This document shows positions 1-59,243 of a stretch of DNA of 59,243 nt, in pieces (position 1 is the first letter of the stretch; every line of letters begins with the position of its first letter). Under the pieces are notes generated by a model that was not told the DNA's origin, did no database searches, and worked only from the letters and a program-made list of their open reading frames with translations. Position numbers and translations under genes: made by a program. This stretch comes from a virus (Duplodnaviria > Caudoviricetes). The DNA is taken from the IMG/VR virus record IMGVR_UViG_3300022690_001351, positions 1 through 59,243 of that record. The stretch is one strand, 5' to 3'.

Positions 1-156
1 AAAAGGGTATTATGGTTTTTATAAGCAAGCAAAAGCGGATTCCGCCCCCGACAGTAGCGGTTTTTTTATGACTTCTGTTGGGTGACGATTATAACTTCTT
101 TTGCTTGCTGTAAATAAAGTTGTACAACTATTCAACAGAAGACTAAAAGGATCGTT

Positions 157-549
157 ATGATGGATATATTTATTTATTTGTTGCCATTATTAATGTTTGC
201 CGTGATCTTGGTTATGCTCTTTCGACCAAGAGGTATATTCAACCGAAGGACTAATATTAATTTAAGATGTGAAGAATTTAAATGGGCTTACGCATTTTTT
301 GTACCCTTTTCTTGCATAGACAAGCATGTAAAAACTTTGAAATCAAAAGAGGAAATAGAGCAATACGCTCAAGATATAGCACATGATAATCCTAAATATC
401 TTTCTCTTCATGATATGGATGATATTAGACAACTAGTTGGGCTAGAGCGATTAACGCCTCTCACATTTGAACCTTTTGATGATCCATCAAAGCCCCCACA
501 AGTCGATGAGGAATTTTTGAACTCTTTCAATAAAGGATTTGGAAAATGA
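157..549 (+). CDS. hypothetical protein, N-terminal TM anchor
   Basis: ORF with AAAGGA upstream, hydrophobic N-terminus; coupled to next gene by ATGA overlap. Confidence 0.7.
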   Translation: MMDIFIYLLPLLMFAVILVMLFRPRGIFNRRTNINLRCEEFKWAYAFFVPFSCIDKHVKTLKSKEEIEQYAQDIAHDNPKYLSLHDMDDIRQLVGLERLTPLTFEPFDDPSKPPQVDEEFLNSFNKGFGK

Positions 550-758
550 CTAAAGAACAAATATTAGCGAAGCTTCAAAAAGATGCTGATGCTGCTGCTG
601 TCAAGGCTGATGTTACTGCTAAAGCCTTTGCTGCTACTGATGCTCATGGTGCTGTTTCTTATGATCCTGTTGCTTTTGCTAAGGCTTTTGCTGCCGCTAA
701 TGACAAAGTTGCTGCTGATACAGCTATTGCTGAAATAAAAGAGGCTGATGATGACTAA
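546..758 (+). CDS. small Ala-rich helical hypothetical protein
   Basis: ATGA overlap; N-terminus resembles those of 35490 and 35752 ORFs. Confidence 0.65.
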   Translation: MTKEQILAKLQKDADAAAVKADVTAKAFAATDAHGAVSYDPVAFAKAFAAANDKVAADTAIAEIKEADDD

Positions 759-1326
759 AGTAACCAAAGAGCAAATAACTGAAATATTCTTACAACCTCT
801 TACGAGTATATTTTACTTTAACCAAAAGCCTGATTTTTCTGTTGAAATGTATCTTGATGCCATAGACCGAATGGGATTTAAGGATGATAAGGAGTTAAGG
901 CGTGTGCATAATGAGATTGTCAGCACCTGTGACCGCATGCCAAAGCCTGTAAAGATTGAGGAGATTTTAAAGCAGAACAGAAAAGAAAAAGAAGAGGAAA
1001 TAAAGAAAAAAATTAACCAACCTGCAATCTACAGCATGACGGATACACCGCAATGGCAAAAAGTAAAATCAATATTATATGAAAAACATAGTGATCCTAT
1101 TTTTGCATCATACAATCAGGATTTAAAATTTCTGGGAGTAAAAACAAAAACAGGAACAGTATGCATGTGCCTGCCAAATGATAAAATACAAAGGGAGGTT
1201 AAACCTCTTGCCCATAGTATATTAAAGGCTTGGAAGGATATAAATCCTAGCATTAAGGATATGCGATGGGGCGCAATTTTTAATAACATTCCAAGTGATT
1301 ATTTTTACGAGATGGTATATTTATAA
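748..1326 (+). CDS. putative replication protein (helicase loader/inhibitor-like N-domain, DnaA-N-like C-domain)
   Basis: MYLDAI...RMPKPVKI helical motif; C-terminal KVKSILYEKHSDPIFASY...LPN resembles DnaA domain I; by-eye call. Confidence 0.45.
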   Translation: MMTKVTKEQITEIFLQPLTSIFYFNQKPDFSVEMYLDAIDRMGFKDDKELRRVHNEIVSTCDRMPKPVKIEEILKQNRKEKEEEIKKKINQPAIYSMTDTPQWQKVKSILYEKHSDPIFASYNQDLKFLGVKTKTGTVCMCLPNDKIQREVKPLAHSILKAWKDINPSIKDMRWGAIFNNIPSDYFYEMVYL

Positions 1327-1344
1327 ACAAGGTTAGCACATTGT

Positions 1345-2025
1345 ATGGAGGGCGGTATGGGTAAGAGAAATGAAATTCAAGAGCAACTTATTGAGGCCAT
1401 AAAACAAAACGATTTAATGAAAGTCTCACGTTTATTTGAAGACGAACTCCCTAAAATTAATTGGGATCAGTTGTGTGATGAATCTCTTACGATTGCTCAT
1501 GAAAATAATTATCCAACACTATTGAAATTTTTACAGGATCAATTCACCTCATATCCTCCTGGACGCCCACCAGCACCACAAGTGGATGAAGAAATGATGC
1601 AAAGTTTTATAGACCAGAAAATGAAAGAGCTAGGAGAGGCAGAGGAAAAAGAACGTGATGATGCTAAGAGCAAAAAAGTAATACACATTGAGGATGATTG
1701 TACGCTTTGGAATTTATATAGAGCTATGGAGTTTTTCAGTGACAAAAGAGCGACAGGGTATGTGATTCCAACATATGAAAAAGCTATGGAGAAAATGGAT
1801 TTTAAAGACGATGAGGAGATAGAAAAGACTTTTGAGTACATAATAGACAACTACAAGTCAATGCCCATGCCATGTGAGATTAGGGAGGCTTTGGAGAAAG
1901 TGAGGGAGTCAACAAAAGAAGTTGAAGCTTTTTTAAAGATGATGGTTGATGATAAAGAAATAGAAAAGGATATTAAGATAATTCAAGAAGACATGGAAAA
2001 GAGAATTATAGAGATTGAGGGTTAA
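1345..2025 (+). CDS. hypothetical protein, mosaic of ankyrin-like N-terminus and a domain paralogous to 748..1326
   Basis: Segments shared with ORFs 157 and 748; GGAGG suggests real start at 1357. Confidence 0.6.
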   Translation: MEGGMGKRNEIQEQLIEAIKQNDLMKVSRLFEDELPKINWDQLCDESLTIAHENNYPTLLKFLQDQFTSYPPGRPPAPQVDEEMMQSFIDQKMKELGEAEEKERDDAKSKKVIHIEDDCTLWNLYRAMEFFSDKRATGYVIPTYEKAMEKMDFKDDEEIEKTFEYIIDNYKSMPMPCEIREALEKVRESTKEVEAFLKMMVDDKEIEKDIKIIQEDMEKRIIEIEG

Positions 2026-2328
2026 ATGAAAACTATATTAACAATTATTATTATCCTGTTGGCTGGTTATGCGAATGCTAAAGATGCTGAAATTAAATGT
2101 TATAACGGTGGTAAGTTAATTTATCACAATAATCTATATAAAACAATTGAGTTTCCAACAGGTACTATACAATTTAAAGATAATAATGATAATTTTATAG
2201 CGATTACTAATAATTGTGTAGTCATTATGCCTAAGACCTGGAGTAACACAACTGAAAAGAAAGATGAGGAACATAAAGCAATGATCCTAAAAAAAATAGA
2301 GGAAATGAACAGAAAAGTTGAGAAATAA
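2026..2328 (+). CDS. secreted/periplasmic hypothetical protein
   Basis: Signal peptide MKTILTIIIILLAGYANA; GAGG RBS. Confidence 0.7.
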   Translation: MKTILTIIIILLAGYANAKDAEIKCYNGGKLIYHNNLYKTIEFPTGTIQFKDNNDNFIAITNNCVVIMPKTWSNTTEKKDEEHKAMILKKIEEMNRKVEK

Positions 2329-2416
2329 ATATAAACATATTATTAATATGGAAAATATTTCAACTGAAAAAGAACTACATTATGCTTTAGTAAAATTAGG
2401 GAAATGGGAAAGTTAA

Positions 2417-2842
2417 ATGAGAACTATATTAGAGAGATTATATAACCATTCTATAAAATATTGCAGTAATGGACTAGATCCAATTGTTATGCAGTCTTTT
2501 AGATGGAAAGAAGAAAAATTAATATTATTTGAAAATGATGACAAAATAGATTTAAATATAGATAATTATATTATTAGTATAGTTAAAAGATCTAATAAAA
2601 ATATAGATAGTTATTTAGGTGATATGATTGAATCTGCAAGATTAATATTATCTAAAACAAAAACTAAAAGATTACACGGCTATATAATAGGTGCAAATGA
2701 AAATCCAAATAGACTTATGGGATTTATTAAAAATGATAATAGTTGGTTTAAGACTCTACAAATCAGCGATTATTCAACAGATACATTAAATGGGATGTTA
2801 TTAGGAGAGATTACCATTGATATTTTAATTTCAGAAAATTAG
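2417..2842 (+). CDS. hypothetical protein
   Basis: 141-aa ORF. Confidence 0.6.
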   Translation: MRTILERLYNHSIKYCSNGLDPIVMQSFRWKEEKLILFENDDKIDLNIDNYIISIVKRSNKNIDSYLGDMIESARLILSKTKTKRLHGYIIGANENPNRLMGFIKNDNSWFKTLQISDYSTDTLNGMLLGEITIDILISEN

Positions 2843-3017
2843 TAATATGCAAAATGACTTATGAAATTAAATCTACTTATGATTTTATTAGAAGTGCGAA
2901 AATGACACACTGTCTTTTGAATGTATCAATTAAAGAGGTTGATGATGATTAAAATAAATAACGTAAAACTAATGATAATTTGTAACAACTCGGTTTAAAC
3001 TCGGTAATATATACAAA

Positions 3018-3485
3018 ATGACACAAGAAGATACGCAATTTAAAAAAGGTAACACTAAATCCGTTGGCAATAAGGGCGGCAGACCTAAAGGCAAAAGCAT
3101 GCAAAAGATATTAAAGCATATGCTTAAAGGCACTATGTTTGTTCAAGATGATGTAGTTGTTAATAAAAAAGGGGAGGTCACAAGGGAGCTTACGACCAAA
3201 GAAGTCCTAGCCTTAAAATTGGTAACAATAGGTCTTGAAGGTGAAGACGCCGATGCCATGCGTTCTATCCTTGCTATAATTGATAGAGTAGATGGAAAGG
3301 TTACTGATAAGGTAGAGCAGAAGAATATCGATCCATATACAGAAGCTGACTACAAAAGATTAGAAGAACACGACCAACGTCAAAAAGAAGCATACCACAA
3401 GCAACAAATGAAAAACATGTCTGCGGAAGAGGTGCAAGCAATCATAAAAGAAAGGGAGGACAAAGAAAATGACAGAACTGATTAG
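3018..3485 (+). CDS. terS: putative terminase small subunit (DUF5681-type N-terminus)
   Basis: FKKGNTKSVGNKGGRPKG motif and IIDRVDGK C-terminal motif typical of TerS. Confidence 0.65.
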   Translation: MTQEDTQFKKGNTKSVGNKGGRPKGKSMQKILKHMLKGTMFVQDDVVVNKKGEVTRELTTKEVLALKLVTIGLEGEDADAMRSILAIIDRVDGKVTDKVEQKNIDPYTEADYKRLEEHDQRQKEAYHKQQMKNMSAEEVQAIIKEREDKENDRTD

Positions 3486-3942
3486 TGGCTTTCCAGGTGT
3501 TGGCAAGAGTTTTTTTGTTTGGCATTATAAAGGTCGTTTGAGATTACCAACTGATCCAAAGATAAATATTATGGATAGTGACAGTAGCAGGTTTAGTTTG
3601 GATGAGGATGGGGCTTTGTTTCCACAAAACTATATTGATTATATTTTAGATTCCGCAGACGAGTTTGATATAGTCATGATAAGTACACATGATGTTGTAA
3701 GAGATGCGTTAGTTAAACAGGATATTGATTTTACTTTGGTATATCCAAACATAGATTTAAAAAGTGAATATATGGAAAGATATAACCAGAGAGGGGATAA
3801 TAAAAGTTTTATCAAATTGATTAATACCAACTGGGATAAATGGATAACAGAGTTACAAAGCCAAGAGGGTTGCAAAAAGATTGAATTAAGCACAGGACAA
3901 TATTTAAGTGATGTTATAAGTGATATTCTAATAGAGCTATAA
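3469..3942 (+). CDS. P-loop kinase-like protein
   Basis: Walker A GFPGVGKS, then DSDSS and FPQNY motifs of a common phage family. Confidence 0.7.
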   Translation: MTELISGFPGVGKSFFVWHYKGRLRLPTDPKINIMDSDSSRFSLDEDGALFPQNYIDYILDSADEFDIVMISTHDVVRDALVKQDIDFTLVYPNIDLKSEYMERYNQRGDNKSFIKLINTNWDKWITELQSQEGCKKIELSTGQYLSDVISDILIEL

Positions 3943-4002
3943 ATGAATAATAAAATGCGAGATAGGATTGATAGACTGCTTTTATATTAAATAACACCCC
4001 CC

Positions 4003-4031
4003 TTGACAAGTCGCCGCCCATCGTGTATAAT
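4003..4031 (+). promoter_or_regulatory. conserved-spacer sigma70 promoter, copy 1
   Basis: TTGACA-AGTCGCCGCCCATCGTG(17)-TATAAT. Confidence 0.9.
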
Positions 4032-4039
4032 AAATCATT

Positions 4040-4255
4040 ATGAAATTTATAGAAAGAAAAACAGTTATTAAATACCATGGACTATTTAAAATACATCATA
4101 GATATTATGTGTATTATATTTTCGGCATTCCTGTTAGAAGGAAATTTATAAATACTGTTTGCAATGACGATGTTAAAGTTTTCAACACATCCGAAGACGC
4201 AGCCCAGTACTTATTCGATAACTTTGGTATTGAACATGAGTTTGAAAATGAATAA
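4040..4255 (+). CDS. hypothetical protein, probably near-leaderless
   Basis: ATG 8 nt after TATAAT, no SD. Confidence 0.6.
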   Translation: MKFIERKTVIKYHGLFKIHHRYYVYYIFGIPVRRKFINTVCNDDVKVFNTSEDAAQYLFDNFGIEHEFENE

Positions 4256-4706
4256 CAAAGAAATTAAAGAGGCTTTAAAAACCGCACGTAAGCAAGAAGC
4301 TATATATTATAGACTTTATCATAATAGTGAAGGTATATCTTATGCTGACAAACAAATATTGGGAGATAAAAAAGGACAGCAATTTGATTTAACAGAGAAA
4401 TATAAAGGAATGCTTTTAGAAAATTGCATAACCGATACCACGACTGCGTCAAAAGACAAAGAAATGCTCTTTGATGCTCATTGCGCGATAGGTGAGGGGG
4501 TAGTTTACTTTCATGACCTTGGTCACGGTGAAAGTGAGTGGATATTTGAAGAGTATCTTTTAACACAAATAACAGAAAGAGTTATTAAAAAATATGGAAT
4601 CCCTGTAATAGACGGTGATGCAAGTTCTGATTATGATGTATTTCTTAAAACAAAAATAGATTTAAAAGCCATGTACCAATTACTTGATGATAAAATAAAG
4701 GAATAG
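4248..4706 (+). CDS. hypothetical protein
   Basis: ORF, start moved to MNNKEIK overlapping previous stop. Confidence 0.65.
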   Translation: MNNKEIKEALKTARKQEAIYYRLYHNSEGISYADKQILGDKKGQQFDLTEKYKGMLLENCITDTTTASKDKEMLFDAHCAIGEGVVYFHDLGHGESEWIFEEYLLTQITERVIKKYGIPVIDGDASSDYDVFLKTKIDLKAMYQLLDDKIKE

Positions 4707-4717
4707 TAGGAATAATT

Positions 4718-4942
4718 ATGCTAACAGGATTATTGATAACAACATTGATAGTGTTATTGTGTGCAGGAGGTTGCAGTTACAAAAGTGTTGTAAGTAAGGA
4801 TTATGATGTAGGAAAAATTTGGGGTGTATTCTCAATCATCATACTAATTATATTCGCTTTTTTATTCCTCGCAAGCTACTTTCACGTCAACACAATAATC
4901 TCAAATCAACTTGACTTGGCAATTTTAACACAAGGGATATAA
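4718..4942 (+). CDS. small 2-TM membrane protein
   Basis: AGGA RBS, two hydrophobic segments. Confidence 0.65.
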   Translation: MLTGLLITTLIVLLCAGGCSYKSVVSKDYDVGKIWGVFSIIILIIFAFLFLASYFHVNTIISNQLDLAILTQGI

Positions 4943-4943
4943 G

Positions 4944-5171
4944 ATGATATTAGCGATATTATGGTTTGTAGTTATTATGTTATTTGTATTTAGCTGCCTA
5001 ATGTATCAAGGGTATGTGATTAATGCAGATTCTCAGTTAAATGAGAAAACTGAAGCTACAACTATTTCTTATAGAACAATCACAGCAATATTCATAATCA
5101 TTACTACATGCTTTGCATTGCCAACGTTTTATTATACATTTCAAGCTATAACTATGGAGTTTATAAGATGA
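4944..5171 (+). CDS. small 2-TM membrane protein
   Basis: Two hydrophobic segments, AAGGGA RBS. Confidence 0.65.
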   Translation: MILAILWFVVIMLFVFSCLMYQGYVINADSQLNEKTEATTISYRTITAIFIIITTCFALPTFYYTFQAITMEFIR

Positions 5172-5491
5172 TAAAAGTAAATAACCAAATTGCATGGGAA
5201 GATTATAAAAAGTCCGTTAAATTTGATTCCTATGAGATAGTACCTTTTAAAAACTCAGAGTGCATGAATCATAGAGTCAAGGACATTTGCACAATAGAAG
5301 AGGCAGAGGTGTGGATATTATATGGTTTATATCAGCAAGATAAATTATACAGCAGTCAAAGAAGACGCATATTATCTAAAAGACCAACTAAAGAGGAATG
5401 TGAGCAGGTGCTATTTGAGGTCTTTAACACTAAAGAATATAATTTAATTCATGCAGGTATCAAGTGGCGAATTGCAGTAGGAGAAACATGA
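5168..5491 (+). CDS. hypothetical protein, paralog of 47209..47469
   Basis: GGAG RBS; shared YEI..K / E.E.W.L.G / C pattern. Confidence 0.65.
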   Translation: MIKVNNQIAWEDYKKSVKFDSYEIVPFKNSECMNHRVKDICTIEEAEVWILYGLYQQDKLYSSQRRRILSKRPTKEECEQVLFEVFNTKEYNLIHAGIKWRIAVGET

Positions 5492-5805
5492 AAATAACCG
5501 ATGTAATATATGAAGAAGAGGGTGATATGGACATAGGACAAAATAATAGTAAGAAAAAGAGGCTATGGCATTGTATATGTGGTTTAGTAGGACTAGTGCT
5601 TATAGCGTGGTTCTTTCTGTTTTTCGGATTTTTTTGTATATCCTTAATTGCTTTAGGTTTGCCTTACATAGCGGCTTTTGGTTACTGTTTTTTATATGGT
5701 ATGGAGTTGGTAGCAGAACATGGGTGGGTCAGTTGGTATGCATTAGGTTGGGTCTTTGTTACGTTATCTTTTATTATAGTTCCACCAATAGGTTGCAGGA
5801 TATAA
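5488..5805 (+). CDS. membrane protein
   Basis: AGGAG RBS, several TM segments; begins MKITDVIYEEE. Confidence 0.65.
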   Translation: MKITDVIYEEEGDMDIGQNNSKKKRLWHCICGLVGLVLIAWFFLFFGFFCISLIALGLPYIAAFGYCFLYGMELVAEHGWVSWYALGWVFVTLSFIIVPPIGCRI

Positions 5806-5844
5806 AATGATTATAGATATATTCCATTATAAAAGGGGAGAGAT

Positions 5845-6219
5845 ATGAAAATAACAGATGTAATATACGAAGAAGAAGATAAGAGGGATTATCTAGATTA
5901 CTCCACAGGTAGAGCCCTCTTTGATCTCAATGATGGTAGTAAAGCTGTGACACGTTTTAAAACACGTATAGATAGAAGTCATTGTGACTGGTGGGATGTC
6001 GTTATTGAGCAACCAAAAGTACCTATGTTATTTATATCAAACAAAAAGAGGCAATGGTATAAAAGGGTGTATAAAAAACTTGTAGATATGACAGTCAACC
6101 GTGTCTATGCTGATTATGTGAAGGAATTTAACAAGGAACAAAAATGCAAGAATAAGAAAGACAAAATCCCACCTTCACGACCAAGGGCAGGCAAGCCTAT
6201 TAAGACGAACGGAATATAA
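5845..6219 (+). CDS. hypothetical protein
   Basis: GGGGAG RBS; begins MKITDVIYEEE. Confidence 0.65.
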   Translation: MKITDVIYEEEDKRDYLDYSTGRALFDLNDGSKAVTRFKTRIDRSHCDWWDVVIEQPKVPMLFISNKKRQWYKRVYKKLVDMTVNRVYADYVKEFNKEQKCKNKKDKIPPSRPRAGKPIKTNGI

Positions 6220-6321
6220 TCATGATATATTACCTTTGGAACATATACCGCATGGCTCTTAACAACTGGGTCGATGCTGTGTTGAAAATTACAGTGCCTG
6301 TTAAAGAGAAAGGATCTGATA

Positions 6322-6816
6322 ATGACGAATAAAATCATAGAGTTAAAAGAATACTTTGCAGATGAAGTACGTTGGACCAATCTTGATGATATCTATTATG
6401 CTGCTGTAAACTTATATAAAGCAAAACAAAGTATGGGTATAGCTGATGAAGCCTACCATATAGTTGAGCCTATTAAAAAAGATAAAACAAAATGGCAAAT
6501 AGTCTCTTTCAAAATAAAATGTGCAAATACAGGTAATGAACATACTTTTGAAAAGTTGACTATAAACACTCTTAGATCTTTATCTCACTTTCTTACTAGG
6601 CTTTTAGTGGATGATTTTGTAATTAATATCCAAAGTATTTTTGTAGATTTTTCCCATGATAAAACTAGAAACTCTATAGATTTGTATAATGAAAATCTTA
6701 CTTTTGATTTGTATATTTATAACCAATCTTTTAAAGGATTGTCACGAGATACTTTACAAGTAATACGCTTAAAAGTTGAACAGCTAATAGAGGAATATGA
6801 GCATGATAATAACTGA
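6322..6816 (+). CDS. hypothetical protein
   Basis: AAAGGA RBS, 164 aa. Confidence 0.65.
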   Translation: MTNKIIELKEYFADEVRWTNLDDIYYAAVNLYKAKQSMGIADEAYHIVEPIKKDKTKWQIVSFKIKCANTGNEHTFEKLTINTLRSLSHFLTRLLVDDFVINIQSIFVDFSHDKTRNSIDLYNENLTFDLYIYNQSFKGLSRDTLQVIRLKVEQLIEEYEHDNN

Positions 6817-7102
6817 AATACATTATAATGCCGCTGGCAATCCTATTAGATATCAAGTTGAGGATTTACCGCATGAATCTGGTTACAAAGTTACAGTAGC
6901 TGACCCAAAATCTACTCAAACCGCTCCCACGGACGGCTTGAATATCTCAATACAGCATCATGAATGGATAGAATATTCATACTGGACATATGAGGACATG
7001 CTCAAGATACAAGAGCTATTACCAGTAGCTATTGAAAGAATACGTAAATATGACGATGCCCACCAGCGATTAAGTGCTAATGTTAATTGGGATACTAAAT
7101 AA
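6797..7102 (+). CDS. hypothetical protein
   Basis: GAGG RBS, overlaps previous gene. Confidence 0.6.
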   Translation: MSMIITEIHYNAAGNPIRYQVEDLPHESGYKVTVADPKSTQTAPTDGLNISIQHHEWIEYSYWTYEDMLKIQELLPVAIERIRKYDDAHQRLSANVNWDTK

Positions 7103-7245
7103 GACATATCCCTTTAAATCAATTTCCTGCTTGACACCCCCTCATAAGTAATGTTATTAGTTATATAATTGATAAGATATCAAATTTTAGATAAACCACG
7201 TTGAATAGATGATTGCGTCTAATGACTTGTACGGTGGTTTTCTAT

Positions 7246-8079
7246 ATGAAAAATTACGTTGATCTTATCAATTGTCAAACTAATGATTTGGACGCAGTCG
7301 CCCATACCGAAAAGCAATACCTAAATTTTGAAATCAAACAAATCACCGATCAGGGTGAATTTTCTGGACATGCAGCAGTATTTGATAATATTGACTTTCA
7401 AGGTGATATTATAGTACGTGGTGCATTCGCAAAATCTCTACAAGAAAATAATCAGTTTGTACTTTTATCGCAACACAATCCTACAAAGCCCATTGGCATT
7501 GTTAAAGGGCGTGAAGATGCTACAGGACTTTTTGTTGAAGGCAAGCTTGCACTGGGTGTGCAGGAAGCCAAAGAATTAAGGGAATTAGCACTTATCAAAG
7601 CAGTCAATAGCTTCTCAATTGGATTTGCAATTAAAGACAGTGAATTTGATGAGGAACGAAATGTACGTATTATAAAAGAGATAGAACTCTTTGAGGTATC
7701 AATCGTTACATTTCCAGCAAATCCAAGAGCTAATATTATAAGCATGAAAGGTGACAAGAAAAATGAAGTTGTTTCCAAAAAGGAAATAACTGACCTAGAT
7801 AATATTGAGACATTAAAAGATGCAGAGGCATATCTTAGAGCAGAAGGTTTATCTAAGAACAAAGCAACTGCAATCGTTTCAATCATTAAAAGACAGCTTT
7901 TGAGTGAATCAGAAGCCCCCCCTATAACCAATCAGAATCTGAGCGAATCAGATCAAGCTAAAAGCAATCAGAGTGAGTCTGACAAGAAATATCTAAACAT
8001 GTTTAATCAATATGTATCTGAATTTGTAGATACGCAAAATACAATTAATCAAATAAAGGAATTTAACAATGTCTATTGA
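7246..8079 (+). CDS. HK97-family prohead maturation protease
   Basis: FSGHAAVFDNID, GAF, QHN..PIG, FSIGF, LFEVSIVTFPANPRA motifs; precedes capsid gene; start uncertain. Confidence 0.95.
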   Translation: MKNYVDLINCQTNDLDAVAHTEKQYLNFEIKQITDQGEFSGHAAVFDNIDFQGDIIVRGAFAKSLQENNQFVLLSQHNPTKPIGIVKGREDATGLFVEGKLALGVQEAKELRELALIKAVNSFSIGFAIKDSEFDEERNVRIIKEIELFEVSIVTFPANPRANIISMKGDKKNEVVSKKEITDLDNIETLKDAEAYLRAEGLSKNKATAIVSIIKRQLLSESEAPPITNQNLSESDQAKSNQSESDKKYLNMFNQYVSEFVDTQNTINQIKEFNNVY

Positions 8080-9562
8080 ACAAAATCAAAAACAACAACA
8101 AGTTGTTCCATATAATTCTCAAGCAGAGGTGAAGGCTGGGCTTGATGAATTAAAAAGTACAATACATGCTGCTAATGAAGTGGCTTCACGACAAATCAAA
8201 GGAGAGCTCGAAGATCATTTAGATCAATTACATCATAAAAGAATAACTGATGAAGAAGTTAAATTGATTGAAAAGGATAATCTTTACAAGGCAGCCAAAG
8301 AAGAATCTGATAAAATCATTGAAAAGATGCAAGAGGACATGGATAAATTAAAAGCCGCTATCAATCGTGGCGATATGGGTGCTGGTGCTACTTCTGGTGA
8401 TAGCGAAGGTATCACTGTGTTTAAAGAACATCATCGACAACTTGGTAATTTTTTTAGAAAAGGAAAAGCAAATCCTCATTTTCTTGCCAATTTACCAAAT
8501 ATAGAAAAGACGAATAATAAAATGGCTAAGATTCTTGCGGATAAATATGTTCAGGATAAAGATTCAAGCAATGCTAATATTCAATTAAATTCTTTTTTAG
8601 CGAAAGATTTTGAATATAATGGCGATGGAATGATGACATTTAGTCCACATGATCTAAAAACTTTTGGTCAGGTCGGTAGTCAGCCAGATGGCGGATACTG
8701 GGCATTGGTTGAAAGGATTCAGCAAACAATTGGTCGTAATTTTCTGACCTCGCCACTGCGTCAAGTTGTTACGCTTTTATCAACTGCTAACGAATCAATT
8801 GAAATGATTATTGATGACAATGAAAGCGAATTTGGTGGCTGGGTTGCTGAGGTTGATAATAGAGATGAAAGCGATACCGCTCAAATTGGCAAGAAAGTTA
8901 TCACAGCTCATGAATTGTTTGCTCAACCAAAAGTAACGCAAAAGTTTATTGATGATGCTAGTATTGATGTTGTTGGATGGGTATTGTTTAAAACTGATGA
9001 CATTCTAACTCGAAGAGAAAATACTGCATTTGTTCAAGGCAACGATTCTAATAAACCTGAAGGCTTTATGAATTTAGGGAAGTGGACAACTAGTACAACT
9101 GTAGATTCAAGGGGTGTATATGAGCGTGATAAATTAGATCACATCCTTGATGGCACTGCCATTACTAAGCAGGGATTGTTTACATTGCAAACAGCACAAT
9201 TGGAAGATGATAGACAAAATTCTCGCTTTGGTATGAATAGTCTTACTTGGAATAAAATTCGTTTATTAGATGATAATGAAAATCGTTCATTACTTCAATT
9301 TGATATTGTGAAAACTGATACTAGCCGAATCTTACTAGGTGATCCTATCATTTTCCTTGAAGATTTAGACGATGCAACCACAGGATTGCGTCCAATTGTA
9401 TACGGAGATTTTAGAAAATCTTACGCAATAGTTGATCGTATTGGTATGAGAACTCAACGTGATGATGTCACACAAAAAGGTTTTGTTAAATTCTACACTA
9501 CAAAACGTGTTGGTGGTGGAGTTACCAGTTTTCAAGCATTAAAAGTTTTAGAATTAGCTTAA
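8069..9562 (+). CDS. HK97-fold major capsid protein
   Basis: N-terminal coiled-coil delta domain, DGGY, GWVAE, FVQG...KPEG, YGDF, KRVGGGV motifs. Confidence 0.95.
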   Translation: MSIEQNQKQQQVVPYNSQAEVKAGLDELKSTIHAANEVASRQIKGELEDHLDQLHHKRITDEEVKLIEKDNLYKAAKEESDKIIEKMQEDMDKLKAAINRGDMGAGATSGDSEGITVFKEHHRQLGNFFRKGKANPHFLANLPNIEKTNNKMAKILADKYVQDKDSSNANIQLNSFLAKDFEYNGDGMMTFSPHDLKTFGQVGSQPDGGYWALVERIQQTIGRNFLTSPLRQVVTLLSTANESIEMIIDDNESEFGGWVAEVDNRDESDTAQIGKKVITAHELFAQPKVTQKFIDDASIDVVGWVLFKTDDILTRRENTAFVQGNDSNKPEGFMNLGKWTTSTTVDSRGVYERDKLDHILDGTAITKQGLFTLQTAQLEDDRQNSRFGMNSLTWNKIRLLDDNENRSLLQFDIVKTDTSRILLGDPIIFLEDLDDATTGLRPIVYGDFRKSYAIVDRIGMRTQRDDVTQKGFVKFYTTKRVGGGVTSFQALKVLELA

Positions 9563-9585
9563 TTAATTAAAAAAAGGATATTATT

Positions 9586-10005
9586 ATGGCTAGAGATCAT
9601 AGAAACGAGTTTTTGCCTATATCAGCGGCTAATGTTGCTATTACAGGTAACGGCGTTAGTAATGGTGCAATTATTGATACCGAAGGCACTGTCAGCAATA
9701 CATTTATAGTTGATGTTGCAAATTATACGGATGGCACGTATGTATTTGAATTTTTTGATAGTGAGGATTCAGGTATGTCAGGTGAAACTGCTATAATTGA
9801 TGATAAGCTACGAGGGACTGAAGCTGGGCTTACTATCGCAGGTGCAATCGTTCAAGGTAATAACTTGGGATCAATTGGAGTTGTTGGAACAAAACGATTT
9901 GTACGAGTTAAAATAACTGCTTCAAGTGTAACAACTGGTGCAGATGTGTCTGTTACCGTCGTGCAAGAAACAAGGGTAACACCTTCTGATGGAATATCTG
10001 TATAA
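9586..10005 (+). CDS. putative capsid decoration/cement protein
   Basis: Directly after capsid gene; beta-rich with IDT.G and KRFVRV motifs. Confidence 0.7.
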   Translation: MARDHRNEFLPISAANVAITGNGVSNGAIIDTEGTVSNTFIVDVANYTDGTYVFEFFDSEDSGMSGETAIIDDKLRGTEAGLTIAGAIVQGNNLGSIGVVGTKRFVRVKITASSVTTGADVSVTVVQETRVTPSDGISV

Positions 10006-10015
10006 TGCAATTTAT

Positions 10016-10040
10016 AGGGGAGGGATACCTCCCCTTATTT
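10016..10040 (+). terminator. hairpin/intrinsic terminator after capsid genes
   Basis: AGGGGAGG-GATA-CCTCCCCT followed by TATTT. Confidence 0.65.
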
Positions 10041-10057
10041 AATAAAGGAATATAGCT

Positions 10058-10294
10058 ATGTCATATAAAATATTAATTGACAATACAAGACTATGCTTGG
10101 ATGGTAAAAAGTGGTCATTCTTCAAAAAAGGTGATGTCATAAATACTTTACCAAAAGCAGTGGTAAAAGAGCTTTTAAAGCGTGGCACTATTGAAGAGAC
10201 ACCTAAGCCTGAGCCTAAAAATAAATCAGGTAAAAAGTCTTTAAAGCCTGCTACAGAAAACAAGGCAATTAATCCTGTTGCAGAAGATAAATAA
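10058..10294 (+). CDS. small head-region protein
   Basis: AAAGGA RBS; Lys/Pro-rich tail typical of genes between capsid and connector. Confidence 0.7.
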   Translation: MSYKILIDNTRLCLDGKKWSFFKKGDVINTLPKAVVKELLKRGTIEETPKPEPKNKSGKKSLKPATENKAINPVAEDK

Positions 10295-10304
10295 CAGGTG
10301 ATAA

Positions 10305-10982
10305 ATGCCTCATTTCGATAGCCCAATTTGTAATTATGAGTATAAGCTTATAACGCCTCCAACAGAGACGCCTGTTACTGTGGAGCAGTTCAAGGATAAG
10401 CTTAACATTGCTGCAAGTGATACAAGCAAAGACGACCTGATAGATAGGTTAATTAAAGCTGCTACTAAGATTGCCGAGCAGTTTTTAAATAGACAATTGG
10501 TTACTCAATCATGGGCATTATTCCTTGATAGGTTTGGTATACATAATCATCACCACCATAGCGACCACGGATTCCATGACTCTTTTTTTCATGAAGGAAT
10601 CACATTAAAAAAGCGCCCATTTGATTCTCTTACTAAGGTTGAATTCTATCCTGTGGATTGGAATAAAACTGATGCTCGTGATGATTTTGATATTAACAAG
10701 TTTTTTCAGACAGAGGCGACACAAGGTAGAGATGGAGAGATTATTTTATTTGATGATGAGACGTTCCCTGATACTTTCAATATTCGTCAAGCTATCCGTA
10801 TAGAATTCATAGCAGGGCAGGTGGTTGCTGATATATGCCCAGATATTGCAGAAGCTATTCTTGTCATTGCAGTTTTTATGTTTGAACATCCTGGGGATTG
10901 CAGTTGTGATGGTGGGACAGGTATTCCAGCCGAAGCAAAAGTATTACTACACCAGCATAGAGTTTATCCAAATTGTACTTGA
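10305..10982 (+). CDS. head-tail connector (HK97 gp6/phiE125 gp8-like)
   Basis: PPTETPVTVEQFKDKL, LIKAATKIAEQFLNRQLVTQSW, PDIAEAIL motifs. Confidence 0.85.
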   Translation: MPHFDSPICNYEYKLITPPTETPVTVEQFKDKLNIAASDTSKDDLIDRLIKAATKIAEQFLNRQLVTQSWALFLDRFGIHNHHHHSDHGFHDSFFHEGITLKKRPFDSLTKVEFYPVDWNKTDARDDFDINKFFQTEATQGRDGEIILFDDETFPDTFNIRQAIRIEFIAGQVVADICPDIAEAILVIAVFMFEHPGDCSCDGGTGIPAEAKVLLHQHRVYPNCT

Positions 10983-11129
10983 CATGGTGGGTTTTTTTGT
11001 ATCTCGTTGACTTTCCTAGTAAAAACCATTTTGCCCACGTGGCGTATATGGTCGTGCTTTCGGACGCATGGCATATTATCTTTCGCTAATCCATCAATCA
11101 CTTTTCTAAAAACGAAAGGCATTTTATGC

Positions 11130-11158
11130 TTGACAAGTCGCCGCCCATCGTGTAGCAT
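11130..11158 (+). promoter_or_regulatory. conserved-spacer promoter, copy 2
   Basis: TTGACA-AGTCGCCGCCCATCGTG-TAGCAT. Confidence 0.85.
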
Positions 11159-11191
11159 ATAGCATATCTTAATTTAAGACAGGAAGTCAAA

Positions 11192-11665
11192 ATGACAGAA
11201 GAAGAAGAAGAAATCGAATTTACATTTACAACAAAAGAGGAACATTTAATTAAATTATTACGTGATGTTTTTCAATTTAAAGACAGTTGCACAATTGATT
11301 TAGATGATGATTTAGGTGATATATTAGATGTTTTACTGCAATTCAAAGATTACATACAAGAAAGTTTATTTACACCTGACCGTCTTGATGTATTAACTTT
11401 AAAATCTAAAGATTGTACTAAGATAAAATGTGAACATAAGGCTATCGGACTAAATCTTGATTTTGATTTAAAACGCACGATAGAAGAGTATGTAGCAAAA
11501 GCTATACTAAGAATAATTGAGCAATTTGGTTATACTAAAGAACTACAAATACCAGAAGAAATGAAGGAAGCACTTGAAAAAATAAATATACTGAGTGTAG
11601 CAGAAATAGATAGAAGGTTAGCCAAGTTCGGACTTATACAAATTAAAAATGATTTAAATGAATAA
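11192..11665 (+). CDS. hypothetical protein
   Basis: Own promoter and AGGA RBS. Confidence 0.7.
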   Translation: MTEEEEEIEFTFTTKEEHLIKLLRDVFQFKDSCTIDLDDDLGDILDVLLQFKDYIQESLFTPDRLDVLTLKSKDCTKIKCEHKAIGLNLDFDLKRTIEEYVAKAILRIIEQFGYTKELQIPEEMKEALEKINILSVAEIDRRLAKFGLIQIKNDLNE

Positions 11666-11722
11666 AAAGCTAGAAAAAAAAGAACTGCTGGATTAATGAG
11701 TTTCGTCGAGGCATACAATGGC

Positions 11723-12694
11723 TTATAATAATCCCTCAGCCCCCAGACCTCCTATAATAGCCTCAATTAATATAATAATAACAAAGCATCTACAGTTTGT
11801 GGTTTCTTTTGCTGGAGCACCTAAGCTATTATCACCGGGATGCTTCAATAAAGAACCTCCTACCCTAAAGGGCGCACCTATTCGGACTCTTTGACGATCT
11901 GCTGCTACATGGGTTGCACGCACTACATTATCACGCTGCGTTGACCATACTTGCCATAGCAACGCCACTGCAATACCTGCTGCTATAGCCTCATCTCTAT
12001 TTTGAGGTGCTACGATAACCTCAGCCTCGGTTTGTATAGCAAAATTACTGCTATTAGTCGTTTCTGTGATCGCTATGACCTGTGACCTACCCTCTGATGA
12101 CTGTGCAAAGGCTATATCCATTTGCTTAGAAAACTCACGTGCCTTAGTTACATCGGATGCAAGGCTTTGATCAATCAGAAATTGAAACTGAGCGGTCTGT
12201 ACTGACTGTGGTAGTTGTTTTATAAATGCAACTTGTTGTGATATAATTTGTTCTTGCTCTGGTGATACATTGCCAGCAAGGAGAATAGCGAGTGCGGCTA
12301 GAGCCTTATTAGTATTCCTCTCAACTACAGCTTGCTGTGTGCCCATTATGACTACAGCTTGCTCTTCACTGTGATTATTAATATATAACGTCTTTTCCCT
12401 GTTGAAATCACTGTTGATGTCTTTTCTGATAGGGATATTAAACTGTTCTCTTATTCCAAAGCCGAATTTATTTATAGTCTTTCCATAGTGACCACGTAGA
12501 ATTGTAGTCATATTTGATTCATAGTTATCGGTATTTATAATAATGCGGTCGCTGATATAAAGAGCCGTGGCATCTTTACCTATAGTACGCAATAGTGTTT
12601 TAATGATAGGCTGGACTTGTTTTTCAAGCTTGATTTGTCTCCTGACGAGCTGGTCTCTTAGCTGCGGTATTTGGTTGGCATTTGTAACTATCAT
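11723..12694 (-). CDS. head morphogenesis protein (SPP1 gp7/Mu F-like)
   Basis: IAITET, WST..D..VRATH, HPGD, NCRC motifs. Confidence 0.9.
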   Translation of the reverse strand: MIVTNANQIPQLRDQLVRRQIKLEKQVQPIIKTLLRTIGKDATALYISDRIIINTDNYESNMTTILRGHYGKTINKFGFGIREQFNIPIRKDINSDFNREKTLYINNHSEEQAVVIMGTQQAVVERNTNKALAALAILLAGNVSPEQEQIISQQVAFIKQLPQSVQTAQFQFLIDQSLASDVTKAREFSKQMDIAFAQSSEGRSQVIAITETTNSSNFAIQTEAEVIVAPQNRDEAIAAGIAVALLWQVWSTQRDNVVRATHVAADRQRVRIGAPFRVGGSLLKHPGDNSLGAPAKETTNCRCFVIIILIEAIIGGLGAEGLL

Positions 12695-12999
12695 ACATTA
12701 TACAATCCCATGATAACTAAACAGATTGTTACTACTATTGATATTACTACAAGACAAAATAAAAAGTCTCTTATCCAACTACTACCTGACCGTCCAGCAC
12801 GTATTGGCTCTTCATGCGATGGCTCAGGAGGCGGTATATCTAACATCTCAAAAGTAAAATCACCTTCCCCTGTTGGAATCCATGTTGTGCGTACAGTGTA
12901 ACTACTACCTGTTGACATGTCCCAAGATTGTATCAGAGTAGTATCTGCCTCATCAGCATCATGCAATCTACTTGGTAATATTATTTTTTCAGTCATCAC
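12691..12999 (-). CDS. hypothetical protein, C-terminal TM
   Basis: Overlapping start/stop with neighbours. Confidence 0.6.
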   Translation of the reverse strand: MMTEKIILPSRLHDADEADTTLIQSWDMSTGSSYTVRTTWIPTGEGDFTFEMLDIPPPEPSHEEPIRAGRSGSSWIRDFLFCLVVISIVVTICLVIMGLYNV

Positions 13000-13199
13000 T
13001 TAATCCCTATATGTTTTAATGCTGCACTCCAATAATCAAGTCGTACCCTGTCCAATCTCATAGATTCGTCGTATAACTCCTCAGCATTATCATCATTGTT
13101 TCTGACAGCATTATGATAGTTATTTTTTGCTATGCAATAATTAGTTGTAGCTTGGTTAGCTTTTTCAGTTAGATTTTTTAAATCGTTACTGTCAGTCAT
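12996..13199 (-). CDS. hypothetical protein
   Basis: AAGGA RBS. Confidence 0.6.
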   Translation of the reverse strand: MTDSNDLKNLTEKANQATTNYCIAKNNYHNAVRNNDDNAEELYDESMRLDRVRLDYWSAALKHIGIK

Positions 13200-13365
13200 T
13201 GGTAAGTTCCTTTTTAAAATATTCTGGATGCTCTATTACCAACCGATACGTAAGCATTAACATTATAAATGAGACTAGAGGGGCTGATTCATGTAATTTC
13301 TGTGCTAGGAAAGCTAATCCACCCAATACGAACCAAAATAAAGAACATAAAATATACTTTTTCAT
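13192..13365 (-). CDS. small membrane protein
   Basis: Start moved to MKKYILC; two hydrophobic segments. Confidence 0.5.
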   Translation of the reverse strand: MKKYILCSLFWFVLGGLAFLAQKLHESAPLVSFIMLMLTYRLVIEHPEYFKKELTND

Positions 13366-13491
13366 CACACACCCCAAAGAACTACATAAATAAAAAATCC
13401 TACTATTGCTAATATCACAGTCCATAGTGTAGCATCAAACCAAAAATTTGATTTGGATTTTATTGATCGGTTAAATTTTGGTTTATGTCTT

Positions 13492-14847
13492 TTATTCATC
13501 CTCATCCTCTTCATCATTAATTGGGATCTCATCTTCTTCAGCAAGACCATTCCCTGCAATTGCAACACCTCCAGCAGTAAACACGACATCCCCGCCTTTG
13601 ATTTTCTTTTGATTTTGTAGTTCCCTTTTCTCATCTAAGGTCAACGATGTATTTTCATTTATGGCTTTATCACGCACGGCTCGTTTTATAGCCAAGGCAT
13701 CAACATTAACCATATCAACCACATATCGAAGATTATTCTCTCCAAATCTATTAACTAAAAGAAAGTCAGTTAATGCACTTAAAATATCATTTGTAAAAGG
13801 TATTACTCTGTTTTCGTAAAACTCAAGACGTGCCTCTGCTTTATTGTTAAATGTTGCACTTGTGCTAAACTTCATTTGTTCAGGTATTCCTAAACCTATA
13901 ATGATTCTTTTGCTAGCTTCCATTTGTAGATTAAAGAAGTCCATATCACGCAAATTCATACCCATTTGTTGCCACTCTAACCCGCCCTCAAGCAACATAG
14001 GTCTGCCAGTATTATTTGAGCCTGTATGACATTCATCAATTTGTCTTTTCGTGCGATTATATTGCTCTTCTGTCAATGTATTTGGTGCATCTGGGTTTCT
14101 GGGCTTTAATACCATTGCCCCCGTTGGCTTTGCTCCATTCATAAGCAAAGACAAATTATGATTATTACTTTCAAGATATGACTTCACCTCAAAAAGTATT
14201 GCCATAACCTCACTCATTCCAGTAGGATTATGTGCTGTGGAATCAGGATTGAAGTTTTTATCGTGTAATAATTCTGATGAATCAGGGTCTTTTGTATTAA
14301 AAATCCTGCCATTAACCACATCCTTTTTAAACATTATATTTTGTGATTGTGCAGAATTAAACTCGAACAAATCAGGAAATCCAGTTTTTTGGCTAATTTG
14401 AATTGTCATAAATTGAGGCTTAAGCAAAAACATTTCTCTTGGCGGCTGCTTAATATTACCCAATGCATTTAAATATATATCGCCTTCTAGCAACTTCCAA
14501 AGTGTCATTTGAAAAAACAATGCTTCTTTAGTTTTTTGTTCCTCAAAATTGGGGGTATTAAGTATATCAAGTGCAGCATGATCACGTATAATCTCTTTGG
14601 TCTTTTTGTCCTCAAGTGCTATAGGCAGCCCTGCAACGGCTTGACTAATAGTATCTATAGCATCATTGAGTGGGGCTATTGTTTGATATAAATGGATAAG
14701 CTCATTAGTAGTTGCCCCATGTGCAAATCTATTGCCATGGTGTACATTATGGTCAATTAAAAATGCCAGATCACGAGAGTTTGTAATACTCTTTTGCTCA
14801 GGTATTGCTATATTTTTTCTAGTAAAACTAGGTATTATTGAAAACAT
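13492..14847 (-). CDS. HK97-family portal protein
   Basis: ISQAVAGLPI, LNTPN, NGAKPTG, PMLLEGGLEWQQMG...DMDF motifs. Confidence 0.95.
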   Translation of the reverse strand: MFSIIPSFTRKNIAIPEQKSITNSRDLAFLIDHNVHHGNRFAHGATTNELIHLYQTIAPLNDAIDTISQAVAGLPIALEDKKTKEIIRDHAALDILNTPNFEEQKTKEALFFQMTLWKLLEGDIYLNALGNIKQPPREMFLLKPQFMTIQISQKTGFPDLFEFNSAQSQNIMFKKDVVNGRIFNTKDPDSSELLHDKNFNPDSTAHNPTGMSEVMAILFEVKSYLESNNHNLSLLMNGAKPTGAMVLKPRNPDAPNTLTEEQYNRTKRQIDECHTGSNNTGRPMLLEGGLEWQQMGMNLRDMDFFNLQMEASKRIIIGLGIPEQMKFSTSATFNNKAEARLEFYENRVIPFTNDILSALTDFLLVNRFGENNLRYVVDMVNVDALAIKRAVRDKAINENTSLTLDEKRELQNQKKIKGGDVVFTAGGVAIAGNGLAEEDEIPINDEEDEDE

Positions 14848-15059
14848 TATTTTTCTTTATTTTTATTCTCTATATGTTCACGTATCCCAGTTAACATAAA
14901 AGCTGACAAAACAATGGCTAACAAATATTTTCCTAAACTAAATAAATCTGTAGAATAAAATAAATGATAACCAGAAATAAAAATTACGCATAGTAATCCT
15001 AGACCATAAATTGTTATAATCGTCTCGGGTGAAAATATCTTTTTTAAGAATTTTAACAT
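14847..15059 (-). CDS. small 2-TM membrane protein
   Basis: TAATG overlap with portal, AGGA RBS. Confidence 0.6.
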   Translation of the reverse strand: MLKFLKKIFSPETIITIYGLGLLCVIFISGYHLFYSTDLFSLGKYLLAIVLSAFMLTGIREHIENKNKEK

Positions 15060-15082
15060 AATTGATCCTATAATTATATGAT

Positions 15083-15283
15083 TTAATCTTTTTGTTTGTT
15101 TGATTCTAAAATTCTTAATTGCAAAAGAAAGCTTCGGATATCTTTGTGCATCTCTATTAACATTAGCTCAGATTGAGTGGTATTATTAATATCTCTTGGT
15201 ATAGTATTATATATTTGACTTAGATGCTCCTGCACTTCTTTAAGCTGTGTTTTTAAGATATCCATTTCACTTGGTAACGGCAT
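15083..15283 (-). CDS. small coiled-coil protein
   Basis: AAGGAG RBS; flanked by 15-bp direct repeats. Confidence 0.65.
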   Translation of the reverse strand: MPLPSEMDILKTQLKEVQEHLSQIYNTIPRDINNTTQSELMLIEMHKDIRSFLLQLRILESNKQKD

Positions 15284-15307
15284 AATAATCTCCTTATAAT
15301 TATATGA

Positions 15308-15517
15308 TTAATTAATTTCTTTATCGAGAGCGTCTATATCAGCGATGGAGGTAGCCATCCCCAAATATAGGTTACCTAATATTTTAAATGCATTAACTTC
15401 ACTCATATTAAAACATTCAAGACTTGTGTCAATACTGTGCTGCATCGTTTTTAAAATTTTTTGTAACTCCTTAATCTTTACTCTTAACTCCATTATTTCA
15501 TCTCTTGATAATGCCAT
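15308..15517 (-). CDS. small coiled-coil protein
   Basis: AAGGAG RBS. Confidence 0.65.
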   Translation of the reverse strand: MALSRDEIMELRVKIKELQKILKTMQHSIDTSLECFNMSEVNAFKILGNLYLGMATSIADIDALDKEIN

Positions 15518-15532
15518 TTTGAATTCTCCTTA

Positions 15533-15784
15533 TTAATAATCTTTAAATAATTTCTTTTTTGATATAAATTCCCATGACACATGTTCCCCATTTTTCTTAA
15601 TTTGAAGCATAGTGCTAATAAATATTTTTATTTTAAATAATCCATTAAAAACATAATATTTATTATACATGTTATAGGAGCCTATTCCCCCTCTATTACT
15701 TTTATAATAGGTTTCTTTAACTATAATTGGATTTTTATAATATTTGAGATATTTTAAATTTGAAAAATTAATAGTAATATGCAT
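15533..15784 (-). CDS. hypothetical protein
   Basis: TAATG overlap with TerL stop. Confidence 0.5.
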   Translation of the reverse strand: MHITINFSNLKYLKYYKNPIIVKETYYKSNRGGIGSYNMYNKYYVFNGLFKIKIFISTMLQIKKNGEHVSWEFISKKKLFKDY

Positions 15785-17178
15785 TATAACATCCTTATTT
15801 GCGGATTAGCTTCTTGTTTCAATCGTTGCCAGTTTAAATATTGAGACATAGAGTCTACAATATCATCATGCGAGCCGTTTGGAAACTGCATCATCTCATT
15901 AGTTGCATCAGGCAACCAAGGTGCTGATTCTGGTATATACGCATTGCCAGCCTCAATTACTGGTGATGCAAAACTCATTCTAGTAACCTTATCACGCTCA
16001 GGATTGATTTTCAAGATATTCATAGTTCGGTCACCTCTGAACTCTTGTATCAAAGACGTACCAGAGCCTTTGTCTTCAATTAATATGGCATGTGGTTTAT
16101 ATTTACTTGCTAATGATTTACACATTCGTTTTAACTCAGGAAACTCAAGTTTAGCTCGATAGGTGTCAATCCAATAATGCCCCTTAGCCGTCTGCAACCA
16201 CGTTGTACATACTGAATAGTCACTACCTGTATTGTCCTTCATAGCCGTATCCCATGACTGAATAACCATAGTAACAGCCTTATCATCTGGCTGTATATTA
16301 AATCGTTTAAACCAATCTATTTTTATCATGCCTCCACCTAATGGGGCAGGGCGTTGTTGATATTGACCAGCATATGCATATTCTCCTAATGCAATTCGTT
16401 CTTGTTTTAATTCGTTTTCTCCGTCACGTTCTGGATGTAATAAATCTCCCTCTTGGCGTGTTTGTTCAACTATACCAAAACATATAATTGTTTTTTTTTC
16501 AGCAGTCGCAGGTAAGCATACTAATTCATAACCTCCTTTTTCTTGTAGATGTCCTGTTAAATCTGACTCATGCATCCTTTGCATTATAACGATTTTGACT
16601 GCTTTTTTTTTATTATTTACCCTTGGACTTAAAGTCTGATCATACCAGTCAAGAGCAGTCTGTCTTTTTGTCTCGCTCTGAGCATCTAAGACATTATGTA
16701 AATCATCAGCAATAATATAATCACCCCCTTCGCCTGTTATCGCACCACCGACTGAGGTTGCATTTCTAAATCCATGCCTTGTCGTTGTAATCAATTCTTG
16801 AGTATTTTCAACTCTACTAAATTGTGTAGCAGGAAATAGTCGTCTATACCAATCTGATTCCATCGTTAATCTTGTTTGATTTGTTAATTTTTTAACTAAC
16901 TTATAACCATAACTAGCTACAATAATTTTAGTGCTGGGATTATGTCCAAGCAGAAAAGCTGGAAATGCTACGCTTACAGAAATTGATTTGAGACATCGAG
17001 GTGGTATATTAATTATCAGGCGTTTAATCTGACCTGCTTTACAAGCGTTAAGATACTCTGCTATTAAATCTATATGCCAATTGTGCAAATATTCAGTTAA
17101 AGGGTCTACCGTTGCAAAAGTCTGTTGAATAAAAAGGGATAAATTAGAACGCAATGTATCATTCATTCTCTTCTTCAT
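15784..17178 (-). CDS. terL: terminase large subunit
   Basis: NIPPRCLKS Walker A, ITGEGGDYIIADD Walker B, YQQRP, QSWDTA and HDDIVDSMSQ nuclease motifs. Confidence 0.95.
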   Translation of the reverse strand: MKKRMNDTLRSNLSLFIQQTFATVDPLTEYLHNWHIDLIAEYLNACKAGQIKRLIINIPPRCLKSISVSVAFPAFLLGHNPSTKIIVASYGYKLVKKLTNQTRLTMESDWYRRLFPATQFSRVENTQELITTTRHGFRNATSVGGAITGEGGDYIIADDLHNVLDAQSETKRQTALDWYDQTLSPRVNNKKKAVKIVIMQRMHESDLTGHLQEKGGYELVCLPATAEKKTIICFGIVEQTRQEGDLLHPERDGENELKQERIALGEYAYAGQYQQRPAPLGGGMIKIDWFKRFNIQPDDKAVTMVIQSWDTAMKDNTGSDYSVCTTWLQTAKGHYWIDTYRAKLEFPELKRMCKSLASKYKPHAILIEDKGSGTSLIQEFRGDRTMNILKINPERDKVTRMSFASPVIEAGNAYIPESAPWLPDATNEMMQFPNGSHDDIVDSMSQYLNWQRLKQEANPQIRML

Positions 17179-17180
17179 GC

Positions 17181-17996
17181 CTACACCGTTCTGAATTCAG
17201 TATATCCCATTGTTACAATTCTGATGCCAGCGGTTGAATTTGTATCTCTGCTTCTGATTTGAGAGGACGCATCTGTAAGAACTTGCATAGGCAACATACG
17301 AGCCTCTGATGCACCACCACCTGCTACATTACCTGATAGCGAACCCAAAGGTGAAGTAGTTATGGAAGGAGCCAAATCTGGTATATTAGGTGAAGACAGG
17401 AAATGTACACCATCATCTACTGTAGCAAAATTATAAGCATTAATTTGAGCTAATGTTTTTTTGCCTAACGGGGTACTAACAGGTCTAAGTACCGCTGCTG
17501 CTGTACCAATATTTCCAACATCTACATCAAGAGGAGGTGCATTCCACTGTATAAAAAGACCACCACCATTAGTTTCTATTGATACAAACCCTATTATATT
17601 AGCAGAACTGTCAGTTAAAACTGATCCAACATTTCTGAATGTACTAAAACCAGTTGCATCATTCAATAAGTTGATTGCTGATAGATTAGAATCAAATCCA
17701 GCATCAACAACTGCATCACTAGTACGACCGATAATAAATTTATGATACCAAGTATTAGCCGCGAGAGATAACGCACTTGGAAAGCCGCCTTGATTATCTC
17801 CTTCTGCAAAATCAACATCTATTTTTTTTGTGATTGGTGACGCTCTCTCCAGAGATGCCGTGCCGTCACTACTCCTTGCTCCACCTGCGGATATAGTTAT
17901 ATCATGATCAGGATCACCTCCTGCAACTGATGGTACGAAGCCGCTTAAAGCTCCTCTTAGTGATCGACCGCCTGTTCTAAATGCTGATGCTGACAT
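17181..17996 (-). CDS. tail-fibre-associated structural protein
   Basis: Start moved to MSASAF; DITISAG, ANTWYH, FRNVGSVLTD motifs seen in phage fibre-region proteins. Confidence 0.6.
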   Translation of the reverse strand: MSASAFRTGGRSLRGALSGFVPSVAGGDPDHDITISAGGARSSDGTASLERASPITKKIDVDFAEGDNQGGFPSALSLAANTWYHKFIIGRTSDAVVDAGFDSNLSAINLLNDATGFSTFRNVGSVLTDSSANIIGFVSIETNGGGLFIQWNAPPLDVDVGNIGTAAAVLRPVSTPLGKKTLAQINAYNFATVDDGVHFLSSPNIPDLAPSITTSPLGSLSGNVAGGGASEARMLPMQVLTDASSQIRSRDTNSTAGIRIVTMGYTEFRTV

Positions 17997-17997
17997 A

Positions 17998-18516
17998 TTA
18001 TACCCCCCAAGAAAAATTATCTGAATCACCCGTAACATCGTAAGCATCAATTGAAGTAACGTCTGTAAGCACCTCAATTGCTTGTTGATGTTCGTGTTTA
18101 ATATCACGTAGTAATTGGTCTTTATTGGCAATCTTTTTTTGTAAGGCTTTTAAATTGGTTAAAGTCAAACTAGTTACATTCCCATCATCAAAATACCAAA
18201 TTACATCACTAAGATTACTATCATTTGTAACTAAAGTAATTTTATTTTGAATTCCATTTAATGAAGCGTCATTTACAATCACATTGTTTTCATTATAAAC
18301 AACTGTGCGTACCGTCTTATCATTATATTGTTTTTCTAACTCAGACAGTTTATTTGCTTTAGTTTCTTCTAAATCACACACGGGACCGGGTGTATTACCT
18401 GCGTCAATCCAGTCTAATATTGCCTGATGATTTTCCTCCTCATTATTTGGAACAGTCATATTGCCATTAACAAAATAAGAGCCGTTTTCTAATAATTTTA
18501 CTGATGTTATGTCCAT
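17998..18516 (-). CDS. tail fibre assembly-like protein (DUF4376-like C-terminus)
   Basis: Follows fibre gene; ILDWIDAGNTP and LEETKANKLSEL motifs. Confidence 0.6.
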   Translation of the reverse strand: MDITSVKLLENGSYFVNGNMTVPNNEEENHQAILDWIDAGNTPGPVCDLEETKANKLSELEKQYNDKTVRTVVYNENNVIVNDASLNGIQNKITLVTNDSNLSDVIWYFDDGNVTSLTLTNLKALQKKIANKDQLLRDIKHEHQQAIEVLTDVTSIDAYDVTGDSDNFSWGV

Positions 18517-18523
18517 AATCTTA

Positions 18524-20290
18524 CTATAATGTTATTGCGTATCTGCTGCTTGCAGTATAAGTAAATTGAATAAAATCGTCAGCCGCTCCAGTAAATGCCT
18601 GTAAAAATGCCTCATCATTTTGTTGTGCAATGCCTGCAATCAAGGCAACCCCAGCGGTTTTGGTTGTAACGATTGTAGGCGAAGAACGCATAAATGTTGG
18701 ATATTTTACATTTTGTCGTTGTATTTGTGTAGCTGATGCAACAGGAAGTATATAAAATTGATCAACACCTACACGCTCGTGATAAAATCTTTGAGCCAAA
18801 TCCAACTCAGTACCTTTTTGTCTTCGCTCAAATTCTGTTACAACACTGTTTATCTCAAATTGTGCTTTTGAAAAATGATATATAAATGTTATTCCTGTGG
18901 GTAATACTAAAAAGAATTCCAATCGATCATTTCCAGCTGAGCCTAATGTCTTTCCTGAGATGCTTGGTATAGTAACTGTTGCAGTAAATAATTGTTCTGC
19001 GGTTGTAATATTTAAAGTTGTACCATCGGTATCTACGCTGGTACTAGGTGAACCACCAGTGCCAAAGTTCTGTCTGAATCTTGGTATAACATTAATTGCG
19101 GTATTTGCTAATGCAAAAAATGAAACAGTTACCTGCTGATTACCAGCCGCAGTGCGGACGCTCTCAATTCCTTGAGCGACAAAAGGACTGACAGATGTTG
19201 CTGCTCCAGATTGATCATGCTGATAAAAGAACTCAGGCTCGCCAGGTACATCGGTCTGTCCTAAAGTAAACGGCTGTTGTGATTGTGTATAACTACCATC
19301 ACCACCTGATCCAATCCACTGATCCATCACATAGACATTATTAGTAGTTGATGACGTACCAACGGCTGATTCTTGTATTATATCAAACTCAGGATTTATA
19401 AATAGATTTTTTCTAGCTTTAGTCTGTTCTTGGTCAAGGATTTCCTGCCCCCTCATATTAAAGAAATAGCCTGATGATGTGCTATCGCCATATAGAATAG
19501 GCTTGCTTATTTGTGTAACGCCTGTAGGCTCTGAACTTGTTAATACACCTGCTGATGTAGCAGATAAAAAGAAAAAAGTGCCAGCCGCCAGTCCTGATAA
19601 TCCTTCTATAAATCCACCAACAGTTAGTATCAAAGCATTCGCATCTGGAACGCCACTTATTATTCCTACAACTTCCGCATTAGTTGTGGTGTCCGCCTGA
19701 GCTAATACGTAATCTCCTGCCAAGTTTTGACGAACAACATTGCCAGCTACAAGTCCATGCCCTGGTTGAATTATTGATCTTCTAAGAGTTCCACCAGTGC
19801 CACCATTGACTCTTATTACTCGAATTACATCATTAGGCTCGTCAAATTTGCATTCAATATGTCTGTTAGCAGGGATAGCCCCAGCAACAAGATTTGTAAC
19901 TCCATCCGCTGCTTTTGCCTGTTTCGCAGCAAGAGTACCAACTTTTATAGTAACAGCCGAAGATGTATTGGCATTAGGGGTTAGAAATTCGATTTTCATA
20001 TCGTCCAAATATTTGAACGGAACTTTGTTCGTCCCATTACTACCAAGAGGATCGTTATTTATAGGATTCAAAACATAAGCATTTGCAATTCCACTATCAA
20101 CATAGGCCGTTGCATTTGCCGCCATACCAACCATAGCAATACTTCCTTGGTTATGATTACTTTTGTTTGGAGTTTGCCCTGAGTCAATTATAGGCTGATC
20201 TACTTCCTCTGTTATAGAATTTAGATAATCATCCTCAGCTTGTGGCTGCTCATTATTTTTAAATTTTGCTGCTGGCGAAGTTATTGACAT
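18524..20290 (-). CDS. tail fibre protein
   Basis: After gp48 homolog in tail order; KNLFINPEFDI..MDQW and ELDLAQRFY motifs, Gly/Thr-rich. Confidence 0.75.
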   Translation of the reverse strand: MSITSPAAKFKNNEQPQAEDDYLNSITEEVDQPIIDSGQTPNKSNHNQGSIAMVGMAANATAYVDSGIANAYVLNPINNDPLGSNGTNKVPFKYLDDMKIEFLTPNANTSSAVTIKVGTLAAKQAKAADGVTNLVAGAIPANRHIECKFDEPNDVIRVIRVNGGTGGTLRRSIIQPGHGLVAGNVVRQNLAGDYVLAQADTTTNAEVVGIISGVPDANALILTVGGFIEGLSGLAAGTFFFLSATSAGVLTSSEPTGVTQISKPILYGDSTSSGYFFNMRGQEILDQEQTKARKNLFINPEFDIIQESAVGTSSTTNNVYVMDQWIGSGGDGSYTQSQQPFTLGQTDVPGEPEFFYQHDQSGAATSVSPFVAQGIESVRTAAGNQQVTVSFFALANTAINVIPRFRQNFGTGGSPSTSVDTDGTTLNITTAEQLFTATVTIPSISGKTLGSAGNDRLEFFLVLPTGITFIYHFSKAQFEINSVVTEFERRQKGTELDLAQRFYHERVGVDQFYILPVASATQIQRQNVKYPTFMRSSPTIVTTKTAGVALIAGIAQQNDEAFLQAFTGAADDFIQFTYTASSRYAITL

Positions 20291-20367
20291 AACAAGATAT
20301 AATTATATTGACTAATTACATTTTATAAGTAAAAAAAAATAATGCAAGGTTTTTTTGTAATTAACAC

Positions 20368-20396
20368 TTGACAAGTCGCCGCCCATGGTGTAGAAA
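20368..20396 (+). promoter_or_regulatory. conserved-spacer promoter, copy 3 (tRNA-Glu)
   Basis: TTGACA-AGTCGCCGCCCATGGTG-TAGAAA. Confidence 0.8.
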
Positions 20397-20406
20397 TAAA
20401 ATTTAT

Positions 20407-20478
20407 GCCCCCTTCGTCTATCGGTTAGGACATCAGGTTTTCAATCTGAGTAGGCAAGTTCGATTCTTGCAGGGGGTA
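20407..20478 (+). tRNA. tRNA-Glu (TTC), CCA not encoded
   Basis: Acceptor GCCCCCT/AGGGGGT, D arm GTCT/GGAC, anticodon arm TCAGG-TTTTCAA-TCTGA, T arm GCAAG-TTCGATT-CTTGC. Confidence 0.9.
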
Positions 20479-20481
20479 CAT

Positions 20482-21084
20482 TTAAGTATTAAAAAACAAG
20501 ATACCAACATTAGCAGGCTTTAATATCCCGAATATGCACTGTAATATACTCTGTTGACCAATTGCAGCAGGTGTAAAAGGTACATCATAAGGTGGTACTT
20601 CTGGTATAATGCCATCCCCTCTAACTACCATAATAAACCTTGATGCAGGTGATTTTGTAGGAATAAAAGGTACACAATAAGGAGGAAATGCCTCATCTTG
20701 AAGTGGAGTCACGGTTACAACAAATCCGAGTAACAAGGCTATCTCTTCAAATTGTTCTTGTGTTGATACTCCGCTAGCACGTAATTTAATTATAATATTG
20801 GCACGTCGCTCTTCTATGGTTGGTGCGATTGTAAAACACGCATCAGGAATACCAACAGCAGACTCCCATTCTTCTATAAATAACGTTGTATTAAATATAT
20901 TATGCTCTTCAGCAACAGTTGCAATTTTATTCTCATCTCTTACAAATTCTTTAGAAAAAGCGGTGAATAAATTGTGTATATTACTATCAGGAATGTTTTT
21001 TTGATCAAATAATTTACCTAGTGGTAAAAAACTTACAGAAATCTGTGTATGATCTACTAATGTATTTCTATTAAATTTTACCAT
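20482..21084 (-). CDS. baseplate protein, Mu gp48/YmfQ (DUF2313)-like
   Basis: LPLGKLF, EEWESAVGIPDAC, IEERRANIIIKL, QCIFGILKPAN motifs. Confidence 0.85.
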   Translation of the reverse strand: MVKFNRNTLVDHTQISVSFLPLGKLFDQKNIPDSNIHNLFTAFSKEFVRDENKIATVAEEHNIFNTTLFIEEWESAVGIPDACFTIAPTIEERRANIIIKLRASGVSTQEQFEEIALLLGFVVTVTPLQDEAFPPYCVPFIPTKSPASRFIMVVRGDGIIPEVPPYDVPFTPAAIGQQSILQCIFGILKPANVGILFFNT

Positions 21085-21101
21085 AAATATAATTTATTGT
21101 A

Positions 21102-21131
21102 TTGACACGCTCGGCGATGACATGGTACTAT
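21102..21131 (+). promoter_or_regulatory. sigma70 promoter carrying an inverted copy of the conserved spacer motif
   Basis: TTGACA-N18-TACTAT; reverse complement of 21105-21125 is CCATGTCATCGCCGAGCGTGT. Confidence 0.7.
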
Positions 21132-21170
21132 ATATTGTACTACAATCTCAATAAAAATCAAGATGTACAA

Positions 21171-21680
21171 ATGGTTACTGCAAGATATACAAAAAATAAG
21201 ACAGCAAAAGGGTATACGAGAATATCGTTATGGATTCCAACATCAGAAAAAGATGAAATTAATTCATATATTGAATTTAAAAGGGATCGTTGGGAATGCG
21301 AGACTGGCACAGGATTTAATAGTAACAAAAAAAAAGAATTAATGAATGCTATTGAGGAACTGTATCATGACGGTTCTGACTTAGAATCTATTGCTAGACA
21401 ACTTAATGATCGTGGTTTTACAGGAATGTATGGGGGCATCTTGTATGCTAGACAAATAAAAAGGCTGTGGAGAAGTGAAACAGGAATAGAAATTGATTCT
21501 GATAGAAAAAATGAGTTGATAAATATAGTAAAAAAATTACACAAAGACGGTTGTGACTTTGAATCTATCGCTTCTCAACTTCGCAAGCTTGGTTTTAAAG
21601 GTCATAATTTACATAGAAAACAAATCCAAAGATATTTAGATATGAAACAATCCCTTGACAAGTCACCACCCATCATGTAG
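21171..21680 (+). CDS. putative DNA-binding regulator with tandem recombinase-type HTH repeats
   Basis: KGYTRISLWIP (RHH-like) plus two repeats ESIARQLNDRGF / ESIASQLRKLGF; no catalytic recombinase domain. Confidence 0.6.
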   Translation: MVTARYTKNKTAKGYTRISLWIPTSEKDEINSYIEFKRDRWECETGTGFNSNKKKELMNAIEELYHDGSDLESIARQLNDRGFTGMYGGILYARQIKRLWRSETGIEIDSDRKNELINIVKKLHKDGCDFESIASQLRKLGFKGHNLHRKQIQRYLDMKQSLDKSPPIM

Positions 21681-21683
21681 TGT
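21655..21683 (+). promoter_or_regulatory. conserved-spacer promoter, copy 4
   Basis: TTGACA-AGTCACCACCCATCATG-TAGTGT; predicted +1 at or next to G21690. Confidence 0.85.
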
Positions 21684-21689
21684 ATACAA

Positions 21690-21788
21690 GTCGGAGTAGC
21701 TCAGTTGGTTAGAGCGGCGGTTCATAATATTTAGACCCATGGATCGATTATGAGGTGTAGGTCGGGGGTTCGAGTCCTCCTTCCGACA
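21690..21788 (+). ncRNA. tRNA-like RNA with elongated anticodon arm
   Basis: Canonical acceptor GTCGGAG/TTCCGAC, D arm GCTC/GAGC, T arm GGGGG-TTCGAGT-CCTCC; about 25 extra nt in anticodon arm. Confidence 0.8.
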
Positions 21789-21808
21789 TTAACATTTAGG
21801 AGGTTACA

Positions 21809-22996
21809 ATACAGACATTTCCATCAATTTCACAATTTCATTCCGTTAGAAAGTATTTAAAAAAGAATGCTTTAGATTTTGACATTCAATATCGAGCAAA
21901 GATTAAACTACATGGTTGTAATGTTGGTGTGCAATATGCTAATGATGGTCGTATTTATGCTCAATCTCGCAATGGCATCATTACACCTAAAGATGATCTT
22001 TTTGGTTTTGCAGCTTGGATTGGAGAAAACATTGATTGGTTTAGATTGCAATTTAAGTATATAGATAAATCTGTTCGTCCTATAACTATCTTTGGTGAGT
22101 GGTGCGGTAAAGGGATTCAAAAAAATACAGCCATAAATAAAATTGATCGAAAGATTTTTGCCATTTTTGCTATTCAATTTGAAGACTCTATTATGGTAGA
22201 ACCCAAAGCTATTGACGCACATTTAAACAAGGATTTAGCAGTATGGGAGTCTTCTCTACAGCCAGATAATCTATATATTTTACCATGGTTTGAAGAACGC
22301 TTACCATTGTTTACAAGTCTCTTAGGCGTATCAAATCTTAATATTATGTATAATAATGATTGTTCTATAAAAGAGGCTGTAGATTATCTTAATGATTGTG
22401 TAACTAAGATTGAAAAATGCGATCCTTGGGTTAAAAAAGTTTTTGATATTGAGGGAATTGGAGAGGGATTAGTTTGGTATCCATGTCTTGAAAAATCTCT
22501 TTGGGATGTCGACTTCGAAAAAACTAGTCAAGATATGTCCAAAAGTTTTGTTCAATATGATTCTTGGTCTAAAGATGTATTCGGCTGCATATCAAAAATT
22601 GGGAAAGGGACGGTTTTAGAATCCTATGTAAAAGACGGCTTTATAGAGTCAGGTGAATTTTCTAAATATGTCTTTAAAGTCAAAGGTAAAGCACATAAAG
22701 TAAATACCTCAAAAACTGCCGTGCAACTTGATCCTGATGTTTTAAAAAATATTAATGAATTTGTAGACAAGTTTGCAACTGAAAATCGTTTCATGCAAGG
22801 TGTTTGTGAAATCAATAATGGCAATCCTATATTTGAACAAAAATTAATTGGCAAGTTTATTGGTTGGGTGTCTAAAGATATTAAGAAGGAATCCGCCGCA
22901 GAGCTAGAAGTTAGCGGGTTAATCTGGCAACAAATAAATAATAAAATTACACAGCGTAGCCGTGAGTGGTATATCAAAAAATTAGAGGAGGTTTAA
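21809..22996 (+). CDS. RNA ligase (Rnl2-like nucleotidyltransferase), probable ATA start
   Basis: Motifs KLHGCN, SRN, FGEWCG, FAIFAI, EGLVW, KVK; AGGAGG 5 nt before ATA; in-frame TAG at 21797. Confidence 0.85.
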   Translation: MQTFPSISQFHSVRKYLKKNALDFDIQYRAKIKLHGCNVGVQYANDGRIYAQSRNGIITPKDDLFGFAAWIGENIDWFRLQFKYIDKSVRPITIFGEWCGKGIQKNTAINKIDRKIFAIFAIQFEDSIMVEPKAIDAHLNKDLAVWESSLQPDNLYILPWFEERLPLFTSLLGVSNLNIMYNNDCSIKEAVDYLNDCVTKIEKCDPWVKKVFDIEGIGEGLVWYPCLEKSLWDVDFEKTSQDMSKSFVQYDSWSKDVFGCISKIGKGTVLESYVKDGFIESGEFSKYVFKVKGKAHKVNTSKTAVQLDPDVLKNINEFVDKFATENRFMQGVCEINNGNPIFEQKLIGKFIGWVSKDIKKESAAELEVSGLIWQQINNKITQRSREWYIKKLEEV

Positions 22997-23227
22997 ATGA
23001 GTGGTTTTTTTAAGGCATGGAATGTGAGCTTCTTTAAAAGCTTCAGCATGTCCCTGAGCAAAGGCTTCGGCTAAAATTACTATATTCCGATTATCAGTCG
23101 GTGTGGCTGTGGCTGCACAGGGTTCAGCAAGCATACAAGCCGAATAGGCTTCATTAAAAGTTGCACTTTGACAAACAGCATCATAAGCTGCATTATACCG
23201 ATCGCCAGCTTTTTTTGTCATACTCAT
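22982..23227 (-). CDS. Ala-rich hypothetical protein
   Basis: ATGA overlap with 23224 ORF. Confidence 0.55.
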   Translation of the reverse strand: MSMTKKAGDRYNAAYDAVCQSATFNEAYSACMLAEPCAATATPTDNRNIVILAEAFAQGHAEAFKEAHIPCLKKTTHLNLL

Positions 23228-23784
23228 TTCAATACATCCATAAAAGAAGCACAAGTTTTAGTTGCCTTTTGAAAACCATCAAAAGCAATGTCGATATCTT
23301 TGTTGTTTTGAGCAATTGCAGTCACCATAGTTCTATGAGAGGATTCATAGGATTTATAGTCTTCTGAGGTAAAATAGGCTTCATAGCTTTTGTCAGCAAT
23401 AGATGCCTGCTTTGTATGGAGCCGTGCCATTATTTCACTTGCATCCATTATAGTTTTTCCTGCCGCAATAAGTTTATCATATTTATCATCATGAAGAACT
23501 GCCCTAAAAGATATCCAAGCCGCCACAGTTGCGGTGTAATAATCCGCATTAGCAGATGCAGCCTTACTCGCCGCCTTTAACTTATCTGGCATATCAACCT
23601 TTTTAGCTACATTCTCAGCGGCGTCAGCCTCTTCACGTTTCTCGACAAGCATCATCATAGCATCGGTCATAATGAACATAAGATCAGCGTCAGCAACATC
23701 ATAATTGCCAGCCTTAACGTCAGCCCTGTAACCAATCTCAGCCTCATTAAGTGTTTTAAGTGCTTCTGTTATAACTTTATCCAT
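23224..23784 (-). CDS. Ala-rich helical hypothetical protein
   Basis: AAAGGA RBS, 186 aa. Confidence 0.7.
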   Translation of the reverse strand: MDKVITEALKTLNEAEIGYRADVKAGNYDVADADLMFIMTDAMMMLVEKREEADAAENVAKKVDMPDKLKAASKAASANADYYTATVAAWISFRAVLHDDKYDKLIAAGKTIMDASEIMARLHTKQASIADKSYEAYFTSEDYKSYESSHRTMVTAIAQNNKDIDIAFDGFQKATKTCASFMDVLK

Positions 23785-23805
23785 GGCATTTCCTTTATTA
23801 AATTA

Positions 23806-24129
23806 TTATCTCCAAATCTCCACATCAACACCATAAATTGCCTTAACCATTTTACGTTTTAACATAGATACTACAGTATCAACGCCCTTGCTGTCAATGA
23901 CTCTTTCTCTATTTTCTTTTATATCAAAAAATCTAAAGTCTGCTTTATAAAAACCAATCTTTACATCATTAATAATCAAGTCATATCTCGGCTGCAACTC
24001 AAGGTCTTTAATTGCACCTGCTCGCACAAGCAATTTCAAGTCACTGTAATGTTTACCTTCTAGTTTACTGTCAAAAGTAATATTGTCTATTTTTATTTTG
24101 ATATTTTTGTACTTTGATTTATGGGGCAT
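23806..24129 (-). CDS. DUF1064 PD-(D/E)XK endonuclease
   Basis: SKYKN, FDSKLE, LELQPRY, YKADF, DSKG motifs. Confidence 0.85.
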   Translation of the reverse strand: MPHKSKYKNIKIKIDNITFDSKLEGKHYSDLKLLVRAGAIKDLELQPRYDLIINDVKIGFYKADFRFFDIKENRERVIDSKGVDTVVSMLKRKMVKAIYGVDVEIWR

Positions 24130-24184
24130 AACTCTATATAATCAGATAAAAAAGATAAAACAATAAATATTTTTTAATTACTGC

Positions 24185-24291
24185 TTGACAAGTCACCACA
24201 TAACATGTAGTATATAGTTATTATCAACAGACGCAATCGCAGTTACAGGTTTAATCCGCTCAACTGATGCTTTGCTAAGTGATATAAATTA
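24185..24291 (+). repeat. promoter copy 5 plus leader, about 107-bp direct repeat of 45330..45436
   Basis: TTGACA-AGTCACCACATAACATG-TAGTAT then leader; identical to the 45330 copy except one base. Confidence 0.9.
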
Positions 24292-24319
24292 CAACTTTAA
24301 TTTTAATAGGAGAAAAACA

Positions 24320-24544
24320 ATGTCTAATTTAAAAACAAAAAACACTAAAATGGATCGTTTTGATAAACTAGAAAACGATGCTGATAATAAATATAATGAA
24401 TATCAATTGAATAAAGGCAGCGATAAGCATCGCATGGCTTATGAAAAAGCCCAAAGTGCTTTTGTCGAATTTCAACATGAAATCGATCCTGAGGACGAAT
24501 ATATAAGCGATATGTCTTTTGAAGAGTATACAGATTATTGCTAA
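24320..24544 (+). CDS. small acidic hypothetical protein
   Basis: AGGAG RBS; flanked by about 40-bp direct repeats. Confidence 0.7.
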   Translation: MSNLKTKNTKMDRFDKLENDADNKYNEYQLNKGSDKHRMAYEKAQSAFVEFQHEIDPEDEYISDMSFEEYTDYC

Positions 24545-24582
24545 GTGATATAACTACAACTTAATTTTAATAGGAAAAGACG

Positions 24583-24771
24583 GTGAGCATAATAAAAACT
24601 AAAATTGAAAAAATGTCCACAAAGAGGATAAAAACAGAACTCAAATATTATAAACAGGTTAGGGATAAGTGGGATAGTATACCTGATAACCCTAAAAGTG
24701 TAGCTTCTACAGTAATAAAAATATTTGAACGGGTGCTTAAAGAAAGGGAGAAAGACAATGACTGCAAATAG
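24583..24771 (+). CDS. hypothetical protein
   Basis: GTG start after AGGA. Confidence 0.55.
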   Translation: MSIIKTKIEKMSTKRIKTELKYYKQVRDKWDSIPDNPKSVASTVIKIFERVLKEREKDNDCK

Positions 24772-25204
24772 TCCTGAAGAATTTATAAATAAATTTATAC
24801 ATGATTGTGTTTATCAAAATAAGAAAGAGTATCCTGAAAAATATAAAGCAAGTTATCTTAAAGAATTTCTGGAAAATTGCACTGAAGAATTTTTAGGACA
24901 TTATACTACTAAAGAATATCTGGAAAATCATCTAAGAAGTGTACTTTCAATGAATGGTTACATCCCTATTTGGCGTGATATTAAAACCTTATCTAAAGCA
25001 ATTGATGACTTTCTTAGTGTGAGAGGGGAAATGTATAGCCTTAATACATTAGAACGAGAAATTGCTAAAAGATGGAGAATTGATCCTAAAAAATACAGCC
25101 ATATGTATCTACTTAATGAATTAATTAAAATACGAAATGGTGACTCAAAAGCTGATGATGAATATTGTAATAATTTTGGTTTTTCCTATTACACTCTTTT
25201 TTAA
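24758..25204 (+). CDS. hypothetical protein
   Basis: GGGAG RBS before MTANS. Confidence 0.65.
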   Translation: MTANSPEEFINKFIHDCVYQNKKEYPEKYKASYLKEFLENCTEEFLGHYTTKEYLENHLRSVLSMNGYIPIWRDIKTLSKAIDDFLSVRGEMYSLNTLEREIAKRWRIDPKKYSHMYLLNELIKIRNGDSKADDEYCNNFGFSYYTLF

Positions 25205-25221
25205 CTAAGGATATTAATAAA

Positions 25222-25467
25222 ATGATAACTAAAGTATTAATACTTCAATCATGCATAGTATGTGACGATGGTTTTAAGATAATACGGCTTGAGGCGGGCA
25301 AGACATATGATGTGAGACGCACCGTACTGGACGACCTCAGGGGTAAAAGAATCCTTGGTAAAAAGGTATACAGGATTGTAAAAATGCCACTAGCATGCTC
25401 TAAAGTCAATACCCCTGAAACCAGAGCATGTGCAAATATACAAATTGATAGGTTTAATTATGGCTGA
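25222..25467 (+). CDS. hypothetical protein
   Basis: AAGGA RBS. Confidence 0.6.
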   Translation: MITKVLILQSCIVCDDGFKIIRLEAGKTYDVRRTVLDDLRGKRILGKKVYRIVKMPLACSKVNTPETRACANIQIDRFNYG

Positions 25468-25840
25468 TGTAATAAACATGCACGAGTTCAAGCGTAGGCA
25501 GAATAGTAACTCGATAGTGCGAGAGTCAAATGCTAATAAATTAAGTCAATCAGAAAAAGATTTACTACAAGGAAAACTTGATTGGTTAAATATAGTTTAT
25601 GAAGCTGAACTTGGTATATTAACACAAAGAAAAAGGACTTTAAAATTTGTTGAAAGACAAATCTTAATTGTTACAAAACAATTATCAATGCAATTAATTT
25701 CTGAAAATTGTAGAAACGATTTACAAGAGATGAAAGATCATAAAGAAGAGCTTAAATATGATATTAATTATATTAATAACAGCAGGCAAAAAATAGATCA
25801 AGAGGCTATGGAAATTCACCATCAATTAAACTCTAATTAG
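25460..25840 (+). CDS. coiled-coil hypothetical protein
   Basis: MADVINMHEFKRR start overlapping previous stop. Confidence 0.65.
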   Translation: MADVINMHEFKRRQNSNSIVRESNANKLSQSEKDLLQGKLDWLNIVYEAELGILTQRKRTLKFVERQILIVTKQLSMQLISENCRNDLQEMKDHKEELKYDINYINNSRQKIDQEAMEIHHQLNSN

Positions 25841-25849
25841 GAGATTGTT

Positions 25850-26167
25850 ATGATTAATCAAGACAAATTATATAATGAATTCTTGGCACGACAAAAAATC
25901 TATGAGAATTTACATAGAAAACAACGAAAGGCTAAGAAAATCTTTGATGAGCTTGAGTTAAAATTAGAACAAATAAAAGAAGAGCATGAAAAGGCTGAAG
26001 AAATTTTTGATGACCTGTACTGCGATGCATTGTGTGCTGAAGAAGAGATGAGAAATGCTGAAGATAGATTCGATGAGTATAATAAAGAGGGTTGTATTTC
26101 AGATAACATATACCCTTATATACATAATCCTATAGGAGATTGTCATGTACAAGAACCCAATAATTAG
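25850..26167 (+). CDS. coiled-coil hypothetical protein
   Basis: AGGAG RBS. Confidence 0.65.
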   Translation: MINQDKLYNEFLARQKIYENLHRKQRKAKKIFDELELKLEQIKEEHEKAEEIFDDLYCDALCAEEEMRNAEDRFDEYNKEGCISDNIYPYIHNPIGDCHVQEPNN

Positions 26168-26272
26168 AACTACCTTAGACTGCGTTGGAATAACAATTTT
26201 TATTTCATCATGGGTATTAATAATTGCAATTACACCAATAGGATAAAATACAGAAAGCGGAGAAAGAATAGC

Positions 26273-26301
26273 TTGACAAATCGCCGCCGATCGTGTAGTA
26301 T
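26273..26301 (+). promoter_or_regulatory. conserved-spacer promoter, copy 6
   Basis: TTGACA-AATCGCCGCCGATCGTG-TAGTAT. Confidence 0.85.
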
Positions 26302-26326
26302 ATAATGAAATTAACAGGAGTTTAAA

Positions 26327-26629
26327 ATGAAAACTAAAGATATAAAAAGAACAAATGAGCTTTTAACCAGAATACAAGCAGACATTAAATTTTACCGCAG
26401 TGGTGGTAAACAACCCCTAGTTTCTGTTTTTGTTCCTGAATATAATAAATGCAATCTTGAATTAGCAGACAATTATGAAATAATGTTAAATGATACACGA
26501 GAGGCAATCGATATTTTTAATCGTACGATTAAACAAATAAGGCATGTTGTTCACCATATGGAAAACCAATGCGGTATCGTTTATGAGCCTGAAGTTACAT
26601 CCCATAAACATAAACATAGAGAAAAATAG
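26327..26629 (+). CDS. hypothetical protein
   Basis: AGGAG RBS. Confidence 0.7.
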   Translation: MKTKDIKRTNELLTRIQADIKFYRSGGKQPLVSVFVPEYNKCNLELADNYEIMLNDTREAIDIFNRTIKQIRHVVHHMENQCGIVYEPEVTSHKHKHREK

Positions 26630-26664
26630 TGTAGTATGCAAGTTATTAACTTAGGATTTTAATT

Positions 26665-27084
26665 ATGGGACATAGAACTGATCAAGAACTGATAGATTTA
26701 ATAAAAATTACCATTAAGCAATCCAATAAAGAAAAATATTCTTTTTCAAAGGCTTTAAAACAAATCTGTTATAAATTTAAAAAATTATTAAGAATTTATA
26801 GCATGCAGCGCATAACAAGAACTACTACTAGAGAAGATATATTTAATTCGTATGAAGTTTTTAAAATTTTATGGATTACACATAAAGAGTTGTTTACACA
26901 TTCTTTTAGAAAAGGTGACTGTCCAGGATATGGCGACTTAATAAAAATACAAGAACTGAAGAATCCTATAAAACGCAACGTTGCTAATACAACTCGTTAT
27001 ATGGAAAGAAAAGAATATAGAGAAAGAATATATGCCAATAAAAATAGATATAAGTTATATGTAAGAGAGCAAAATAATGTATGA
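26665..27084 (+). CDS. basic hypothetical protein
   Basis: AGGA RBS. Confidence 0.6.
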   Translation: MGHRTDQELIDLIKITIKQSNKEKYSFSKALKQICYKFKKLLRIYSMQRITRTTTREDIFNSYEVFKILWITHKELFTHSFRKGDCPGYGDLIKIQELKNPIKRNVANTTRYMERKEYRERIYANKNRYKLYVREQNNV

Positions 27085-28033
27085 AATAATCAAATACAAC
27101 ACAGAAGAAGAATGGCTAAAGATACGCCAGCAGGGAATAGGTGGAAGCGACTTGGCTATACTGCTGGGGGCTTCTACGTATATGTCACCTTTGGAGTTGT
27201 GGGAGGACAAGAGGGTAGGATTAGGACTTTCAGATAATCAGCTAATCTTTAAGCCAAGCGTACCCACTATTTGTGCAGAGCGGGGCGAAGCTTTAGAATC
27301 CGTAACATTGAAAGCATATCAACGAGAAGAAAAGTGTACTGTAAGTAATATAGAAGGTGTACTTAGAAGCAAAGAATATCCATTTATGCAAGCTAGTCTT
27401 GATGGCTATGTAATATATGAAAATAAACTTGTAGAAATTAAAACTGTGAGCATTTTTCAAGAAAAAGAATGGGGCGATCCTGATGATGAGCAAATTCCCC
27501 CAAACTATTACTTGCAGGTGCAGCATTATATGATCGTAACAGGGTTTAAGGCATGTGATGTAGCAGTTCTTTTTATGAGCAAAGATGATTTAAAAATCTA
27601 TCGAATACAAGCTGATCCAAAAACTCAAAAAATGATTATAGAACGTGAAAAGGAATTCTGGGACATGGTGACAAATGGCATAGAGCCACCAACTGAGTCC
27701 AGGGACATATCAATTAAGTATGCAAAATCCAATGGCAAGTCGATTGAAATTAGCCCAGTTATAAAATGTAAATATCAGCAACTATTAATCGTTGAGGCTG
27801 AGAGAAAAGAATTAGAAAAAGAGGAAAAGGAATTAAAAGATGAGATGAAATTATACCTTGAAAATAATGACACATTAACTGATGACGGAAAAATATTACT
27901 CACTTGGAAATCGTCCAAGTCAACAAATAAGCTGGATACCAACGCACTAAAAGAAGCCCATCCTGATATTTATAAAAAGTTTACAAAGGAAGTAGAAGGC
28001 AGCAGGAGATTCTTAATAAAGAAGGAGAAATAA
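27077..28033 (+). CDS. YqaJ/lambda-exonuclease-family recombination nuclease
   Basis: WLKIRQQGIGGSD, ASLDG, LVEIKT, YYLQVQHYM motifs. Confidence 0.95.
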   Translation: MYEIIKYNTEEEWLKIRQQGIGGSDLAILLGASTYMSPLELWEDKRVGLGLSDNQLIFKPSVPTICAERGEALESVTLKAYQREEKCTVSNIEGVLRSKEYPFMQASLDGYVIYENKLVEIKTVSIFQEKEWGDPDDEQIPPNYYLQVQHYMIVTGFKACDVAVLFMSKDDLKIYRIQADPKTQKMIIEREKEFWDMVTNGIEPPTESRDISIKYAKSNGKSIEISPVIKCKYQQLLIVEAERKELEKEEKELKDEMKLYLENNDTLTDDGKILLTWKSSKSTNKLDTNALKEAHPDIYKKFTKEVEGSRRFLIKKEK

Positions 28034-28200
28034 TGAATAAAATAACAATTCGGCTATTAGATGATCTCGATAAACAGGTAGAGGAATATTCAAAAAAAAT
28101 AGGCTGTAGCAGCGTTGAGGTGTTTGTAATTGCTGCTATAAGATCATTTATAGAGGTTATTGAAGAAGCTGATTACAACAAAAAACATGGAGTAAAATAA
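28033..28200 (+). CDS. small ribbon-helix-helix-like protein (55 aa, not in ORF track)
   Basis: AAGGAG RBS; MNKITIRLLDDLDKQVEEYSKKIG...VIAAIRSF; TAATG overlaps on both sides. Confidence 0.6.
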   Translation: MNKITIRLLDDLDKQVEEYSKKIGCSSVEVFVIAAIRSFIEVIEEADYNKKHGVK

Positions 28201-29924
28201 TGACTATAAAAATAAAAATTGATAATTTTCGTAAAATCCAACAAGCTGATTTTGAAATCTCACCAATCACATTGTTGGTGGGAGAAAATGAAAATGGGAA
28301 GTCAAGTATTGCTATGGCAGTCTCTATGGTGGCAACTGGGAATATCTTGCCAAAAGGCATGTACAAGAAAGACGTCAATCAACTTATACATGACGGGGCA
28401 AGAGAAAGTAAAATCTCAATTTGTCGTAATGGACTCGCAACCGAGGTGATTTATCCAGCATGCGAGCATAATCAACACGCAGAAGGTAAGGATGCAACGT
28501 TAGAAGATGTTATTGCTGGACAAGCTGAACTTCAATCGTTTCATGTCTCAGATTTTGCGGCAGGACTTGGAGATATTTTTGAATTAAATAATTCTGAAAA
28601 AACAGCATATTTGATCAATCTTTTAAAGGCTGCACCAACTGAAAGTGATCTAAAGACCGCATTGAGTGCAGATACACACTTCTTAATTCCTGAAATATGG
28701 ACTCAAATTACACAATCTGGCTGGGATGCTACGTATGATATCGTTAAGAAAGAGGAAATTGAATTTATTGGTAGATGGAAACAAATCACTGGAGAGCTTA
28801 AATGGAATATCGATACAGCAAATAAATGGCGTCCTGCTGAATGGGAACAAAGTTTAGAACAAGGCAACCTAGAAGATTTGCAATCTGATTTTAATAATTC
28901 TGAAAAAGTGATTGAGGAAGCCTTGAAATCTGAAGGTGCAGCGGATTTTGATAAATCAAGGTTAGAAGATATTATTGCTGGAAAAACTGAACTGCAAGAG
29001 GAGCTTACAAAAAAAGAAACAGAAGTGCGTAATATACGGATAGAAATAGATGCTGTAATTAATCGATGTGATAATTTACCAAGTCCTGATGATATAGGAA
29101 TCCCATGCCCTGTATGTGACGCAGCCCTGATAATTGTCTCTAAAGAAGAAGGATATGTCTGTACTGAATATCTTGAAGATGCGACCGAAGAAAAGGAAAA
29201 TCGCGAGCAAGACAAGGATATTTTGTATATAGAAATTAATAGACTTAAGAATAAAGATCATGACATAAATAAACAAATATATAATATAAAGGAAAACTTA
29301 ACAAAGATAGAAAATGCAGAAATTGAACTGCAGAAAGCTAATGAAGCTAAAAATGTTAATAACATTACAACTGAGGAAGCAAAGACTCAGAGTATTAATA
29401 TAAAACTTCAACTTGATAATTTCATTAAGGTGCAACAAGCCTCTGATCTATATAAAAAGGTTATTATAAAAAGAGAATTATCATCAGCACTAAGTCAAAA
29501 TGGCGTTAGAAAAACTAAGCTTCAAGATGAAATTACAAAATTCAATAATGATATATTAAAGCCTCTATGTGATAAATTAAATTGGGAAGCTGTGATCATT
29601 GATAACGATTTAAATATATGGCGTGGCAGACGTGCATATAAATTATTGTCACGTTCGGCTAGGTATATCACTCGTGTTATTTTACAGGTTGGTCTTGCGA
29701 TGACTGATAAGTCTGAGTTGTTAATAATTGATGATTTAGATATAATAACCAATGATCAGAATAAGACTTGGTTGCTTGAGATGATTGCCTCGTCAAATAT
29801 CCCAGCACTTATTTGTATGGCAATCCGTCCTAATGAAAATGCACCGTCAATTCAAGGCACGACCTATTTAGTCAAGAATGGTACTATGGAATTAGTAGAA
29901 GAATACGGAGCAAAAAATGATTGA
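28200..29924 (+). CDS. Rad50/SbcC-like ABC ATPase with coiled coil
   Basis: Walker A GENENGKS, central CPVC hook, degenerate LSRS signature, Walker B LLIIDD. Confidence 0.85.
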   Translation: MTIKIKIDNFRKIQQADFEISPITLLVGENENGKSSIAMAVSMVATGNILPKGMYKKDVNQLIHDGARESKISICRNGLATEVIYPACEHNQHAEGKDATLEDVIAGQAELQSFHVSDFAAGLGDIFELNNSEKTAYLINLLKAAPTESDLKTALSADTHFLIPEIWTQITQSGWDATYDIVKKEEIEFIGRWKQITGELKWNIDTANKWRPAEWEQSLEQGNLEDLQSDFNNSEKVIEEALKSEGAADFDKSRLEDIIAGKTELQEELTKKETEVRNIRIEIDAVINRCDNLPSPDDIGIPCPVCDAALIIVSKEEGYVCTEYLEDATEEKENREQDKDILYIEINRLKNKDHDINKQIYNIKENLTKIENAEIELQKANEAKNVNNITTEEAKTQSINIKLQLDNFIKVQQASDLYKKVIIKRELSSALSQNGVRKTKLQDEITKFNNDILKPLCDKLNWEAVIIDNDLNIWRGRRAYKLLSRSARYITRVILQVGLAMTDKSELLIIDDLDIITNDQNKTWLLEMIASSNIPALICMAIRPNENAPSIQGTTYLVKNGTMELVEEYGAKND

Positions 29925-30690
29925 AGATGTTTTAAACAGAGAGATTAATTGGGCTAAAGATAACGCCTCTATTGTGTACATTAAGACTCAGGATAACCAA
30001 AGCGGATTAACTGTACTGCACAAAGCATGTATGTACTGTAACCTAGAAGCTGTAAAAGCTTTTTTAGAAAAAGGAGCAGATGTTAATGTTAAGGATGCAC
30101 AGGGGAGAACCCCGCTTAATTGCATAGGTCAAAATTATATTCATGATTTTTATAAAATATTAAATTTAATGCTTGAATATGGTTCTGACATTAATTCTCA
30201 AGATAGTAGCGGTAAAACTCTTTTGCATAAAGCATGTGACGGTAGTAATAAACATCACATAAGCGTGTTATTGCATAAAGGAGCAGATATTGAAATTCAA
30301 GATGGATTTAATAGCAAGCCTTTTTACTATGCCTGTTGTCATAATGCGCCTTTTATTGTTGCATTTTTGATTGAACAAGGATGTAAAGTTGATTCTGAGG
30401 ATGATATTGACAGCGTTTTATATAACGCATGCGCATGGGATGATATAAAATCTATCAAGGTATTATTAAATAATGGGGCTAATATTAATGCTAAGCATGA
30501 CGATAATTCTACTTGTTTGCATTCTGCTTGTAAGGTGGGAAATATAGAGATTATACAATTGTTGTTAGATAGGGGGGCAAATATAGATGCTGAAGATGAT
30601 AGCGAATGGATTCCTCATGATTGTGCAAAATATAATTTCCACAAAGAAGTCATGAGGTTAATAGAATCTCATTGGAGTAACGTCATTTAA
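29917..30690 (+). CDS. ankyrin repeat protein
   Basis: Multiple GxTxLHxAC...LLxxGADxN repeats. Confidence 0.95.
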   Translation: MIEDVLNREINWAKDNASIVYIKTQDNQSGLTVLHKACMYCNLEAVKAFLEKGADVNVKDAQGRTPLNCIGQNYIHDFYKILNLMLEYGSDINSQDSSGKTLLHKACDGSNKHHISVLLHKGADIEIQDGFNSKPFYYACCHNAPFIVAFLIEQGCKVDSEDDIDSVLYNACAWDDIKSIKVLLNNGANINAKHDDNSTCLHSACKVGNIEIIQLLLDRGANIDAEDDSEWIPHDCAKYNFHKEVMRLIESHWSNVI

Positions 30691-30715
30691 AGATAAATAA
30701 TATTTCAATCAACAC

Positions 30716-30744
30716 TTGACAACTCGCCGCTGATGGTGTAGTAT
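30716..30744 (+). promoter_or_regulatory. conserved-spacer promoter, copy 7
   Basis: TTGACA-ACTCGCCGCTGATGGTG-TAGTAT. Confidence 0.85.
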
Positions 30745-30762
30745 AATCAACTAAAGGTAAAA

Positions 30763-31023
30763 ATGATAAATAAACAATCATCTAAAATACGAGATTTAAA
30801 TATATATAATAATACTTGGGATACTCTAAACACAATTAATAGAGGAATTAAATTGATATTGGATGAAAAAATGCCATTACCTGATAGTATTATTATAGAA
30901 CGATGCAATGCATATGATAGATTTAGTAAAATAGATAAAGCGAGTAAAAAGAAATATAAACTTAGTTCACACCTAGAATTTAATGAGGTGTGCGCAATAC
31001 TTGAAAACAATAAAGGAGAATAA
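30763..31023 (+). CDS. hypothetical protein
   Basis: AAAGG RBS after promoter. Confidence 0.6.
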   Translation: MINKQSSKIRDLNIYNNTWDTLNTINRGIKLILDEKMPLPDSIIIERCNAYDRFSKIDKASKKKYKLSSHLEFNEVCAILENNKGE

Positions 31024-31024
31024 A

Positions 31025-32125
31025 ATGAATAATGTCCATGATTTAAGCAATGCTAATAAATTGCCTGCTAACTATAGTAGTAGCAATACAACGATTGAAG
31101 CACAGCGTGCAATATCAGAAACCCAAGCCGCTATGGTAATCGCTAAGCAATTTCCAAGAAATGAAAAGGAAGCGTTGGAAAAAATAAAGAATGCTTGTAG
31201 AAGGCAAAAAGTAGCGGAGTCGGCTATATATACATATCCAAAAGGTCAAGGTAATAACGCAACAATAATTGAGGGTGTAAGCATTAGGCTAGCCGAGGTT
31301 ATTGCTCAAAATTGGGGCAATATTAAATTTGGTTGGACAGAATTATCTAGAGATAACAATGAATCTGAAATTAAGGTCTTTGCGTGGGATATAGAAAACA
31401 ATATTGATTCCTCTCGTACCGTACGTATTAAACATGTTCGACATGCTTATGGTAAAATCACTCCATTAAAAAACCCTAGGGATATTTACGAAGTAGTAGC
31501 TGCTGATGCATCAAAGCGATTGCGGGCATGCCTTCTGGCAATAATTCCTGCCGATATAGTTGAAGAGGCTCTGATTGAATGTACTAAAACCTTAAAGGCT
31601 ACTGGAAACGTAACGCCCGATAAGATTAAGAAATTGAAGGAAGAATTTGCAAAATATGATATAACTCTGAAAATGCTGGAAAACAGAACAGGTCGTAAAT
31701 TAGAAGTAATACAGCCTGCACAAATGCTGAATTTATATAAAATTTATACCAGCCTTAAAGATGGCGCGAGTATTGCCTCAGATTGGTTTGCTGTTGATGA
31801 GCCACAATCAGCAAAGGAAGCTGTCAAAGATTTACTAACAAAAGAAACTACCAAAGAACCTTTGGAAGTTCAGCAAGAAGAATTGGAGTTGGAAATTCCA
31901 GTAAAATTCTCTGATGGCAAAACTCTAATATTTCCGCTGCAAGTGAATGCAGAGGCATTGATAGATTTAATTCAAATATATAAAGATAGTGAGCATGATG
32001 ATTCTGCTCTCACAGACTTCTTTAAAAATAATAAAGACAATATGCCGAAACTTATGGAAGAAATGCAAAAAGTAAACCAACCTTGGACAGAACAGTTACG
32101 AAGGTTATTTGACAATTTAAATTAA
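31025..32125 (+). CDS. putative ssDNA-annealing protein (YqaJ partner)
   Basis: AKQFPRNE, IEGVSIRLAEVIAQNWGN motifs of a family often found beside YqaJ; AAGGAG RBS. Confidence 0.6.
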   Translation: MNNVHDLSNANKLPANYSSSNTTIEAQRAISETQAAMVIAKQFPRNEKEALEKIKNACRRQKVAESAIYTYPKGQGNNATIIEGVSIRLAEVIAQNWGNIKFGWTELSRDNNESEIKVFAWDIENNIDSSRTVRIKHVRHAYGKITPLKNPRDIYEVVAADASKRLRACLLAIIPADIVEEALIECTKTLKATGNVTPDKIKKLKEEFAKYDITLKMLENRTGRKLEVIQPAQMLNLYKIYTSLKDGASIASDWFAVDEPQSAKEAVKDLLTKETTKEPLEVQQEELELEIPVKFSDGKTLIFPLQVNAEALIDLIQIYKDSEHDDSALTDFFKNNKDNMPKLMEEMQKVNQPWTEQLRRLFDNLN

Positions 32126-32136
32126 AGGAAAAGATC

Positions 32137-32514
32137 ATGCCTAGACAATCAGACTCTATACAAAAAATTGATAAGCTAATTGGTAAGCGAATACAAGAGT
32201 TACGCATTGCTATGGGATTATCACGACAAGAGTTAGTAAAAAAGGTCGGTGTAACACATCAACAATTGCAAAAATATGAAAATGGTACTAATCGTATATC
32301 TATAGGCAGATTATTTTATATAGCTAAAGCATTAAAAAAGCCTATGTCGTATTTTTTAGACAACCTCGATGAAGATTCTGAAAATATAATATTGCCTGAT
32401 GCGCATCAACGAATGGCGATTGAAGTATCACGTAACTTTATGTGTATCAGTAATGTAGCACATCAAGATGCAGTGAATTTATTAGTTAGAACTCTGGCAG
32501 ATAAAAAGGAATAA
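32137..32514 (+). CDS. XRE/Cro-C1 HTH transcriptional regulator (alphaproteobacterial type)
   Basis: IGKRIQELRIAMGLSRQEL...GVTHQQLQKYENGTNRIS. Confidence 0.9.
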   Translation: MPRQSDSIQKIDKLIGKRIQELRIAMGLSRQELVKKVGVTHQQLQKYENGTNRISIGRLFYIAKALKKPMSYFLDNLDEDSENIILPDAHQRMAIEVSRNFMCISNVAHQDAVNLLVRTLADKKE

Positions 32515-32586
32515 AAGATGATAACTAGAGAAAATATAAATTACGTATTATTCATGGCTATGTGCTTATTTATGATGTTTGGGTGA

Positions 32587-32693
32587 TTGCTTCCATAAGG
32601 GAATTGAACACCTCATTCAACTCCACTAGGGAGAGGTATTCCTCGGTCACGCCACTAGGGCGAGCCATCTCATTAGATGAATGGAAGCAACCA
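32587..32693 (+). ncRNA. candidate multi-branched structured RNA ending ACCA
   Basis: Closing stem TTGCTTCCAT/ATGGAAGCAA and four internal hairpins. Confidence 0.5.
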
Positions 32694-32697
32694 TAAA

Positions 32698-33135
32698 CTA
32701 CAACTTATCTTTTTTGCTCCGTCCTCTATCAGCAAACCACCATGTAATAGTCATAGTAAGCATTTCAAGAGTAGTGGTAATTATTAAATTGCGTGCAACA
32801 AAAAAATCAGGTGGTAGTGTAAACCATAATATCGTTACCAGCAGTAAGGCATAGAGAGTAATACTAGGACGCATCAATTGTTTTAGGTTTATTACCCATT
32901 TACTTGGTTTACCCATGCTAGCATCATGCACATAGGATGCTGCTAGCGAATCCGCAGCGGATTTAATTTCTGCAATACTTATATCTTTCTTTGCTGTAAT
33001 ATTTGCGATAGATAATTCATGGTCACGGCGTTTTTCCTCAATAGTCATTTCCTGTTTTTTCTCATAATAGGACACGCCCCTATTGATCAAACTGCCTGCT
33101 AATCCAAATACCGCACCTAATGCACCTACTACCAT
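32698..33135 (-). CDS. putative holin (3-TM, GTA-holin-like)
   Basis: MRPSIT...WWFADR motifs, TM segments, next to DUF5675. Confidence 0.7.
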   Translation of the reverse strand: MVVGALGAVFGLAGSLINRGVSYYEKKQEMTIEEKRRDHELSIANITAKKDISIAEIKSAADSLAASYVHDASMGKPSKWVINLKQLMRPSITLYALLLVTILWFTLPPDFFVARNLIITTTLEMLTMTITWWFADRGRSKKDKL

Positions 33136-33137
33136 GA

Positions 33138-33554
33138 CTATTCCCCTATGTGATATTGATATGATATATTGAGTAAAAAAGTCTCGTAATTTAATAAGTC
33201 TTTAAATTTATTTAATGTAAGTGCTGAATATGGCACCATATATTCAGCACCATCTAAAATAACACCTCTTCCCACTAGAATGCATCCTTGAGTATCTTTT
33301 TGCCAATTGCCTACATGAATTAATATATAGCCTCTATCTTTAACATTACAGATTTGATAGCAATTTTTATGTTGCATTCCTGAAAATGCTTCACATTCAT
33401 ATTGTCCCGCTGGTATACAAGATATATTTCGTACATTATCACGCCACGGATTTTCTAATGTGTAGATAGGCTTATGCTTAATGCCTTCTATATATAGAAT
33501 ACCCAAGGTTACGTCATCATCACCATAATATCTAATCAAATGTACTTTTTTCAT
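33138..33554 (-). CDS. DUF5675 protein, putative endolysin
   Basis: TLENPW, SCIPAGQY, ILIHVGN, DTQGCILVG motifs. Confidence 0.8.
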   Translation of the reverse strand: MKKVHLIRYYGDDDVTLGILYIEGIKHKPIYTLENPWRDNVRNISCIPAGQYECEAFSGMQHKNCYQICNVKDRGYILIHVGNWQKDTQGCILVGRGVILDGAEYMVPYSALTLNKFKDLLNYETFLLNISYQYHIGE

Positions 33555-33901
33555 TTACGAACCTCGATTAAAAGTATTTGTAATAAATCTTGCATTTTAC
33601 CAAAATCTTTTTTCATATCACGAGCTTGGCGTTTAATATCACCTTTCATTTCACGGGTTTGTTGTTGCTGGTGTCCAGATTCTACACTTAATTTAGCTAG
33701 ATCAATGGCAATTTGATTTGTTATCTTAGCTTGAGATTCAATATGACCTTCGAGTTTATATACCCTTGAATCAATATCTTCTATTTCAGAATTGGCTTTT
33801 GATGCAGTCCACACCCAGCCGCCAGTAGTCATAGCTATTATCAGAAATATTTGGATGGTACTTCTTAAATCAAGACTCCAAAATTTATTTTCTTCAGGCA
33901 T
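33551..33901 (-). CDS. TM plus coiled-coil lysis-cassette protein
   Basis: One TM followed by coiled coil; ATGA overlap with endolysin. Confidence 0.55.
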   Translation of the reverse strand: MPEENKFWSLDLRSTIQIFLIIAMTTGGWVWTASKANSEIEDIDSRVYKLEGHIESQAKITNQIAIDLAKLSVESGHQQQQTREMKGDIKRQARDMKKDFGKMQDLLQILLIEVRK

Positions 33902-33961
33902 AAAAATATTTATTTTATTATCCGCAATTACTCTACCTGAAATTGCATCTTAAAACAAGCA

Positions 33962-33990
33962 TTGATATTATGCCACAAACCAATTATAAT
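33962..33990 (+). promoter_or_regulatory. sigma70 promoter for head-closure gene
   Basis: TTGATA-17-TATAAT. Confidence 0.6.
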
Positions 33991-34016
33991 TCTATGTGTA
34001 ATATAAGAGGTTTACC

Positions 34017-34415
34017 ATGGCAAGCTGTCAAAAAATCAGGCGTAAAAAAATAACTCATTGTGCGGCTTCGTTCAATAAAACGATAAGCATATTGACTCGT
34101 GAACAATTAGCCTCAGTTACTGGCAGTATTGATTCTACAATAGATTTACCTGCATTTGCTACTGTTAGAGCAAAGTTAGAAACTACGAGACCAGTTGAAA
34201 TTTTTGCTGGCACTAATGTAAAACAGATAGAAACCCACCTATTTACAATTAGATTTGCATTAGCCGTAGCAACCATAAATAAAAATCATACCATTGATTT
34301 TAATAGTAAATTTTTCCGTATTGATCGTATTGAAAATGTGGATGAGGAAAATAGATTCTTTAATCTGTTCTGCTCCATACGGGGCGATATTACCAAAGAT
34401 GCAAATAGAGCATAA
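34017..34415 (+). CDS. head closure/head-tail adaptor (SPP1 gp16-like)
   Basis: FATVRAKL, THLFTIRF, FRIDRIENVDEENRF motifs. Confidence 0.8.
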   Translation: MASCQKIRRKKITHCAASFNKTISILTREQLASVTGSIDSTIDLPAFATVRAKLETTRPVEIFAGTNVKQIETHLFTIRFALAVATINKNHTIDFNSKFFRIDRIENVDEENRFFNLFCSIRGDITKDANRA

Positions 34416-34421
34416 CAACAC

Positions 34422-34450
34422 TTGACAAGTCACCACATAACATGTAGTAT
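34422..34450 (+). promoter_or_regulatory. conserved-spacer promoter, copy 8
   Basis: TTGACA-AGTCACCACATAACATG-TAGTAT. Confidence 0.85.
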
Positions 34451-34490
34451 CTAGTTATTATCATTTAACAACTTAATTTGGAGAAAGACA

Positions 34491-34661
34491 ATGACTAATT
34501 TAAATGCAAACCTAGAAAGATTTATCAAGGTATATAATGCCTTGAATAGAGCTAACAACGCAGAAGAAGTTAATGAAATATTGACTGAAAATTCAGACTT
34601 GAAAACAATCAATATAGCGATTGAAAATACATTAATTAGAAAGCTTTACGATAGGAGATAA
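34491..34661 (+). CDS. small hypothetical protein (56 aa, not in ORF track), moron in neck region
   Basis: GGAG RBS, MTNLNANLERF...; own promoter. Confidence 0.6.
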   Translation: MTNLNANLERFIKVYNALNRANNAEEVNEILTENSDLKTINIAIENTLIRKLYDRR

Positions 34662-34662
34662 A

Positions 34663-35133
34663 ATGACTTTTTCATTTAAGGCAGATAGTAACAACAGAAA
34701 AGTTACATTGCAAATTAAGAATCTTAACAAGATAACTAGAGAAGGTATGTCAAAGGCTTTTTTTGCAATTGGCAAAGATTATGTTACTACAGCCAAAAAT
34801 AGGATTTTAAATCCACCTAAAACAGGTGTGGTATATCGCATACGATCAAGAAAGGGAGTAGTTATATTGCATCAAGCGTCTGCTCCAGGCGAATCTCCCG
34901 CAAATCGAACAGGGGCATTAAAAGATACAATTGAATCTTTATACTCGGCTGGACAAGATAGCATGAGACTTAAGGCGGGTGATGGCGATAGAGTGCCTTA
35001 CGCAGGCTTTTTAGAAGAAGGAACAAAAAAAATAAAGCCACGTCCTTATTTAATACCTGCTATTGAGACAAACGAGCGTAATGCGATAGAGCATTTTGAG
35101 CGTGAGATTAAAAAAGCTGCAACTAAAAAGTGA
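34663..35133 (+). CDS. HK97 gp10-like tail-component protein
   Basis: HQASAPGESPANRTGALK, YAGFLEEGT.KIKPRPYL.PA motifs. Confidence 0.9.
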   Translation: MTFSFKADSNNRKVTLQIKNLNKITREGMSKAFFAIGKDYVTTAKNRILNPPKTGVVYRIRSRKGVVILHQASAPGESPANRTGALKDTIESLYSAGQDSMRLKAGDGDRVPYAGFLEEGTKKIKPRPYLIPAIETNERNAIEHFEREIKKAATKK

Positions 35134-35139
35134 GGAATC

Positions 35140-35493
35140 ATGAAACGCAGAAACAGACGGAAAAGATTTATTAATTTATATGGGGTTGTGCCTGTATATT
35201 TTATAACGAGGTATTGGTTTTTTATTCTACCTGTGATTGTAGCAATTACTGTGTTTCTCATAGTATCCTGTGCAGCACAGGCAGCTGATAAATATCCTTT
35301 GTATGTTAAGAAAACTGCGTTGGAGAAAATGCTAGAAGATCCTGTATATAGGCATAAACAGCTTATGGAGCAGTTAATAAATATTGAGTGTGCAATTTAT
35401 GGCACTAAGCATCATGACGCAACGGGTGTCTTGGGTTCTAGGGGTTATGGAGAAAAATATAAGAAGGCATGTAAAATAATGAGGTTGAAATGA
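35140..35493 (+). CDS. membrane-anchored hypothetical protein
   Basis: GAGGA RBS, one TM. Confidence 0.6.
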   Translation: MKRRNRRKRFINLYGVVPVYFITRYWFFILPVIVAITVFLIVSCAAQAADKYPLYVKKTALEKMLEDPVYRHKQLMEQLINIECAIYGTKHHDATGVLGSRGYGEKYKKACKIMRLK

Positions 35494-35759
35494 CTGATTT
35501 TATAATAACAGATGAAGACATAGACGGAGTTTCCCGAATGACTGATAAAAAACTGACTAGAAAACAAATGATAGCGAAACTTGAAAAAAATGCTGAGGCT
35601 GTGTATGAAACCTATAAGATTATATCTGCTACTCACTGTCATTATAATCGTGTCACTGGTATTTATGAAAATCACCAGTCTGCTTGGGATTGTTTGGAGG
35701 CTCACGATCTTTGTCGTAGAGAAATAAGTAGGTTAAAAAGAGAGGCTGCAAATGACTGA
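35490..35759 (+). CDS. hypothetical protein
   Basis: GAGG RBS, ATGA overlap. Confidence 0.6.
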   Translation: MTDFIITDEDIDGVSRMTDKKLTRKQMIAKLEKNAEAVYETYKIISATHCHYNRVTGIYENHQSAWDCLEAHDLCRREISRLKREAAND

Positions 35760-36135
35760 TAAAGAAATAACCAAAAAGCAAGCCCTTATCAATCTTCAAA
35801 AGATTGTTAAAGATGCTGATGTTAAGGCTACCCTAGCAGTGGAAGCCCATAAATCTATGAAGCATGCTGCTTCTGAAATAGAGGATGCAGTTTTTGCCGC
35901 TGAAGATGCTGGTGTAAGTGCTGTAGTAGATGCTGTAAGAGAGGTTTATGATGCTACTGGACATGCTATTAAAGTTGCTCATAAGTTTGCTTATATTGCT
36001 GCTAGTTCAGCTCATAATGCCACTGATGCTTATAATAAATTATTAAAAACAAGTGAGACTGAATACAATATTGAAAGCGAACAGAAAGCTGAAATGTTGA
36101 AAAAGGAGAAGGGTGGGAGTATTAAGGAAAAGTAA
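35752..36135 (+). CDS. Ala-rich helical hypothetical protein
   Basis: GAGG RBS; resembles 546..758. Confidence 0.6.
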   Translation: MTDKEITKKQALINLQKIVKDADVKATLAVEAHKSMKHAASEIEDAVFAAEDAGVSAVVDAVREVYDATGHAIKVAHKFAYIAASSAHNATDAYNKLLKTSETEYNIESEQKAEMLKKEKGGSIKEK

Positions 36136-37669
36136 TATTCCCCAGCGTTGGAATCTCCGTACTATTTACAGGAATATCACCGACAGGAGTATCAAGCGTG
36201 AAGGTTTGTACAGTTTGACCAGAAGTATCAGTTGTAGTTCTTATGGTTGAACGATATGTATCTTCAGTTAAACTCTGTCCAGGGGCTGTTTGCTCTCTAA
36301 ACAGTGCTTCCAAGTTAGCAGTTATAGCCGTCCTCATATCTGTAGTATTTGGTGTTAATTCTGTAAATTTAAAGTCTGTTGGAATAGGAGTTGCTGCTAA
36401 TATAATTACATCCACATCTGAAGTATGTGCAGGTTTAATTTTTAATATCTCATCTTTAACATCATTAATTTCACTAGCAGTTGGGATAATAGGTTCGTCA
36501 TTATCCCTGAGCGGCAATCCTATAAACTGCCCAGGTCGTACGCTATCTGTATAGGTAATAGTTCCTGTAGCTGGTGACGTTGCTGAACCAGCAAAGACAC
36601 AAGCAAAGTTAAAATCATCTATTTTTAATATTTGCTTGTCAATTACATTATATACTATTGGAACTGCATCTAATATTCTGATAAGCATACCGTCCTCTAA
36701 AAAATGAGGTGTCACAGTATTGACAAATAATATAGAACCAACACTTGTAAGTCCGCCTGCACTTATTGCAACAGGATCAAGGGATTCTCCAGCTTCAATA
36801 ATAAACATTCTTGTAACCCCAGGTACTTTTCTGGCTTGGTTTATAATATTTGCTTCATTAAAAGGGGTAACTGGATTCTGCCAACGGAATAAAATACGAC
36901 TTCTTAAATCCTCATCATTTTCAATATCAGTACCGCCGCCAATCTCACCAAATTGTACAAATGCAGTAGAATCAATTCCTGCGGGAGCTGAGGAAAATGT
37001 AAGTGGCGCACCACTTTCAGCATTAGCAATCTGTCCAAAATCTTGAGATGTTACGGGAATATCAGCGGTATCAAATGAAACTATGCCCTGCGTTGTAGCT
37101 GGCGTTGCTGGCGTTGTAGCTATTTCATATGTAAATTCATCTAAGGCAGTAACATTTATTGATGTAGCTACATTATATTCAGCGGGTATTATTAATGTTG
37201 TAGTAATAGGAACATTGCTTGCCAAACCATGATTACCATTTGTTTGTACAAATACGGTATTTCCGATTCTTGTTACGGATATAGTTGCAATACTATTAGC
37301 TATTATAGTTCTTTCCGCGTCTGTAACATATGTGACTCCGTCTGTGGACTGCAATAATGTTGCGGCGGGAATAACCGAACTGACAACTCCTGTAGCTGTA
37401 ATATTGCCCGTAGCTTGTGTAGCAGGATTCCTTGAGATATTTACTAAATTACCCCATCGTTCTAAAAATTCCTGAGTGGCAGTGTCTTGAAACATTTCTA
37501 GTTGCAAAGAGTCGTTTACTAACAAAAACTCATTTACTCTGCCTGCAAGTGCTACAATTATTGCGTCAATAGCTGATGGAATTGTGGGATCAAGACCTAT
37601 CAATAGTGCTTGTACATCTGTACGTATATTAGCTACTAATTCTGGCAATGTAGGCGATGGTAAAACCAT
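36122..37669 (-). CDS. baseplate J / Mu gp47-like protein with inserted beta-domains
   Basis: DTATQEFLERWG, GGGTDIENDEDLRSRIL, VPGVTR, LGNITF motifs. Confidence 0.9.
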   Translation of the reverse strand: MVLPSPTLPELVANIRTDVQALLIGLDPTIPSAIDAIIVALAGRVNEFLLVNDSLQLEMFQDTATQEFLERWGNLVNISRNPATQATGNITATGVVSSVIPAATLLQSTDGVTYVTDAERTIIANSIATISVTRIGNTVFVQTNGNHGLASNVPITTTLIIPAEYNVATSINVTALDEFTYEIATTPATPATTQGIVSFDTADIPVTSQDFGQIANAESGAPLTFSSAPAGIDSTAFVQFGEIGGGTDIENDEDLRSRILFRWQNPVTPFNEANIINQARKVPGVTRMFIIEAGESLDPVAISAGGLTSVGSILFVNTVTPHFLEDGMLIRILDAVPIVYNVIDKQILKIDDFNFACVFAGSATSPATGTITYTDSVRPGQFIGLPLRDNDEPIIPTASEINDVKDEILKIKPAHTSDVDVIILAATPIPTDFKFTELTPNTTDMRTAITANLEALFREQTAPGQSLTEDTYRSTIRTTTDTSGQTVQTFTLDTPVGDIPVNSTEIPTLGNITFP

Positions 37670-37671
37670 AA

Positions 37672-38124
37672 TTATACTTGTTTTGTGTTAAGCCAAAGAG
37701 TGAATGTCTGTTCTATTATCACATCCTGATTTGTAAATATTTTTATATTAATTTCTACTCTATTTTCAAATAACTCACCAACAACCTCTATTTTTGTTGC
37801 ATGTTGGCTATCAACAAGCTGCTGGAAGCCTTGTTTGACAAATTGCTCTGCCTTAAGTCTTGTTTCTTCAATCGCTCTTGCTTGAAATAATAGCCATAGT
37901 TTATTACCTAATTCTGTATTGGGAATTTGATTAAACACATTGCCCCACCAACCACGTCTATTTTGAGCGATAGGCACTTCAGAAGGTTCAGCTCTAGCAT
38001 CTAAGAAAAATAACAATTGTATAGCAGTCTCAAAGCTTTCTGTAGTTTTAAATAGTCCGTCAACAATTACAAGATCGTAATTGCCTTGCGCGTCCTTTTC
38101 CATTGCTAAATCTGTATGTGCCAT
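37672..38124 (-). CDS. Mu gp46-like baseplate protein
   Basis: FLDARA, RRGWWGN, LGNKLWLL.QAR; start moved to MAHTDL. Confidence 0.85.
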   Translation of the reverse strand: MAHTDLAMEKDAQGNYDLVIVDGLFKTTESFETAIQLLFFLDARAEPSEVPIAQNRRGWWGNVFNQIPNTELGNKLWLLFQARAIEETRLKAEQFVKQGFQQLVDSQHATKIEVVGELFENRVEINIKIFTNQDVIIEQTFTLWLNTKQV

Positions 38125-38131
38125 AATTTTA

Positions 38132-38785
38132 TTATATTTGTGGTATAGGTGGCTGTGTTGTGCCGCCGCCACTTTCAATATGAGTATGCGGATTATAAAC
38201 ATCCCGCATATTACCAACAGTCTTACTTTGTGTTTGGAAATTATCTGTAATATCTCCATCTACTTCCAAATCACCTGTCATTTTTACCGTTGGTGCAACT
38301 ATAGTTGTATCACCTGATGTAGTTATCGTTGCTGTGGCTGCGGTTATATTAGCCGCCCCTGTTACATTTATAGTTAATGCCCCTCCAACAGTAAGATTAC
38401 CATCTCCTATAACTGTAATCTTTTGATCTTTACTGACCTTAATAATAATATTGCCGTCACTATCAAAATAAGAAAAAGTGCCTGTCAATTGATTTTGCAT
38501 AAGTACTTCCCCAGGTACTGTCTCTCCAACATCATCAGGCGTGCTTTGTTTTAAATCTCTTGTATTGCTACAAAATCCCGCTTTATTTTCTGCCTCCGCC
38601 CCAACACTTATAACTAAAACTCTATTGCCTATAGGTGGATTTGACAAAAATCCATATTGCGATTGAACATAAGCATCTTTAATTTTCCCCTTATGCTTAT
38701 ACTGCACCCTAAGATGCTGTTGATCATCTTTAAAAACATTTGTGATAACTCCTTGCGTTACCATGTTGGATATAGAATCTGGCAT
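38132..38785 (-). CDS. baseplate spike, Mu gp45/GpV-like
   Basis: QYGFLSNPP, PGEV, C-terminal YNPHTH. Confidence 0.9.
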   Translation of the reverse strand: MPDSISNMVTQGVITNVFKDDQQHLRVQYKHKGKIKDAYVQSQYGFLSNPPIGNRVLVISVGAEAENKAGFCSNTRDLKQSTPDDVGETVPGEVLMQNQLTGTFSYFDSDGNIIIKVSKDQKITVIGDGNLTVGGALTINVTGAANITAATATITTSGDTTIVAPTVKMTGDLEVDGDITDNFQTQSKTVGNMRDVYNPHTHIESGGGTTQPPIPQI

Positions 38786-38830
38786 ATAAGCATTGTACAG
38801 ATAAAAAATGAGAAATAAAGATTTTTGTAC

Positions 38831-38859
38831 TTGACAAATCGCCGCCGAGCGTGTAGTGT
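38831..38859 (+). promoter_or_regulatory. conserved-spacer promoter, copy 9
   Basis: TTGACA-AATCGCCGCCGAGCGTG-TAGTGT. Confidence 0.85.
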
Positions 38860-38888
38860 GGATTTATTAATTTTAAATAGAAATTTAT

Positions 38889-39521
38889 ATGTTTGATATA
38901 TTCAACCTTTTTTCTGAGCCTAGAAACGATATATTGGAATATACATCTAAGAAAGAAGATATTGAATTTCTTACAAAAAGATTAAAGCAATTTTATAATT
39001 TTGATGATGATAAAAAAGATTCGCATGCTTGTATGTTTTCTGTATATTTGCATAGTATAGCAAAAAAATATAAAGGTATTGTTCCTTTAGAAGATTCAGA
39101 TAAATGTAGCATAGCTATAACGCAGGAAGTTGTGCAAAAATTATCAAATATAACACCTTTTATAAATTTTCCTCAGATTGAGGATATGCAGACAATAGAT
39201 AAAATATATCCATTTAGGCATTATATATTAAATGAAAACCATGAAGTAAAAGAAAGCTCTTTAATGGAATGGGGGGCTTTTTTTAAAGATCCAAATCCAT
39301 TAAGACGTGTAAAAAGAACGCCACGATTACTATATAATCAGATATCTGTTTACACATCTTTTTTAGGCATGGAGCATGAAGGAGGTATGTTTGAAACAAT
39401 GGCTTTTTCAGATTACTATCTATGTTTTAATGAAATATGCACAAGATGCAATACATACGATGAAGCAATTAAACAGCATGATAAAGTGTGCAATGATATA
39501 TTAAGGAGTTTTAGAAATTGA
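38889..39521 (+). CDS. hypothetical protein
   Basis: 210-aa ORF after promoter. Confidence 0.7.
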   Translation: MFDIFNLFSEPRNDILEYTSKKEDIEFLTKRLKQFYNFDDDKKDSHACMFSVYLHSIAKKYKGIVPLEDSDKCSIAITQEVVQKLSNITPFINFPQIEDMQTIDKIYPFRHYILNENHEVKESSLMEWGAFFKDPNPLRRVKRTPRLLYNQISVYTSFLGMEHEGGMFETMAFSDYYLCFNEICTRCNTYDEAIKQHDKVCNDILRSFRN

Positions 39522-39586
39522 ATTATTTTTACTTTTAGTTTGGATGTGGATGCACAGATTAGCATCATTATAAAAAAGGAAATATT

Positions 39587-39880
39587 ATGACGGGTAATCA
39601 TGATATATTGCCTATGGAAAACTATCTGAAATATTTTAGCAAAGTGTATGGCTGCATCAAATGGAAAAACTGTGTCTTGACCCATATGCCTGTGGTTTTT
39701 ACTGGAGTCGATGCCTTGAATAGATTTGATTATAATATACATGGTCATTTGCATAATGAAATTTTGATGTCCCCTAGAAACTTTGTCAGCACACAACATA
39801 AATGCGTATCCTGCGAGCAGGTTAACTACACACCAATAACTTATGAGGAATTGTTTAACGGAGCTTCTCATGATAAGTAG
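39587..39880 (+). pseudogene. C-terminal half of calcineurin-like metallophosphoesterase
   Basis: GNHD, LTHMP, NIHGHLH motifs present; DxH and GD motifs absent; in-frame TAG at 39560. Confidence 0.65.
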
Positions 39881-40115
39881 CGCCATGACTTTGATAGTTT
39901 TAAATAATTCAGGACATAACTTTGATTGGAGGATAAGCCTTTTTTTATTAATAATTTCAAGCTCATTTCTTTTATATGCTATATGGCATTGTTGGGGTAG
40001 CTATGTAACAATTATAGTTTTCTTAACATGTATGATTATTACTATGCTATATGGAATAGATTCTCATAATACCGCTATCGAGGAGTATGTTTATGCCCTT
40101 CAGCAAAGAAACTAA
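39870..40115 (+). CDS. small membrane protein
   Basis: GGAG RBS, two TM segments. Confidence 0.55.
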   Translation: MISSAMTLIVLNNSGHNFDWRISLFLLIISSSFLLYAIWHCWGSYVTIIVFLTCMIITMLYGIDSHNTAIEEYVYALQQRN

Positions 40116-40908
40116 AATCCCGCTATTAGATGGTCAACAGCGTTCATTAGAAGAGTTGTCAAAAAGAGATAAACCGTTTTGTGTATATACCTGCAAGCAA
40201 AATGGAGATATAACTTGTGCATATGCAACGGCAAAGTTGGTCAAAGAAAATGCTGAATTAATAAAAGTGACTTTAGATAATAACAAAGAAATAACTTGCA
40301 CGCCAGACATCAGGTTTGTATTAACTGATGGTACTCATTTAAATGCAAAGGATATATGTTCATGTATTTTTTATGATCAGTATTTACGGCAATTTACATT
40401 AAAAAGTCTCCACAAATATTTTGCTATACAACAATGGAAATTCAGTTCTCTCATGAAGATCCATCATCTTGTTGAGGAATCAGGATTATTAGGGGAAAGA
40501 CCGATCTTTGACAATCAAATAACAGAAATTCACCATAAAGATTTTAATAGGTATAATAACGACCCAAGCAATTTACAGTTTATAGGCGATAAAGACCATC
40601 GCTTATTACATAAAGATCGTTATCCACGAATTTATTCAGTCTTTGAAATTAACATGCATAGAATAATAATTGCGGGAAATGCAATTGAATCTATAGAAAA
40701 ACCAGAAACAAAATTAAAAAAAGTTGCCAAGATGGGGGTAAGACATTTATCTGCTTTATATATAAATAGACAGCACGAATTGCGCATGAAAATGAATAGT
40801 AACAAGGATAATGATGGCAACAAGGATGTGTACACTTTAATCGTTGAAGGCTATGACACCTTTGCTATAAGTGCAGGTGTATTTGTTAAAACCCAACCAA
40901 AGGATTGA
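40087..40908 (+). CDS. free-standing Hint (intein)-HNH protein lacking splicing residues
   Basis: Intein blocks A, B, F and G plus HHKDFNRYNN..NL HNH; no exteins. Confidence 0.8.
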   Translation: MFMPFSKETKIPLLDGQQRSLEELSKRDKPFCVYTCKQNGDITCAYATAKLVKENAELIKVTLDNNKEITCTPDIRFVLTDGTHLNAKDICSCIFYDQYLRQFTLKSLHKYFAIQQWKFSSLMKIHHLVEESGLLGERPIFDNQITEIHHKDFNRYNNDPSNLQFIGDKDHRLLHKDRYPRIYSVFEINMHRIIIAGNAIESIEKPETKLKKVAKMGVRHLSALYINRQHELRMKMNSNKDNDGNKDVYTLIVEGYDTFAISAGVFVKTQPKD

Positions 40909-41117
40909 TTATGACTGAAATTGCTTACCTACTATTTATACTACAAGCTGCTAATGAGAAGCGTAAGGCTACTTATAAGGCTGCTTGTAATGAATATGGT
41001 TCGGAGTATAGAGATTTGTTTAATGAATATGTAGTTGCCGAAAATGAATATCAGGATGTTTATGAGAAATACGAGGAATGTAGAAAACGATTATCTAAAA
41101 CCCACCAATCTGATTAG
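40905..41117 (+). CDS. hypothetical protein
   Basis: AAGGA RBS. Confidence 0.55.
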   Translation: MIMTEIAYLLFILQAANEKRKATYKAACNEYGSEYRDLFNEYVVAENEYQDVYEKYEECRKRLSKTHQSD

Positions 41118-42219
41118 CATTAGCATCTCTGGCGTCCTGCTCGGCTTGTAGGCTATATGCATCCTTGACTACAAACTCAAGAGTTGTGGTTGCTCCGTTC
41201 TGATTAGACAGATTGTAGGTTACTGATTTAATAAGCATTTGTGCACGTATTCCATCTTCCTCTACAACATCATCATTGATATTTACCAAGAAATTTGGCT
41301 CCCATACGAAGCCGTCCTTTTCAGCTAGGAATCCGACTACGGTTGCCGCGTAGGTTCGGCTCTTGGCTCTTTCAAAGTTTTGCTTCCAGACGGCACGCTG
41401 TGTAGATGTTTGATCGTCTGAGGCGGACTCAGCATTGATTACAAGCGTTCTTGATCTACGAATTGCATTATCAGTTGATACACCTTTTCTATTTGTTGCA
41501 ACCTCACCATCTGTTACGCTTCCTGTAGGATTAGCACTATAATTATCAGCAGATTTTACTATATATTTATGGAATATATTTGAATGGTCATCATCAAGTT
41601 CTGAGGCTAACACATTGTTATTAGTACCATTCTCTACATGGATTAAATGAGTTTTGATAGTTCGTCCTAAGCCTCTTGTTATAACTATATTACCTAATCC
41701 ATTTGTAGTTATCAAAACCTGTCTTTTTTTAGCAAGCTTTTCAATAAAGGCAAATGCCTTGGTATCAGTCTCAGTTGCCTCAATCTCCTGTCCGTTAAAA
41801 TCAACAATGCCACCACTGGCATCTATAACCTGTATTCTCTCGGATGGCTCTAAATCAGCCTGTACATCCTCAATGACTCGTTCTATAATTGTTTTTAAAC
41901 TAACAGTACCTGTAAATGACAAATCGCCTTGTAAACTAGAATCAATAAAGTCTGCTATTTTACCACGTCCGCTTAAAGTGATAACATTTGAATCAGCCGT
42001 AACTCTGGCTCGACGCTTCTCTACAAAGCCAGTTAAGACAGTTTTACTTTCAAGTTTTACTGCAACCCTATCGCCGACTCTGATAGGAAATTTCTGTCCT
42101 TGTTTTTTTGTTGCAGAAAATTGAAACACGCCTGATCCAGTATCAATTGACCTCGTGACTGAGATTCCATCGAACCCTGTAAACGGAATTGAATTAACTT
42201 CTAAAATAACTTTTGACAT
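41095..42219 (-). CDS. baseplate hub, Mu gpP/gp44-like
   Basis: FTGFDGISVTRSID, LTGFVE, SGRGKIADFIDSS, WEPNFLV motifs. Confidence 0.9.
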   Translation of the reverse strand: MSKVILEVNSIPFTGFDGISVTRSIDTGSGVFQFSATKKQGQKFPIRVGDRVAVKLESKTVLTGFVEKRRARVTADSNVITLSGRGKIADFIDSSLQGDLSFTGTVSLKTIIERVIEDVQADLEPSERIQVIDASGGIVDFNGQEIEATETDTKAFAFIEKLAKKRQVLITTNGLGNIVITRGLGRTIKTHLIHVENGTNNNVLASELDDDHSNIFHKYIVKSADNYSANPTGSVTDGEVATNRKGVSTDNAIRRSRTLVINAESASDDQTSTQRAVWKQNFERAKSRTYAATVVGFLAEKDGFVWEPNFLVNINDDVVEEDGIRAQMLIKSVTYNLSNQNGATTTLEFVVKDAYSLQAEQDARDANANQIGGF

Positions 42220-42285
42220 AGAGATAATTTAATATACTATAAAAAAATCCTCCGCTGTTTATTTAGGGGATTATTAGTATAAAGA

Positions 42286-42320
42286 GAACCCAGCGCGGCT
42301 AATGGTCTGTTGGGTTTTTT
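42286..42320. terminator. possible bidirectional terminator
   Basis: AACCCAGC/GTTGGGTT stem, T-run on plus strand and CTCTTT on minus strand. Confidence 0.45.
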
Positions 42321-42324
42321 ATAT

Positions 42325-42519
42325 CTAACTATTATCTTTTAAATCATTTTGTTTTTCAAGTATACGTTCTTCCTTTTCCAGAGCTTTGTCAATTAAATCT
42401 CTGACCCAAGTTGACATGGTATAGTTTTTAGTGAATACAATCTTTTTAATCCTATCACGCACACCAGCACGGGCATTGATTAAGATTGTATCTGGAAATT
42501 GAATAGGTTTTATTGACAT
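42325..42519 (-). CDS. ribbon-helix-helix-like protein
   Basis: TMSTWVRDLIDKAL helix; AAGGA RBS. Confidence 0.6.
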   Translation of the reverse strand: MSIKPIQFPDTILINARAGVRDRIKKIVFTKNYTMSTWVRDLIDKALEKEERILEKQNDLKDNS

Positions 42520-42546
42520 ATTATATCCTTATAAATTATAAGATAA

Positions 42547-43296
42547 TTAAGCGGCATATTGTCGCGCACGTTTGAAAAAGTTACGCTGTGTCATTTTTGA
42601 AGAGGTATCAATCATTGATGTATCTGTTGCATCAACAATATCAAACTTAATCCAATCACCTTTTGCTGTAACCTTGGCAAGTAAATATTCACTGTGCGAA
42701 TATTTATATTCCTGACTGAAAGTCAAGTCGCTTGCTCCTTCCACCCCTGATCGTTTATCATAAATTGGTTTATCTAAAATTACAACTTCATCAACTGCTA
42801 CATCTGCAATGTCAGAGGCAATGGAGTGTTCCGCAGATAGAATTGAGTCACGTGACCGCAACGCTTCTTTAAGTTGCAATTCCTTTTTTTCACTTTTATC
42901 TAAAATTCTTGCCCCGTGTTTTTTCAGTAAATCTTGAACTTCTTTTGATTTGTTTTTTCCTGTTTCTGCTACTGTTATTCCAGCATTAGTTGCGACTGTT
43001 ACTGACGCACCCTTTTTAATTAATAACTCAACCAGCTCTATATTGTCTTTAATTACAGCATAAAGAAGCGGGGAATGGCCGTGGCTAGTTTGAATATTAA
43101 CGTCTGCTCCATGTTGAACCAGTAATCTTGCTACTTCAAATTGTCCCTTTGAACACATTAATAGAAGCGGCGAATCGCCAAGTTCGTCTATATTATTAAT
43201 ATCACTTAGACTTGCGGTTTTTAGCCATTCTTCTACTTTAACAAGTTGTTTTTTTTCGCCACGTAAAGTATTAAATAATTGTTTTAAATTAGGCAT
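42547..43296 (-). CDS. ankyrin repeat protein with unrelated C-terminal domain
   Basis: GDSPLL...GADVN, GHSPLLYAV...GASV repeats. Confidence 0.9.
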   Translation of the reverse strand: MPNLKQLFNTLRGEKKQLVKVEEWLKTASLSDINNIDELGDSPLLLMCSKGQFEVARLLVQHGADVNIQTSHGHSPLLYAVIKDNIELVELLIKKGASVTVATNAGITVAETGKNKSKEVQDLLKKHGARILDKSEKKELQLKEALRSRDSILSAEHSIASDIADVAVDEVVILDKPIYDKRSGVEGASDLTFSQEYKYSHSEYLLAKVTAKGDWIKFDIVDATDTSMIDTSSKMTQRNFFKRARQYAA

Positions 43297-43496
43297 TGTA
43301 GTTCTCCGTTAAATTAAAAATTGTTGTGCGCTATATTCATTATAATAGCAGAATAAAAACCTACGTCAACACTTATTTAAAAAAAATATAAAAAAAATAT
43401 AAAAAAAATATAAGTTACTAGTTGACTTTTTATTTAACCCTGCTATTATATAATTATAACCAACAATTTTTAATTTAACGGAGAACTACAATGCCT
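43291..43496. repeat. perfect 36-bp inverted repeat (43291-43326 / 43461-43496) around two divergent promoters
   Basis: CAACAATTTTTAATTTAACGGAGAACTACAATGCCT on both strands. Confidence 0.9.
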
Positions 43497-43910
43497 TATT
43501 TAAAACAAAAGGATAAAGGTGCGCCGTTCGCATATCAAAGATGGTTGGATTCTGCATTCAAGCCTTTATATCTAGCACATGAATGGGAGAATTCACCTAG
43601 CAGTAACTGGGAGGCAGATGATATATTCATTTATACAGATGATAATGACTGGGCAAAGATGGATTGCATGCAACACTTTTATTACGAGAACGATATAAAC
43701 ATTGAAAATCCCCCGACGAGCGAGGATGATTTTATAAATTGGTTTAGCGTACCCGAACCATTATATTTGCATCTCAAACAATGTGGTGCAGTCGTGGGGT
43801 GGTGCAATGAATTATATTTATTTGGTTGGGTAAATAATGATTACATCACACCATATTTAAAATGTACGGATGAAATTCCGCATTTAAAAAATGCGTTCCA
43901 AGCAACATAA
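43491..43910 (+). CDS. acidic hypothetical protein
   Basis: GGAG RBS, own promoter, Asp/Glu/aromatic-rich. Confidence 0.7.
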   Translation: MPYLKQKDKGAPFAYQRWLDSAFKPLYLAHEWENSPSSNWEADDIFIYTDDNDWAKMDCMQHFYYENDINIENPPTSEDDFINWFSVPEPLYLHLKQCGAVVGWCNELYLFGWVNNDYITPYLKCTDEIPHLKNAFQAT

Positions 43911-43916
43911 CATACG

Positions 43917-43938
43917 AAGGGGGTAACCCCCCCCCCTT
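43917..43938. terminator. G/C hairpin between convergent genes
   Basis: AAGGGGG...CCCCCTT. Confidence 0.55.
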
Positions 43939-45274
43939 ACGATACCCCCCCAACATTAGTCAAGATATCAACATCACCTGTTATAAAGCTCAAATTATCA
44001 AAATCATTAAGATCGATTATAGCATCCAGTTGATCAAGATTACCATAAAACTCATGTGTAAATACCGTTGCAGGAATAAGATTAGTTTCTACTGTAGTTA
44101 TTTTAGGTGTGCTTACTGATTCTTGTTCAAAGAATTTCCGCATCTCATTTCTTAATGCTGACAATTGAATTCTAGGCTTTATAGTAATTTGTGAAGTATC
44201 CTCATTAATTTTCTGATATTGAGCCTCAAGACTATCTTGCACGTCCTGTAATTGCTTATCATTTTTATATTGTTTCTGTGACGCAAACTGATAGCTCTCT
44301 GCCAATGCTCCCATTTGCATATTATTATTAAGAACAATCCTGTTGTTTATTCTTTCTATTCTGTCCTGTGTTGTGGGCTGTATAGGCACGTCATCATCAC
44401 CAAAGGTAAGCATGGGCTTGTATAGATCAAGACCTGCTTCTGGCGAGCTAGCCGTCCTGCTCGCCGCATCAAATAAACCTATAAAATCATTACCCAAATC
44501 AAAAGCTTTTAAGATATTTGGATTAATCGCGATCACAAAACTCTCAAGAATTGATTGGAAGTCTGATGTTTCTGACAATTGATTAAGTACTTCAATGCCG
44601 CCGACTTGTTCTACTAAAGTCTCAAAAGTTGTTGTAATAGATAAATCTTCAATGCCAGGCAATGAGGCTAGTCCACCAATTCCTCTGATTAGCCCTTGAA
44701 TACCACCAGTTTGTATTGATTCAACTGATGTAACAAAAGTCTCTGCTACACTCAAAAGCTTTTGCTGGGCATCCGAAAAATTAACAACTTTACCATTAGG
44801 ATTGACCCATTCATTCGCAATGTTATTTGATATAGAGTTGAGTACATTTTGCCTACCTTGATTGATTTTAGGTAGATTGTCTGCACTTTCCTCTGGAAAT
44901 ATACTGAGATCAGCTTTTATAAATGTTACTGTAAAATCTGCTATGCCGCCCCTCGATGTTTCCTCTCTTAATGAGTAAGTGGAAACAAAAACATTATGGT
45001 CTCCAAGCTCATGATGTTCTAAAAGCCCTCTGCCCTTTGTATTTAATGCGGTTCTGAAGTCATCACGCTTTTGGATATAATCAGCTCCAGTCCCATGTAT
45101 TCTTAAGGTCAATGCAAATGTATCCTGTAACAGTCCCAAGTCTTGAGTATCACGTCGATCAGTATTTGGGTATTCATGCACAATTAATTTGCGTCCACTT
45201 GTTACGCTGCTGCTTACAGGCAAGCAAGGCACGCCTCTAAATTTACATTGTTGGAATTGTCTAAATATTGTCAT
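43937..45274 (-). CDS. Mu gpN-like DNA circularisation/tail protein
   Basis: FRGVP, GRKLIVHEYP, DLG, G.LEH motifs; C-terminal PATV...FYG. Confidence 0.9.
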   Translation of the reverse strand: MTIFRQFQQCKFRGVPCLPVSSSVTSGRKLIVHEYPNTDRRDTQDLGLLQDTFALTLRIHGTGADYIQKRDDFRTALNTKGRGLLEHHELGDHNVFVSTYSLREETSRGGIADFTVTFIKADLSIFPEESADNLPKINQGRQNVLNSISNNIANEWVNPNGKVVNFSDAQQKLLSVAETFVTSVESIQTGGIQGLIRGIGGLASLPGIEDLSITTTFETLVEQVGGIEVLNQLSETSDFQSILESFVIAINPNILKAFDLGNDFIGLFDAASRTASSPEAGLDLYKPMLTFGDDDVPIQPTTQDRIERINNRIVLNNNMQMGALAESYQFASQKQYKNDKQLQDVQDSLEAQYQKINEDTSQITIKPRIQLSALRNEMRKFFEQESVSTPKITTVETNLIPATVFTHEFYGNLDQLDAIIDLNDFDNLSFITGDVDILTNVGGVS

Positions 45275-45282
45275 AATAGGGG

Positions 45283-45311
45283 ATTGTAACCCAGTTTATA
45301 AGAAAAATCAA
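45283..45311 (-). promoter_or_regulatory. sigma70 promoter for gpN-like gene
   Basis: TTGATT-17-TACAAT, ATG 8 nt downstream. Confidence 0.6.
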
Positions 45312-45329
45312 AATAATTATAATTTGTAG

Positions 45330-45436
45330 TTGACAAGTCACCACATAACATGTAGTATCTAGTTATTATCAACAGACGCAATCGCAGTTACAGGTTTAAT
45401 CCGCTCAACTGATGCTTTGCTAAGTGATATAAATTA
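45330..45436 (+). repeat. promoter copy 10 plus leader, direct repeat of 24185..24291
   Basis: TTGACA-AGTCACCACATAACATG-TAGTAT and identical leader. Confidence 0.9.
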
Positions 45437-45464
45437 TTTAACTAACTTTAATTTGGAGACTATT

Positions 45465-45644
45465 ATGATACGTTATAGAAACAATTGCGAACACTGCAAT
45501 ACTGCTGAACATGAATATGCCATAGCTGATGAAATATACGAGTCTATATCTAGTATCAATGAAACGGATGCAGACAAAAAGAAAATTAGAGCAGCTTGCC
45601 TTGCTTACGAGGATGCTCTTAAAAATTGTAAGGAATGTTCTTAA
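45465..45644 (+). CDS. small protein with two CxxC motifs
   Basis: GGAG RBS; CEHC and CKEC. Confidence 0.6.
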   Translation: MIRYRNNCEHCNTAEHEYAIADEIYESISSINETDADKKKIRAACLAYEDALKNCKECS

Positions 45645-45753
45645 ATTTATGGACTTGTTTAATCACATATTTAAGGGTCTGGGATATTCTCACAACCAAA
45701 CAATCTAGGCTTTAAAGCAAGTTCATTTAACTTTAATTAATAGGAGAACTACA

Positions 45754-46236
45754 ATGACTGATTATAATAAATATTTTTTTGATCTTTTAGTAAATGGATC
45801 AAAATATGATGACGAACAATATAATTATAAGCAGCCTACGCTTATGATGAGCAAAGCTACTAATATACCATCAGCACCTGTTAAAATGGAATGCGCGGTA
45901 CGTATTCATAATCAACTTAAGGACTTTTTAAATATCGCTGATTTTAAAGGATTTAAATTAGAGCATGCTCATTTGACTTTTATCCAAGATAGTAAGTTAG
46001 TTAAACTAGTAAATTGTATTATGATGTTACACGATAATATGCCAACAATCGAATTAATAACCAACTCAATAAATATGAATATGAGTATGAGTCACAACAT
46101 GACTGTTGAATGGCTTACTGAGTTTAGCGGTTATTTAAAAAGAGATTATTGTGAATTAGAAAAATATAAAATAGGAAGTCTTGAATATATTAAAATTATA
46201 AAAAAAGCTATTAATGATTTTGGAGAATTAAAATGA
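45754..46236 (+). CDS. hypothetical protein
   Basis: GGAGAACTACAATG start context identical to the 36-bp repeat. Confidence 0.7.
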   Translation: MTDYNKYFFDLLVNGSKYDDEQYNYKQPTLMMSKATNIPSAPVKMECAVRIHNQLKDFLNIADFKGFKLEHAHLTFIQDSKLVKLVNCIMMLHDNMPTIELITNSINMNMSMSHNMTVEWLTEFSGYLKRDYCELEKYKIGSLEYIKIIKKAINDFGELK

Positions 46237-46475
46237 CTGATTTAAAAACAATTAAAGAAATAAAAGATCAAATCCATGAAGCTATAGCTCGTTTACAAGA
46301 TTATTGTAAAGCTATAAATAATAGAGAGATTAAAGCGTCAGTAGATATGGTTGATGAAATACAATACTTTTTAGACTACATAGGTGTTGATGCAGTGACT
46401 TTAACAAAATGTATATCTGAAATATCTGATTTTCAGACGAAATGTCTTAAAGATAAGAATGAGAATGAAAAATGA
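46233..46475 (+). CDS. hypothetical protein
   Basis: GGAG RBS, ATGA overlap. Confidence 0.65.
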   Translation: MTDLKTIKEIKDQIHEAIARLQDYCKAINNREIKASVDMVDEIQYFLDYIGVDAVTLTKCISEISDFQTKCLKDKNENEK

Positions 46476-46903
46476 GCATCATATCAAAAGAAAAAATTGA
46501 AAAGCTTTCGATAGAAGAGATTGAAGCATGTATCAAAGATACAAAAAAACAAATGGAATTTAGGAAGGGCGAGCCATACGTCCATATACATGGTCTTGGA
46601 GATGGTTTTAATTTGCTTGAAGAGGCATTAAAAATATGTGAAGAAGTTCTCAAAGAAAAACAGATGCCAATGACTGCTAGGACAAAATTTAATGACAGAA
46701 ATTTTTTACTCGCAATTGATCGCGTTGAAGATGATCTATTAAAATTAGTTTCATTTATGGTTAAAATAATTAACGGTCAGGTTGAGCCAACAAAAGCGAT
46801 AATTAAACCATTAAAAATCTTTACAAAAGAATTACAGTATTGTGCAAAGGAATTTCCGTCTCGAATAGAACAGATAAAACAGATAATCAAGAAATTGAAA
46901 TAG
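46472..46903 (+). CDS. hypothetical protein
   Basis: ATGA overlap. Confidence 0.65.
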   Translation: MSIISKEKIEKLSIEEIEACIKDTKKQMEFRKGEPYVHIHGLGDGFNLLEEALKICEEVLKEKQMPMTARTKFNDRNFLLAIDRVEDDLLKLVSFMVKIINGQVEPTKAIIKPLKIFTKELQYCAKEFPSRIEQIKQIIKKLK

Positions 46904-46916
46904 AAGGAGAAAGGCG

Positions 46917-47216
46917 ATGATACGGAACGGAGATGATAGTAGTTCTGTAGAGGGAGGGGGGGTAGCTCAAACTCTTACGCGTTCTACAGGTAATAATATA
47001 GCAGTTAATATCACTGTTAATATTAATGTAAAAGATACAGCAGAAACTAATATTTTTGATGGTTTAGTAAATAAAATATGTAATAAGATATTAAGAAATA
47101 AAGAAATAAAACAGTTATCAGAAAAAGAATCTTTATATTTAGAAACTGTAGTAAAAGATGCTTTGACAGGTACATATGCACAATTAACTGAAAATATTGA
47201 GGAAAACAATGACTAA
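46917..47216 (+). CDS. hypothetical protein
   Basis: AAGGAG RBS. Confidence 0.6.
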   Translation: MIRNGDDSSSVEGGGVAQTLTRSTGNNIAVNITVNINVKDTAETNIFDGLVNKICNKILRNKEIKQLSEKESLYLETVVKDALTGTYAQLTENIEENND

Positions 47217-47469
47217 TAATAAAAATAAGTTTTTTGCTTATGAGATAATAGCTTTGAAAGATAAAGGAGACAGCTTTATACCTTGTAATGAAACGGAAGT
47301 AGAGATATGGGGTCTATTCGGCGTTCTTTATGAGGGCAAAAAGCATGTAACATTAGAGCGAATATATGCAAGTCCTGATCTAAAGGATTGCACAGCAACG
47401 CACTATCGCATTACTGGGCATAAGGACTATTATTTAAGTATGGTGGAGGAAGGCGACGATGATGACTAA
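47209..47469 (+). CDS. hypothetical protein, paralog of 5168..5491
   Basis: GAGGA RBS before MTNNK. Confidence 0.65.
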   Translation: MTNNKNKFFAYEIIALKDKGDSFIPCNETEVEIWGLFGVLYEGKKHVTLERIYASPDLKDCTATHYRITGHKDYYLSMVEEGDDDD

Positions 47470-47499
47470 GCTGTGGCGATATAAAAAAGAATTGAAGAA

Positions 47500-47784
47500 G
47501 TGGATAAATGCAAGGTACTAATTCAATTTAATATGGATATTAAGATGAATGAAAATGTTGTGAATTTATCGCACATGGATACTCTTATGGATGATATTGA
47601 TAAAATGTTTTGTCGGATACTATCGCAAGTAAAATCAAGAGAAGATGCTATTCTTGTTATAGATATGCTAGAAAACAATACTGTAACCTGTATAGAGGAA
47701 TGCCATTCTTTCTTGCCATATGGGAGGATAGTATCCTTTAAAAAGGCGATTAAAAAGGCGATTAAAAAGGAGAGGCTAAAATGA
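47500..47784 (+). CDS. hypothetical protein
   Basis: ORF; 12-bp tandem repeat encodes KKAI-KKAI near C-terminus. Confidence 0.55.
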   Translation: MDKCKVLIQFNMDIKMNENVVNLSHMDTLMDDIDKMFCRILSQVKSREDAILVIDMLENNTVTCIEECHSFLPYGRIVSFKKAIKKAIKKERLK

Positions 47785-47968
47785 GTAATTCGATTATAAT
47801 ATTTGGTCTATGTTGTGGAATATTTTTTTCATGACGGGCATAACAGCCACATTGATATCAAAGGCAAAAATAAAAAAAATCAAAGAAAAATATGAGAAAA
47901 AAATTACAGAAATAAAAAAAGAAATAAAAGAAGAAATTAAAAAGTTTAAAAAATAGAAAAGAGTTATT

Positions 47969-48475
47969 ATGTCAAGTAAATTAAGAATGGCTGCTCAATA
48001 TGGACATGTTGAAAAAGTTATAAAACTTTTAACTAAAGATATTGATATTAATGCTCGTGACTGCAATAATCGTACAGCTTTAAACTTTGCAGTTGCAAAC
48101 GGACATATACATACAACAAAGCTATTAATTGAAAAAGGTGCTGATATTCATACTGTATATGACGATCATTCTCCATTATTACACATAACCACTTTATCAA
48201 AAGATTTATTAATGGCAGAGTTGTTATTAAATGCAGGTGTAAATATTAATGATATATGTGGGGATCGTCGTAGTACAGCATTACATGGGGCTGCCATGAA
48301 TGGCAATGTAGATGTTGTAAAATTTTTGTTAAAAAATAATGCAAATAAATATCTAAAAAATAATAGAGGCGAGACAGCGTTGGATCATGCTAAACACAAT
48401 AAAAATTCTTATTATCGTCGTAAGCGTAAGCAATATGAAGAAATTATAAATCTATTAAAGGAGGGATCAGAGTGA
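47969..48475 (+). CDS. ankyrin repeat protein
   Basis: TALNFAVANGH, TALHGAAMNGN, GETALDHA repeats. Confidence 0.95.
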   Translation: MSSKLRMAAQYGHVEKVIKLLTKDIDINARDCNNRTALNFAVANGHIHTTKLLIEKGADIHTVYDDHSPLLHITTLSKDLLMAELLLNAGVNINDICGDRRSTALHGAAMNGNVDVVKFLLKNNANKYLKNNRGETALDHAKHNKNSYYRRKRKQYEEIINLLKEGSE

Positions 48476-48750
48476 TGGTAATTAGGTGTGCATACAATAC
48501 AACGAGATACAGGCTAGCTATTTTGTGCGCATGCCATAAACATAAATAAGGTTTTACCACATCTTATGTTATATGGAGTTAATCTATGTTGGAGTCGTTA
48601 GTTAGGGTAGTGATTGCATAGGATTAACACTTGGTTACCATCATTTTGTTTTATGCTCGTGTCCAAAAACCAAAGTTCAGCTGACAACGGTTAGACGGTA
48701 AAAAGCAGGTCAGCGGATATGATTCTTCTAAGTCCGTCCACGAGCAACCT
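48473..48750 (+). ncRNA. candidate structured RNA region (two adjacent folded domains)
   Basis: 17-bp closing helix 48473-89/48627-43 with G-U pairs; second domain closed by TGCTCGTG/CACGAGCA. Confidence 0.5.
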
Positions 48751-48801
48751 TAATTATTGCGGAGATACGATCTTTTAGAGAAAATTAAAAAAGATACTAC
48801 G

Positions 48802-49068
48802 ATGACTGATAAATTTCCAAAATATATAAATGGTAGGATTACATTTCATGATCAACATAAGGTGCAATTTGTATACCTCGAGAAATTTAAAAATAATGAT
48901 GACAGCATTGAAATAGAATGTCCAATTATTAAGAATATTAATATTAGTAAAGAAGATAAACTAAGACTTATGGAACATAACAAAATATTTCATTTACACT
49001 GTGGAACTTTTTTTGATGTCAAAATGGAAGTAACAAAAGAAATTTATAAGATTATAGAAATTTACTAA
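48802..49068 (+). CDS. hypothetical protein
   Basis: ORF beginning MTDKFPK. Confidence 0.55.
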   Translation: MTDKFPKYINGRITFHDQHKVQFVYLEKFKNNDDSIEIECPIIKNINISKEDKLRLMEHNKIFHLHCGTFFDVKMEVTKEIYKIIEIY

Positions 49069-49074
49069 TCAACT

Positions 49075-49103
49075 TTAACTTAACTTAACTTAACTTAACT
49101 TAA
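49075..49103. repeat. (TTAAC)5-TTAA microsatellite
   Basis: Perfect pentamer run abutting the AAGGAG RBS of 49113. Confidence 0.9.
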
Positions 49104-49112
49104 GGAGACGCT

Positions 49113-49568
49113 ATGACTGATGAGAAAAAACCTAAATCTAACCCAAGACCTAAATCTAACAAAAAACCAGAAGAAATCTCAACGAAGACTGGATTCATAG
49201 TAGTGGCATTATTATTATGTTTTGGAACTTGTACAGTATTATTGCATGAGCCTATTACACCCCCCTCCCCCTCACCTGAACAACAGGCTACTAGGGATAG
49301 AGAACAGTCTGAAGCTGATAGTGAAAGAAAAGCAATATCACTATGTAAAAGGGCTGTTGAAAAAGCTGCCGAAGGTTCTGCGGTTGATTTTGCTTGGGGT
49401 ACTGCCTATGGCGTTGATATGGAAGATGGTGTTTGGTGGATTCATTTACCGAACACTAAAGTACAAAACGCTTTTGGAGTATGGATAACATATAAGGCTC
49501 TATGCACAGTATATCCAGATGATCACATAGAAAACTTTGCTATGAATCAGGGTGTAACACAGTATTAA
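49113..49568 (+). CDS. single-TM protein with periplasmic domain
   Basis: Basic N-tail, TM, Pro linker, Cys pair. Confidence 0.7.
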   Translation: MTDEKKPKSNPRPKSNKKPEEISTKTGFIVVALLLCFGTCTVLLHEPITPPSPSPEQQATRDREQSEADSERKAISLCKRAVEKAAEGSAVDFAWGTAYGVDMEDGVWWIHLPNTKVQNAFGVWITYKALCTVYPDDHIENFAMNQGVTQY

Positions 49569-51481
49569 ATAGTATTCTGACCAACATTGAAGTTAGGCAT
49601 ATTCTTTGATTGCGTATTAACTTGAGTGCCTTGAGGTAGGTTATTAAAATTAACATCTACAATTGCACTTGATTCAGGGGATTTGCCTTGCTGTGATGCT
49701 GTGGTTTGTGTGGGAGATGGGGCTGCTGTGGGTATAGATGCAGTAGGTGCAGTGGGCCCAACAAAATTAGTTTTATCTAAAGCTGCCCTAAGTGCTAATT
49801 TTGTTTTGGCTATCTCCCCTGGTGTTACTGAGGCAAGCCTTTCTTTGATAGTCTGGATAGGCGTTCCTAATGCTTGAGCTGCAAATTTTTTAGCTACTTC
49901 TGCTCTTTTTATTTCTCTTTCTTTTTCAAGTTTTTCAAAAAATGGAATTCTTGCAGGCTTTGCAGCTAAACCTATAAGCTTCCCAAATCTACTTGTTAAC
50001 GTCTCAACTTGTTTTATTTCTTTAAAAAGACCAAATAATTGAAAAAATTTAAGACCAGCATTAAAAGTCTCTATAAATACATCACCTAAAATAGCAATTG
50101 CGAGACCTGCCGCCGCTATTCCAGCAGCAAAAACCAGAAATGTTACGGCTGCAGGTGTTAAAGCTAAACTTAATAAGCCAACTGCTATAGCTAATGGCCC
50201 TAATACAGCAGTCAATCCTAGTGCTAATAGAATCATCGATTTTGTTCGTGGACTTAATTTTTTAAATCCCTCTGCCATTTTTTGTATTGTAGCAGTAAGC
50301 CCTTTCATTTTGTTTTTTAAATCAGTAGTTTTAACTATAGAATCACCAAACACTGCAGATGCGAGAAAAACATTATCTTTTAATGTAGAAAATACACCTG
50401 CAAGTGATTGAGATTGTTTTTCCATGGCATTAAATGCTATGCCACCTTTTTTTGTCATATTCCTCATGACGCTTGTTATTAAGTCAAATTTTATCTTTCC
50501 TTTTTCTGCTAATTTAAATATTTGATCCTTGGTTAAGTTAAGTCTTTTTGCTAACCTATCTATGACTGGGATTCCTCTTTCACTAAGTTGTAATAACTCC
50601 TCCGTCATAGCCTTACCTTTATTTTTAATTTTAGCGAAGATGGCAGACATATCTGTCAAAGGCGTTTTAGTCACGGAGGCAATATCACCGAGCAACTTTA
50701 ATCTATCATTCAATTCACCTGTTGTTACGCCAGCGGCTAATAATTGAGTAGCTGCCTTTCCTATTCCCTCTAATTGGAAAGGCGTTTTTGCTGCAAAATC
50801 TGTTAAAGATTTTACGACTTGTTTTGCTTTTTCTGTACTGCCGGTTAATGAGTCAAAAGATATTTGCATTGTTTCTATTTTTGCAGATGCAACTAACGCA
50901 CCAATGCCTAAAAGAGCAATAGGAGCAGTAAGCCTTAAAGTTACTGCCCTTCCTGCATCTCTCATTGATCTACTTACTTTATTCATGCTCCTAGAAAGTG
51001 TAACGCTACTTACAGCAGCTTTTCTCATTGATGCAGCAGCTTTTCTCATTGATGTGGCTAATTTTATAGTGGCTACAGTAGCCTTTTTCGCCGCAGCTGC
51101 AGTTGTCGCAGTTGTCGCAGCAACCCTGGCTAGAGCAGTAGAATTTAACCTAGCAAAAGCGGTGTATTTTCTAACACTTGTAGCCACATTTCTCGTCGCA
51201 ACTGTAGTCTTTCTCGTCGCAGTGGTAACTTGAACCGTAGCCACCGTAGCCGCCTTCGTAGCCGCAGCCGCAGCCGCAGTAGCCGCAGTAACCTTACCTA
51301 TTGACGCAGAATTGATTGACGCACTTTGAGCCGCAGTTTTCATTGAATTAGACATCTTTTTAAATGATGCATTGCTTTTTAATGCACTTTTATTCATGGC
51401 GTCCATCGATACTTTAATCCTCTTCGCAACCGCTGAGAACTTATCTATTGCCTGTATAATAAATGAAATGTCTGTAGCCAT
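49565..51481 (-). CDS. tail tape measure protein
   Basis: AIDKFSA start, FAAKTPFQLEGI, LGDIAS, EELLQLSERGIP, FSTLKDN tape-measure motifs. Confidence 0.95.
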   Translation of the reverse strand: MATDISFIIQAIDKFSAVAKRIKVSMDAMNKSALKSNASFKKMSNSMKTAAQSASINSASIGKVTAATAAAAAATKAATVATVQVTTATRKTTVATRNVATSVRKYTAFARLNSTALARVAATTATTAAAAKKATVATIKLATSMRKAAASMRKAAVSSVTLSRSMNKVSRSMRDAGRAVTLRLTAPIALLGIGALVASAKIETMQISFDSLTGSTEKAKQVVKSLTDFAAKTPFQLEGIGKAATQLLAAGVTTGELNDRLKLLGDIASVTKTPLTDMSAIFAKIKNKGKAMTEELLQLSERGIPVIDRLAKRLNLTKDQIFKLAEKGKIKFDLITSVMRNMTKKGGIAFNAMEKQSQSLAGVFSTLKDNVFLASAVFGDSIVKTTDLKNKMKGLTATIQKMAEGFKKLSPRTKSMILLALGLTAVLGPLAIAVGLLSLALTPAAVTFLVFAAGIAAAGLAIAILGDVFIETFNAGLKFFQLFGLFKEIKQVETLTSRFGKLIGLAAKPARIPFFEKLEKEREIKRAEVAKKFAAQALGTPIQTIKERLASVTPGEIAKTKLALRAALDKTNFVGPTAPTASIPTAAPSPTQTTASQQGKSPESSAIVDVNFNNLPQGTQVNTQSKNMPNFNVGQNTI

Positions 51482-51631
51482 ACTGAACCTTTAATACCGA
51501 CGGCTTGCTTATTAGTGAGCCGTCTATAACGATGAAATCTCGTATAGTGTATGAGGTTTAATCTGAATTGTAAATAAAAAACTCCGCACGCCTAGACAGT
51601 ATACGGAGTTTAGAAAGACGCTATAAAGATG

Positions 51632-51661
51632 ATTATATTATTATAAATTATGCAGTGTCAA
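51632..51661 (-). promoter_or_regulatory. sigma70 promoter upstream of tape measure gene
   Basis: TTGACA-18-TATAAT. Confidence 0.6.
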
Positions 51662-51666
51662 GAGAT

Positions 51667-52218
51667 TTATAGGTTTTTTATATACATAGGACCGCGGACA
51701 TCAGAATTTATTGCTTCGGCGGATTCTAATGCAGCTAGTATCCTTTTTTCTGGGTCTTTATCATCTTTTGTAGTCCAAAGCGAACCTCGTGCTGGTGTAT
51801 TGCCATCACCAATAGCATGCCCGCATTTATGACAAATTAATACATCATAACTATATCTAATGCAATAAAGAACACCCTTGTAACCTATTAACATATCTCC
51901 TACAAAAGTATCTCTATTTTCTGAAATTACTGCATACCCTGCATCCTTAAATATTTTGCGGAGATTTTCAATAACTGTAGTTCTTATAAATTTCTCATCG
52001 GAATCATTTTGATCAAGACGAATAGGATTAAAATTATAAGTTACAATGTCTATCATTTTATTACGACCTGTAATGCCAATTAAGAATTGATCATATTCAG
52101 TTTTAATCTCAAAAATTTTATTTTGATGAGATGTTATATATGTATCTTCGTCATTTATACAGGAATCAGCCCCCATATAAACCTTGCCTTGATCTTCAAT
52201 TCCTACAATACACGTCAT
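51667..52218 (-). CDS. Ntn-hydrolase, HslV/proteasome-beta-like peptidase
   Basis: MTCIVG...MGADS with Thr2 nucleophile, NKIF, AIGDG motifs. Confidence 0.75.
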   Translation of the reverse strand: MTCIVGIEDQGKVYMGADSCINDEDTYITSHQNKIFEIKTEYDQFLIGITGRNKMIDIVTYNFNPIRLDQNDSDEKFIRTTVIENLRKIFKDAGYAVISENRDTFVGDMLIGYKGVLYCIRYSYDVLICHKCGHAIGDGNTPARGSLWTTKDDKDPEKRILAALESAEAINSDVRGPMYIKNL

Positions 52219-52247
52219 AGTTACTCCTTTTTAAAATTAAAAATAGA

Positions 52248-52445
52248 TTAAATTACTTCTTGCTCTATAGCATGGTCAATAGCTTTTCTTATCAGAGAAC
52301 TTTGATATACTACTGGGGTGCCATATTTCCTGTCTTTATTAGCTTCCATAGCTACTTTTTCTAAATATTTCTTTTGCCTGAAAGGAAGGTGTATTGAAAA
52401 TGTCACCGCCTTTTCATCATCATTCTTGTCTTTATCCTCAGTCAT
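52248..52445 (-). CDS. ribbon-helix-helix-like protein
   Basis: VTFSIHLP...QSSLIRKAID. Confidence 0.55.
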   Translation of the reverse strand: MTEDKDKNDDEKAVTFSIHLPFRQKKYLEKVAMEANKDRKYGTPVVYQSSLIRKAIDHAIEQEVI

Positions 52446-52776
52446 TTTCAGCCTCTTTTATTTTTAATAATCTATTATACTCTTTATCAGTAATACCAGC
52501 ATGACATTGGGCAACGTCAAGTTCTTCAACAGCCTCATCAACTCTTTCAACAGCCTCATCATACTCCCTTTTGGCATCCCTTATTGCACCTTCTTTTTTT
52601 AATGATAAAACCTTAATCCTAGCGGCTGTTAAGTCTATTTCACCTGTTAATATTTCATGTAAAAATGTAAATGATTCAAATACTGCATCAGGCACTGCTA
52701 ACTTTGAGTCACCACACCATGTTCTTACTTCTTCTCTGGTTATGGTTTTATATTTAAGTCTTTTTTCCTCAGTCAT
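52438..52776 (-). CDS. hypothetical protein
   Basis: GGAG RBS before MTEEKR. Confidence 0.65.
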   Translation of the reverse strand: MTEEKRLKYKTITREEVRTWCGDSKLAVPDAVFESFTFLHEILTGEIDLTAARIKVLSLKKEGAIRDAKREYDEAVERVDEAVEELDVAQCHAGITDKEYNRLLKIKEAEND

Positions 52777-52807
52777 TTTTATCTCCATGTTAAACATATC
52801 ACAACAT

Positions 52808-52836
52808 AGCATATAATAACTAGTTGTGTATGTCAA
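52808..52836 (-). promoter_or_regulatory. sigma70 promoter for three-gene insert
   Basis: TTGACA-17-TATGCT. Confidence 0.6.
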
Positions 52837-52842
52837 GACATT

Positions 52843-53040
52843 TTAATAGCCATCCCTTTTTTCTTTGGCGTTGTTCTCCCTGTTTTTTCTATGTGTGAAT
52901 TTAGCTGTTTGATATACTTGAGGAAGTGGCATGTTCTCAAAAGATTTTATATCCCCTAAATGACTATAGTTAGCAAGACTGAAAATGAGATAATCAAGTT
53001 CCTCAATCGCTCTATCTCCTAGAACGTGATAGGCAAAAAA
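52843..53040 (-). CDS. -1 frameshift extension of tail assembly chaperone (gpGT/E+E'-like)
   Basis: Slippery TTTTTTG at 53040-53034; -1 frame open to TAA at 52843, containing FENMPLPQVY. Confidence 0.7.
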   Translation of the reverse strand, partial: FFAYHVLGDRAIEELDYLIFSLANYSHLGDIKSFENMPLPQVYQTAKFTHRKNRENNAKEKRDGY

Positions 53041-53522
53041 TTCTTTATATATGCTCCCAATACTCCCTCTTCATCAGCCGCCTCAAGCTCGCCATGTAAA
53101 TGGTCATTAAGTGGAATCTCACCATCAATCTTACAGCAATCCTCTAAAATTAAAATTTCTTTTAATGCTTTATAGCAATCTTCAATGTCAACTACCGTGG
53201 AACTTAATAATTGAAATGTGATTTGCCTAGGTGTTAAATCAGCTACTATATCTACAGATTCTTCTTCTTCTTCTTCGTTCTTTGATTTGGATAAAGTGTC
53301 TCTTGCTTTCTCAATTGCATCGTCTGATAGGTCTTTTGCTAAATCAGCGAAATTTTTACGAAATACTTGAGCAATAAGTCGTTTTAATTTTCTGCATGGC
53401 TTTTTTAAGACTTTATTTCTTGTAGGGGCTTTGATGACAAGATAAGTGCCTTCATGATCTGCAACGCCAGCTTTGGAATATTTTATTGGAGTAGTTAGTT
53501 GAAATGTAAAATCTTCTTTCAT
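53019..53522 (-). CDS. tail assembly chaperone
   Basis: Between tube and tape measure; FQLTTPIKY start; slippery site near end. Confidence 0.75.
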   Translation of the reverse strand: MKEDFTFQLTTPIKYSKAGVADHEGTYLVIKAPTRNKVLKKPCRKLKRLIAQVFRKNFADLAKDLSDDAIEKARDTLSKSKNEEEEEESVDIVADLTPRQITFQLLSSTVVDIEDCYKALKEILILEDCCKIDGEIPLNDHLHGELEAADEEGVLGAYIKNFLPITF

Positions 53523-53677
53523 TATTTTTCCTCTATTGGATTATTAATTTCAGGATTAAGCTCAACTTTAATTGTTCCTTGAATAGATTTGATTGGTCGA
53601 ACCATTTGTATTTTTACATCTATAGGCATACTATAATCAAATGTCTCATAAAAAAGAAACTCTGACAGTGTAACCAT
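53522..53677 (-). CDS. small hypothetical protein (51 aa, not in ORF track)
   Basis: AGGA RBS, TAATG overlap with chaperone, TTGACA at 53736-53731. Confidence 0.45.
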   Translation of the reverse strand: MVTLSEFLFYETFDYSMPIDVKIQMVRPIKSIQGTIKVELNPEINNPIEEK

Positions 53678-53746
53678 AATAATTTCCTATACATGTTATA
53701 TACATAATATATAGAGAATATATATATGATTGTCAAGGGGAGGGGG

Positions 53747-54136
53747 CTATACCGCAGAAGCAGACATCCATTCAAGATCAATTGCACCATCAAAAGCAAG
53801 AGCTACAGTATAAATATTTGTTAATATAGCGTTATTAAAAGTTCTGGTAATACCTTCATTGACCCACTGTACAGAATGACCATTTGGGATATTGCTAACC
53901 TTTAATGCACGAGCAGATTCAATTAGTTCTGATGTGTTTTTAAAAGAAAATTTAAAGCTGCTGAAACGAGTTTCACCATTATCAGCAATCACAGCCTCAA
54001 ATGCACCGCCGCCAGCAGACAGAGTAGTTATAGATTGTTCTCCAAGACCCTCATCATACTCAAAAGAATTTGGTACGATCAAAAATCCAACGTTGTCTAT
54101 TATGACTTGTGGTAATGTAATAGCTAATTGTACCAT
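53747..54136 (-). CDS. tail tube protein
   Basis: Directly after sheath; 129 aa, beta-rich, IVPNSFEYDEGLGE. Confidence 0.75.
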   Translation of the reverse strand: MVQLAITLPQVIIDNVGFLIVPNSFEYDEGLGEQSITTLSAGGGAFEAVIADNGETRFSSFKFSFKNTSELIESARALKVSNIPNGHSVQWVNEGITRTFNNAILTNIYTVALAFDGAIDLEWMSASAV

Positions 54137-54151
54137 TTCGAAATCCTTTTA

Positions 54152-55699
54152 TTATGCTGCTATATCGAACACAATTTGTGTTGTTCCACGAAATTCTCTA
54201 GCTTGGACAACAAGTGGTGTTTGCATGTCAATTCTCACAAAACCATCTATTAAGATTGTATTTACAACAAGATTTTGTTTAAAAAATTGTATATTTTCCT
54301 CGCCCGCCCTAGTAAGTACAAAATCGACCTTTGATAATATATCATATAATCCAGTCAAGAATCCTGCTATTTGATCCGCATCAGCAAAATTTCTCTGAGC
54401 AATAGACTGTCCAGGATCAGTAAGACGATGTTGTGGATATGCAACTCTTAAATTATTAACAAAGAATTCACGCACACCTCTGGAAGTTCTTACTACATTC
54501 TGGAATTTAAATGTCTTATCAGGTTGTCCAGCATTATTTGTTTTATACGTGGTAACAATTTCACCCATTAATACTTTACGATTATTTTGATCATTTTCAA
54601 TAACACTTATACCTACATCATTTAATGAATTAATTTCAAGTTGTGTCCAGTGAACATCCTGATCAATAACTGATAAATTATTCAGTGGAGTATTAAAATA
54701 TGGTAGGCTGGCAATAGCAGTGCCTCCTGTAGTGTCTCTAGCTCCATTCACTGAAGTGACAAGTCTAGAAAGATTTGAGCCATCTGTTAATCTAAGTGAA
54801 TCTATAGCTGCAAAAAGAGCGGCTATATTTGCATCAAGCTCGAACTCCATTGAGCCTTTATATAATGCCTTGTCTACTTTTTGATTACCAAGTACGATAA
54901 GATTTAATGTATCTTCTCCGTCTCCGATAGTATCCAATGCACTAAACGTATCAGTAATTGATACATATGCAGAACCATCAAGTATATTATTTTCAACGTT
55001 GCTTCTTGCATCAAGAAAATCTGTAAATTCAATACGATCATAAGTACTTGGAAATGCGATTGTTTGATAACGCAATTTATCAGAAATAACACCAAATAAA
55101 GTAGTCAGGCTAGGATTTGTAAGACCACCTGTCATTGCTGTTAGACTTGTTGTAATACCTGCAACGCTGCCTGTTACTTCCAAGCCTATTGTATTACCTT
55201 CTAAACCACCTTGAACTGCTGTTAAAGTCACAACACCCGCTGTATTTCCTGCTGTAGTTGGATTTGTTAAATCTGCTGTAATTGCTGTAACCAACTTTGC
55301 TGCTACAACGGCTTCAGTGTCCCCGCTTACAATATCAACATTAAGACTATTATTTTTTCTTGATCCTATATTAACAACGAGCGTACCATTTTCTGTGGCA
55401 GTACCTGCAAATGTAATAGTACCTGTAGCATCAACAGCCGAGCCGTCATCATCTAAGCCTATTGCATCAATTTGTGTTAATTGATTTATTCTTTTAAACA
55501 TCCGCACTTGTGAGGCAAGCATAGAATTTATGCCGAAGAATGTATCTTCAGATGAGTCATTTAATATATTTTCTATTAATGCACCGCTTGTAGCAGTGGC
55601 AGCTGAAGTTTGCTGACCAACCAACAAAACCTTTTGCGGCTCGTTTGAGATTATTTGAGTAGCTGGTAAAATAACTAAAGTAATATTAGGATTAGTCAT
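54152..55699 (-). CDS. tail sheath protein (Mu gpL-like)
   Basis: KVLLVGQ, FGINSML, ATGTITFAGTATENGTL, IVTTYKTNNAGQPD motifs. Confidence 0.9.
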   Translation of the reverse strand: MTNPNITLVILPATQIISNEPQKVLLVGQQTSAATATSGALIENILNDSSEDTFFGINSMLASQVRMFKRINQLTQIDAIGLDDDGSAVDATGTITFAGTATENGTLVVNIGSRKNNSLNVDIVSGDTEAVVAAKLVTAITADLTNPTTAGNTAGVVTLTAVQGGLEGNTIGLEVTGSVAGITTSLTAMTGGLTNPSLTTLFGVISDKLRYQTIAFPSTYDRIEFTDFLDARSNVENNILDGSAYVSITDTFSALDTIGDGEDTLNLIVLGNQKVDKALYKGSMEFELDANIAALFAAIDSLRLTDGSNLSRLVTSVNGARDTTGGTAIASLPYFNTPLNNLSVIDQDVHWTQLEINSLNDVGISVIENDQNNRKVLMGEIVTTYKTNNAGQPDKTFKFQNVVRTSRGVREFFVNNLRVAYPQHRLTDPGQSIAQRNFADADQIAGFLTGLYDILSKVDFVLTRAGEENIQFFKQNLVVNTILIDGFVRIDMQTPLVVQAREFRGTTQIVFDIAA

Positions 55700-55740
55700 A
55701 TAAATTTTTATTTTGCAACAAAAACCTTATCAATAATATT

Positions 55741-55769
55741 ATCTTATGCTTATAAAACAGCCCTGTCAA
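55741..55769 (-). promoter_or_regulatory. sigma70 promoter for sheath gene
   Basis: TTGACA-17-TAAGAT. Confidence 0.65.
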
Positions 55770-55782
55770 ACATTTTTTTTAA

Positions 55783-56025
55783 TTAATCTTTCTTTTTAGT
55801 GATAGATTTTTCAGCGGGCTTTTTGGTAGGCTTTTCACTGATAATTTCTATATCCTTATCTCGAAGGCGATTCCTCCAGAATTTATCTTTTATAATTTCT
55901 TTATCATCCGTATTAAGAATTATGATGTCATTTATTTTATATTTTTTTAATGTGCCACTGGACTTTCCATCAAATAAGACGCAGCCAGTAAAATTCTTTA
56001 TTATATTAAATTGTATTTTTTTCAT
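55783..56025 (-). CDS. small pre-sheath protein (Mu gp38/DUF2635-like position)
   Basis: FWRNRLRDKDI motif, AGGAG RBS. Confidence 0.6.
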   Translation of the reverse strand: MKKIQFNIIKNFTGCVLFDGKSSGTLKKYKINDIIILNTDDKEIIKDKFWRNRLRDKDIEIISEKPTKKPAEKSITKKKD

Positions 56026-56037
56026 TTTAAACTCCTT

Positions 56038-57555
56038 TTATGGTAGAGGTATACCCCATTTGTCAGATAAAAATTGTTCTACTATTTCCCTTTCCAATGT
56101 TGATAAGAATCTAGGATATATTAATATTTCAACAATAACACCTTTAAATTCTGAAATTGTACTTTCACTACCAATACTTAGAAAATCAGTTGGATCGCTG
56201 CTACTTAAAGTATCGGTTGCAGCCACACTGGAAACAACTGTCGATTGATTAATAAATATACTACTAACATCTACTCCTGGAACAATAATATGTATATATG
56301 TTGCAATATTTGCTTGTGATAAATCAATTGAATCATTACCACCATCTGCATCAATTGCCAAGGCACTGCCATTAACCACATTGACAAGGATTTTATTATT
56401 AACAGCTGAACCAGAACGGTCATCTATAGCCATAACTAAACCAATATCAGTAACAGTAGTTTTTGATGTAGAAATTATGCCTTGGAAATTATCAGGATTA
56501 CTTGATGCAGTTTTGCAAACTACAAATACGCTGCAGGGGCTGTTATGCAAGAATTTCCATGTAGATTTATCAGACGACACCAGCCTTGTAAATCCACCTG
56601 CTCCAAAGTCAATACCTGCCTTTCCATTTAAAGCATTTGGTAAACGTGTCAATGTACCAGAATCTCCAGCTTTGCTAAGATCGTTATTATTACTAGTTTT
56701 ATCATTCCAGCCAATAACGTTTGAACCTGTATCTGTAACTATTGTAGTCTCATTATAATTTGCAAATAAACCTTTTTCTACTACGCTGTATGAGGCAATC
56801 CCAAGTCCAAATTTATTATTAAGATATTTTTCAATTGCTATTACTTCTTGATCATTTAAACCTCTGTTATATATAATAATTTCTCCTATTTGCCCGAGCA
56901 TTTCAAATTGTGTCGTACCAAGTCTTTTTGTCGCACCTATGGTTATTGTATCAATATTTTCAAAAGTTAAACTTGATTGTATGCCCGATGATAGACAAAT
57001 TCCGTTTAATCTTTTTTGTGTACGTGGTATGCTATGATCAATTCGTATAGTTTGTAAGTCATATTCACCTGCAAATCCTATAAGTAAATTTGATGCACCA
57101 ACTATATTAGTATCTCGAGCAGACAAGGTGAATTGATTGCCTGTGCTGGATTTTCCCGCATGCAGAAAATTTTTATTTAAAACATCATTACCATCTGATA
57201 AAGAAAATGCAAAGTCGGTGGAGACAGTTTGTTCATGTTTTACAACAGAAAATACTGTTATTGATTGGTCAGTTCCATTTAGAATCCCTGATATACCTGT
57301 ATTTTGTAACCATTGGTTATTGCTAAAATCCAGTACTTTTTTATTGCCTAATATTTCAGTATTGATTAAAGGTTGATTAATTCCTGTTCCTTGTGTAATA
57401 TTAAATTGATTTGGACTTTTATCAGCAACCTGACTAACTAATCCACTACTTTCTGTTACTGTAGTCAAGTCTGATGGATCATACCACGCAAATAAATCAG
57501 GTATAGCTTGCGGAGATATATCAGTTTGTTTTAATGTTGTTAGTAAATCGCTCAT
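56038..57555 (-). CDS. LamG/ConA-like two-domain virion protein
   Basis: Two repeats ending GQIGEIIIYNRGL...YLNNKF and GVIVEILIYPRFL...FLSDKWG. Confidence 0.75.
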   Translation of the reverse strand: MSDLLTTLKQTDISPQAIPDLFAWYDPSDLTTVTESSGLVSQVADKSPNQFNITQGTGINQPLINTEILGNKKVLDFSNNQWLQNTGISGILNGTDQSITVFSVVKHEQTVSTDFAFSLSDGNDVLNKNFLHAGKSSTGNQFTLSARDTNIVGASNLLIGFAGEYDLQTIRIDHSIPRTQKRLNGICLSSGIQSSLTFENIDTITIGATKRLGTTQFEMLGQIGEIIIYNRGLNDQEVIAIEKYLNNKFGLGIASYSVVEKGLFANYNETTIVTDTGSNVIGWNDKTSNNNDLSKAGDSGTLTRLPNALNGKAGIDFGAGGFTRLVSSDKSTWKFLHNSPCSVFVVCKTASSNPDNFQGIISTSKTTVTDIGLVMAIDDRSGSAVNNKILVNVVNGSALAIDADGGNDSIDLSQANIATYIHIIVPGVDVSSIFINQSTVVSSVAATDTLSSSDPTDFLSIGSESTISEFKGVIVEILIYPRFLSTLEREIVEQFLSDKWGIPLP

Positions 57556-57557
57556 AA

Positions 57558-57932
57558 TTATAATGGTCTTGAAAGGATTTGTATAATTCTGTCTGCACCT
57601 TGAGCTACTGGCGTACTACTTGTTCCACTTCTGACTTTTAAGACTCTGACGCCTGCAAAAATTGAGGGGTCAAATAAAATATATCCAGTATCTACCACAT
57701 GCTGTATTTCATTACCAAAGTTATCAGATATATCAATAAAAGTAGAATCGTCGGTGCTTGCTTGGAAAGTAAGGTTAGCAGTAGTCCAACCAGCAGGAAT
57801 AATATAACCGACAAAAGTAGTTTGTTTAAATCTTACAAAATTTGATAAAGATTGAGTATTAACAATAGTTACAGATTGTACGACTATTATTTCTGAAGAA
57901 TTAGAATCTAGATTGGTTTTTACAGAACTCAT
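57558..57932 (-). CDS. putative virion accessory protein
   Basis: PAGWTTANLTFQASTD, LKVRSG motifs; start uncertain. Confidence 0.6.
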   Translation of the reverse strand: MSSVKTNLDSNSSEIIVVQSVTIVNTQSLSNFVRFKQTTFVGYIIPAGWTTANLTFQASTDDSTFIDISDNFGNEIQHVVDTGYILFDPSIFAGVRVLKVRSGTSSTPVAQGADRIIQILSRPL

Positions 57933-57975
57933 CACGTATCTCAATTATGTTTTTAAATATGATATCAAATTTTAA

Positions 57976-59243
57976 TTAAGAATCAAGCTCAATTGTGTCT
58001 GTAGTTTTTATTGGTTTACTTCTATTTGATATATCCATGTCTATTGTACGGAAAGCCGTATTAAATTCTGGATCAATAAGATCACATTTTGTAATTTGTG
58101 AAGTGTTTTGAAAACTAAATTGATGCATATAAACAGCCGTGTTCGAATCAGGAAAGTCTGGAGTCTCAATAAATCCATTTCCGAGTGGGATTATTCCTAA
58201 TGGTTTTTCAGCAAAATCAGTAGGAAGTCGCACGCCTACAAGGGATTTGTATAAAAATCTTTCGATATCTGCCATTTCATCACGTGCCTCTCTACCCGTC
58301 AGCTTATTAACGATAGGGGATACAACTACGACATCAAAAGAGCGTATTGCAGTGTATATAGGCTCTTCACCAGGTGTTATGCTTGCAGTACCGTCATTTG
58401 TAGTGTTTCGATCTTTACTGATTGTCATGCTATTAAGTACAATATATGCCCATAATATATTAGGAGATTCGGTAGTATATAACTTCAATGCTCTTTCAAT
58501 TGTTTCTGCGCCCCCAATCCTTATACTCTTATGCAATTCCATAATGCCAAGTGCGGGGGTGGTTGGTGTAGTAGTTATTGTATAACTCAATTCCGTTGTT
58601 GATATAAATGTAAAGCTATATCGACCATCATAACCATTATTAGAGGATTGTCTTTCACCTAAAGTTGGCGAGCCAGTTGCAGGGGTTACAGGATCGTTTA
58701 ACACCTCAAAGAAGAACACATTGCGATTTTGCTGTGCGACTACCTTTGAAGGATTAACATCAGTCCCTATGATCCTTGCTGGCGTTTCTGGATTACTATG
58801 TACTGTATATGTAAATGTTTTGGGATCTATAATTGAATCAATATCTGTATTAAAACTTGGTTTACTATTATATTGCGGCGGCGATATATTGCTAATCTTG
58901 ACTTTAAAAGAAGGATCATCAATAAATCCATGGGCTGTTCTGGTTACCACGGTTGCTGTAGTACCGACTCTGGTTATAGATTCTATCAATATATCAGGTG
59001 CTTCAACAACATTCTTGACGCCGTTATAATCTCCTTGTGTAACTCCTGACATATTAACTGTTGGCTGAAAACCTTGCGTTAAGTCATGTGCGGTTGAAGT
59101 GATAGCCGTAGCCACATTACCGACTCTTGTCAGACTGATTATTACGGCTGGTGCTAACGCTCCAACAACGACTCCAACGTTACCGTCAGCCATGCCGTGC
59201 GGTATTGTAGTTGTAAGAGTTGCCGTACTTCCTGACCTTGTGC
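57976..59243 (-). CDS. putative tail completion/terminator protein with repeated beta-domains (5' end outside window)
   Basis: Frame open to window edge (TRSGSTATLTTTIPHG); TR.G..A...T...H repeats; upstream of sheath. Confidence 0.55.
   Translation of the reverse strand, partial: TRSGSTATLTTTIPHGMADGNVGVVVGALAPAVIISLTRVGNVATAITSTAHDLTQGFQPTVNMSGVTQGDYNGVKNVVEAPDILIESITRVGTTATVVTRTAHGFIDDPSFKVKISNISPPQYNSKPSFNTDIDSIIDPKTFTYTVHSNPETPARIIGTDVNPSKVVAQQNRNVFFFEVLNDPVTPATGSPTLGERQSSNNGYDGRYSFTFISTTELSYTITTTPTTPALGIMELHKSIRIGGAETIERALKLYTTESPNILWAYIVLNSMTISKDRNTTNDGTASITPGEEPIYTAIRSFDVVVVSPIVNKLTGREARDEMADIERFLYKSLVGVRLPTDFAEKPLGIIPLGNGFIETPDFPDSNTAVYMHQFSFQNTSQITKCDLIDPEFNTAFRTIDMDISNRSKPIKTTDTIELDS

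Follow-up and report, generated by a model that had tools for sequence, protein, structure and literature searches.

Opposite-facing gene islands and a repeated putative promoter in the interrupted Mu-order tail module of a 59-kb phage genome

The window analysed here is the complete virus record IMGVR_UViG_3300022690_001351 (G000; 59,243 bp) of an uncultured phage, in which no terminal repeat was found; its features are collected in Table 1. The first-pass annotation had described a tail backbone in the order of phage Mu on the minus strand, and the sheath, tube, chaperone, tape measure (TMP), N, P, gp45, gp46, gp47, gp48 and fibre genes were recovered in that order and on that strand, so that all genes of a Mu-type contractile tail and baseplate module are present. 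The domains of N, P, gp45, gp46, gp47, gp48 and TMP each reach Pfam's own cut-off. The Pfam sheath domain stays under its cut-off in the sheath, and the tube, for which no sequence family match was found, has a model (pLDDT 70.9) resembling the tube chains of myophages including Mu (TM 0.5-0.62). The module is not contiguous in the window, with gaps of 1540 bp between chaperone and TMP, 4293 bp between TMP and N, 1720 bp between N and P, 2312 bp between P and gp45 and 15040 bp between gp47 and gp48. Multi-gene co-directional segments persist from 59193 to 49565 (12 ORFs), in gp45-46-47 and in fibre-TerL-portal-MuF.

Table 1. Features of the window, by position; strand and remarks as far as assigned.
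Feature	Position	Strand	Remarks
Promoter copies (putative)	4003-4031, 11130-11158, 20368-20396, 21655-21683, 24185, 26273, 30716, 34422-34450, 38831-38859, 45330-45358	+	copy 4003..4031 lies in left arm of small plus-strand ORFs
Head block	7213..11665	+	protease, major capsid, 139-aa ORF, head-tail adaptor, promoter copy 11130-11158, 157-aa ORF
Fibre-to-MuF block	11723..20290	-	172-aa and 316-aa ORFs, TerL 15784-17178, portal 13492-14847, MuF-like 11723-12694
Fibre	18524-20290	-	
tRNA-Glu	20407-20479	+	runs towards gp48 3' end
gp48	20482-21084	-	Phage_Mu_Gp48; stands alone
Large insert gp47/gp48	21102-36135		15.0 kb; neck, lysis, recombination, RNA ligase genes
Plus block	21102..22996	+	192-aa ORF, promoter copy 21655-21683, tRNA-like gene 21690-21788, RNA ligase-like 21929-22996
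Minus block	22982..24129	-	Holliday junction resolvase-like 23806-24129, 186-aa ORF
Plus block	24185..32514	+	promoter copies at 24185, 26273, 30716
RecE-like exonuclease	27077-28033	+	
SMC/SbcC-like ATPase	28200-29924	+	
Ankyrin gene	29917-30690	+	
phrog_3657 ORF	within 24185..32514	+	
HTH regulator	32137-32514	+	
Lysis-like block	32698..33901	-	Rz-like spanin 33551-33901, two conserved ORFs; conserved in relative G004
Neck block, inverted and displaced	34017..36135	+	132-aa connector-region gene, promoter copy 34422-34450, 56-aa ORF, tail completion/Neck1 34663-35133, three small ORFs
gp45-gp46-gp47 block	36122..38785	-	
gp47	36122-37669	-	Baseplate_J
gp46	37672-38259	-	GP46
gp45	38132-38785	-	Phage_Mu_Gp45
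Plus island P/gp45	38831..41117	+	210-aa ORF, phosphoesterase-like 39587-39880, 90-aa ORF, HNH endonuclease 40087-40908; insert also given from 38889
64-aa gene and P block	41095..42519	-	
P, Mu P-like baseplate hub	41095-42219	-	GpP-like_1st and GpP_4th
Divergent cassette	42547..43910	both	ankyrin gene 42547-43296 (-), 139-aa ORF 43491-43910 (+)
G/C hairpin	43916-43936		between divergent cassette and N
N, Mu N-like	43937-45274	-	DNA_circ_N; alone between two plus units
Plus island TMP/N	45317..49568	+	~10 small ORFs, ankyrin gene 47969-48475; insert also given from 45417
Backbone segment 1	49565..59193	-	12 ORFs in order common to relatives; right to left: 405-aa conserved virion gene, 128 aa, 505-aa virion protein, 80 aa, sheath, tube, 51-aa ORF, chaperone, 132 aa, 65 aa, peptidase, TMP
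TMP	49565-51481	-	TMP_3 at Pfam cut-off
Leader before TMP	51482..51666	-	12/12 consensus promoter 51661-51632, then terminator-like hairpin with U-run, then second hairpin
Three co-directional insert genes	51667-52836	-	one is HslV-like peptidase 51667-52218
Chaperone -1 frame extension	52843-53070	-	
Chaperone	53019-53522	-	frameshifting; T_TTT_TTG slip site
51-aa ORF insert	53522-53677	-	
Tube	53747-54136	-	fold match
Sheath	54152-55699	-	tblastn to annotated sheath genes, 25-29% identity

Every junction insert listed in the earlier annotation was located, and the head genes lie on both strands as described there, with TerL, portal and MuF on the minus strand and protease, major capsid protein and adaptor on the plus strand. 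The island between TMP and N opens with its promoter copy (45330-45358) and a conserved leader of ~75 nt, with a 4-bp overlap between its final gene and the TMP stop; the P/gp45 island likewise starts with a copy (38831-38859), and the neck block and the end of gp47 have 14 bp in common. The head-to-head genes of the divergent cassette share promoter, 5' UTR and first codons, with a 48-nt inverted repeat at 43279-43326 and 43461-43508 that is 98% complementary. A promoter-like site ending at 23868 lies inside the minus block 22982..24129. Family matches are absent for most island ORFs. Base composition gave no sign that the islands are of recent foreign origin (GC3 0.258 against 0.245 for the backbone, p 0.37). 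Convergent transcription is structurally forced by this layout; 4 of 8 convergent junctions have overlapping 3' ends on the ORF map, two of which depend on weak TTG-start ORFs.

Such a mixture of orientations might arise if a phage invertase flipped segments and the record represented a single isomer. The ORF at 21102-21680 beside gp48 has sub-threshold recombinase matches (Pfam Recombinase E 0.002, below cut-off; phrog_95 E 0.0004), and the 48-nt inverted repeat at 43279-43508 would also suit programmed inversion. This account is nevertheless given almost no credence, as none of the 17 inverted-repeat pairs listed brackets an island, backbone genes never switch strand and orientation is identical in three contigs of relatives.

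A synteny comparison with the nearest relatives, proposed with the first-pass annotation, was made over 23 IMG/VR loci recovered with a gp47 profile, every close relative being a contig fragment. The contiguous relatives, at 40-50% protein identity, keep their tail genes together on one strand, which bears out for the kin of this very phage the expectation that such genes normally form one contiguous block. In G001, a 29-kb stretch holds 36 ORFs, all on one strand, in the order adaptor, neck, 405-aa gene and sheath through fibre, with at most 137 bp at the junctions open in the window; in G001, L018, L030 and L020 the chaperone/TMP, TMP/N, N/P, P/gp45 and gp47/gp48 gaps are at most 63 bp. The head-block genes of G001 and G002 share the strand of the tail genes, and neck homologues in G001, L018 and L030 lie on the tail strand upstream of the 405-aa gene. 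The TMP/N junction is closed in 5 of 5 loci, N/P in 13 of 14, P/gp45 in 15 of 16 and gp47/gp48 in 16 of 17. Since almost all of the 23 loci have these junctions closed, the open junctions among the window's tail genes are judged to exceed chance.

Two closer relatives (three contigs, 71-85% identity) are interrupted in the same manner and carry other genes in their islands. In G004 and G005 (76-82% identity), opposite-strand islands occur at P/gp45, past gp47 (with inverted neck genes) and past the peptidase, and L093 (71-85% identity) has an opposite-strand P/gp45 island with a homologue of window gene 38889-39521. The P/gp45 gene sets of G004 and L093 are partly unlike that of the window, and a homologue of window gene 3469-3942 sits in G004's island past gp47. 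Because the more distant relatives are contiguous and contigs of the closer ones share the interruption with other island genes, the interrupted layout is taken, on these comparisons, to be real, lineage-specific and derived, and misassembly is rejected. A metagenomic record that is present in only one public run, which may be its source, and that holds 28-136-nt repeats able to mislead an assembler might be suspected of merging two or more phages into a chimera or of a wrong join at repeats. Such an artefact is nonetheless most improbable, since junctions of the same kinds, with homologous flanks, recur in three contigs taken from other records, the backbone is perfectly collinear with relatives across all islands, GC3 is uniform and the repeats are shorter than typical reads.

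The direction of change was considered as well. An interrupted ancestor, from which the contiguous relatives were streamlined by deletion, would fit the few opposite-strand islands of some relatives, such as the two of G002 (one between the 405-aa gene and sheath, the other in the neck region), and the 4.4-kb insert of L027 at gp47/gp48. This is very unlikely, as the window groups with L015 (support 100) as sister to L016 and L017 (98) inside contiguous genomes in a gp47 tree, itself a quick, midpoint-rooted search on a single gene. Moreover, the contiguous order is also that of distant Mu-like phages matched by tblastn, in which tail genes lie together, and G001 and G002 contain hardly any homologues of the island genes.

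The islands have in common a family of putative sigma-70-like promoters of 28 nt, new here, which heads islands and both tRNAs. Ten copies were found against 0.01 expected, 10/10 on the plus strand, with the consensus TTGACAA, a 16-nt GC-rich spacer and then TGTAGTAT, a TTGACA-N17-TAGTAT-like arrangement. Nine of the ten are intergenic, in a genome with 7.7% intergenic DNA, and lie 7-133 nt ahead of the next plus-strand feature; copies end 11 nt before tRNA-Glu and 7 nt before the tRNA-like gene, and those at 24185, 38831 and 45330 mark island starts directly past divergent junctions. DNA upstream of the copies is A/T-rich in the alignment, and no stem-loop was found at any of the 10 in 98-nt windows (z -0.51 to +1.13 against shuffles). 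The exact GC-rich spacer was not found in G004, G005 or L093. Promoter plus ~75-nt leader occurs in the window (2 copies) and in G004/G005 in front of unrelated genes, and G004 has its own 76-nt promoter repeat, with 5 copies ahead of ankyrin genes. Because every plus island has a copy of this conserved sigma-70-like promoter at its head, the islands resemble separate, predicted promoter-led transcription units. Copies 11130 and 34422 adjoin or precede structural genes, so neither "accessory" nor "early" fully describes the class.

On the backbone strand, TTGACA sites ahead of sheath and chaperone are conserved in G005, and the leader before TMP folds well over 149 nt (z -3.15; 0/200 shuffles as good). 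No clear promoter was found ahead of N, P, gp45, gp48 or the fibre gene. Generic scans stayed at chance level for promoters (85 against 90 expected; 108 against 93) and terminators (9 against 10; 15 against 10), and most island ends yielded no terminator. Shine-Dalgarno pairing is weak at the first genes of backbone segments, and -10-like boxes lie 6-11 nt ahead of their ATG (a post hoc test), features which fit separate short-leader starts. The first-pass annotation had proposed per-gene promoters and opposing transcription in place of operon-level late control. Opposing transcription stands in so far as the islands look promoter-led and autonomous and convergent orientation is imposed by the layout; per-gene control does not, as the backbone keeps multi-gene co-directional segments and sequence gives good support to no more than three backbone promoters. 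The claim that operon-level late control is replaced is not supported as worded.

The same observations bear on whether operon logic is kept through one or two long, processive, antiterminated late transcripts that run antisense through islands which are early-only or silent late. The absence of a strong promoter before the five genes just named, the 4 of 8 convergent junctions without room for a terminator, terminator-like sites at chance level and backbone genes all in one orientation and ancestral order speak for such read-through. It is set against by the terminator-like hairpin with U-run on the backbone strand between peptidase and TMP, beside the 12/12 promoter, by the promoter-like sites shared with G005 and by the post hoc start features of segment-first genes, and we hold it to be a somewhat doubtful alternative.

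Taken together, a derived architecture through cassette invasion with segmental tail expression is considered reasonably likely. The ancestor would have had head, neck, tail, baseplate and fibre genes in a single one-directional contiguous block, as in relatives. Accessory gene cassettes, mostly opposite-facing and each led by one conserved sigma-70-type promoter, would have invaded tail-gene junctions in the window lineage, the head block 7213-11665 would have been inverted, and the neck block 34017-36135 inverted and moved to the gp47/gp48 junction. Cassettes would be autonomous transcription units whose contents turn over fast between close relatives, probably by recombination at repeated promoter/leader modules in a PeSL- or moron-like manner. 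Tail genes would be expressed as several multi-gene segments, some with sigma-70-like promoters of their own ahead of the sheath, chaperone and TMP genes, and convergent transcription would collide at island ends. A joint reading, in which mobile promoter/leader cassettes broke a Mu-type late operon, the antisense layout is a timing device and the GC-rich spacer an operator, is unlikely. Under that timing-device reading, the strong cassette promoters would fire first and repress tail segments by convergent transcription until a phage regulator, such as the HTH protein 32137-32514, shut the 10 promoters together and released the tail segments, whose first genes would be translated from mRNAs with a very short leader or none.

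Few features of tailed phages are as strongly conserved as contractile-tail gene order, which is usually credited to co-transcription and assembly order. The survival of Mu order and strand despite 2-15 kb of opposite-facing genes in between suggests that order can outlast co-transcription, so that the window genome and its close relatives separate two normally confounded explanations for synteny. They also form a natural series of late-operon invasion, from contiguous G001 through G002 with few islands to the heavily interrupted window, G004/G005 and L093, for which the 10-copy promoter family offers a concrete, testable handle. The cassette-borne ankyrin genes may hold separate interest.

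The architecture is an extreme yet recognisable form of known phage genome mosaicism, and its nearest known kinds are morons and the PeSL regulatory cassettes of T4-like phages. Morons of lambdoid phages (HK97, lambda) are extra genes with their own promoter between late-operon genes, absent from relatives. The window's inserts are likewise placed between late-operon genes, absent from relatives and headed by promoter-like repeats. Morons also have a terminator of their own; in the window no terminator turned up at the majority of island ends, and 3-4 convergent junctions overlap. The inserts are many, some being multi-gene blocks of 2-8 kb with essential-looking neck, lysis and recombination genes, and no evidence of lysogeny or prophage expression was seen. 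A Gin/Cin-type invertible segment was also considered and rejected, there being no flanking inverted repeats and only sub-threshold recombinase matches.

PeSLs (promoter-early stem-loops) are described as mobile regulatory cassettes of T4-like phages (PMC2839356; PMC4122927). Promoter and terminator activity and the formation of mini-circles belong to the PeSL type. As in the window, PeSLs bring strong sigma-70-like promoters in repeated copies, AT-rich on the upstream side, set before ORFans in variable regions or exchange points and occasionally inside virion modules, one cassette being flanked by unrelated genes in close relatives (PMC2839356; PMC4122927). The stable PeSL stem-loop described there, which lies within or next to the promoter and acts as a terminator, is absent from the window's 10 copies (PMC2839356; PMC4122927). 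Unlike PeSL hosts, the window, a genome of ~59 kb that encodes a Mu-type tail, is not T4-like; its cassettes mostly oppose structural genes and break the tail operon at about seven junctions, and they have a conserved GC-rich spacer element and, after some copies, a ~75-nt conserved leader. In the account of Pseudomonas Mu-like phages, variable short ORFs are similarly limited to specific loci between core genes, although these are siphoviruses with long flexible tails (PMC4378225). Among the Microbacterium phages covered in one source, Cluster EC has 17 ORFs between terminase and portal and Cluster EJ four leftwards genes inside the structural operon, that is, one or two interruptions per genome (PMC7302621), whereas in the window the tail module alone is interrupted about seven times and the head block is inverted as well.

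The window, an entire 59,243-bp virus record of about 34% G+C in which a terminal repeat was looked for and found absent, was annotated from an ORF map, PHROGs and Pfam. The first-pass annotation had described Mu-order tail genes on the minus strand with inserted genes at most junctions and head genes split across both strands, and every one of its inserts was found at the junction named for it, with TerL, portal and MuF on the minus strand and protease, capsid and adaptor on the plus strand. The genome falls into 14 strand blocks in our ORF map, and the tail module is of Mu type in gene content and gene order but not in contiguity.

Main features of the window, with the basis of assignment or a remark
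Feature	Position	Strand	Basis or remark
Conserved virion gene, 405 aa	57976-59193	minus	
ORFs of 128, 505 and 80 aa	between 405-aa gene and sheath	minus	505-aa ORF at 56038-57555
Sheath	54152-55699	minus	annotated sheath genes of Mu-like and SfV-like phages, 25-29% identity
Tube	53747-54136	minus	predicted fold
51-aa ORF	between tube and chaperone	minus	
Chaperone	53019-53522	minus	slip site and open -1 frame
Three ORFs including HslV-like peptidase	51667-52836	minus	
Tape measure (TMP)	49565-51481	minus	Pfam cut-off reached
Ankyrin-repeat gene	47969-48475	plus	
N	43937-45274	minus	Pfam cut-off reached
Ankyrin gene and 64-aa gene	between N and P	minus	ankyrin gene at 42547-43296
P	41095-42219	minus	Pfam cut-off reached
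HNH endonuclease gene	40087-40908	plus	P|gp45 island
gp45, gp46, gp47	36122-38785	minus	Pfam cut-offs reached
Structured element	32570-32697	minus	convergent junction
Ankyrin-repeat gene	29917-30690	plus	
Second tRNA-like gene	21690-21788	plus	Rfam tRNA, 43.8 bits
gp48	20482-21084	minus	Pfam cut-off reached
Fibre	18524-20290	minus	
TerL, portal, MuF	11723-17178	minus	

The families that passed their own cut-offs for TMP, N, P and gp45 to gp48 are Mu-specific. For the tube protein no sequence-family match was found and a PDB sequence search was empty, but a model from a six-sequence alignment (pLDDT 70.9) had as its top PDB matches myophage tail-tube chains, phage Mu included (TM 0.5-0.62). A PDB sequence search with the 405-aa protein gave no match. 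At the end of the chaperone gene lies a T_TTT_TTG slip site (53034-53040) with the -1 frame open to 52843, from which we infer a putative frameshift as in tail assembly chaperones. The 505-aa ORF, whose product is a structural protein of the virion, has a domain of sialidase N-terminal type (36.9 bits in Pfam, cut-off 26); in the relative G001 the homologue sits between the capsid and adaptor genes and, consequently, the gene has moved relative to G001. Megablast of GenBank phages with 24.5 kb of the window matched only the tRNA, in three records, and no close relative with annotation came up. The sole match in the genome-contig scan was a 2.6-kb contig of a Gammaproteobacteria MAG carrying 105 residues of a gp47 relative, too little for naming a host. 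Among the sequencing runs listed, one DNA run, which may be the source, contained the stretch, and no RNA run did.

Four of the eight convergent junctions in the ORF map have overlapping 3' ends (two of these rest on weak TTG-start ORFs), so that opposite-strand transcripts must overlap there. A structured element of 13-bp closing stem around four hairpins (-45 kcal/mol, z -4.27, with 0/200 shuffles folding equally well) is located at the convergent junction of an HTH gene (32137-32514) with the lysis block, and had no Rfam match at gathering score.

The layout was then compared with relatives. A protein search gave 145 gp47 homologues, of which many lie on 47-60-kb contigs, and an IMG/VR scan with a gp47 profile from a 9-sequence alignment (a 26-sequence alignment being too diverse for scanning) gave 23 loci, while a viral-contig scan with the N protein gave no match. 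Two near-complete relatives, G001 (47.6 kb, 89% complete) and G002 (55.3 kb, 100% complete), were compared in full. G001 has, on a single strand throughout, protease, capsid, adaptor, two neck genes, the 405-aa gene, sheath, tube, chaperone, TMP, N, P, gp45-48, fibre, TerL, portal and MuF, with an unbroken 29-kb block of 36 ORFs and junction gaps of at most 137 bp, compared to 1.5-15 kb in the window. Counting a junction as closed at a gap of 300 bp or less, the tally over all 23 loci was 5/5 for TMP>N, 13/14 for N>P (656 bp in locus L037), 15/16 for P>gp45 (994 bp in L015, a close relative of the window), 19/20 for gp46>gp47 (424 bp in locus L027), 16/17 for gp47>gp48 (4.4 kb, also in L027) and 10/14 for gp48>fibre (four gaps of 755-1869 bp).

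In a gp47 tree of the window and 20 of the 23 loci (L026, L036 and L037 were omitted on account of partial or weak matches), obtained by a quick maximum-likelihood search on this single gene with midpoint rooting, the window groups with L015 (support 100) as sister to L016 and L017 (98), nested within contiguous genomes. The two contigs of one closer relative, G004 and G005, are 76-82% identical to the window and have the interrupted layout in common with it, with opposite-strand islands at P|gp45, after gp47 (neck genes inverted), at 405-aa|128-aa and after the peptidase gene. A second closer relative, the separately recorded 4-kb contig L093 (71-85% identity), has an opposite-strand island at P|gp45 which includes a homologue of window ORF 38889-39521. 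The island contents are not the same among the window, G004/G005 and L093. From these comparisons together, the interrupted layout is real, derived and specific to the lineage. Two other opposite-strand islands are found in G002, and thus the clade forms a graded series. The HNH endonuclease gene is absent from the corresponding island in both G004 and L093, and may represent a homing element.

In the window, intergenic sequence carries a repeated element, CTTGACAAGTCGCCGCCCATCGTGTAGT, in which 17 nt of spacer separate a TTGACA box from a TAGTAT box with TG just before it. Ten copies were found with a degenerate pattern (0.01 expected), the same ten being returned by a repeat finder; all lie on the plus strand, nine of them in intergenic sequence, which makes up 7.7% of the genome, and they end 7-133 nt ahead of the next plus-strand feature. 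Copies 24185, 38831 and 45330 come first after a divergent junction and are therefore island openers, copies 26273, 30716 and 34422 lie within plus blocks, and copies 4003 and 11130 in the left arm. The remaining two, copy 20368 and copy 21655-21683, end respectively 11 nt before tRNA-Glu and 7 nt before a second tRNA-like gene, a spacing as expected if these copies are promoters. The second tRNA-like gene was missed by ARAGORN and has, in the anticodon arm, 38 nt at a place where the model has 13; it could carry an intron or be a disrupted tRNA. With a looser pattern, in which TTGAC is followed by TG and a -10 box, there were 13 matches, 11 on the plus strand, and the two minus-strand matches stand before genes of cassettes and not before those of the tail. 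Between N and P, the divergent cassette is built from one promoter, 5' UTR and start region in duplicate, arranged head to head as an inverted repeat of 48 nt with 98% complementarity. No stem-loop was found at the copies of CTTGACAAGTCGCCGCCCATCGTGTAGT, all 10 windows folding no better than shuffles (z -0.51 to +1.13). Five cassette genes (24309, 34480, 43480, 46222 and 47198, plus strand) have a ribosome-binding site and first codons in common (GGAGAA..ATG, M-T/S-N/D-L-K); this start was rejected as the mark of a paralogous family, since the proteins are otherwise unrelated.

The exact motif was absent from G004, which has its own 76-nt repeat (TTGACA and a -10 core) in five copies, each ahead of an ankyrin gene, and no short repeat family comparable to that of the window was found in G001 or G002. 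Three ankyrin-repeat proteins of the window are well over Pfam cut-offs, and G004/G005 (loci L044 and L014, the latter being contig G005) have several ankyrin-like stretches on the island strand, at least five with their own promoter repeat in front. After the promoter, a leader of about 75 nt is kept at the nucleotide level, before unrelated genes, between two window copies (24214-24290 and 45359-45435, plus strand) and G004/G005 (near 3535 in L014 and near 7855 in L044, minus strand); possible roles are those of a cis-regulatory RNA or of a handle for recombination. A 15-mer of this leader occurs in 47 viral contigs, nearly all by chance, the relevant ones being only the close relative's two contigs. 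A tandem array of GGTGGGACGTTT units occupies L014 70-272, close to one end of the contig. AT-rich spacers occur in the G004 repeats and in the L093 orthologue of the promoter, implying that the GC-rich spacer is specific to the window genome. This spacer has two forms among the 10 promoters (e.g. 4009-4025 and 24191-24207), that of copy 21655 differing from the main form at three positions, all CpG to CpA. The same promoter with a very similar spacer, TTGACAAATCACCACGAATCGTGTAGTAT, occurs once, ahead of a gene, in one low-GC IMG/VR phage represented by three redundant contigs (L095, L096 and L097), which had no protein match to the window and is otherwise unrelated.

For the backbone, generic promoter and terminator scans were at chance level and were consequently given no weight as evidence. 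A TTGACA-N17-TAAGAT site stands ahead of the sheath gene, with its -35 region kept in G005, a CCCCTTGACAAT site between tube and chaperone is likewise kept in G005, and a 12/12 consensus promoter between peptidase and TMP is followed by a U-run hairpin and a second hairpin (z -3.15). Eight backbone segments each have a first gene with weak anti-Shine-Dalgarno pairing, the median being +1.2 kcal/mol for these eight compared to -5.4 kcal/mol for the other 93 genes (p 0.0001 in a post hoc comparison). Several segment-first genes have a -10-like box 6-11 nt ahead of the ATG, a hint of leaderless or short-leader mRNAs. Good Shine-Dalgarno pairing was noted for the G001 homologues of N, gp45, gp46 and gp47. 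Regarding the earlier proposal that operon-level late control is replaced by per-gene promoters and opposing transcription, it is supported in part: cassette autonomy and opposing transcription are well grounded at the sequence level, but neither per-gene control of the tail genes nor a loss of operon-level late control is shown.

Most likely, the layout arose and works as follows. An ancestral one-strand structural block would have been invaded at gene junctions by promoter-led cassettes, a single inversion between MuF and the 405-aa gene would have turned the head block onto the plus strand, the neck genes would have been inverted and relocated to gp47|gp48 before the window and G004 diverged, and cassette contents would later have turned over. 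Island genes have a lower G+C than backbone genes (0.324 vs 0.363) but the same GC3; the idea that composition marks the islands as foreign was rejected on this ground, equal GC3 implying that their genes did not arrive recently from a source of different composition.

The cassettes of the window resemble morons, with no terminators found at most island ends. Full-text searches of an open-access library gave no description of a tail operon of Mu type that opposite-strand promoter cassettes break at about seven junctions, and such searches cannot show absence. Published single interruptions of structural operons include those of Microbacterium phages (PMC7302621), and Pseudomonas Mu-like phages have accessory loci between core genes (PMC4378225). 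Shuffling mediated by promoter-early stem-loops (PeSLs), mobile regulatory cassettes of T4-like phages, is described as placing a conserved promoter and leader before unrelated genes (PMC2839356, PMC4122927). The window copies differ in being without the stem-loop that defines PeSLs, but their conserved promoter and leader before unrelated genes match that pattern as so described, and the promoter repeats may work like PeSLs.

What the first reader, a model, noticed from the sequence alone, without database searches (positions are those of the whole stretch)
21655..22996. tRNA mimic with an extended anticodon arm directly upstream of an RNA ligase
Seen: a 99-nt RNA starting at the predicted +1 has textbook acceptor, D and T arms. 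The anticodon arm is a 12-position helix (GCGGTTCATAAT/ATTATGAGGTGT, one G-G mismatch) capped by 18 further nt that can also pair. The TTCATAA that would form a CAU anticodon loop is sequestered in the helix. Twenty nt downstream begins an Rnl2-type ligase. Established: phage RNA ligases repair tRNAs cut by anticodon nucleases, and protein-spliced tRNA introns are typical of archaea and eukaryotes. Inference: either an intron-like pre-tRNA matured by cleavage and ligation, or a non-decoding decoy for nucleases, synthetases or tRNA sensors. Simple intron removal does not give a well-paired 5-bp stem, so the decoy model fits better.
Basis: partly seen in the sequence, partly recalled or inferred. 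Interest (0 to 1): 0.85.

Follow-up and report, generated by a model that had tools for sequence, protein, structure and literature searches.

The report
Rod-armed tRNA relic leading ligase gene
A phage gene that was once a normal tRNA now has a long hairpin where its anticodon arm should be, so it cannot read codons, and it is made as the first part of the transcript of an RNA-repair ligase; it is a one-off with no known relatives, so whether it still does anything is open.

Summary
Window 21690-21788 (+) scores 43.8 bits on Rfam tRNA (cut-off 29). Its acceptor, D and T arms are canonical, and a 42-nt hairpin replaces the 17-nt anticodon arm. An Rnl2-like ligase gene starts 20 nt downstream, at an ATA codon.

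New findings:
- Nucleotides 3-39, through TTCATAAT, match phage tRNA-Met(CAT) genes at 84-92% identity, so the element derives from a tRNA(CAU).
- It lies directly behind one of at least 9 copies of a 27-nt phage promoter motif (0 expected by chance). It is therefore probably the 5' leader of the ligase transcript.

Against a special role:
- The hairpin is no more stable than 24 of 200 shuffles.
- No single excision restores a usable anticodon arm.
- No homologue turned up in any collection, so covariation cannot be tested.
- Ligase genes are rarely preceded by tRNAs (2 of 80 loci).

My best reading (0.4) is a disabled tRNA(CAU) gene kept between promoter and ligase. A functional non-decoding mimic (0.33) and an intron-like precursor (0.15) remain open. 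Interest is moderate.

The parts
21654..21683 (+). Copy of the phage's repeated promoter motif CTTGACAAGTCRCCRCCCATNNTGTAG. The -35 TTGACA is at 21655-21660, followed by a 17-nt spacer and the -10 TAGTGT at 21678-21683. The inferred start lies near 21690.
   Evidence: 9 copies with at most 3 mismatches, all on the + strand, 0 expected in 100 shuffles. The copies were aligned with their downstream sequence. Another copy sits 13 nt before tRNA-Glu. The generic scan did not list this site. The function as a promoter is inferred.
21690..21788 (+). tRNA-like gene of 99 nt, with canonical acceptor, D and T arms, variable loop AGGTC and discriminator A. CCA is not encoded.
   Evidence: Rfam RF00005 at 43.8 bits, model positions 1-71. 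The pairs were read.
21717..21758 (+). 42-nt hairpin in place of the 17-nt anticodon arm. From base to tip: 3 pairs (G-U, C-G, G-U), a G-G mismatch, 8 pairs, a 2-nt bulge (21745-21746), 5 pairs and the loop GACCCA (21734-21739).
   Evidence: The minimum-energy and centroid folds are identical, -9.5 kcal/mol, z -1.34. The same arm appears in the fold of the whole RNA.
21721..21727 (+). TTCATAA, the relic of a CAU anticodon loop, now fully paired with ATTATGA at 21747-21753.
   Evidence: Nucleotides 3-39 of the element align to phage tRNA-Met(CAT) genes at 84-92% identity with one 1-nt gap in the 5' strand of the anticodon stem.
21798..21803 (+). Shine-Dalgarno AGGAGG, 5 nt before the ATA start.
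   Evidence: Read. The spacing was checked against the frame.
21809..22996 (+). Rnl2-like RNA ligase gene of 395 codons with an ATA start. All catalytic motif residues are kept. It carries a stretch of about 45 residues, between motifs IV and V, that all 17 aligned homologues lack.
   Evidence: PF09414 at 9.7e-12. phrog_548 'RNA ligase' at 1.8e-44. The family profile matches T4 Rnl2 (2hvq) at E 1.1e-12 over chain residues 2-301. Alignment A1 gives the invariant columns and the N-terminus. The first ATG/GTG/TTG in frame is GTG 21929, downstream of the motif I lysine.

Best explanation
The element is a gene derived from a phage tRNA with a CAU anticodon, of the kind that reads AUG or, after lysidine modification, AUA. 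About 26 extra nucleotides now sit on the 3' side of the old anticodon loop, and one nucleotide is missing from the 5' strand of the stem. As a result the old loop is paired into a rod of about 17 base pairs. The RNA keeps a full tRNA body but has no anticodon loop, so it cannot decode.

It is transcribed from its own copy of the phage's repeated promoter, and the tRNA's first base is at about +1. There is no terminator before the ligase gene, so it forms the first 99 nt of the ligase transcript.

Most likely it is a disabled tRNA gene that persists because it lies between the promoter and the ligase gene. Host tRNA 3'-end processing would cut it off and leave the ligase message with a 20-nt leader that carries the ribosome-binding site.

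What is shown: the tRNA body, the origin from a tRNA(CAU), the hairpin, the promoter motif copies, and the ligase family and its start codon. What is inferred: transcription, processing and loss of function.
For: - Rfam tRNA scores 43.8 bits, with the insertion confined to the anticodon arm.
- Nucleotides 3-39 match annotated phage tRNA-Met(CAT) genes at 84-92% identity, through TCATAAT. The five-sequence alignment shows positions 8-27 invariant.
- No contiguous excision leaving 16-18 nt gives more than 3 Watson-Crick pairs in a 5-pair stem. The excisions that keep U33 give at most 2.
- The hairpin is not more stable than 24 of 200 shuffles.
- No relative of the element was found in any collection.
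- The promoter motif occurs 9 times against 0 expected. One copy ends 9 nt before the element and another 13 nt before tRNA-Glu.
- No terminator-like site lies between the element and the ligase.
- A tRNA-then-ligase gene order occurs elsewhere with normal tRNAs (L043 and L045), so the layout can be inherited.
- ATA makes up 250 of 611 Ile codons in 16 long ORFs, so an AUA-reading tRNA would once have been useful.
Against: - The tRNA body is pristine. All 16 pairs outside the anticodon arm and all checked tertiary partners are intact, while the anticodon arm differs by several events. This is not the pattern of long neutral decay. It fits either a very recent hit or selection on the body.
- The 8-pair segment that buries the old loop is perfect.
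- Phage genomes are compact and tend to lose dead sequence.
- The promoter copy is intact.
- With only one sequence, loss of function cannot be shown.
Confidence: 0.4

Rival explanations
1. It is a functional tRNA mimic that does not decode. The tRNA body recruits tRNA-binding proteins and the rod-like arm removes the anticodon loop. Two versions are possible. (a) It is a cis operator: the ligase, whose cyanobacterial relatives carry a fused tRNA-binding domain, binds the mimic 10 nt from its own ribosome-binding site and limits its own translation. (b) It is a free decoy that occupies host tRNA-directed nucleases or sensors and offers them no loop to cut.
For: - The tRNA core is intact while the anticodon arm is remodelled.
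- It has its own promoter copy and is fused to the ligase message.
- Many homologues of the ligase carry PF01588, a tRNA-binding domain, so the family probably acts on tRNA.
- The ligase has a weak ATA start behind a strong AGGAGG, which would suit controlled expression.
- Other phage tRNA-like genes without a canonical anticodon arm exist and are conserved. One IMG/VR family counts 61 contigs and has a covarying stem. Two genes, L108 and L149, have a long continuous hairpin in that position.
- Autoregulation by substrate mimicry (the ThrRS operator) and phage tRNAs that counter tRNA nucleases are known. The first is recalled. The second comes from the search listing.
Against: - No homologue exists, so there is no covariation and no evidence of conservation of the arm.
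- The arm's stability is within the range of shuffles.
- No tRNA-like leader was seen before other ligase genes: 0 of the 20 closest by Rfam within 2.6 kb upstream, and 2 of 80 by T-arm motif, both ordinary tRNA arrays.
- 29 of 31 phage records with insertion-bearing tRNA-like genes have no PF09414 ligase.
Confidence: 0.33
2. It is a precursor with an intron-like insertion. The insert is cut out by a host or phage nuclease and the halves are sealed by the neighbouring ligase. The product would be an AUA or AUG reader. Both strands of the helix hold a possible loop: TTCATAA (CAU) and ATTATGA (UAU).
For: - The 3' end of the insert pairs with the old anticodon loop, as intron ends do in archaeal pre-tRNA-Met genes found.
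- Phage tRNA genes with unexplained introns have been reported in Lak megaphages (passages read).
- An RNA ligase gene is adjacent, and ATA codons are common.
Against: - Every excision leaves the stem GCGGU/GGUGU or worse, with at most 3 Watson-Crick pairs.
- The helix is continuous, with no pair of 3-nt bulges. There is no splicing endonuclease, RNase III or RtcB gene in the window.
- The sigma-70-type promoter motif points to a bacterial host.
- Of 41 insertion-bearing tRNA(CAU) genes in genomes whose titles were listed, 39 are archaeal.
- At 26 nt the insert is far too short for a group I intron, and Rfam finds none.
Confidence: 0.15
3. It is an assembly or consensus artefact. The insertion and the ATA start would then be errors of a metagenome assembly, not features of a living phage.
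For: There is only one holder run, which may be the source of the window. Only one contig spans the region.
Against: - The spanning contig has a word depth of 27 and matches the window without a difference over 21000-23100.
- The insertion forms an ordered helix inside an otherwise perfect tRNA.
- The ligase frame is open for 395 codons with all motifs kept.
Confidence: 0.05

Closest known systems
Phage-encoded tRNA-Met/Ile2 (CAU) genes, for example in Rhizobium phage B1VFA, Pseudomonas phage PA5oct and Acidovorax phage ACP17
   Same: The acceptor/D-arm region and the anticodon-loop sequence TCATAAT match at 84-92% identity over nucleotides 3-39. The D-loop is of the bacterial type, and the variable loop AGGTC and the T-loop are shared.
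   Different: Those genes are 74 nt long with a 5-pair anticodon stem and a free 7-nt loop. Here one nucleotide of the 5' strand is missing, 31 nt stand where positions 39-43 should be, and the loop is buried in a helix.
tRNA genes with 'enigmatic' introns in Lak megaphages (Devoto et al., bioRxiv 10.1101/356790; journal version PMC6784885)
   Same: Both are phage tRNA genes that are longer than expected because of an insert in the anticodon region, with no known splicing route (passages read).
   Different: The Lak inserts are reported as conserved across cohorts and lie in Phe, Gly, Thr and Tyr tRNAs of genomes above 540 kb. This element is a single copy in a myovirus contig of 59 kb. Their sequences are in a supplementary table that I could not open, so no direct comparison was made.
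Archaeal pre-tRNA-Met/Ile2 with bulge-helix-bulge introns
   Same: The insert follows the CAU loop, and the 3' end of the insert pairs with the anticodon loop (examples L319, L341 and L355).
   Different: The archaeal genes keep a strong 5-pair anticodon stem and two bulges, and excision restores a normal arm. Here neither holds. The D-loop and the promoter are bacterial in type.
T4 RNA ligase 2 and phage tRNA repair
   Same: The ligase family profile matches T4 Rnl2 over chain residues 2-301 of 335 at E 1.1e-12. The motif I, III, IV and V residues are invariant.
   Different: The protein scores 36.5 bits against a cut-off of 197 on the NCBIfam Rnl2 equivalog, so it is a distant relative. No end-healing kinase/phosphatase gene was noticed near it. 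That T4 Rnl2 seals nicks in duplex RNA is recalled, not tested.
Bacterial Y RNA YrlA, a tRNA-like module with Ro60/Rsr next to RtcB
   Same: Both are non-decoding RNAs with tRNA-like D, T and acceptor parts and a long helix where the anticodon arm would be, encoded next to an RNA ligase (recalled).
   Different: No Rfam family other than tRNA matches. There is no TROVE or RtcB gene in the window. In YrlA the RNA ends lie in the long helix (recalled), whereas here they lie in the acceptor stem.

Membership tests
tRNA (Rfam RF00005) | Score above the gathering threshold with a full-length match | tested here: met
   43.8 bits against 29, model positions 1-71.
tRNA (Rfam RF00005) | Acceptor (7 pairs), D (4 pairs) and T (5 pairs) stems, and conserved tertiary nucleotides | tested here: met
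   Read. All pairs are standard or G-U. U8, A14, G15/C48, G18G19, U54U55C56, A58 and G26/A44 are present.
tRNA (Rfam RF00005) | 5-pair anticodon stem with a free 7-nt loop (U33, anticodon, purine 37) | tested here: not met
   38 nt stand in place of 13. The loop sequence is paired. No excision restores the arm.
Protein-spliced (bulge-helix-bulge) intron-containing pre-tRNA | Two 3-nt bulges separated by a 4-pair helix at the exon-intron borders | tested here: not met
   The fold is a continuous helix with one 1x1 mismatch and one 2-nt bulge near the tip.
Protein-spliced (bulge-helix-bulge) intron-containing pre-tRNA | Excision yields a canonical anticodon arm | tested here: not met
   All splits that retain 16, 17 or 18 nt were listed. 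The best stem has 5 pairs, of which 3 are Watson-Crick, with an 8-nt loop and no U33.
Protein-spliced (bulge-helix-bulge) intron-containing pre-tRNA | A splicing endonuclease is available | tested here: inconclusive
   PF01974 is absent from the window. The record is about 70% complete and the host is unknown.
Group I intron in a tRNA gene | Self-splicing intron of about 200 nt or more that matches the intron model | tested here: not met
   The insert is about 26 nt. The only Rfam match at E up to 1 in 21600-21900 is tRNA.
Rnl2-type RNA ligase (PF09414 / TIGR02307) | Nucleotidyltransferase motifs, including the motif I lysine | tested here: met
   K34/K36, G99-E100, E222-G223 and K293/K295 are invariant in 18 sequences. 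PF09414 scores 45.8 bits against 27.
Rnl2-type RNA ligase (PF09414 / TIGR02307) | Equivalog-level similarity to T4 Rnl2 | tested here: not met
   TIGR02307 scores 36.5 bits against a cut-off of 197.15. The profile still matches 2hvq at E 1.1e-12, so it is a distant family member.
Y RNA / YrlA with Ro60 | A match to a Y RNA model and a TROVE-domain partner | tested here: not met
   No such Rfam match. PF05731 is absent from the window.

The most novel reading that the evidence does not exclude
The RNA is a purpose-built tRNA mimic that serves as the leader of the ligase message. The tRNA-repair ligase would recognise the tRNA body and sit on a helix that offers no anticodon loop. This would throttle its own translation from the nearby AGGAGG-ATA start. 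After release by 3'-end processing, the same RNA could soak up host tRNA-directed defence nucleases. This would be a phage case of substrate mimicry that couples an RNA-repair enzyme to a decoy of its substrate.
Probability: 0.2. Interest if true: 0.7.

Novelty: new variant of a known kind. Interest (0 to 1): 0.4.

Why it matters
Phage tRNA genes are now seen as counter-measures to host nucleases that cut tRNA, and phage RNA ligases as repair tools. An RNA that keeps the whole tRNA body, hides the anticodon loop, and is made on the same transcript as an Rnl2-like ligase would, if functional, link the two ideas. It could be a decoy or an operator that imitates the enzyme's substrate. If it is only a broken tRNA gene, it is a clean example of how one insertion disables a tRNA and of a ligase gene that depends on a tRNA promoter. 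The pattern scans also showed that tRNA-shaped genes with non-canonical anticodon regions are common in viral contigs. That class deserves a systematic survey.

Tried and rejected
Searches for relatives of the element, all without a relative:
- An exact 24-nt stretch of the arm in viral contigs gave 0 matches.
- A helix-plus-T-loop pattern in metagenome contigs gave 108 matches in 103 stretches. Read one by one, none is a homologue. Two (L216, L250) are an unrelated tRNA-Ser-like gene with an insert.
- A 35-nt stretch in genome contigs gave 0 matches.
- A D-arm/TCATAA/long-gap/T-loop pattern gave 9 matches in viral contigs. Eight are normal tRNAs plus a chance downstream GGTTCRA. The ninth was flagged only because its T-loop differs from the test motif.
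- The same pattern in genome contigs gave 121 matches, 63 normal and 58 flagged as insertion-bearing. Of the 41 flagged loci whose titles were listed, 39 are archaeal and 2 bacterial.
- The 5' half and an acceptor-stem pattern in viral contigs gave 0 and 0 matches.
- blastn of 1401 nt against GenBank phages gave no match.
- Terminase relatives in IMG/VR are only 30% identical (4 loci). A single-protein ligase scan found none.

Expression: no RNA holder is listed and only one DNA run, possibly the source, holds the stretch. Laying contigs of 3 runs gave one spanning contig and short pieces of other organisms, with no variants in the element.

Other checks:
- The insert is not repeated in the window. 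The repeat finder showed nothing relevant there.
- ARAGORN's tRNA-Asn(att) model, with a 4-nt intron and a long variable arm, was rejected as forced.
- An apical anticodon-like loop was rejected: the loop has 6 nt and no U33.
- RNase III processing followed by sealing was considered. The stagger needed for either candidate loop does not fit a 2-nt 3' overhang. This is inference only.
- A phage attachment site was rejected. Both tRNA halves are present and phage genes flank the element on both sides.
- An archaeal host was rejected on the bacterial-type D-loop and the sigma-70-type promoter copies.
- Literature: searches found no description of a phage tRNA-like RNA with an extended anticodon arm next to a ligase. 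Only the Lak megaphage report of tRNA introns came close.
The contigs of the two closest ligase homologues (P0003 at 47% and P0004 at 45% identity by BLASTP) could therefore not be read.
- Supplementary Table S6 of the Lak paper, which holds the intron sequences, could not be opened and may bear on the comparison.
Full report
**What the window is.** The window is a whole IMG/VR virus record of 59,243 bp, judged about 70% complete. It encodes a major head protein, portal, large terminase, tail sheath, baseplate proteins, tape measure and tail fibre, so it is a tailed phage with a contractile tail. G+C is 30-38%. Only one public run holds the sequence, a marine sediment metagenome that may be its source.

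**The observation.** Rfam's tRNA model matches 21690-21788 (+) over its full length at 43.8 bits (cut-off 29). It puts 38 nt where the model has 13, inside the anticodon arm. The only other tRNA in the window is tRNA-Glu(UUC) at 20407-20479.

Read from the sequence, the acceptor stem has 7 pairs, the D stem 4 and the T stem 5. Two of these 16 pairs are G-U. The standard tertiary partners are all present: U8/A14, G15/C48, G18G19 with U55C56, U54/A58 and G26/A44.

Between G26 (21716) and A44 (21759) lie 42 nt, which fold into one hairpin. From base to tip it has three outer pairs (G-U, C-G, G-U), a G-G mismatch, eight pairs that include TTCATAA paired with ATTATGA, a 2-nt bulge, five pairs and a 6-nt loop. 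On energy alone the hairpin is not exceptional: -9.5 kcal/mol against -6.6 +/- 2.2 for shuffles, and 24 of 200 shuffles fold at least as well. Default ARAGORN does not call the gene. With introns allowed it forces a tRNA-Asn(att) model that I reject.

**The ligase.**
- Start codon. The downstream frame is open from 21800 to 22996. Its first ATG, GTG or TTG is GTG 21929, which lies after the motif I lysine (KIKLHG), so that cannot be the start. Seventeen homologues begin M-x-F-x-K-[FW]-P-S-I, and the window reads I-Q-T-F-P-S-I. This places the start at ATA 21809, 5 nt after AGGAGG (21798-21803) and 20 nt after the tRNA-like end.
- Family. The protein matches PF09414 and phrog_548 'RNA ligase'. 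The family profile matches T4 RNA ligase 2 (2hvq) at E 1.1e-12 over chain residues 2-301. It falls far below the NCBIfam Rnl2 equivalog cut-off (36.5 against 197 bits). I therefore call it Rnl2-like and a distant member.
- Motifs and relatives. All motif residues are invariant across the 18 aligned sequences. The window's protein alone has about 45 extra residues between motifs IV and V. Many homologues, mostly cyanobacterial where named, are fused to PF01588, a tRNA-binding domain. This suggests the family works on tRNA.

**Where the element came from.** A blastn of the 99 nt against GenBank phages gives its best places over nucleotides 3-39 or 4-39. These are nearly all annotated tRNA-Met (CAT), at 84-92% identity, with a 1-nt length difference. 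Aligned with four such genes, positions 8-27 and the heptamer TCATAAT are invariant. The window has one nucleotide fewer in the 5' strand of the anticodon stem. After the old loop it has 31 nt where the others have the five nucleotides 39-43.

The element therefore descends from a tRNA(CAU) gene. Its D-loop (AGTTGGTTA) is of the bacterial type. The insertion-bearing tRNA(CAU) genes found in genomes are nearly all archaeal (39 of the 41 whose titles were listed) and mostly have longer D-loops. ATA is 250 of 611 Ile codons in 16 long ORFs. An AUA-reading tRNA of the lysidine type would therefore have been useful to this phage. That last step is inference.

**Can it be a precursor?** I listed every split of the 42 nt that keeps 16, 17 or 18 nt. 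The stem is always GCGGU/GGUGU or worse. The best cases have five pairs, of which two or three are Watson-Crick, and they lack U33. Splits that give U33 and a purine at position 37 (loops UUUAUGA or AUUAUGA, anticodon UAU) leave four pairs with one Watson-Crick pair.

The helix has no pair of 3-nt bulges. The insert is too short for a group I intron, and Rfam sees none. The window has no match to the splicing endonuclease, RNase III, RtcB or TROVE families, though the record is incomplete. Phage tRNA genes with unexplained introns have been reported in Lak megaphages (passages read). The idea is therefore not absurd, but nothing here supports it.

**Expression.** However, the 27 nt at 21654-21680 are one copy of a motif, CTTGACAAGTCRCCRCCCATNNTGTAG. 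It occurs 9 times with at most 3 mismatches, always on the + strand, against 0 expected. A tenth copy begins GTTGACA.

Most copies lie closely upstream of + strand ORFs, and one ends 13 nt before tRNA-Glu. With -35 TTGACA, a 17-nt spacer and -10 TAGnnT, the start for this copy falls at about 21690, the first base of the tRNA-like gene. No terminator-like site lies between the element and the ligase. I infer that the element and the ligase form one transcription unit in which the tRNA-like RNA is the first 99 nt. No RNA data exist to test this.

**Relatives and linkage.** No relative of the element was found. The seven pattern scans, the blastn and the terminase and ligase scans behind this statement are listed under Tried and rejected. 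Covariation therefore cannot be counted.

Linkage to ligases is weak:
- Eighty viral loci encode a relative of the ligase. ARAGORN with introns allowed found tRNA genes in 13 of them.
- Rfam found none within 2.6 kb upstream in the 20 closest loci.
- A T-arm motif within 400 nt upstream occurs in 2 of 80 (L043 and L045). In both the ligase sits in an ordinary tRNA array.
- At genome level, 21 of 39 ligase-bearing records have tRNA genes, including 7 of 7 that are at least 90% complete. This fits a tRNA-related role for the enzyme.
I chose 36 representatives. Five of them were not held. Of the 31 records searched, 2 encode a PF09414 ligase, none of the 7 near-complete ones does, and in those 2 the ligase lies 8-13 kb from the long tRNA genes.

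**Weighing the readings.**
- For a disabled tRNA gene: the clear tRNA(CAU) ancestry, the impossibility of decoding, the ordinary stability of the hairpin, the lack of any relative, and the fact that a tRNA-then-ligase order exists elsewhere with normal tRNAs.
- Against it: the tRNA body is flawless while the anticodon arm differs by several events. This fits either a very recent hit or selection on the body.
- For a functional mimic, acting as a decoy or as an operator for the ligase: that contrast, the element's own promoter, the fusion to the ligase message, the weak ATA start behind a strong ribosome-binding site, and the existence of conserved phage tRNA-like genes without a normal anticodon arm. 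It has no direct support.
- My odds are 0.40 for a disabled tRNA gene, 0.33 for a functional mimic, 0.15 for a precursor and 0.05 for an artefact. The remainder is for something I have not thought of.

**Novelty and score.** Phage tRNA genes with odd inserts are in print. Phage tRNAs as counter-defence appear in the listings. This element is a new variant: a tRNA(CAU) derivative whose old loop is buried in a rod of about 17 pairs, made as the leader of an Rnl2-like ligase message. With a single copy and no conservation data, I score interest at 0.4.

Noticed in passing
window 4002, 11129, 20367, 21654, 24184, 26272, 30715, 34421, 38830 (27 nt each) and 45329: A 27-nt motif CTTGACAAGTCRCCRCCCATNNTGTAG occurs 9 times with at most 3 mismatches, all on the + strand, against 0 expected. 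A tenth copy starts GTTGACA. It looks like the phage's own promoter class: -35 TTGACA, a G+C-rich 17-nt spacer and -10 TAGnnT. The generic promoter scan misses several copies.
   Followed up: partly
window 24184-24291 and 45329-45436: Two promoter copies are each followed by an identical leader of about 80 nt, ahead of two different ORFs (alignment A4). It may be a shared regulatory leader or a small RNA.
   Followed up: no
window 21102-21680 (+): The ORF just upstream has a 56-nt direct repeat (77% identical) that encodes twice a motif like DGxDxESIAxQLxxxGFxG. It has weak sub-threshold matches to the serine-recombinase 'Recombinase' domain and to an integrase PHROG. Its last nine codons are the promoter motif.
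   Followed up: partly
window 21809-22996: The database gene call for this ligase (P0002, 355 aa, from GTG 21929) lacks the motif I lysine. The real start is most likely ATA 21809. The protein also has about 45 residues between motifs IV and V that are absent from all 17 aligned homologues.
   Followed up: partly
L085 429-536 and 17 other distinct sequences (61 IMG/VR contigs, mostly from one metagenome): This is a conserved phage tRNA-like gene family with acceptor ACCCAAG (ATCCAAG in one). It has normal D and T arms but 57 nt between them and no canonical anticodon loop. The stem AGACC/GGTCT covaries in L123 (AGGTC/GACCT). A second pairing, UCCAG/CUGG, would make a pseudoknot.
   Followed up: partly
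L103, L118, L148 (viral contigs of 37-201 kb): These tRNA genes have a normal UAU anticodon arm followed, in the variable region, by a second hairpin whose loop reads CUGAUAA or CUGAUAU, like a GAU anticodon arm.
   Followed up: no
L108 439-546 (-) and L149 4064-4170 (-): Two phage tRNA-like genes share the acceptor stem GGGGAAG/CTTCTCC. Their long continuous hairpins of about 50 nt, in place of the anticodon arm, differ completely in sequence. Architecturally they are the nearest analogues of the window's element. L149's record is complete and has no PF09414 ligase.
   Followed up: partly
L196, L127, L107, L125 (viral contigs): These tRNA genes carry 14-39-nt inserts at the canonical 37/38 position (Lys-UUU, Asn-GUU, Ile-UAU), and the insert pairs with the anticodon. 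Three of the four records (L107, L127, L196) were 'not held' for search and L125's record is a bounded one, so they may be eukaryotic giant-virus bins, not phages. L109 and L119, from bins named as giant-virus bins and also 'not held', have the same layout for Ile-UAU.
   Followed up: no
L216 5287-5400 and L250: A metagenome tRNA-Ser(CGA)-like gene with a long variable arm and an insert of about 30 nt in the anticodon loop, on contigs of 103 kb and 15 kb.
   Followed up: no
L043 and L045: In two viral contigs the ligase homologue sits inside a tRNA gene array, with a tRNA ending 27-112 nt before the ligase match and on the same strand.
   Followed up: partly
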